From Reclinomonas americana ATCC 50394 (Eukaryota): a DNA stretch of 35,618 nucleotides. Positions 1 to 35,618 of the stretch are shown here, in pieces (within the stretch, counting starts at the first letter, position 1; each line of letters starts with the position of its first letter). The stretch covers positions 104,198 to 139,815 of the forward strand of contig PS015419.1 of NCBI GenBank assembly GCA_048213135.1, written 5' to 3'. Below the pieces are notes generated by a model. That model was not told the DNA's origin, did not search any database, and saw only the letters and a list, made by a program, of their open reading frames with translations. A program made the position numbers and the translations under genes.

Positions 1-2893
1 CGCCAGCCGATTCAGCAACATTTCCTTTTCTCGGAAAAGCTGCGTTTCACGCTCCGTTAGCTGATCCATGCGCTCCTGCCACTCGAGCTCCTGTTCGCAG
101 GAAGCACGAAGCTCGATAAGAACCTCACTAAATAAGCACAATACACGCGCGGCCACACAAACCGCCTCCTGCTTCTGCTGCTCCAAGTCGACTTCGTCCT
201 TGTGCAAACTCTCCGCCAGCGAGAGGAACTCGGTCATCTTTTGTCGGGCGTGTTGAACCAGCTCCGTCACGTGACTTTGTGTCTGCGTTTGCGCACACAG
301 TGAGTCGCCACATGAAGAGGGGAGACTGCAACGACAACATACATACCTTGCGAAACTCACTCGGCACGTGACTGTCGGTGACCAGAAACGCACATCGCTT
401 CGCAATCACGGCGCACTTCTCCTCGCACACCGACACCAACTGACGCAGCGTCGGCAGCGTGTCGAATCCGCCCTGCAGCGCCAGTGTGCGTGGCGTGCTG
501 GCGCGCCCGTCGTAGCCTACACACACACAGTCAGCAGGGACACACACACACACACACCAGATAACAGAGAGCGCATGCCACTCGCCATTCGCCGGTGTGC
601 TGGGCGACGAGTTCGACGAGCTGGCCACCAGATCGGCGCCGCCAGCCACATGGTCGGCCAGGATCTCGACCTGTCGCAGTTGCATCAACTATGCGAGCGG
701 AGGGTGAGCGACAACGAACGAACAAGCAACCACGCTTTCCACCACCGCGGCCAACCTTCTCGTCAATCAACGCCTCGTACGTCTGCACCGACTTGAACAG
801 TGACACCGGGTTGGGGTCGTGATCGATCAGCACCAGCGTGGCTTGCGCCACACGGTCGACCAACGACGGATATTTCTGCATGCGCGTGGAGGAGGAGCAC
901 ACCGGTTTCATATTGCGGATTCACAGATCACGTACATGGACAACTGACTCACCTCGGAGAGATGGAGAAACTGGCGACTGAGAAAGTCCAACCGCCGCAG
1001 CAGAGTAATATGGTCCTGTTGGCGCAGCGACGGTCAGCAATGCAAGTGAGTGAAGGTGCCTTTCCAACACACTCGTACACACACACACACCTCATCGACA
1101 CCTCTGCGACATGCAACACCACCACAGCAGTGAGGAATCATTGGGGGTCTGGTGGCAATGCAAATCGACCAACTCACCGCAGCAGGAAGCCAAAGAGTGA
1201 CTTGACCGACGACACGTCTTCGTGCGGGTACAGCAAGCACGAGCGGAAAATGTCGGCCACCGTTTCGCTCTTCATCAGCACCTGCTCGTCGCTACTGTGA
1301 GACACACGACACACAGAAGAGACATGCGGGTACTGCACGCACATCGCGGAATGTGTGCATGCGACCAGAGGCGTCAACGTATTGTGGCGCACGACTAAAC
1401 GTGCCGACACCATCGCGGCCTTCGGAGAGTTTGCGAATGAGAATGTTAAAGTACACACTCCGCACCGGCTGCGCGCCGCAAAGTCAGTCAGGAATCACCT
1501 AAACCCCGCAACAAAAGGATGGGTACGAACCGGTCGGAGGCACTCGTCGCGCGCAATTTCAAAGCACTGGTGCAACTCGTCCACCGTCTGCGCACTGTCG
1601 ATGCGGCGAATGAGCATCTCCACCAGCGACAACTCCTGCATCATGCGGACATGCATCGTCAGCAACAATACCAATGACAAAGACGCACACACACGCGTGC
1701 ATACGGGCACGCAACATCCGACGGGATGGCATCCTCCGAGTGCAGCGACTGCGTGTCGACCGCAGCCACCACAGACGACACCGACGACGACGCGGAGCCG
1801 CTCGGCGCCGACACCTTGGTTTGTGCCGGCGGCTGATGCACCTGCAAGTACGACAGCGGCGGGTCTCGAGCCGACGGCAGGCGTGCCGACACTGAGCTGT
1901 CGACGCTACTCGACAGACCACGCAGGGTGCCACCACCGCCACCATGTTCATCATCATCGTCCTCTTCGTCGTCATCCTCCTCGTAGGCTTCATCGTCGTC
2001 GTCCTCCTCGTCCTCCTCATCGAAACCATCGTCGTCTTCGTCGCCACTGGAGCCACTCTTCTCATGATAATACGCAGCGGCGGTGCGACGACGGCCGCGA
2101 TGGCCACGACCCGCCGCCTCATCATCGTCATCCGCGTCGCCACTATCCGAGCTGTCGCTTGCACGCTGCACGCGCAGCTTGCGTGCCGCAGGTGCTCGAC
2201 CATCTCCTCCTCCTCCTCCTCCTCCTGCAGCAGCACCACCTGCGCCAGTCGCTGTTGCCGCAGCTGCCGTCGCCGCACCTCCCGATCCCGACGCTCCCGT
2301 ATTCCACTCGTGCGGCTTGACCAGGTAATCCAACAAGATATTAAAGTCATCCGTGGGCTTATTCTGCGACGCCAGGTACCGCATGCACTGCACAACGAGC
2401 TCTTTCGAGAAGCCAAACCCCTGTTGTTGTTGTTATAAAATGTCAAATGCACAATGACAACGCAGCGAATGCACTCAACATTGACCAACTGCTCGACAAG
2501 ATGCGTGCGCGACTCTGACGCGCCTGGAGTCGTGCGTCCCGAGCCACCAGAGGCCGTCGCAGCCGCTCTCCCAGGAGGCACCTCAAACGCCGAGATGAAT
2601 GACGAGGCTCTGGGCTTCACAGTCAACACAAACACAATCACTCACAGAGCAAAGAGCAAAAAGAGAGAGCGCAACGAAGAGCGCTGCTTTGTGCGTCGTC
2701 CCTTGCGCTTTCGTCGTCGCGCAGCCGAGGATGCAGTCGACGAGGATGACAACTTGCCGGGTGAGAGGCCGTGATGATGCGCGTCCACTCCCAGTGCTCC
2801 TCCTGTTGCTCCTCCTGTTGCTGCTGATGCAGACGATGAGGGAGGCTCGTGTGGTGCATGGGCAAGCACCTGGAAGGGGTTGTGCGTGCTCAT
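1..2893 (-). CDS. Uncharacterised multi-exon protein (3' end outside window): UBA-like helical motif, acidic/Gly-rich low-complexity tract, helical middle, C-terminal coiled coil
   Basis: ATG at 2893 (alternative 2908). Removing 12 introns (11 GT-AG, 1 GC-AG) gives one open frame: MSTHNPFQVL...LVEQLVN|GFGFSKELVVQCMRYL...DDFNILLDYL...ELSLVEMLIRRID...LEQQKQEA|ELEWQERMDQLTERE. No family recognised. Confidence 0.7.
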
Positions 2894-2940
2894 CGTCCCT
2901 CGACTCATCTTGCGGCACAGCAGGACAAGCGCGTGATCAA
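2894..2940. promoter_or_regulatory. Minimal head-to-head spacer between the unknown gene and PPIL2
   Basis: 47 nt between inferred divergent ATGs (32 nt if ATG 2908 is used). Confidence 0.5.
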
Positions 2941-5359
2941 ATGTCGTCCAAGGGCAAAGCCCACAACAAGGTGTGTGTGTGCCTCACTGTCTGTCTCTGC
3001 GTCTGTCTCACTCACTCTCTCTTGGTGCAGTTGTACATCACTCAGAAGGAGTGGGTGGAGAGCTTTGGCGGCAAATCGACTGCTGCTGAGCGCGAACATG
3101 TGCCCTTTCGTGTGCTTCCCTTTGATCACTGTGCGCTCAGTCTGCAGCCGGCACTGACGCCTGTCATTGCTCCTGATGGCACTCTCTTTGACATTGTGTT
3201 GCGTGCGAGGAACAGAGAGAGGGTCAACTTGCGCTGTGACTTATGCTGGTGTGTGTGTGTGTGTGCGTGTGTGTGTGCGTCGTCGTTGTCGCGCAGCAAC
3301 ATCCTGCCGTACTTGAAAAAGTACAAGATGCACCCGTGCACGGGCGAGCGTCTGAGTGCCAAGGATCTCACACGCGTGCACTTCCACAAGAACAAGGACG
3401 GCGAGTATCACTGCCCGATCACGTTCAAGGTGTTCACGCCGCACTCGCACATTGTGGTGATCCGCACCTCCGGCAACGTCTACTCGTGGGAGGCTGTCAA
3501 CGAGATGAACATCAAGATGAAGATGTGGAAGGATCTGCTCACCGATGAGCCCTTCCAGGGCCGCAAGGATATCCTCACGCTGCAGGACCCCAAGCAGGTG
3601 GCCAACAAGGACCCTGCGCGCTTCGACTATGTGCTCAAGGGCATTCGTGTGGTCGACGGCGAGCTGGCCGAGCGCATGAAGGATCCCTCGTTCTTCCTCA
3701 ATGTCAACTCGTCCACGGCGCGTGTCCTCAAGCGCATGGAAGAGGAGAAGGTGTCGGAGGCCACCATTCTGCCCAAGTCGGTGCTGGAGCGCATGGAGAA
3801 GCGCGAGGAGGAGGGTGAGTGGAGTGGCAAGAGGGTGCGAGGAGTTGAAGAGGACTCATTTTTGTTTGCATGTCGCAGATGCCACCCACTCGGCCGCGGC
3901 CGACTGGAAGTCGCGGGTGGAGCCGAAGCGCTCCACGACCAGTGCACCGTCTTTCACATCGACGGCCGTCAACCTTCGTTGCGTTCAAGTGGTGGTTGTC
4001 TTTGACGGCATCGTCGTTGTAAGGGCTCATTGGTTGGTGGGGGTGAACAGAGACGGAGACCAAGTACGGCGACGTGACCGAGGAAGATCGCCGTCGTGTG
4101 CAGTACGCGTGGCTGCGCAAGAAGAAGAAGAAGGGCTACGTGCAGTTGGTCACCACCCTCGGCGACATTAATATCGAGTTGCACTGCGATATGGTTCGTG
4201 TGTTGTGTGTCGCTGCTGTGGGTGTCTTGTGTGTGAACATGATGCTTATCAAGTGAGTGAGCACAGGCGCCGCGCACCTGCGAGAATTTCATCGGCCTGG
4301 CGAACAAGGGCTACTACAACGACACCATCTTCCACCGCAGCATCCGAAACTTTATGGTTCGCGCTCTCTTTCCCCTCTCCTCTACCCTTTGTTGGCGTCT
4401 CTCTCAGTCAACGTCTTTTCCGTGTGCGTGACCACAGATCCAAGGTGGCGATCCGACAGGCACCGGTCGCGGTGGCCAGTCGCTGTTCGGGCACAAGTTT
4501 GACGACGAGTTTGATCTGCGCTTGCACCACGACGCACGCGGCCTGCTGAGCATGGCCAACAGCGGACCGGGTACCAATGGATCGCAATTGTTACGTGGTG
4601 CACGTGTGGTGCTTGTAAGATGACGCCAAAGATGGCTGATCTTGGTGCACACTGCGCAGCTTCATCACATACAAGCCGTGCACACATCTGGACCGGAAAC
4701 ACACCATCTTTGGCCGTATGGTCAACGGAGAGGACACGCTGCGTGCCATGGAGGTGGTGCCGACGGGTGCCGATGACCGACCTGTGGTGAGTGAGCACGT
4801 GGTGTGACCCTGGGTGACGATGAATGCATTGTGTCTCATGGTGATTGCGCAGGAGGAGATCAAGATCCTGCGCATCAATGTGCTCGTCAATCCGTTTGAA
4901 GGTTGGAAAGCTGTCCGTGCCTCGGTTGTGCCTCTTCGTACTGCAAACTAACTTCTGCTCCGTGGCGTAGAGAATTTCCTGCAAGACGAAGAGGAACGCG
5001 AGCGCAAAGCCGCCGAGGTCGAGCGGCGTGCAGAGGAGCGCGAACGTGGCGATGACCCCGGCATGTGGTACTCGAATCCAACTCCTGTGGCGCAGCCGGT
5101 GGCTGCGGCCGGCCACTCGGGTGTGGGCAAGTATCTGCGCGCGCGTCTCGAAAGCAGTGCGTTGTGCCATAGGTTGTGGGAGAGTCCTTTTTTTCCAACG
5201 CGTCCTCACTCTTTGCGTCACACACACACAGCTGGCACGAAGCGCGCCCCCGAGGAGGAAGTGGTGGCGGATTTGGAGGCCGAGGATATTGTCGTGCCGC
5301 AAAAGAAGAAAAAGAAGGCGATCACCGGGCAGCAGTTTGGCGACTTTTCTGGTTGGTGA
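2941..5359 (+). CDS. PPIL2: RING-type E3 ligase/cyclophilin PPIL2 (Cyp60): N-terminal U-box-like region plus C-terminal cyclophilin domain; 11 exons
   Basis: Spliced motifs [126 protein letters not shown]; ends FGDFSGW*. Confidence 0.96.
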
Positions 5360-5437
5360 CCATGGAAAGCAATACACAGACAACAAGGGGCGTGTACAAT
5401 TCATGGAGGAGAATGGGTCTGCGTCTGCTTCCGCTTC

Positions 5438-7260
5438 TCACTGCTGCTCGCGTGTTGTCTTCCGCTTGCTGACGTCGTCGGTGACACCGTCGACTTCGTC
5501 CGGAATGCCGCCGCCCTTGAAGAGCGAGCGCAGCAACTTGACGGCTCCCCACGTGATCAAAAACGCCCAGTAGTAATTCAAAATCGTGGCCAGCGTGAGC
5601 GCCACAAAGAAGCACAGGAGCAGGAGAGGCTGCAAATACACCACGATTGAGAAAGGGAGGGGATCAATGAGTGGGTGAGGCGGAAGCAGCAGCGTACCGT
5701 GACACTCCAGAACAGCTCCGACTCGGTGTACACGATCCACAGCACGTACGGCGTCATGGCGACGCGGAACAACAAAAACCCGCCGCACATGAGCACTCCA
5801 TTGATCTGCGGGACGAGCGACGGTTGAGGACCACCGCGACACGCAGCACGAGGAGAGGGTGGGAACGCAACGGCAAAAGGCAGCGACTCGCGCTTGCCGA
5901 TCTTGGTCCACTGCCAGCGGAAGTTGACCGAGGGGGTGGTGATCTCCGTTCCCATAAAGAGCAGCACCTGCCGTGATGGCGGAGAGTGAGGAAAAGGGGA
6001 GCGAGTTTGCAAACAGATGTCTGAGGACGCAACAATGCCCGTCATCTGTCGGTAGCTGCCGGCGTGAAAGGAAGAGAGTGAGTCTGCAGAGTGGCGATGC
6101 ACGATTGAGAGGGACAAGGGCAAACCTGAATGCCAGCGGGAAGACAATGATGCCCATGCTGCGAGAAACGACAGTAAGCACCATTATCACTCGAAAGGGC
6201 ATGGAAAGCCGTGCTCACATGTGATGCACGAGGGTCCCGACACTGAAAAACGTCTTCTGGTCGACAATCATCGTGACGCTGCGAGTGGAGTGAGCAGTGG
6301 AGATGTCACGAAGATCACTAAGACATGACGCAACAGATCGCAGTAAAAGTACCCGGCGCAAATGCCACAGCACCACAGGCTGCACGCACAACACCGTCAG
6401 CACCACAACACTCTGCGGCGCGACAGCAGAGGCGACAAGAAACAGACCCCGATTGGCTGGTTCCGCGCATCATTTCAGCCGTGGTGGCATAGTCGCCCGA
6501 GTAGAACAACGAGTACCCCGCAAACCCTGCAACAGGAGGATGAGCACCTCAGCGCAACACACTCCTCCAAACACACACACACACACCAGCGACCACAAGC
6601 GCATGAATCGTCGACAAGTGACGATTGTAGAACTGCAACTGCACGAACGCGGTCAAACTGACAAGCACGACACACAGAGCAAGACACAGTGGAGGCCACT
6701 CAACAACGTCACTGCGTCTCAACTGATGCACAGCAGCATGCGGGAAGATGGCATACATGTACGGAGCTGCAACAACAGCACAATCAGCAGCATGCACAAT
6801 GCATTGATCAAGGCAACACCACACAGCGTACCAGACTCCTGCACAAACGCACACACAACCGCTGTGCACAAGACGGTTATCACCTACACACACACACACG
6901 CGCGAGCACAAGCACGCACGCACCAGCCGCCGCCTGCAAGCGCAACAAGAACACCACATCATCCCAATAGACTCCATGCGAGACCGCCTCCACTGGCGAC
7001 CCATCCTCCGCGATAATCGCTGTCTCCGCCGCAGGCACGCGCTTCACAATGAGCACCGACAAGCACACAAGGAGACCGGCGAGGCCCATGACCTCGTTCT
7101 TGCCACGCGGAATCATTGACACCTTCTCTTTCTCTGCCTCTGTAGTGCTGTTGCTCACTGTCTTGCCTGCGCGGTAGGCGGCCTCGTAGGCGCTGTCGTC
7201 GTCATCGTCGTCGTCGCTGTGTGGCACGTTGTTGCCGTCGTCGTAGTGGCGGCGACGCAT
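5438..7260 (-). CDS. TLC (TRAM/LAG1/CLN8) domain membrane protein, TLCD4/TMEM56- or TLCD3-like; 12 exons
   Basis: Spliced TLC motifs LSTIHA, GYFYCDL, LVHHI, TEITTPSVNFRW, INGVLMCGGFLLFRV, LNYYWAFLI, with several hydrophobic segments; ATG 7260, TGA 5438. Confidence 0.88.
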
Positions 7261-7465
7261 GAGAGAGAACGAAGTTGAGTGTGTCCTGCTGCCGATTAGC
7301 GCGCGTGTGTGTCTTGTGTGTGTCACAGCGCGCGGGTGCAACAAGAAGGTGCGTTGCTCTTCTCTGCATGCGTGCGTGCGTGCGTGTGTGTGCAGGCGCG
7401 CGCGTGTGTGTGCGTGTGCGCTGAGAGCATGGCCATCACAGCTCCCTCCTCGTGCGCGCGTGGCA

Positions 7466-10400
7466 ATGAGTGACGCGACTGCGACGACAGCCACAGCAGC
7501 GGCGACTGCAGGTGCGGCAGGTGCGACAGGTGCGAGTGGGAGTGGGATCACTGGTGCGCCGGCGCCTGAGGGGCCTCCGTCGTCGTATGCATCCTCGCGC
7601 ACGTATCGCTTCTCCAAGCGACTGGAGGACGCCATTGCAGAGGTGTGCCGCGTGTGAGGATGAGAGGTCGAGTCGAACATGCGGCTCATGTGATGTTGTC
7701 GATAGGTGTTGCCGAGTGACAAGATCTATGACAGCCCGAGCTTTGACATTACGGCGTATGTGAATCAGCGCTTCCCCGATGTGCACTCGTTGGACACGGT
7801 GGATGTGTTTGTGGAGAACCTGCGCAAGGAGATTGCGGATACGGATGCGGAGGTGGCGGAGGCTGTCAAGCGGCAGTCGTCGAATCGACAGGTGGCGCAG
7901 GATTCGCTGTTGGAGAGTCATCGAGTCATGGCTGTGCGTCGCGCTCTGTGCTGCTCGCTGTCTCTGCTTTTTCATTCATTCTCGTGAACATGCAGCAACT
8001 GGCCGACAAGATTGGCGAGATCAAGCGCAAGGCCGAGCGCTCCGAGTCGATGGTGCAGGAGATTTGTCGCGACATCAAGACGCTGGATATCGCCAAGCGC
8101 AACCTCACAGCCACCATCACTGCGCTCCGCAAAGTGCAGGACTTTGGTGCGGGCTTGCCGTGCTGCGCTGTGTGTGTTGGAGAGTACGACTCATCGCCAC
8201 GTTTCCTCTCCGCAGAGTCTGGCCTGACGCAGCTGCAGACACTGTATCCGCTGAAAAAGTATCGCGAGTCGGCCATGCGGTTCCAGGCCTTGCAGGGCTT
8301 CTCCGAGTTCTTCTCTGGCTACCGCGATGTGCCGAAAGTGCGCGCCCTCCAGGGCATGTTCGACGCACATCGTCATGCGCTGCAGACGGTGGTGGTCGAG
8401 GACTTTAAAGCGTTGCGTGCAGCTGGCCCACTGTGTGTGTGTGTGCGCTTGTGTACGCATGCTGCGTCCGCTCACCACATCACGCGCAGCAACTATTCAT
8501 TCAAGTTTACGGGTGACGCACCGCCCATTATCGAGGAGGCGGTGTGGTTGCTGGAGGCACTCGGCGAGACCGTGTGGTGCGTCAAGTGTCCTTGTGCGTA
8601 TGCGTGCGTAAGGCGTGAGTTTCCTGCTCACATGACACGAGCAGGAAACCACTGGTCGAAGGCTGGATGTGCAGCCGCTTTGCCGACGAGTACACGCAGT
8701 TCTTCAATCCACAGCAGGAGGTGTGGAGAGCGTGACTTGTGTGAGTATTCTTCAGTGCCCCTCATTGCGTCCCGTCTGCGCAGCACTCGGCGTTTGAGCA
8801 ACTGGACCGACGCTACATGTGGTTGAAGCGACAGCTGCACAACTTTTCACAAAACTGCGACTTTTTCCCGCCGCACTGGAACGTACTGCAGGGCCTCTGT
8901 GTGGAGTTTTGCTTGCGCACTGGGTGTGTCTCTCTTTGTGCAACTGCGCTCCGTGTTGGTCTCGTTTGCGTGCTCACCCTGCATGACTCGCCTTGCAGCA
9001 ATGCTGTCACACAGCTGCTGGACAGAATGGGTGACGCGCTGAATGTGAACGCGCTGGTCAAGGGCCTGCAGCGCACCATCGAAATCGAGGTGTATCTCAC
9101 ACGCTACTTTGACCAAAAGGCGCGCGGTATCGAGGTACGCGCAGCAGCAGCAGCAGCAGCAGCATGTCGTCCGCCATTGTTTCACTCAGCCAGTCCCCCT
9201 TTTCACAGCCCGACGAGGACCGCGCGGCTCGTGATCCGTCAGGTTCGGCGGCCGCGGAGAAGGAGGACACGGAGATGGACACTATTCGCGCGCATCATCG
9301 CCGCATCCGCGAAAAGTACTTTGTGCGCGAGGAGGAGATCGAAGGTGCGTCACGGGTTGTCGCTGTGGGCCTAGTGTTGCTTTCCCCTGCTGACTCGACT
9401 CCACGCACGCACAGCCAAGAAAACGTCACCAACGAACGGCATTCGATGGGATGGCGAGGGTGCGCCGCCGGCTGCGTGGGCGCGCCGTGTGCGGTGGGAG
9501 GGCCTGATCTCGTCCTACTTCAACACGTACATGAAGATCTACGTCGACCACGAAGACAGGTTTTGTTGCTGTCCCGCGGTGGTTGTGCGTTGCAGGCGCT
9601 GCGTGACTGACTGTGACGTAGACTCATTGGCGAGGCCTACATCAAGCTGTTCGACGAGGAGACATGGGCGCCCAAGGATCCCGAGCGCAGCCTGTCACTC
9701 GACTCGTGCAACAAGCTGTTCTACGTGCTCTCGACCAGCTTCAAGCGCGCCGTGGCACTCACCCGCGGCTACCCGCTCATCGACATCAGCAAGGTGTACG
9801 CCAAGTACCTCGATGCGTACGGTGATGCGCTGAGTGCGCGGCTACCGAAGGGCTCGGCCAGGGATTCCATGTTCAAGCTGCCCGATGTGCTGCACTTTGG
9901 TTCTGACCGGGTTTGTCGCTCTTGCTCTCTCTCCTGTTTGAAGAAACACTCTTCTGTCGCATGTCGACTCACGTGCGTGATGGCTGCAGCGCGAGAAAGG
10001 CGAAGAGATTTACAAGGTGGACGACGCCACACTCATCGGCGTCGCCTACATTGTGGAGACTGCTGAGTACGCGCACGAAACGATCAACTCGCTGATTGGT
10101 AGCATTCGCAAGAATCTGGACGAGGGTTGCCGCCAGGAGATGTTCGAGTTCACCGACACGATTGAGCGCTACGCAACGTGCGTCCCTCGTTCTCCACAGG
10201 CGCATTCTGCGTGTGTTTATTGAGTTGTTGTTGCGTGTGCGCGCGTGCACAGTATCATCTCGCGTGGCATGAAGATCCTGGTGTCGGCGCTGTCAACGCG
10301 GCTGGAACCGGCCATTGGTTCCATTCCCAAGTACGACTGGGACCAGGTCGACATGAGCAGCGAGGGTGCCACGGACAACTCGCCATACGCTCGCGAGATC

Positions 10401-10949
10401 ATTGACTTGATCACCGCCTGCTTCCCGCCAGTGCTGCGCGCCCTGTCCAGCAAGTACCGACGCTTCTTGTGCGACAAGTTCGTCACATCGTTTGTGCCGA
10501 AGGTGCTCGCCAGCATCTACAAGTGCAAGAAAATCAGCGAGGACGGCGGCCACAAGATGCTGCTCGACTTGGAAAGCCTGAAGGCCATTCTGCGGCCACT
10601 GCCGAGCATGGGCGACCCCGACGGCGGCTCCAATGTGCCCGCCAGGTACTCCTGCGCACCCCATCTTTTGTTGACGACGCCTTGCCCTTACCCACATTCG
10701 CTCCTTCTTTCCGCCAACAGCTACACGCGCTTGCTCGACAAGGAGGTCGACAAGATTGTGCGCGTGCTCAAGTTCCTGTTCCAGCCGGCCAACGATGTCA
10801 AGACCACCGTTCTCAACTTCCACTCTCTCATCGGCAACGGCACCGTCAGCGACTTCCAGAAGCTGCTGGAGCTGCGCGGCCTCAAGAGGTCCGAGCAGGC
10901 GCCGTACATTGAGATGCTACAGTCGCACATGATTGGGTCGGCGCCATGA
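7466..10949 (+). CDS. VPS53: GARP/EARP complex subunit VPS53; 14 exons
   Basis: DSPSFDITAYVNQRFPD, IKRKAERSESMVQEICRDIKTLDIAKRNLTATITALRK, LDRRYMWLKR, FPPHWNV, GLISSYFNTYMKIYVDHED, YKCKKISEDGGHKMLLDLESLK, DFQKLLELRGLKRSEQ. Confidence 0.96.
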
Positions 10950-11034
10950 GAGGACGCCTGGTCCGAACGCAATATAGCAACGCACAACAATCTATCCAAG
11001 TCACTGCGGGGGCAACACAAAAACGATATATGTA

Positions 11035-14000
11035 TTATCTTGCCTCGTCCACCATCTCCACATCACCATCATCAGCATCGTCGTCGACCACTATCGGGGA
11101 GACGCAGGCGGTGGAGGCCAGAGTCTCGATCACTGGTCGCAGTGTGTCATTCGTAAATCGCTGCAGCAGGTCTCGGCACAGTGTCTCCACCGACTGCGCG
11201 CGGCATGTGAGCACACCTCGACACAAAACACACACACAAGCCACTCTCGTGCATGCACGCACCTGCTTGACGACTTTCGCGACGGACCCAAAGAGCCGAG
11301 TGAGGCACATGACCGAGTACTTGACCAGACCACGAACGCCAACAGCATCGGCTTTGGTGCGCAGGTGCGACTGCACGGCGTCCACCAAGTGCTTCGCCAA
11401 CAATGATGCGTCCTTGGCGGAGAGCATCGACAGCACCAGGTCGCTTCGCAGCACCGAATGCAGCTGCCATCGACACGTGCCAGTGAGACCAATAGTTGTA
11501 TGGAACAAGGAGGAGGAAAAGAGGAATGCACGCACCAGTGTGCTTGCCCACTGCGCCTCAATGGCGGTCCGTTGCAGCATACCCTTCAGTCTGTCCACGC
11601 ACTCGGCCTGCACGAGCCCACATCGGAGTCCTGTATGCATACAACCCCAGTCGGTGAGCCATAAACCACAGTAGTTACAACAAGTGAGCAGGGCACGAAA
11701 CTCTCTTGTGCTTGAGAGGCCGCCGTTCCAGCGGGCACATCGAGCAAAATGTTCACCAGCAGGGCACACATCGACTGCATATCATGTCAGTCACAGCAGT
11801 GCGCGGCACACTCTCAGTCGTCACCACTCACCGACACCACCACCGGATCCTCATCGGCGAGCATTGCCGTCACGTTGGCCTCGAAGAATCGATCATTCAG
11901 CGCCGCTTCCACCAGGAACTCGAAGCGCTGCACACAACGCAAATCAGCAAAGCAGTCATCTTCCTCTTTCCTTCGCTCCGCCCCCCACTCACCGGCTTGT
12001 CAGAGGCTGCAGTCATGCCCACAAGTCGTTGCGCCAACCGCGCACAGTGGGCTCGCACAGACGCACCGTCGCTGCCGAGAAGCGGCAGCGGGAGCACCGA
12101 GAGCGCGCATCGCACCGTGCCGAGTACGGCAGCGAAAATGTCAAACTGCGCCAAGGCTGGTCCGACCTCACGGCCGTTCAGCAATTCACTGGCGCTCTCC
12201 AGCATGCTGAAGAGGGCGACCGAGGCAGGCACGCTGGCCTCCGGTACCGGCACCGGCAGCGAAGCCGCCAGCGCCTCCACCATATCCTACGTACAACACA
12301 CGCGAATTAGTGATTGCGACCACCAACAACACGATTCTCAGTGCACGACAACCCACCTCATGCGTGAGACACGCAGTCAACCACTGCGACTCGTCGTCGA
12401 CTGGACCCGGTGACGAGAGGTTCCCGAATCCGTCGTCGCCATCGTCATCGTCGTCGCTGTCCATAGCACTGCTACGTCCGCGGAAATCGCCATCGTCTTC
12501 ATCGTCGTCGTCGTCGTCTTCATCCTCTTCATCGTCTTCCTCCTCGTCCTCACCGTCGTCCTCGTCTTCCTGCTCCTTCACATCCACCATCTCCGCATCA
12601 CCGCCGTGCACGTCGCTAGTGGGACCCTCCTCATCTTCATACTCCACAACGTCATCATCGACGGTCTCCGGCACACCGGCAGCATCGACCTCCTCCGGGG
12701 GAGGTATGGCGTGGTCGGGAGTAGAAATGGCCACCACATCGCTGTCGAACTCGTCCTCCACCTCCTCCACCTCCTCCGCAATGTTCCCGTTGCCAGACAC
12801 CACCGACGCCACGTTTCCGCTTGGCTCAGCGCTGCGCATCATCGACACAATGGTGCGACGGGCGGCGGCCACTGGCACGGTTGTCGGCGCGGTCACCGGC
12901 GCCGTGGTTTCGACTGCACTCGCCGTTGCCGACGCCTCCACATTCTTCTTCTTGCGTTTACGCGGCGGCTGTTCGCCATTCTCGCCGGCTGGTGACCGAG
13001 TGTCAGATCGGGAGCAGCAACAAGACAAAAAAACATACAACCAAACCTTCTCCAGTGGCGGCGACACGCTTGCGTGGTGTCGCAGACTTCTTCTCCTGCA
13101 GGGGCGGCAGCTCGGGAACTTGCATATCCACACCCTAACGTGTTTCTTTGCATCAGCACAACAGTGGACGGACAACACACATATACATGGGCACACGAAT
13201 CACCAACCATTTCTGCCAGGGCGGACTGCTGCACCTCCCAACGACGCTGCGCGTGGGGGCAATCAAGTGCGTGAGCCCAAAGCAGCAGCACAAAGACAGA
13301 TCTTCAGAGTCTCCGCACACACACCTTGTTCTTCTTGGTCAGTGACTGAATCAGCCTCTCCACTTGCCGCTGCGATGGCTTGGATTCGACGCACGCGGCC
13401 AGCACCTCTGGCACGAGCTTCTGCAGACCCACAGTCGATCCGTGCACCAGCTGGTAGCATGCACACGCGCGCACAGTGAGCACATCCACAGCACTTGCGC
13501 CCTCCGGCAATGGCAAAACTCACCTTCACCACAAGCGGAATCTCCTCGACCTTCACCAACCGCTTCTGAACGCCAGGGCGCTTGCCATCGTCACCCACCT
13601 GACCCGCAGCGTCAGCCGCAGCGGAGCCAGACGGCGACGCGGCGCCTTCGCCACCCTCAGCGGCACTGCCATCGGCGGCGGCCGCAGGCGGCTCGGGAGG
13701 CCGGACGAATGAAATATCTTCGGAGCCTGATGTGACGGAGTGAGTGACGATAAAGATGCATGGAAACGCCCATCGCGTGCGACACATGCCTGGCAAGACG
13801 CGCATGCGGAACCGCGACAGGAACGCCACAGCATCGTGCGACACGGAGGTGGCCAGTGATGCTGATGGTTTCCAAAAGTGAGCACGGTGTGCGATTTTGG
13901 CAAAACAACTCGCGTGCATACCTTGCCCTGCATTGTTCTGGTGCAGGAACACGCCATAGAACACCGGCGTCATGTCCGGCTGGTTGGCGGCGTTGCCGGC

Positions 14001-16862
14001 ACGGCGGCGACTGTTATTGGTCTGCTATGTGCGGCGAGTGCGTGAGGGGGCTGGTGATGGCAGCACACGAGCAATGTTAGTCGACTTCACCTTGCCAGCC
14101 AGTGCGCTGTTGCGTGCCGACTCCTTGGCAACGTCGGCATCTTCGGCGGCAAACTGGCCACGATCACGTTCGTCGGCATCGACATCCAGTCCCTCGTCGT
14201 CGGACAAGTAGCCCTCGGGCACCACAAAGCCCTCCTGCACGAGGCACAAATAAAGTCAGCCCACATCTCACGAATCGAAGATAACAACTGGTGTGCACAT
14301 CATCATCACCTCATCCTCCTCCTCGTCCTCGCCCTCGTCTTCCACGTCGGAATTCTAGCAGACAGAACAGCGGTCAGCAGTGCACGCCTCACAACACCCA
14401 GTGGACGTGCAACACACCAGACTCTCGCCATCGCCCTCCTCCTCCTCTTCCCACTCGGCCTCCGAGTCCACATCGTAGTCCAGCACACCATTGGTATCGT
14501 GACCAAACGGCCGGCGGCCCGACACTCCGCGAGGCTTTCGCGACCGCGTGCCAAAGTACGGCGGACGCACGTCTTCGTGGAAGTAGAGGAATTTCATCCG
14601 CGGCACCAGTGACGGCGACAGCTCGGCGTGCTCGGTGCGGAAGCGTGAACACTTTTGGCGCCACTGACTGCGAAGCTCTTGTCGCTGCGTGGTGCCGACG
14701 CGGTGCCACCGCTGCCGCCATCGCTCACACAAATCTACACAGCCGCCGTTAGACCACCAGGGAACGGGGGAATAAAACAGAGGGAGAGAGAGAAACAAAC
14801 CCTTGATGGGGAGCTCGACGCCGCCAAGCACGCTGGTGATAAACTCGGGAGCATTTTCATCCACCTCACTCAGCGGGTACCGAGAGAGCCATTCGGAGCG
14901 TCTCAGCACCATTGCGCTCACTTGCACCGGAGTCACCACGGTTGCGGCACCGTCGACCACAGACGACACATCGCCAGCGTTGGCTGCCGGCACACCGGCA
15001 ACGGTGGCGACAACACTTGCGGCGGCCGTGGCTGTCGAAGCGACGGAGGCGCCGGCAGCCGACGGAGTGGAGGCAGCAGCGTTCGCACTGGCGGAATCTA
15101 CGCAACACCGTGAACCGACGATCTGCGGTGGTAAAGAGCAGAGCGGTTGCGTACCTCCAGCGGCGCGCCGCACAAAAAAGTCCAGACGCCGTTGCTTCTC
15201 CTGCACGCAGCACAAAGTCAGCACCCAGAAAATGCATGGAGGAAAGCAGCGGCAAGAAAAGCGCAACGTCAGGCACCACTGTAGGCTTGACGCGCGGCTG
15301 CTTGACTGCGGCGCCCTTCTTGCCCTTGGCACCAGTGGCGTCACCGGCAGCGTCGTCCACAGCCATGGCGTCGCCGTCCGCGGCCGTGTCGTCTCCCTCG
15401 GCGGCGGCAGCCTTGCTTGCGGCAGAGGGTGACAGGGGCGTGGCAGAGGCGGCCTTGGCGGCGGCCTTCTCCAGACGCACACGCTCGCGTTCGGCCTTCT
15501 CGCGCTCCTTTTGCGCCTTGCGTTCGGCCTTTTCGCGCTCGCGCTCGGCCTTCTCCCGTTCCTTCTCCACCTTGCTCTGCTCCTTCTCCAGTCGGCCACG
15601 CTGCTTCTCCGCCTGCTTTCGATTCTTCTCGGCAATCTTGGTGGCCGCGCGCAGCTCCTTTTGCAGATTCAACAGCACATCGCGCAGACCCTTGCGCACC
15701 ATGCGGCGCGGGCGCACCACATCGCGTGCGAACCGCGGCAGCGCCGTCAGCGCGCGCGCCTCCCACACGTACAACTCGTGCGCCGCCGGCACATCGTCGC
15801 CCGGCTTCAGGCCATACGGCTCTCGCTTCAACAGCACCTCCAACTTGTCGGCCACGGCCTTTACCGGCAGCCGCAACACGGGTGCAACATCGGCAAACAC
15901 AACGCGATGCACGTGCTCGGCCAGCTCCGCCAATGGCTCCGCTCTGCCACAGGAGAGGATGAACAACAGGAGAAGGGCGAGGACGGCAAGCACAGCAAGA
16001 GGAGACGCACCGGCCCTGCGCCAACACCAACAGAAGAGGGTGATGCTTCTCGGGGAAAGTTGCCGGCAAGTTGGCCTCGGTCCACTCCGTGTACACCTCC
16101 TGCCGGAAGTCCTGCAACAGCAGCGCCGTCTCCGGCGCCGACTGGAAGTCCTCCGGCGCCTCACGCTGCGCGAGCTTCTCCGCCAGTCGCCGCGCACACT
16201 GCACGCAAAGTCGCCGCCATTTTTTCAGTCGTCGCGTCACAATAAGTGACCGACACACAAAACACGCACCTCTGCCGCCGTGGCATCAGCGTCCACCGCT
16301 GAAGCCGCAGTCGCCACCGACTGCTGCGACTGCGCCTGCGACTGCGACACCTCCGCAACACTGTCGACCTCCATTGGCGCCACCTCCACTGGCATCACTG
16401 GCGGTGCAGGTGGTGGCGGTGGTGGCGGTGGTGGCGGCTGTGATGGCGCCGGTCGCGCCGGTGAATCCGGCGACTCACCCGTGTCGCTCGAGTTGCCAAC
16501 CACCTCATCATCATCATCATCATCCACATCCTCCACGTCGTCGTCTGCACGATGATGAAGATGACGCTGCTGCTGATGAAAGTCAACTGCCTCCGACGAC
16601 GACGACGACGACGACTGCAGCTGCTGTGACACAAGCACCGGAGGCGACTGCGACGACGACTGCGACTGTGACTGTGAGGAGCACAGGTCCACCACTTCCT
16701 TGGCCGCCGCCGCAGCCGCAGCAGCTGCCTTGGCACCCGCACTTCCGCCCTCTACAAAACACACATGCACACACAGAATCAGCGCGTGCATGCATGCGTC
16801 TATGTGCGCGTGTTGTAATGCACACCAGTCACGCGCGCGCCTCTGCCCAACCAGCGATCCAT
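11035..16862 (-). CDS. CHAF1A: Chromatin assembly factor 1 large subunit (CAF-1A/p150/Cac1/FAS1) with an additional acidic and helical C-terminal extension; about 22 exons
   Basis: FAS1-like N-terminal region (REPYG...YVWEAR...RRMVRKG), KER coiled coil, PIP-like KQRRLDFFV, KFLYFHEDVRPPYFGT...RRPF...LDYDVDSEAEWEEEE, GFVVPEGYLSDDEG and WHD-like LVKVEEIPLVVK|LVHGS...RWEV. The spliced frame stays open to TAA at 11035. ATG 16862 (MDRWLG). Confidence 0.88.
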
Positions 16863-16973
16863 CTGCGGTGAATGCGCACAAGCAACAAAAAGGCAAAGTG
16901 CAAACCTGGACAATCAAAACGCGGGAATGTCGAAGGCCAATGACGTGGCAATTGTACTTGCGTTTATAACGAG
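16863..16973. promoter_or_regulatory. Bidirectional promoter between CHAF1A and DNAL1 with E2F-like, CCAAT and TGACGTGG motifs
   Basis: 111 nt between divergent ATGs. GCGGGAAT at 16921-16928 (ATTCCCGC on minus), CCAAT at 16937-16941, TGACGTGG at 16941-16948. Confidence 0.5.
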
Positions 16974-17913
16974 ATGGTGAGCGATGTCACTCTCTCCTCT
17001 GTGCGTGTGTGTGTGTGTGTGTGTGCGTCACTCACTCTGTGTGTGTGAGTTAGAAAGGAACAAACGTGCGAGAAGCGCTGAAGGCATGGGAGGAGGAGAC
17101 AGGGCAGCAGGCGGCGACTGCTGAGGAGGTCAAGCTGTTTGGGCGCATTCCACCCATTGAGAAGATGGATGCGTCGCTCTCATCACTCTCCAGCTGCCGC
17201 GTCTTGTCGCTCTCCACAAACACAATCTCACAAATCGCCAATCTCAGTGGCCTCAGTTGCGCGCGCGCCAAAATAACACACACAGTCTCTCCTCTTTCTC
17301 TCGTTCTCGCTGTCTCTTTCTGCCCTATCTCCCCCACCTTTGACATACTCACGCATCCTGTTTTTTCAGATCGACTGGAGATCCTGTCACTTGGCCGCAA
17401 CTCGATCAAGAACTTGGGCGGTCTCGACGCAGTGGCCGACACCTTGCAGCAGCTGTGGATCTCGTATAACAACATCGAGAAGCTGTCGGGCATTGAGAAG
17501 CTGAAGCGGCTGCGTGTGCTCTACATGAGCAACAATCGCGTAATCTCGTGGAATGAGTTTGAACGATTGGTGAGCGACTGAGCGAGTGATCACGGGATAG
17601 CTTGCCGTTTGCATGTTGGACTTATATGTATACACCATCGTGTTACGTGCGTCGCAGCGTGAATTGCCCGAGCTGGAGGACCTTGTATTGGTCGGCAATC
17701 CAATTGAGGCAGCTGCTGGCGATCAGTGGCGGAATGAGGTGACTTGCTCTCTCTCTCTCTCCCGTGTACCGCCGGAAAGCGCTGCAGGGTGGCTTACATG
17801 CATGCGTACAGGTCATTCGTCGTCTGCCCAATCTCAAGAAGCTCGACGGCCACCCCATCTCCAGCGAGGACCGCGAAGTCGCTCTTGGAGGCTCCATGAC
17901 CGTCTCGGCGTAA
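16974..17913 (+). CDS. DNAL1: Axonemal outer-arm dynein light chain 1 (LRR protein); 5 exons, first coding exon is ATG only
   Basis: [76 protein letters not shown]. Confidence 0.97.
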
Positions 17914-18206
17914 AATCGAATTCTTCAAAGAACAGCGTGTGTGTGCTTGTATTTACAGGAGAGCCCGTGGAACAGTGAAAAAGAATCGCTCCCTGTGCAT
18001 TATGTAATCATCGACGATGATTACACCGAAAACGGCCGTGTAAATTGCTCGCGCGACGAAACAACGTTTTGATTTCGAGATCTGCGCACGCCTCTCACTC
18101 TCTCCACCTAGCGACGCACACGCTCTGAAAGATCGTGCAAGAGATTCACACGCACACACAGACACACACAGACACAGAGAGTGAGCGCTCTTGTACTGCA
18201 CCGACG

Positions 18207-21200
18207 ATGAGTGCGTTGACGACGGATCAATTGTTGCAACTGGCTGGCGATCGTCCGCGCGTGCTCGGACTGCCTCCGCCCGGCTCTGCCAACGGGTCGA
18301 TGTCGACCTCGTCGCGTCCTCCGCCTCCACTCACCGAGGCGTTTGTGCGACGAGTGTGGTCGGCGACGGTCGAGTACTGCCGCGATCAGGTCGAGCGAGG
18401 AAGAGTTGCGTGGCGAGATGTAGAGAGTGAGAGAGCAGCTGTGATTGTGCTCGCTGGCTGTGTGCTGATAGAGAGAGGATTTCCGGTCGTCGTCTGTGCT
18501 GCGTAGGGTGTTCGGGTCCTGCAGTTTTGTCTGTTTGGCTTCCAGGTGATCCGCAAGGACCGTGGTCCGCATGGCACGCAAGTGACGCATCGCCCGCTCT
18601 TCCTGCTCGACCAAAAGTTCATCAATCGAGCTGGCGTGTCGCGGCGAGGTCCATCGGAGGCCCTGTCGCGCATGTCTGGCGATGCTCCGATCACCAATCT
18701 CAATGTCACGGTGTTGGCTGCTGCGCTCGACGAGAACAAGGATGAGGTGCAGCTGGCGCTCTCTGCGCTGATCAATGTCATGGCGGAGCGCATGGCATGG
18801 TTCGCACATGTCGGCATGTTGTTTTTCGATATTTTCCTCGGTCGCTCATCTCCGCTGTGCGTGTAGTGGTGCCACCATGCAGGTGTCGTTCCCCGGAATC
18901 GGCCTGCTCGGTGTCAAGCAGCACCGCTATTCGTTCACGTTTGCGGATTCCATGCTCGACACGCTGCACACGCTCGATTCTGCTCTTTCGGTATGTGTGC
19001 TGGCCGACATGTCGATATCAATGATTTGGCGTGCTCGTTTCTGAACACATGATCGTCAGCAACGAGATGCGTCGGAGAATGGACGATCGCCGACACATGC
19101 AGAGGGCTCACTGGTGGAGCGACTACGCACACCGTTGCTCGCATCGTTGCGTCGCACTGTGTGCATTTGAAGGAAATTGATGATGCATCCGCTGACCTGC
19201 AGTGCAGCGGGCATGTGACACTCTCGCCCACCAACGGTGGCAAGGAGGGGCGCTCAGCCAGCGCCAATCGCCGTCCGCGCACCGCGGCATCGACGATCAG
19301 TGCTGCCGGTGGCAGCAGTGGTGGTGGTGGAATTGACTTCACACTCGGAAGTGGTGACCACCGACCGACCACTCCGGCACTGGATGTGCCACGTGGTCGT
19401 CCGCGCGATCTGGACGCCTCTCGTCGTGCGCAGTCGTTGAGCGTCGATGCGGCAGCGCGCTCCCGACCAGGGTCCAGTGCGGGCAGGTACTTTGTGCTTT
19501 GCTCATTGAAGAAACACACACACACACACTTGCTCACCATCGCCCGCAGCATGCGTCCGCACACCCCGGCCGACATTTTGGTGAGACCGCAAACGCCGGC
19601 AAGCCAGCTGGCCAAGATCGTGGGCTCCTCGCGCCTCCAGAATCCCAACGTGGCGTCGCTGGCGCGCAGCTTCTACGACCGCACCACGTACAGGCGATCG
19701 TTTGATCCGGACGAGCAGCCAGTCGAGTCCGAGACTGGCTTTGCCATTCCGCCGCGCACCGGCTCGCGTGTCAACCACTTTATGAGTTCGCTCATGTCGG
19801 CACAGAGCCGTCAGAATGCGACATCGGCAGAGCCTGCTTCTCGCTCGCAACAGCAGGCCGGCACCGCGCAGGTCTGGAAGGTCGGCGACGACGGCATGAA
19901 GGAGATGGTCATGGATGCGTCTGCTGCCCCTCTCTCGCCCCCGTCGGATAGTCATGGTCTGTGTGCGTGTGATTTTGCTTCAATTGAGGTACAACGCCAT
20001 CCGCTGACTTGCGCTGCATGTCAGGTGGCGGTGGTGGGGAACGCAGCATGGGTTTCTCGCCGTATGCTGCACCGCGCTCCGGCGGCTCCGTTCCCTCCGA
20101 AGTGCGCTCCAGTGTCAAGGAGCAAGTGCGCGAGTTCTTGTTGCAGAAGAAGCGCGAGGCCGACTGGGCACGCGACTACAGTCGACGAGGTGCGTGATGT
20201 GTCACTGGGAGTGCGCATTCTTCGATCTCACTGCGATATGTGCGTGTTTCAAACCAGGCCACGGTCCAAAGAAGTTTGAGGGACCCGAAAAGGTGCGCGC
20301 GGACCTCGACGAGCAGGTGCAGCAGAGGCAGATGCTGGCGGCGTACGAGGAGGCCCTGGAGTTTGAGCAGTCGCGCCTCGATTCGGCCGCCGTGGAAAAG
20401 TACCACGAGTCGGAAAAGGTGTGGATGGCGACCCTCGTTGTGATGAGCCGGTGCGCCAGTGTGTGCTCATTGTGTCATTGCAGAGATGGATGCAGAAGAA
20501 GAGACAAGAGCTGCGGGAGCAGATGCTGACGAACCAGGAGGCGGCCAACTCGTGGCGATCGACGCAACGCGAGCTCGGCAAACCGGCCGACATGGGACTG
20601 CTGCTCAGCGACAATCCCAAGTCGCGCAAGCTTGCCGCCAAGGCCAACGCCGAGGACCTACAGAAGCAGATTCGTACGCGGGCTCAGCAAATGGCGTCTG
20701 ATCGACAAAAAGAGATGCAGGAGGCCGAAAACCGCCGCATTCGCGAGACCGAAGAGTTGCGCCCGCCGCCGTGTCCACGCTTGCCGAGTCGCTTGATACT
20801 CATGATGTGATCACACAGGTTGCTGAAACTGGAGGAGGCTGCGATCAGGAAGCGACAGAACAAGATGGCAGACCTGCGCACGAGTCTCGAGTGGCAGATG
20901 GCGCACAAGGCGGAGGCCGTGCCGGCACGCGTGCCGTCCAGCGAGAACCGATTTGCTCGCGGCGCGTACTCGTTTGACGGCCGCCGTGGCAAACTGTACG
21001 AGCAGCAGGCTATGCGCGATTTCTACGACAGGCAGGTCCAGGAGGCGACGCACAAGCAGCGATCGGAGTACGACCAGGAGATCTCACAGCAAGAACAGAT
21101 GCGAGCCAAGATCCAGCAAGAGTTGCGAGCTGAGAGGCTGATGGAGCTGGTGACCATGACTCACCTTTCTGGGTCACCTGCAGAGTCGACGAGGAGTTGA

Positions 21201-21442
21201 AGAAGCGCAAGCATCAGAAGATCAAGACGGCGGAGACGTTGCGTGCCACGTGGGACGATCAGGTGCGACACAGGGTGGCCAGGGAGCAGGAGGAGTTGCG
21301 TCGTGCCCGCGGGATGGTGGATGATGTGTGTGTGGGTGGTTTCTCACCCGTCGTGTGTTGTTCGACGATTAGGTGGGTGGACATGAATACCACCCTCACC
21401 TCCTTGTGCCTCGACAGCGATGTGGCCAACCTCGCAACGTAG
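18207..21442 (+). CDS. CCDC81: CCDC81-like protein: two N-terminal HU/IHF-like domains and a C-terminal coiled coil; about 12 exons
   Basis: VWSATVEYCRDQVERGR|GVRV..F..FGF...RPLFLLDQKF, ITNLNVTVLA and VSFPGIGLL match my recollection of CCDC81 HU-like domains. E/Q/R-rich coiled-coil C-terminus; TAG 21440-21442. Confidence 0.8.
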
Positions 21443-21529
21443 TGAGCACCACCACAGTCGCATACGCAGCAACGCATTTGTTTCCGCCTTCGTTACATAA
21501 ATGTTTCTTGTTGATTATGTGCTCTTCAC

Positions 21530-23274
21530 TCACGTGTTCACTCGCCACGGAAGTGGCACCTCGCCACCAATGTACCGCTGCAAGTCAGCCACTTCAGTGT
21601 CGTCCGGCTCGGCCGCAGTCAGCGTGACCTCGGCGAAGGGGGCTGCAGTGAGGTGAAGTGAGTGAGAAAAATGGAGGTCGTCAGCAAGCATGCAGCTGAA
21701 ACCGTACCCTGGAAGGAGAGCCAATAGTACGCAGGCGGTGCGTCGGGGTCTGTGTTACGCGGTCGAATGGCATCGACGACCATGTCCAGCACTTGCAGAC
21801 CGAAATCTAGACACGCGTGCGAATCCCAGTACGCCTGTCCGTATCTACTTGGAGGTGAGACAAAGAATGCAGTTGGGCACAACGCGAGACACATACGGAC
21901 CTCGGCAACTCGTGTGTGCTCATGTGTTGCACTGCGCGCAACTGCCCCTCGCGAGTTCGAAAGCCGGCCACAATGTGTGGAACGCCCACGAGGTACGACT
22001 GAATCCACCAGCGAACCAGCTTGCTGCATGCACAACTCCATTAACAACAACGACAAACAACTGATTGCATCTCCTGCCTACATGCGCACCGCTCAAACGC
22101 CGCCCGCTGTCTGCACAGAGCACTAGTCAGCCGCATTACAAATATCAACACACTCGGTCTCCAACACACACGAACCCGTCGTGCCCAATGACGGCCGTTG
22201 TCTTGAGCTCCACCTGCTCTCCACTGTCTTGCAGCACGCAGTCGAGCTCGGCCCCGAGGCAGAACCTGCGCCCAACAGTCTCAATAACGACAACACCAGC
22301 TGCGCAACTCGCCGCATCACGACCAACCTGTGCGGACCGAGCTGGCACTCAAACACACCACAATACTCCTGCGAGACGGCCGCCACGCGATCCGCGCCTT
22401 GCTCGCAGCACGCCTCCTCAAAGTTGTAGCCCAGGTACTCAAACTTTTTCGCCTCCGCCGAGTTCGACCACCCATCTCGCTCGGGGGCGTCGCTGCCAGG
22501 TGCGACGTTCGGCTGCACATAAAACGTGAGCCGCTGTCGATGACACTGCGCAGATGCACGTGAGAAGCAGCGTATTAGCTCCCAGTGATGGACGGACTGG
22601 CGCACCTCAACAAGAATGCGCCACGGCTCCGACAACGCGTACGGTGTGCCGAGGATCTTGTTGAAGCTGTTCCTCCAGCTGTAGATCAACGGTCGCCGTT
22701 CTAACCTCTCCTCCGCGCCCTTCTCGGCCCGCTGCAACAGCAGATCGTGCACCTGCGCAATGACTCGCACAAACACGGCATGCGCCGACACCTTGCCCGT
22801 GTACTGCTCAAAGCCGGCGGTCAGATCGAGACCCAGTCGAGGCTCTCGAAACACGCGCTGTTCGGGAGGCATGAGCGGGAGGGGCACGGAGAGGAGGAGG
22901 AGGAGGAGGAGGAGGAGGAAGAGCAGTAGTGAGACACACTCACCGGGGTGCCCGGCACAGTGACATGCGACAGCACATCTGCGACGATCGATGCATGCAT
23001 GAATGATCATCCCCTGAGACAACTCAATCACATTCATACCTCCACTCTCCAGTCGCTCGTGATGCACAGAAAAGGAGCCACGCATGACAGGCCGCACATA
23101 CGCTGCTGCTGCTGCTGTGGAAGGAGGAGCAGACGATGCAGAAGAAGAAGAGCCGCTTTCATGAATTTTGCTGCGTTTCGTCGCCGATTCATCGACCTGT
23201 TCTCCTCGGCGATCGCGTGGACGCTTCTGACCGGCACTGGGAAGCACCGGAAGTGACCACGATCGCGCTGCCAT
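21530..23274 (-). CDS. DXO: DXO/Rai1/Dom3Z decapping exoribonuclease; 9-10 exons
   Basis: WRNSFNKILGTPY, YLGYNFEEAC, EYCGVF, GAELDC, VELKT, FERKLVRWWIQSYLVGVPHIVAGFR. The catalytic E-x-D and E-x-K motifs are intact. Confidence 0.93.
22891..22918. repeat. (GAG)n/(CTC)n microsatellite in a DXO intron
   Basis: About nine GAG units seen directly. Confidence 0.95.
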
Positions 23275-23370
23275 TCGCTTCTGCGTTCCCCAGTTGATTT
23301 TTCGTTTTTATTGAGCACAGAGAGCGGACTGCGGGACCACAGACATGCACACCGACACTGCGGTGGCACA

Positions 23371-24529
23371 TCACATGACACTGCACTTGCCCTTCTTCTT
23401 TTGTGGTGGTGCAGCATCGGGGTCGCCCACATCGTCGTCTCGCAATGGGTAATCGACAATCGCCGCCGGTACAACTTTCTGCTCACCACTCCAAGTCAGC
23501 ACTCTCTCTCTCTCCCCTCAACACATACAGACTCCCCTCTCCCCCACATGGCTTGCCTTTTGTACTTCCAGTTCGGGATTGGTGACAGTGACGCCGGCAA
23601 CGTCGGCAGCGATCTTGAACATCGCCAGGTCGACGTGATCGCCTGCAGCAGGCGCACATCAGTCAACGCCATTCTGTAGTACACACGAATGAACATCACA
23701 ACGCCGCACCCGTCTTGGCACTGGCGAGGAATGGCTTCAGGTTGCGTTCCGTCGCGAAGCTCATGTGCATGTCGTACTTGACAGCCCGAATGTGTGTGAG
23801 GTCCACTGTGGTGAACGAGAATGAGCGCACTGCAGGAGAAAAGAAGGCGCGCCTGAGCAGCGCAACTCTTGTTGCCCATGAGCGCAATGTAGGGTCTTGG
23901 CTTGTCGCGGAAAGTCTCATCGACAAACGACAGCCAGTCTTCGAGGTCTCGGAAGCTCTGCAATCGCCCACTCCATTTGAGCGACGATGAAGACGCACGC
24001 GAGATCCACAGTACAACATGCCTGGTAGTTGGTGATATCATAGACCAGCACAATCGCATGTGCGTTGCGCAGGTACGTGTCGAGCATGGCACTGCCGAGC
24101 TGCTGTCCACCAATGTCCCACAACTGCAGAGATGCGATCACATTGCCTGTGTACAGATGGTGAAGAGTGAGCAGCTGAGGAGGGGGAGGAGTGAGCACGC
24201 GCATAGAGTGAGAGCGAAGGAGACCAGGCAAGGCAATCCTCCGTGCGAAAAAGTCAATGCCAATCGTCTGCTTGTACGAGGTCGCAAACGAGTCCTTGGT
24301 GAAGCGATGAATGAATGATGTCTTGCCCACTGCCTCACACGCACACACATGTAAGCAACACACCAGACACGCTCAACCTCTCTCACTCAGACACACCTGC
24401 GCCATCGCCCAACACCACAACCTTGAGTTGTACCACCTCCGGCTCCTCACTGTCGGTGTCTGAGTCATCGCCTGCCTTGGTGGCGTTCTTGGGCGGTGGC
24501 ATACCGCCACTGCCACTTCCACTCGCCAT
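23371..24529 (-). CDS. RAB28: Rab28 small GTPase with C-terminal CaaX motif (CSVM); 7 exons
   Basis: QLKVVVLGDGAVGKTS, YKQTIGIDFF.RRI.LPG, WDIGGQ, VYDITNYQSF, GNKMDL, SAKTGD, KGKCSVM*. Confidence 0.96.
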
Positions 24530-24648
24530 CACAGAGACGAAGAGAAGGAGGACAGAGACAGAGAGAGACGTTGCGCGTTTCCCGCCAACACAGCTCGCGG
24601 CGGGTCAATCGATCAACGCCGCCTTGTGGAACCTGTGAGTGAGTAAGG
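24530..24648. promoter_or_regulatory. Bidirectional promoter between RAB28 and TMEM107 with a consensus E2F site
   Basis: 119 nt between divergent ATGs; TTTCCCGCCAA at 24578-24588. Confidence 0.5.
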
Positions 24649-25285
24649 ATGGCGTATGGACGCGCAGAGGTGATGGGCCCTGTGCGATTCATGACCACCA
24701 CGCTGCACTTGATCGCAGTCATTGCCGCCGCACTCATGCGAGTTATGTCCGCTCTCTCACACACGCACACACTCACTCACTCACTCTCTCCACGCACACA
24801 CGCACACACACAGGAGACCAACCTCAAGTTCTCCATGTACGATCCGTACGCACCGTCGGACTATTCGCGCATTGAGTTGGAGTTTCGCTCACTCTCTGTC
24901 TCTCTCACATACACACGCGCGCTGGCCTCTCTGCTTACATGTACACCGTGACAGGCTTCTCGTATGCTGCCTGCTCAGCGCACTGGCGTTTATCATTGAG
25001 TACGCCGGACTCTTTGGCGGTTGCACCATGTTTCACCCTGCCTGGAACGCTCTCTGTTGCGCCACACATGCATCCATCGCCCCTTTTCCTCTGTCTTCTT
25101 CTTCTCATTATGTTGGGTATGCAGTGGCGGGGGTGCACTGGGTCGGCGGCATGCTGACGTCGTTCTGGCTCGGCGAAGTCTGGCACTACGCCTATCTGTG
25201 GTACATTAGCGCAGTGTTTTGCTATCTCCCGGCCGCAGCGGAGTTCGTGCGCATTGTGTGGACCCTCAAGTACTCCGACTACTGA
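24649..25285 (+). CDS. TMEM107: Ciliary transition-zone protein TMEM107; 4 exons
   Basis: PVRFMTTTLHL, IEYAGLFGGCTMF, AGVHWVGG, W..YLWYI..FC..LPAAAE; four hydrophobic segments, about 140 aa. Confidence 0.85.
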
Positions 25286-25347
25286 ACACCGACCCGACAA
25301 CGTCGGCCATTGTGCGTCCCATTGACGCAAAATCGACGTGAGTGCGA

Positions 25348-28300
25348 ATGGGAGGCAAGATCTCGCAGCATGCGCTGGCCTTGCAGGAGATCAAGAAGAC
25401 AGTGACCAAGCAGCGCGGCGATTGGGTTCCGTTGAGTCTTTCTTGAATGCGTGTGTGAAGCAGCAGTACGCATCTTTTTTGCTTCTTTGTTGTTTGCATG
25501 CGTTTGTGATTATCGCACGTGCGACCTGTGGTTCTGTGCGCACATGCGTCGACTGCACATTGCACGTACAGCAGTGAGCGATAACGCACAGTGTGTGTGG
25601 TGAGGGGCGGGCGCCCTCCGAAACGTCATTGCGGCCTGACCATGCCGACTTGTGCACGCACTCGCCCTCCACTCTCTGTTCTCCTGCTGTCGCGCACGCT
25701 GCTTCTCCTCTCTGCGCGTGTGTGTGTGCTCCCCGACAGCTTGTGAATTTCGTCGATGAGTGTGTTGTTTGGCACCCGAGGTCACCCGCAACACAAACAC
25801 GCAGAAGAGAGATTCTCCGTGTGCATGTGTGGCATCTTGTGCACACACCACGTGTGTGTTTGCTCGCTCCTCTCTGTGTCCTGTAGTGCGATCCTCAGTG
25901 CGACACGAGTGACAGTTCTTGTGTGTGGGAGGAATTGCCCCGTTCATCGCATCGCTTTTCGCTCATTTGCGTGTTGTGTGGTTGCGCTCAGTCCGACGCG
26001 TCAGTTCTTCCAGCTGGAATGGCCGCACAACTATCACCTGCCTGACAAGCTCGATGGAAAGAAGATTGTGAGAGCTTTATTTTTCTCCTCACTCTGGTGG
26101 CGATGATTGTGACTGATGATGATGATGATGCGCAGTTGGACTTGTTAGAGCAGCTGTTACAGCAAGAAGTGCAGCGGGGAGACCCGGATCGCATCTCGCT
26201 GCTGCTGCGCCTCTTCCAGCGCTTACTCACCAACACGGCGGTGTACAAGGCCTTCAAGAAACGCGATTTGGATGTGTACAGGAGTTGTCTCAACGTGCAC
26301 GACGACGGGTGTGTGTTCGTCCCGCAATGCTTCCCTCCATCGCTGCGCTCCCTCATCGGTGCATGGTGCGCGCAGTGTCATTGTGCATGCTCTGCTCGTG
26401 TTCCGCGGCATCCTCATTGCCGACACTGACGGTTCGTGCATGTTCACTGGATGCAGTCGGTGGCTGAGACAACTCACTTGAATTCGCTGTCTGCGTGTGT
26501 GTCTGCGTCACAGAGCCGGAGGAGACCATGGACACGCAGGCTGACTTGCGACAAGCATTTTTTGACAATCACCAGTTTCCGTGGTCGCCGTTGTCTCTCA
26601 CTGGTGATATCGGGCTGACGATGCTTGTTCATGTGCAGTTTCGCATTCTTGCTGCACAAGTGGAAGGAGCTGGCGCCACTTCGCCGACCGGAGCACCTGG
26701 AACCGCTGAATGTGCGTGACTTGTTGAAGGGAATGTGCTGTGGCAGTCGCTCACCCGTTCACTCCTGTTTCTGCAGCTGCTGTGCGAGGTCCTGGAGCAG
26801 GTCACGTTCCACACGTCCAGTTTCACACCGTACGACGCCATTCTGCAGGTATGCGACCTTCCGCGTTCACCACAGCTTTTAGCGCCCTTTTTCATCCACA
26901 CGATTTATCGTGCAGATCGTCAACGAGTTGACGCAGCCGCAAAACTTGCGTCTGCTGCTCGGCTTGCTGCGCTTTGAGGATGCAACAGTGCGCTGCCGAG
27001 CGGCACGACTCTTCAAGGCAGTGGTGCTGTCGTCAGAGGAACCATCGTTGCCACACGTCATTGTTTGCACACATGTCTGCTCTCTCATGCTCACTCGGTT
27101 TTCCCGCATCAGGTTGAAGCGCATTCAGGAGTCGGCCTACGAAGAGGGCGATCTCGTGTCGCTTCTGTGGTTCATCTTGTCGGAGCCGCGCTCACCTGAC
27201 GATGCCACATTCGTTGCGTGCGATTGCTCGGCGATGCAGCGTGTGTGTGCGCGCGCTCACGTGCTTCTCCGTAGCGTGACTTGGGCATCGACGTTCTCGG
27301 CTTCTTGTGCGACCGCAATCGCGCCGTGTACCAATTCCTGTGTCAGCTCATTCCCGAGCCGCTGGTGGTGGTGGCCGAGAATTACACGCCGCTCCGCGTG
27401 CAAGACGAGGCGCACCGATCCAAAGCCGCACGTCTGAACAAGCAGGAAAAGTTGCGATGCAAGAGCGACGGCCTTGCAGAGATGCAGTGCTAACGCCGTC
27501 CCTCGTGTGCCTGCAGGATGGCCATGTTGACGTGGATTCGGTACAGTGGCTACACGACCGGGTCGTGGAGCGAGATGATTATCACTATTCGCGGCGATCA
27601 CTACGCACCGGATGTGATTTGGAATGAGCGCACTCGCGCCGAGTTGCTGCATGCACTGGCCGAGCAACTGCACGACATGCAAGTGCTGAAGGTGCGTCAA
27701 GTTATTCCAGCAGAGTAGTGGGCGACGTCCTGTTGACTGTGGAAGCGCGTGTGCGTAGCAACGTGGTGTGCGTTGGCCTCCGGACGAGTTCTTTGTAAAA
27801 TATCCTTCCCTCGATCCGGTTCTCAAGGTCGACCGCTACTACGTGGACGTGTTGAACGAGGCTCTCCTCGGGCCCGGTTTCCACGTTGCGTTGGCGATCG
27901 CGCGTGTGGTCCGATGTAAATGTTGTTGTACAATCGCTGACTTTTGGTGGCGCGCAGCTGCCGAATCCCGAGGGTCTTGCCGAGGAGCTGTTCTTGGCGG
28001 CGGTGGTGGAGGACGACCGCATTCGCAAGCGCAGCATCATTGCACTGTTGGCCACCATGACCTCGATCTACGCCGAGTCGTACCAGCACTTTTCGCCGTA
28101 CCGACACATCAAGTATGTGGTGTGGCTGTTGCGATACGCACATGTCGACCGGCTGTGGCTCGACCAGCTGTTGCGCATGCTCCGTGCCCTCATTGAAACG
28201 GCTCCCAATCGAAAGGTGGAGGCGACCTTGTGTGTGCACTCTTTTTCCCGGTCTGTCTTGCTGTGACTGACTCGAGCGATGCAGGCCCTGTTGCAGGAGC

Positions 28301-31300
28301 CCGGTTCCATTGAGCTGTTGCTGCACCACTTGGCCGACATTCATCTGTCGCACCGTTGCGTGCATCCTGCGTGTGTCTCTCTCTTGCAAAGAAAACTTAC
28401 TTTGTAGCCTCTGCAGCGCAAAGCACGTTGCCGCTCACGTACGAGCTGACCGGTGCACCGGCGGCTGCCGACCCATCGCAGATACAGCTGGAGGTCGCCG
28501 GCGCAGAAGGTGGTGAAGCCGACAGGGAGCGCCAGGTATGTCAATTGTACATGCGTACATATGCAGACTTCCCCTACCCTGTCTCATGCTTCTCTTGCAC
28601 CACGCAGGGCTACGCCACTCGTGCCATGCAGATTCTCGACATTTTCGAGCTGCTGTGTGGCTCCTCGTCGGTGCGCCGTGTGCTCGCCGAGGGCACCAAT
28701 TTCAACCACCTGTGCCAGTTGGTGGTGTCGCACGATGCTCTGGTGGTCTCCAAGGCCATCAGCATCATCAACGATGTGCTGTCGGTGTCGCCGCAATTGG
28801 TGCAACACTTGTACCGCACCGGCATCTTCTCGTTCCTCATGCTGCACATGGGCTCGGAGATCAACAATGTCGTGTGCTCGTTCCTGCTGCGATATCACGC
28901 GCTGCAGGAGCACGAGGAGCGCGCCACGCAGCCCATCTACCTCGACTACTTTTTGCCGGGCCCGGTGGTCGGCATTTTGGGCGATCCCGACGGTGACCGC
29001 AAACTCGCCGCTCTCATGCGTGAGGGCGAGTCGCAAGTGGTTTGTGATCCAGCGCCGAATATGTGTGGTGGGGGAAAGGCGAGGTGCACTCACTGCTGTT
29101 TTTCGTGCAGCCTGATTTGTTCTGGAACCGCGAACTGCTGGCACGCACCGTGTCGAGTGTGGAGACGGTGAGTGTGGCCGGTGATTCACAGATCGGCGAA
29201 CGCGTGTTTCTGAGAGGTGTTGTCTATACGGCAGTTCCTCGGCGATTTCCTGTTTGAGTTGCGCCGCAATCCGCGCGTGGTGTACGACTACCAGATTCCG
29301 CCGAGCATCTCATATCCGGGTACGTTTGTCAATGTGATTGTTGGACTTTGTGACATTTCTGCTCACTGACACGCGCTTCAGAGCTCGACGAGGAGCAGTG
29401 TGTCGGCAACATTTACGTGCGCCTGTACCTGCGCCACCCCGACTACGCTCTCGGCGATCCGGAAGCGTTCCTCATGGCTCTCATCGCCGGCCTGGAGAGC
29501 GAGTTGAGTTTTTGGATGATGTGCCTGCACTGTGGTGCTGCTGACTAACTTGTGGTGTGCACAGTGCTCCGACCACGGAACCGTTGATGAGCAATTTGGT
29601 GCGCGCACAAACATGTCTCTTCCAGCGCTACTGCAAGCTGGAGCGCTTCATGCAGTACAGTGGCTTCCCTGTGCTGCACACCAAGTGCATTCAGAATGGT
29701 GCGGTGGAACAAATGATGCGATTGCCTGTGAGAGTCATGTGTGCTAACCTTTTCCCGCTGTGCAGCGACGACGCCCGATCTGGTGGTCTCCAGCATTGAA
29801 CTGGTCTCCACCGTGCTGTCGCTGACTCGATCGGCTGCTGTTGCGTCGCAATCACACACACACACAACACGTGTGCTGTGTGACTGAAAAGGGAAACGCG
29901 GTGCGCAGAATGTGAATTCCTGGAAGGCGGCCGACGGACTGGAAGTGATTCTGCAGCGCCTGCGCACGAACATGGACTTTGGCGACGACTACATTCACTT
30001 CCTCTCCTTCTGTCTGCACACACTGACCAATGCGGCGTTCCTCGATCGCGGCACTCTGGATTCGCTGTGCAGCCCCGACGTCCACATCAGTGCACTGATG
30101 CCGCTCTTTGCTCGCGAGGCTACCGCGCAGTACCCCGCTGTCGTGCACCCCGTTGCGTCTTTTCCCCCATAATCCGGCTGCTAATGTGCTGAACTGACCG
30201 AGTGCGTGTAAAAAGGCGTTGCAAGCGCTGCTGACGCTGGCCCATCGTGTCGAGTTCTCCGAAAAGGTGGTGAACGACGGTATCCTGGTCCACATTCTCG
30301 ACTCGGCACTGTTCATCGAGATTGGCGAGTCGGCGGAGGTGCGCCAGGCGGTGGCCTCTGGCGTCCAAGTTCTCGGCTCGATCGCACGTGACTCGGAGAG
30401 CGCGAGCCAATGGTGAGTGGCGAGAGATGCGTGTGCGTGTGTGTCTTCCCGACGGTGATTCTCATGCCTGCTGCATTGTAGCCTTGAGCGCGCACTCACG
30501 CACGGACTGGTGGTGACTCTCGGCAATCCCGACGCCTTTATTGAGAAGGTCGGCTTGCGAGCAAGAGGGTGATACGGGCCTCATGTTGACATCACTGACA
30601 TGCGATTGATTGATTGTATAGTCGCGCATGGACGTGGAGAACCCGGTGCTGATCTGGAACGCAGAGATGCGCAGATCGCTGGCGACGACTCTGGAAAGCA
30701 AGCTGCGAGACACGCGAGTGACGGGCCGTTTCCACGCCGAGGAGTTTGTCATCACGTACCCGAATGTGGAGCGCGAGGTTTGTCGTCGCTGTCGCTGGTG
30801 TTTGAGATGTGTGATTGGTTCCTCTCCTTCTCACTCTGCTTGAATACAATAGTACGTGGTTGACCACGTGTACGTGCGCGTGTATGTCGCGCAACCGCGT
30901 TTCCCGCTGCCCGACGATTTGCACTTTGCGGAGAGCCTGCTGCGCCTGTTGCGCCAGTGGATCATTCTGCCCAATGCCATTGATCAACGAGTGAGTGTGG
31001 TCGCATGTCGGAAAGATTCCGTTTTGTTCTGATCCCTCTTTTCTCCTCGCAGGAACGCCTGATTCTCAACATCCAGGCTCTGGTGTCGCTGTTCAAGTCC
31101 AAGTTCGTGCACATCCATCTTTCTTTGTCTGCACCTCATACTGACATGCGATGAGCAGGCGTGTCGTCGAGGACGTGGATCCCGACCTGGTTGCCTCGCT
31201 GACGACTGTGTTTGACCGCGTGGTGACGGCTGCCGACCGCGAGCTCGCACTGGAGATGCTGACGCTGCTGGTGGTGCTCGTCAAGTCGTGGTTGGCGCCG

Positions 31301-34196
31301 GTGTTGGTCTGTCTGTCTGTACTTGTGTGTGAGTACAGCAGACTGTTTGGTGAGCTGAATGTGTGTGTCTTCCCATCCATGCAGGTGCCACTGAGCAAGT
31401 CGCTGCTGCGCTTGGTGTACCGCCGGCGCGAGACCATCCCGTCGGACGCCGAGCTTGTGGTGCGAGTATTGGATTTGCTGAATGCCTGTTGCGTGAACCA
31501 TTCATTCCCTTGTGCGTTGTGGTGATGCGTGAGTCTGTTGCTCACAAGCGTGTGTGTGCGCCGTGCTCGAATAGCCACCTCAAGCAGCGAGTGGTGCGGA
31601 AGCATGTTTGACCACGGCCTCGGACTGTTTGTGTTGCGCATGTCGGTGGCTCGCGACCACCCCTCACGCAACGAGGCCATCACCGTCATGGGTGCACTGG
31701 CCACGGACTCCGACTGTGGTGAGGCCTTCAAGGACCTCATGAAGCATCTGCTGATGAACAAGTTTGAAAAGTCGCTGCTCGAGTGCAAGGAGGTGTGTTT
31801 TTGGTTGTTTTCAGTGTCTTGGTGACTGTGCGATGGTGTGCTCACCTCACCGCTTGGTCATCAGAAACCACACAAGTTTGCCAGCTACTACGACTCGACC
31901 CGTGCCGAGGCTGCTGTGGTGTGGAACGATGGCACGCGACACGAATACGAGATTTTGCTCGACCGTGAGGTTTGCTGTTGACTTGCTTTCACTCCCACTC
32001 CCCGTTGCTGACACTCAGATTATTCCTCATACACCAGCTGACCACTCTGTTTGCGTTCCTGGATGCGCACGACACGGACGAGGTCAACTTTGTGTGGCAG
32101 TACAGCAACATTATGGAGCGCTACGACCGGCCCACCCTGCGCCGCGAGCTCCAAGTGTCGGGCGTGTTCATTCGGTACTGTCATGCACACACTGATGAGC
32201 AATCACAACCTCGGCCACTCATCTCTCCTCCTCTCTCTTCTCGCATGCAGTTACTTCAACGAGAACATGTTCAGCAGCATGCCCGACCCGCAGATTTTCT
32301 TCGAGCAGCTGCTGTACATTCTCGATGTGGAAGTGCGCGAGTACGAGCGACTGAGTCGCAGTTGCGTGCCATGATGACGTGGCGACGACACCTGCTTTGG
32401 TATGGAGTCTGACGTTTTCTGTTGCAGCTGGCGGCACTGTGGATGCGCTGGATATTGTCAAGTCCAACGTAACGCTGCTGCTCGAGGCGCTGCACGTGGT
32501 GCTCAAGCGCAACAAGAAGTGAGTGTCTGTGTTCGGTGATGTGTATGCATGTGGAAACTCACACGCACGATTCGTGTCCATGAACACGCGCACAGCCTGC
32601 AATCCGATCATCGCTGCATCGAGAGCATTCCACTGTTTTGCCGCATGCTGTGCGACTACATGCCACCGGTGGTGCACGAGAAGACCGTGCAAGTGTTGAC
32701 TGTGCTGGCGTCGTTCCAGGTCAGTTCTCGTTACCTCTCGCTTCCACTGTCGTTGTGCTGATCAACCTGCCTGCACAGCCGTTTGTGGCCGGCTTCTTCA
32801 GTGGCTACTACCTGCCGCAACTGCTGACGGGCCTGACTCGCCAGTCCTCGGTGGCCACCGGCATCATCACCATCATTCAGGAGATGATCTCGCAGCACGA
32901 TCAGTTTGTCGCACATATGGCGCCGTCCGGTGCCCTCCTCTACCTGCTGCACCTGGCCGTGCAGTCGCAAGACCGCGAGTTGCGCGAGGGTGCCGCCGGT
33001 CTCATTCTGCTGTGCATTGGCAAGCAGCACGCGACACAGACCGCCAGTCGGTGAGTGAGTGGGTGGGGCGCGGTGTGACTTTGCTTCGCTGTGTGATCTG
33101 ACACGGCAGTCGCACCACACAGCTTCATCTTTAGCATCCTGCCGCAGTACTTTGACACGGCCGTCGACTCGAGCCCCCAGTTCTTCATCTCGTACCTGGA
33201 CGAGAATCACATCTCGCCGGAGGAGTTGTGGGAGGACCGACAGCGGTACCTGCTGCGCGAGTTCCTGCAGACCGAGGTCAANNNNNNNNNNNNNNNNNNN
33301 NNNNNNNNNNNNNNNNNNNNNNNNNNNNNNNNNNNNNNNNNNNNNNNNNNNNNNNNNNNNNNNNNNNNNNNNNNNNNNNNNNNNNNNNNNNNNNNNNNNN
33401 NNNNNNNNNNNNNNNNNNNNNNNNNNNNNNNNNNNNNNNNNNNNNNNNNNNNNNNNNNNNNNNNNNNNNNNNNNNNNNNNNNNNNNNNNNNNNNNNNNNN
33501 NNNNNNNNNNNNNNNNNNNNNNNNNNNNNNNNNNNNNNNNNNNNNNNNNNNNNNNNNNNNNNNNNNNNNNNNNNNNNNNNNNNNNNNNNNNNNNNNNNNN
33601 NNNNNNNNNNNNNNNNNNNNNNNNNNNNNNNNNNNNNNNNNNNNNNNNNNNNNNNNNNNNNNNNNNNNNNNNNNNNNNNNNNNNNNNNNNNNNNNNNNNN
33701 NNNNNNNNNNNNNNNNNNNNNNNNNNNNNNNNNNNNNNNNNNNNNNNNNNNNNNNNNNNNNNNNNNNNNNNNNNNNNNNNNNNNNNNNNNNNNNNNNNNN
33801 NNNNNNNNNNNNNNNNNNNNNNNNNNNNNNNNNNNNNNNNNCAAGCTGCAGGTGTCGGCATTCGACCCGTGGCGCGGTGCCCCGCGAGTGCAGGAGGCCG
33901 ATCTGCTGCGCATTAGCAATGCTCTGCGCCCACCGGCGCCCGCGCCCAGCGAGGAGGAAGGTGGCGAGGAGGAGCAGGAGGAACCTACTGTGGTTGCCGA
34001 GGCACCGGCGCCGGTCGCAGCCGCACCGGCTGCACACTTGCCTCCGCCGCCGCCGCCGACCAATGACCCGCTGGTCGCCGTGGCCGCCGCCGCTGCAGCC
34101 GCCGCCGCCTCCGTCCCGCCGTCCACTCGTGCTGGTGACGCACCCACCGCCGCCGCCGCAGCCGCCGACGACGATGGTGGTGATGACCGGTTGTGA
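25348..34196 (+). CDS. Divergent RME-8/DNAJC13/GRV2-like ARM solenoid protein lacking J and GYF_2 domains; about 37 exons, interrupted by an N-gap
   Basis: IWN-type repeats DVIWNERTR, DLFWNRELL, VLIWNAEMR, AVVWNDGTR, EELWEDRQR, plus HLYRTGIFSFLMLH, YPELDEEQCVGNIYVRLY, AQTCLFQRY..QYSGFPVL and GALLYLL, which parallel RME-8. The first exon and the join across the gap are less certain. Confidence 0.82.
33282..33841. other. Assembly gap (560 N)
   Basis: Run of N. Confidence 1.
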
Positions 34197-34236
34197 GCGC
34201 GACACGGAGGGAAAGGAGAGGGAAAGAGTTGTGAAT

Positions 34237-34685
34237 NNNNNNNNNNNNNNNNNNNNNNNNNNNNNNNNNNNNNNNNNNNNNNNNNNNNNNNNNNNNNNNN
34301 NNNNNNNNNNNNNNNNNNNNNNNNNNNNNNNNNNNNNNNNNNNNNNNNNNNNNNNNNNNNNNNNNNNNNNNNNNNNNNNNNNNNNNNNNNNNNNNNNNNN
34401 NNNNNNNNNNNNNNNNNNNNNNNNNNNNNNNNNNNNNNNNNNNNNNNNNNNNNNNNNNNNNNNNNNNNNNNNNNNNNNNNNNNNNNNNNNNNNNNNNNNN
34501 NNNNNNNNNNNNNNNNNNNNNNNNNNNNNNNNNNNNNNNNNNNNNNNNNNNNNNNNNNNNNNNNNNNNNNNNNNNNNNNNNNNNNNNNNNNNNNNNNNNN
34601 NNNNNNNNNNNNNNNNNNNNNNNNNNNNNNNNNNNNNNNNNNNNNNNNNNNNNNNNNNNNNNNNNNNNNNNNNNNNNNNNNNNNN
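34237..34685. other. Assembly gap (449 N)
   Basis: Run of N. Confidence 1.
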
Positions 34686-34738
34686 GAAGAAAAGTGTCCT
34701 GTGTCCCTTCTCTTCGTATCAATCACACACGCACACTC

Positions 34739-34870
34739 ATGAGCCGCCTGTCGCTCCTCCTCGTCGTCGCCGTGTGCGCGGCACTGGTCGCACTCACACT
34801 CGCCGACATGGACCGCACGCCACTCGAGGTAGACTCGGAACTGGCCGTCAGCTCCGCCCAGGTACGCACA

Positions 34871-34915
<45 letters not shown>

Positions 34916-35331
34916 AACACACATTCTCCACATGTCTCACTGTGCGTCCACCACACACACGTACACACAGCGCGGTGTGCACGAGCTCAACCGCCGCCGC
35001 AACCTCGCGCTCCAGATCGGTCGCATCATTCGCGCCGGCTCCTTTGTTGCGCAAGAAGACAACGCCCACACACACACTCTCTCTCTCTTCCCTGTCTCAC
35101 ACACACGCGCACGCATGGCCACAGGTGCACGACGGGCACACGTCGTACGAGACACTGGTGGAGACGGTGGACACGCGCAAGAACAACGAGTACTACGCCA
35201 CCTACATTTTCAACACACTGGAGCGGCACGCCGGCGAGGGCGACGTCGACGATCGCACCGCCGTGGAGAGCATTCGTCGCGTCAGCGAGCACGAGTATCA
35301 CGATCGAGTGCTCGGACGCCGTCGCCGATAA
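34739..35331 (+). CDS. Small secreted protein, possibly cystatin fold; 3 exons
   Basis: Signal peptide MSRLSLLLVVAVCAALVALTLA. Spliced DSELAVSSAQ|RGVHELNRRRN...IGRIIRAGSF|VHDGHTSYETLVET has cystatin-like spacing; TAA 35329-35331. Confidence 0.65.
34875..34908. repeat. (CA)n microsatellite in an intron; similar CA/GT tracts at about 3249-3277, 17005-17025 and 35591-35618
   Basis: Dinucleotide runs seen directly; all fall in inferred introns. Confidence 0.95.
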
Positions 35332-35397
35332 CAAACAACACAAAGAAAAGAGAGTATAACAATGTGGAGAGAGAGGTCTATGGTGCTATGAGTGGGT

Positions 35398-35556
35398 TTA
35401 CGAGGGTCCAGGAGGTGCTGATGATGATGATCCTGATCCTGATGATGATCCGCTCTCCGGTGGTGCCAGTGTCTCCTTGGCGCGATAGACCTTGGATTGC
35501 AGGTAGAATGAGCCGCCCTTCTCGGGGTCGTTGGACTCGAACAGCCGCTGGAAGCG
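35398..35556 (-). CDS. PAM16: Last exon of mitochondrial import motor subunit PAM16/Tim16 (Magmas); 5' part outside window
   Basis: RFQRLFESNDPEKGGSFYLQSKVYRAKETL is the Pam16 signature. It follows an ACAG acceptor and ends at TAA 35398-35400. Confidence 0.93.
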   Translation of the reverse strand, partial: RFQRLFESNDPEKGGSFYLQSKVYRAKETLAPPESGSSSGSGSSSSAPPGPS

Positions 35557-35586
35557 CTGTGTCGCAATAGAGTGAGGGAGTGCACA

Positions 35587-35618
<32 letters not shown>

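Follow-up and report, generated by a model that had tools for sequence, protein, structure and literature searches.

Results

Genes and introns of the window

The window analyzed here, i.e. the whole stretch of 35.6 kb (35,618 nt) from Reclinomonas americana ATCC 50394 (GCA_048213135.1, contig PS015419.1, positions 104,198–139,815, plus strand), is compact, intron-rich eukaryotic DNA containing the genes of PPIL2, Vps53, DNAL1, TMEM107 and an RME-8-like protein on the plus strand, and RAB28 and a CAF1A-like gene on the minus strand. A preliminary description of this DNA had assigned about 35 of 137 introns to a separate class with GTTNNG donors. In the following, donors with G at +5 are referred to as class A, and GTTnnG donors without G at +5 as class B; a slash marks the cut.

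Direct inspection of the sequence revealed that each of the 30 donors listed previously (22 on the plus and 8 on the minus strand) begins with GTT[G/A][C/A/T]G, the hexamers being GTTGCG (24), GTTGAG (3), GTTACG (1) and GTTATG (1), and that an exonic G precedes the cut in none of the 30. The introns were also modeled independently with a gene finder which learns donor hexamers by EM from a uniform start and to which the exon −1 position is never shown. This analysis produced 131 introns (74 with G at +5, 30 with GTTnnG lacking G at +5, and 27 with donors in neither class), in models that contain errors, e.g. at 23866 (acceptor), 29340, 31807 and 28232. The 30 of 131 introns obtained in this way match the share claimed before, and the union of both lists comprises 36 candidate donors, all starting with GT (Table 1). 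The gene finder recovered 24 of the 30 listed sites; of the six that it missed, two (18405 and 29503) were exchanged for a nearby donor of the same phase, and at four (2479, 2675, 19146 and 25431) no exon was called. Homology verifies 4 of the 36 candidates, and the others are supported by the gene finder or by the earlier list. A strand-blind gene finder placed overlapping genes on both strands, and a free-strand trainer merged genes.

Table 1. Candidate donors with a displaced G and their positions in the window.
Feature	Positions	Strand	Evidence
Class B, tgt/GTTGCGT, PPIL2, intron 3198-3296 (99 nt, in frame, no stop)	3198..3204	+	PDB alignment; HMM scan 1/147
Class B, ttc/GTTGCGT, PPIL2 linker	3978..3984	+	gene finder; homology uninformative
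Class B, att/GTTACGT, PPIL2 cyclophilin domain, intron 4590-4659	4590..4596	+	HMM scan 1/13
Class B, agc/GTTGCGT, Vps53	8412..8418	+	gene finder; homology uninformative
cag/GTTTTGT, Vps53, G at +6 but G before the cut; sole exception, probably a different kind of site	9560..9566	+	HMM scan 1/39, 38.6 vs 30.2
Class B, tca/GTTGCGC, DNAL1, intron 17256-17369 (114 nt)	17256..17262	+	PDB 8j07/1ds9 alignments
Class B, aga/GTTGCGT, earlier list	18405..18411	+	sequence; gene finder preferred same-phase 18390
Class B, atc/GTTGCGT, earlier list	19146..19152	+	sequence; no exon called by gene finder
Class B, aga/GTTGCGC	20756..20762	+	sequence and gene finder
Class B, aga/GTTGCGA	21122..21128	+	sequence and gene finder
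Class B, gga/GTTGCGT, absent from earlier list	21295..21301	+	gene finder
Class B, cga/GTTATGT, TMEM107	24742..24748	+	sequence and gene finder
Class B, gga/GTTTCGC, TMEM107, absent from earlier list	24882..24888	+	gene finder
Class B, tct/GTTGCGC, TMEM107	25056..25062	+	sequence and gene finder
Class B, tcc/GTTGAGT, earlier list	25431..25437	+	sequence; no exon called by gene finder
Class B, ttc/GTTGCGT, RME-8-like gene	27213..27219	+	gene finder; HMM scan 5/7, weak profile
Class B, aaa/GTTGCGA, RME-8-like gene	27451..27457	+	gene finder; HMM scan 1/29, 23.8 vs 20.1
Class B, cac/GTTGCGT, RME-8-like gene	27885..27891	+	gene finder; HMM scan tie, 35.3 vs 35.6
Class B, acc/GTTGCGT, RME-8-like gene	28355..28361	+	gene finder
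Class B, cga/GTTGAGT, RME-8-like gene, earlier list	29503..29509	+	relatives' tblastn HSPs stop at 29503; HMM scan tie, 55.9 vs 56.9
Class B, gct/GTTGCGT, RME-8-like gene	29840..29846	+	gene finder
Class B, ccc/GTTGCGT, RME-8-like gene	30152..30158	+	gene finder; in-frame stop 18 nt into intron
Class B, cct/GTTGCGT, RME-8-like gene	31488..31494	+	gene finder
Class B, gca/GTTGCGT, RME-8-like gene	32361..32367	+	gene finder; in-frame stop 11 nt into intron
Class B, ttt/GTTGCGC	35046..35052	+	sequence and gene finder
Class B, cac/GTTTAGT, absent from earlier list	1394..1400	-	gene finder
Class B, gat/GTTGCGT	1709..1715	-	sequence and gene finder
Class B, aat/GTTGAGT, earlier list	2473..2479	-	sequence; outside gene-finder model
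Class B, ttc/GTTGCGC, earlier list	2669..2675	-	sequence; outside gene-finder model
Class B, gcc/GTTGCGT	5865..5871	-	sequence and gene finder
Class B, att/GTTGCGT	6027..6033	-	sequence and gene finder
Class B, tct/GTTGCGT	6328..6334	-	sequence and gene finder
Class B, aga/GTTTCGT, absent from earlier list	11695..11701	-	gene finder
Class B, gac/GTTGCGC, CAF1A-like gene	15261..15267	-	sequence and gene finder
cgt/GTTTTGT, doubtful because of GTGCGT 6 nt upstream in the same phase	16257..16263	-	gene finder only
RAB28 intron (61 nt), class B donor aga/GTTGCGC at 23866, acceptor CACCACAG ending at 23806	23806..23866	-	NKxD spacing; abutting PDB 2hxs_A residues 124/125

Abundance of GTTGCG donors

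The commonest donor hexamer among the 131 introns is GTTGCG, which was observed 23 times against 1.25 expected under independence of positions, its number having climbed from 3 to 23 during EM learning. The hexamer is therefore far more frequent than an independent-position donor model predicts. With donor scoring switched off it was still the most frequent (18–19 of 149–171 introns, about 2.3 expected, p about 1e-11). The window contains 62 copies of GTTGCG. Of these, 20 are antisense to genes and 42 are in the sense orientation; among the latter, 25 serve as donors and only one is preceded by G. Read-through is impossible for 22 of the 30 class-B introns, and 21 of the 30 lack a same-phase GT with G at +5.

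These results confirm, as an observation, that H/GTTGCG-type 5′ splice sites are real and account for about a quarter of the introns in the window. Beside GTTGCG(T/C), the class includes the rarer forms GTTGAG, GTTACG, GTTATG and GTTTCG, and its share of the introns is about 23–29%.

Position of the cut

In order to localize the cut, junctions were compared with conserved proteins. Four of the 30 sites could be tested at the resolution of single residues, and in all four (3198 and 4590 in PPIL2, 17256 in DNAL1 and 23866 in RAB28) the cut lies exactly before the G of GTT, as had been proposed from the conserved motifs of these three proteins. For PPIL2 3198, PDB 7abi_t aligns with residues 1–200 and 234–387 of the query in a gap-free chain, and this donor ranked first of 147 candidates in an HMM junction scan (179.8 vs 173.5 bits). 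The donor at 4590, which restores GSQFFIT, ranked first of 13 (162.5 vs 149.1), and a concerted slide of both intron ends by one base was worse (GSQLFIT, 159.0 vs 162.5). In DNAL1, PDB 8j07 aligns residues 1–68 of the query to its residues 3–70, and 107–173 to 71–137; the alignment is contiguous (70/71), which means that exactly 114 nt are removed. In RAB28, chain residues 94–124 and 125–157 of PDB 2hxs_A abut, and the NKxD motif is kept. The acceptor chosen here by the gene finder, which would give a 37-nt intron, was ruled out by homology.

A GC-AG reading of the same sites (GTT/GC, with the cut 3 nt further on) was also considered. It scored 6.3 bits lower at 3198, has no GC to use at 4590, and would insert an extra residue into the exact spacing of DNAL1 and RAB28.

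At PPIL2 3978 and Vps53 8412, both within unconserved linkers, profile scans did not place the junction, and Vps53 gave no PDB match. The relatives of the RME-8-like gene are only 25–35% identical, and profile scans were mostly uninformative for its junctions. A search of representative proteins yielded 11 matches, among them 2 close fragments and 6 long relatives of 25–33% identity; with the 245-aa exon no longer homologue was found among proteins of up to 2000 aa, and two metagenome scans found no relatives of the RME-8-like exon or of P0079.

Intron type

Class-A and class-B introns lie side by side within the same genes. The branch motif YTSAY occurs in 22 of 30 introns of class B and in 60 of 74 of class A, at a median distance of 18.5 and 19 nt, respectively, from the 3′ end; the pyrimidine fraction is 0.57 and the commonest intron end is GCAG in both. 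None of 850 5-mers tested was distinctive for the 3′ halves of either class (smallest p 0.006). The branch motif, its spacing and the acceptor of class-B introns are thus the same as in all other introns, and since the 3′ halves are indistinguishable, class-B introns are ordinary U2-type introns.

U12-type introns are characterized by RTATCCTT at their 5′ end and by a branch site resembling TCCTTAAC near the 3′ end. The class-B motif is GTTGCGT, and the 3′ halves are of the main type. An all-against-all blastn comparison of the 131 introns gave only five short matches, all of them (GT)n-like, and class-B introns are unconserved from +8 onward.

Discreteness and register of class B

The two classes differ sharply at a position that the gene finder did not see: exon −1 is G in 1 of 30 donors of class B and in 59 of 74 of class A (Fisher 1e-13). 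For the 51 donors that start with GTT, the table of G at −1 by G at +5 reads 16/1/1/33 (p 4e-11). The intron side of class B fits the class-A profile far better when displaced by one base than when undisplaced (log-likelihood −81.9 vs −314.5). The earlier statements that the conserved G has moved from +5 to +6 and that exon −1 is H are borne out by these values.

On the exon side, a shifted mapping (−127.9) is far better than the unshifted mapping expected of a bulge (−162.7), and is no improvement on background composition (−126.6). This indicates a loss of the usual exon signal together with avoidance of G, and lends no positive support to pairing with U1 positions 10–11. The avoidance of G at −1 exceeds what the shift predicts (P 0.0025), and exceeds the expectation of either register.

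The idea that each class-B donor is a common donor of this genome with one added T did not hold, in that a GCG tail dominates class B (+4 to +6, 23/30), whereas it occurs in 17 of 74 class-A donors (+3 to +5; Fisher 5e-7). T is found at +7 in 21 of 30 class-B donors. Information at +4, +5 and +7 is much above that of the matching class-A positions, and it is high over +3 to +7 with none in the exon.

Pairing with U1

Duplex energies were calculated with the canonical motif of the U1 5′ end, which may not be that of this organism, and disregard pseudouridine and proteins; on this basis mean pairing is −6.1 kcal/mol for class A and −0.8 kcal/mol for class B in any register. The suggestion that class B uses shifted U1 pairing was upheld in part: the intron side is indeed displaced by one base, but canonical U1 barely pairs with these sites. 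Shifted pairing of the human type is therefore not supported, and would presuppose that the U1 5′ end is altered or that further factors take part. When all 16 variants of U1 positions 5–6 were compared, G-C was best for both classes (−8.8 kcal/mol for A, −5.7 for B), and with this hypothetical U1, 14 of the 30 class-B sites are predicted to pair in the shifted register, with G at +1 opposite C9. A hypothetical U1 5′ end with an extra A gave −8.6 kcal/mol for class B. With canonical U1, G at −1 of a model class-B site adds about 5 kcal/mol.

Rfam searches of the window gave no match at the gathering score, to snRNA genes or otherwise, and at E up to 1 only a chance match to mir-598.

Discussion

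The abundance of class B, as observed in a single window of 35.6 kb, hints at an unusual way of recognizing intron starts. The interpretation that we favor, though with modest confidence, is that H/GTTGCG sites form a genuine, discrete and abundant class of U2-type GT-AG donors, which is read one base out of register by an altered or variant U1, with G at −1 acting as a switch. The G at +1 would then fill the slot of the exon G at −1, U at +3 the +2 slot, and G4-C5-G6-U7 the +3 to +6 slots of the recognizing RNA. This RNA would be U1 at first and subsequently U6, which would have to accommodate an additional nucleotide. The only GU present would still be the one used in catalysis. As canonical U1 hardly pairs with class B, we infer that the U1 5′ end of this organism differs, presumably at positions 5–6, where G-C suits both classes best, or that a second U1 variant exists. 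Where exon −1 is G, the G at +5 would be used, and where it is not, the G at +6.

A related reading, which we put forward only tentatively, assumes two insulated modes within the major spliceosome, one relying on exon G at −1 plus G at +5, and the other, which would serve a quarter of all introns, on an out-of-register GUUGCGU recognized by a rewritten U1 or a second U1-like RNA, with G at −1 as an anti-determinant.

It is also conceivable, if rather unlikely, that a dedicated second recognizer operates beside canonical U1: either a variant U1 whose 5′ end would base-pair with GUUGCGU and leave the exon unread, or recognition without U1, through U6/U5 and proteins. The concentration of information in +3 to +7, the near-zero pairing with canonical U1, the strong pairing obtained with the extra-A 5′ end, and the near-perfect either/or of G at −1 and G at +5, which resembles two insulated modes, are all consistent with this. 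However, the classes adjoin in the same genes and have identical 3′ halves, so any second factor would act only at the 5′ end, and one altered U1 accounts for the energies nearly as well.

Improbable, in our opinion, is a bulged-U register, in which exon −1, G at +1 and U at +2 pair as usual, one of the two U residues at +2/+3 bulges out, and G4-C5-G6-U7 take the pairing positions +3 to +6. Such a bulge at +3 (or +2) has been demonstrated experimentally for some human sites (PMC4856993), and the displacement of the intron side fits it as well as it fits a shift. It should nevertheless profit from G at −1, through the additional 5 kcal/mol with canonical U1, yet this base is almost absent both from class-B donors and upstream of the sense GTTGCG copies; the unshifted exon mapping is also 35 log units worse.

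We consider it very improbable that the class is an artefact of gene modeling, with GTTGCG a coincidental or coding motif and the true donors lying elsewhere, in (GT)n runs or at the GC three bases downstream. In favor of an artefact, a gene finder trained with one donor matrix drifted toward GTGTGT donors, displacing several class-B sites, 9 of the 30 introns contain, deeper inside and mostly within (GT)n, a GT of the same phase that has G at +5, and the GC donor 3 nt downstream scored slightly higher in two weak scans (32361 and 31488). On the other hand, all four homology tests cut at GTT, the GC alternative disrupts DNAL1 and RAB28 NKxD and is inferior at 3198, the −1 signature separates the classes although it was unseen by the finder, and GTTGCG enrichment persists without donor scoring. 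Least credible of all is a divergent minor-spliceosome (U12-like) class or a transposon-derived intron family with its own donor: the motif is long and confined to the intron, as in U12-type donors, and some protists have large expansions of minor introns or introner elements, but the donor sequence differs from RTATCCTT, nothing in the branch motif, its spacing, the pyrimidine content or the acceptor sets these introns apart from the main class, and the introns share only short (GT)n-like matches.

Comparison with known donors points to several partial likenesses. Human +1-shifted donors of the GUUAAGU type, read by U1 (Roca and Krainer 2009, as cited in PMC4856993), resemble class B in that they begin with GUU, have the consensus displaced by one, to G at +6 and U at +7, and are still cut at the GU. 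They are rare, all validated noncanonical registers together making up 1.5% of 201,541 human 5′ splice sites (PMC4856993), whereas class B reaches about 23% here and includes the commonest hexamer; it differs further in its GCGU tail, which barely pairs with canonical U1, and in avoiding G at exon −1. Human donors in which a single nucleotide bulges at +3 or +2 (Roca et al. 2012, as cited in PMC4856993) likewise carry an additional U after GU, ahead of the rest of the consensus, but keep their exon pairing, while class B has lost the exon signal. U12-type donors share with class B a long, strongly constrained intron-only motif without exon consensus; they differ in sequence, and class B agrees with the main U2-type class in branch site, spacing and acceptor and has a frequency far above the usual share of minor introns.

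'Left-handed' and 'right-handed' 5′ splice sites, i.e. those weighted to the exon or to the intron, are linked to LUC7 proteins. Class B recalls them in its trade-off between exon side and intron side, and GTGCGT donors already show less G at −1 (8/14); unlike in that system, the trade-off here is nearly all-or-none and is combined with a displacement of one base.

A search in a limited collection of papers found no description of GTTGCG-type donors. Introner elements are mentioned in PMC13746701 and PMC12730881. For P. brassicae, intron length and branch motifs are given (PMC2483917, PMC4471660), and both its 4 introns per gene (PMC4471660) and its median intron of 55 nt (PMC2483917) differ from this window.

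Many class-B introns are in frame and free of stops, and are therefore easily read through as coding sequence. In practice, gene finders with a single donor matrix mis-splice class-B introns, as seen in our own single-matrix run. Few features of eukaryotic gene expression are as conserved as the U1 5′ end and the GURAGU-type donor, and the reading of 5′ splice sites out of register has, to our knowledge, been described only as a marginal phenomenon of human genes. If the favored interpretation is true, R. americana would offer a natural system in which to study how the cut is fixed independently of U1 pairing, and a way to ask how U6 tolerates an extra nucleotide and whether the 5′ ends of snRNAs co-evolve with donor classes.

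Gene content and introns

Pfam matches on single open frames placed the genes of the window (35,618 bases, G+C approx. 58%; N only in two stretches, 33282-33841 and 34237-34685) on alternating strands, as summarized in the table below. Introns were modelled with a gene finder that scored codons by log-odds, allowed GT-AG introns of 30-260 nt, used an acceptor matrix and a length prior, and penalized microsatellite codons; its donor model was a hexamer table (+1 to +6 only) learnt from a uniform start. The models contain approx. 8 introns per gene, with a median length of 68-69 nt.

Genes located in the window
Gene	Position	Strand	Basis
PPIL2	about 2595-4807	+	Pfam, single open frames
Vps53	about 7466-10949	+	Pfam, single open frames
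CAF1A-like gene	within 11814-16791	-	Pfam, single open frames
DNAL1	16974-17581	+	Pfam, single open frames
CCDC81-like gene		+	Pfam, single open frames
DXO/RAI1	21530-22872	-	Pfam, single open frames
RAB28	23371-24502	-	Pfam, single open frames
TMEM107	24649-25285	+	Pfam, single open frames
RME-8/DNAJC13-like gene, very long	about 25300 to at least 33281, possibly on to 35331	+	Pfam, gene model
Pam16 exon, right end	35401-35616	-	Pfam

The RME-8/DNAJC13-like gene has at least 34 introns in its gene-finder model; positions 734-776 of Pfam RME-8_N were matched at 27494-27715, and only 11 relatives were found among 1.8 billion representatives. One related protein of 308 aa (P0079), whose best stretch is 69% identical, corresponds to 28611-29477. 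In this protein 22 additional residues separate ...VSP from QLV..., at a point (28790/28791) that is not interrupted by an intron in the window, and the protein continues through stretches that the window has as introns; it is apparently an unspliced ORF of some related organism. The Pam16 exon overlaps the 3' part of a plus-strand model (34739-35575), which makes the last two introns of this model (35295 and 35463) doubtful.

Introns that are a multiple of three in length and free of stops are common (3198-3296, 4357-4437, 8412-8489, 17256-17369, 25056-25124 and others), and plain ORF finding therefore passes straight across them: a 468-codon frame (2599-4002) covers the predicted introns at 2761, 2854, 2933, 3198 and 3815, and extends beyond the donor at 3978. 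The most frequent hexamers of the window (GTGTGT, 199; CACACA, 212) are those of (GT)n/(CA)n microsatellites, which are mostly intronic (e.g. 3249-3280, 8433-8446 and 24760-24800) and misleading for donor training. An Rfam search of the window returned no family at threshold; the sole match at E up to 1, mir-598 at 16406-16530 (+), scored 27.5 bits versus a gathering score of 69 and most likely arose by chance.

Position of the cut

The preliminary description had listed 30 GTTGCG-type donors (22 on the plus strand, 8 on the minus strand), cut before the G of GTT. All 30 fit the pattern GTTRHG (R, G or A; H, C, A or T), and none is preceded by G. Well-conserved protein regions hold four of them (3198, 4590, 17256 and 23866), and at all four the conserved proteins place the cut before the G of GTT.

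In PPIL2, the frame 2599-4002 was aligned with human PPIL2 (PDB 7abi_t; query 144-200 with chain 10-64, query 234-387 with chain 65-218), which revealed 33 extra codons at 3198, with FDIV|NILPYL facing FDLL|NIVPWL. A profile built from 45 PPIL2 relatives was used to score every GT/GC-AG pair near this site; 3198/3296 ranked first of 147 candidates (179.8 bits), versus 173.5 for a GC donor 3 bases downstream and approx. 159-162 for (GT)n donors. The second PPIL2 site, 4590 (GTTACG), came top of 13 candidates (162.5 versus 149.1), and splicing there recreates the cyclophilin motif GSQFFIT; if both ends are moved by one base, the motif reads GSQLFIT and the score is 159.0. Query residues 1-68 and 107-173 of DNAL1 match residues 3-70 and 71-137 of human DNAL1 (8j07), so that exactly 114 nt are removed, i.e. 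the intron starting at 17256. The exon pieces of RAB28 align to residues 94-124 (ending GNK) and 125-157 (xDLEH) of 2hxs_A; NKxD requires one residue between K and D, and only the combination of donor 23866 and an acceptor 61 nt further on provides it.

Sites 3978 and 8412 fall in unconserved linkers. For the RME-8-like gene the profile was weak (relatives only 25-35% identical): 27451 ranked first, 27885 and 29503 tied, 27213 ranked fifth of seven, and the others were near zero. Two predicted donors of the form H|GTTGCC, at 27047-27053 (+) and 21903-21909 (-), resemble the listed ones except for C at +6; 27047 ranked first in the weak scan (15.8 versus 11.4).

Abundance of the class

During training of the gene finder, the number of GTTGCG donors climbed from 3 to 23, out of 131, making it the commonest hexamer (GTGCGT, 14; GTGAGT, 11), while an independent-position donor model predicts 1.25; 24 of the 30 listed sites were regained. 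With the donor table removed, GTTGCG was still at the top (18-19 of 149-171 introns, versus 2.2-2.6 predicted from its 1.5% share of sense-strand GT sites; binomial p approx. 1e-11), although that run took its codon table, its acceptor matrix and its length prior from training on the earlier models. The window holds 42 copies of GTTGCG on the sense strand of genes, 25 of them donors, and 20 antisense.

We assigned donors with G at +5, the main type of the window, to class A (74), and GTT donors with G at +6 but not at +5 to class B (30). The earlier estimate of about a quarter of introns holds, at 30/131 (23%), or 30/104 without the 27 donors that fit neither class; the finder is imperfect, and several of its choices are wrong by homology. 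Class-B intron length is not divisible by three in 18/30 cases; read-through is impossible in 22 and possible in 8. In 21/30, no same-phase GT with G at +5 occurs between 45 nt upstream and a point near the intron end.

The two classes have indistinguishable 3' halves: YTSAY occurs in 60/74 class-A and 22/30 class-B introns (at a median of 19 and 18.5 nt before the intron end), with CTCAC, CTGAC and CTCAT leading in both, a pyrimidine fraction of 0.57, and GCAG as the commonest end. Class-B introns are thus of the ordinary U2 type, and only their 5' ends set them apart. After class-A introns the exon opens with C in 39/74 cases (CAG|C), where G is usual elsewhere; after class-B introns it opens with C in 10/30 and with G in 10/30. 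A transposon-borne donor was rejected, as comparison of the introns revealed neither families nor common sequence beyond +7.

Exon -1 signature and register

The last exon base, which lay outside the donor table and was unseen by the gene finder, is G in 59/74 class-A but 1/30 class-B donors (Fisher 1e-13). When the listed and predicted class-B donors are united (n=36) the figure is 1/36, the exception being cag|GTTTTGT at 9560. Random sites have approx. 29% G here, and the probability of at most one G in 30 is 0.0005. Among all 51 GTT donors, G at -1 is accompanied by G at +5 in 16/17, and its absence by the absence of G at +5 in 33/34 (p 4e-11), a near-perfect either/or coupling that rules out class B as noise. 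Within the united set, AGA| precedes 5/36 donors (18405, 20756, 21122, 23866(-) and 11701(-)), and -2/-1 is GA in 9/36.

On the intron side, the proposed one-base displacement was borne out: class-B +4 to +7 scored -81.9 against the class-A profile of +3 to +6, versus -314.5 at face-value positions. The class is not, as had been suggested, each common donor with one added T, since GCG occupies +4 to +6 in 23/30 class-B donors versus +3 to +5 in 17/74 of class A (p 5e-7). Information content is 1.0, 1.3 and 0.9 bits at class-B +4, +5 and +7; the corresponding positions of class A have 0.5, 0.2 and 0.5.

A bulged U that leaves exon pairing normal is unlikely: this unshifted mapping scored -162.7 on the exon side, whereas reading class-B -1 to -3 as class-A -2 to -4 gave -127.9. 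The latter is compatible with a shift that puts G+1 in the slot of the exon G-1. Background composition scored -126.6, and nothing on the exon side of class B pointed positively to pairing; G is avoided at -1 more strongly than a shift predicts (P 0.0025).

Predicted pairing with U1

Energies were computed with an 11-nt motif as the canonical U1 5' end and pseudouridines taken as U. Class A gave a mean of -6.1 kcal/mol, with G+1 facing C8 in 68/74 sites, and class B -0.8 kcal/mol, without a consistent register. The shifted U1 pairing originally proposed fits the displacement on the intron side, but almost no pairing of class B with canonical U1 is predicted in any register; a human-type shift on an unaltered U1 would probably not be a full explanation. 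Among the 16 dinucleotides at U1 positions 5-6, G-C was computed to be best for both classes (-8.8 for class A, -5.7 for class B), with G+1 facing C9 in 14/30 class-B sites; adding one A to the 5' end would give -8.6 for class B. All these energies are predictions, not findings.

Comparison with known systems

Experiments have established that some human 5' splice sites are read in shifted or bulged registers; validated noncanonical registers make up 1.5% of 201,541 human sites, with an earlier projection of 5.1% (PMC4856993), in contrast to 23% for class B in the window. In a tunicate paper, a shifted register is mentioned as no more than a possibility (PMC13326754). For Plasmodiophora, passages of two reports cover only the number and length of introns and their branch motifs (PMC2483917, PMC4471660). 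A rhizarian genome with 99.5% GT/AG, 13 introns per gene, 82-bp introns and abundant simple repeats (PMC13746701) resembles the window in its described architecture; the passages on it show no donor logos. Among the papers listed by our literature searches we found no description of GTTGCG-type donors; an earlier account in Bulman et al. 2007 is possible.

A recogniser dedicated to class B is a serious rival to the reading that we favour, in which these donors would be read out of register by an altered or additional U1 5' end. The sequence of this one window of R. americana, with four sites verified by homology, confirms and strengthens the observation of a donor class that is discrete, abundant and constrained in sequence, with a probable anti-determinant in the exon.
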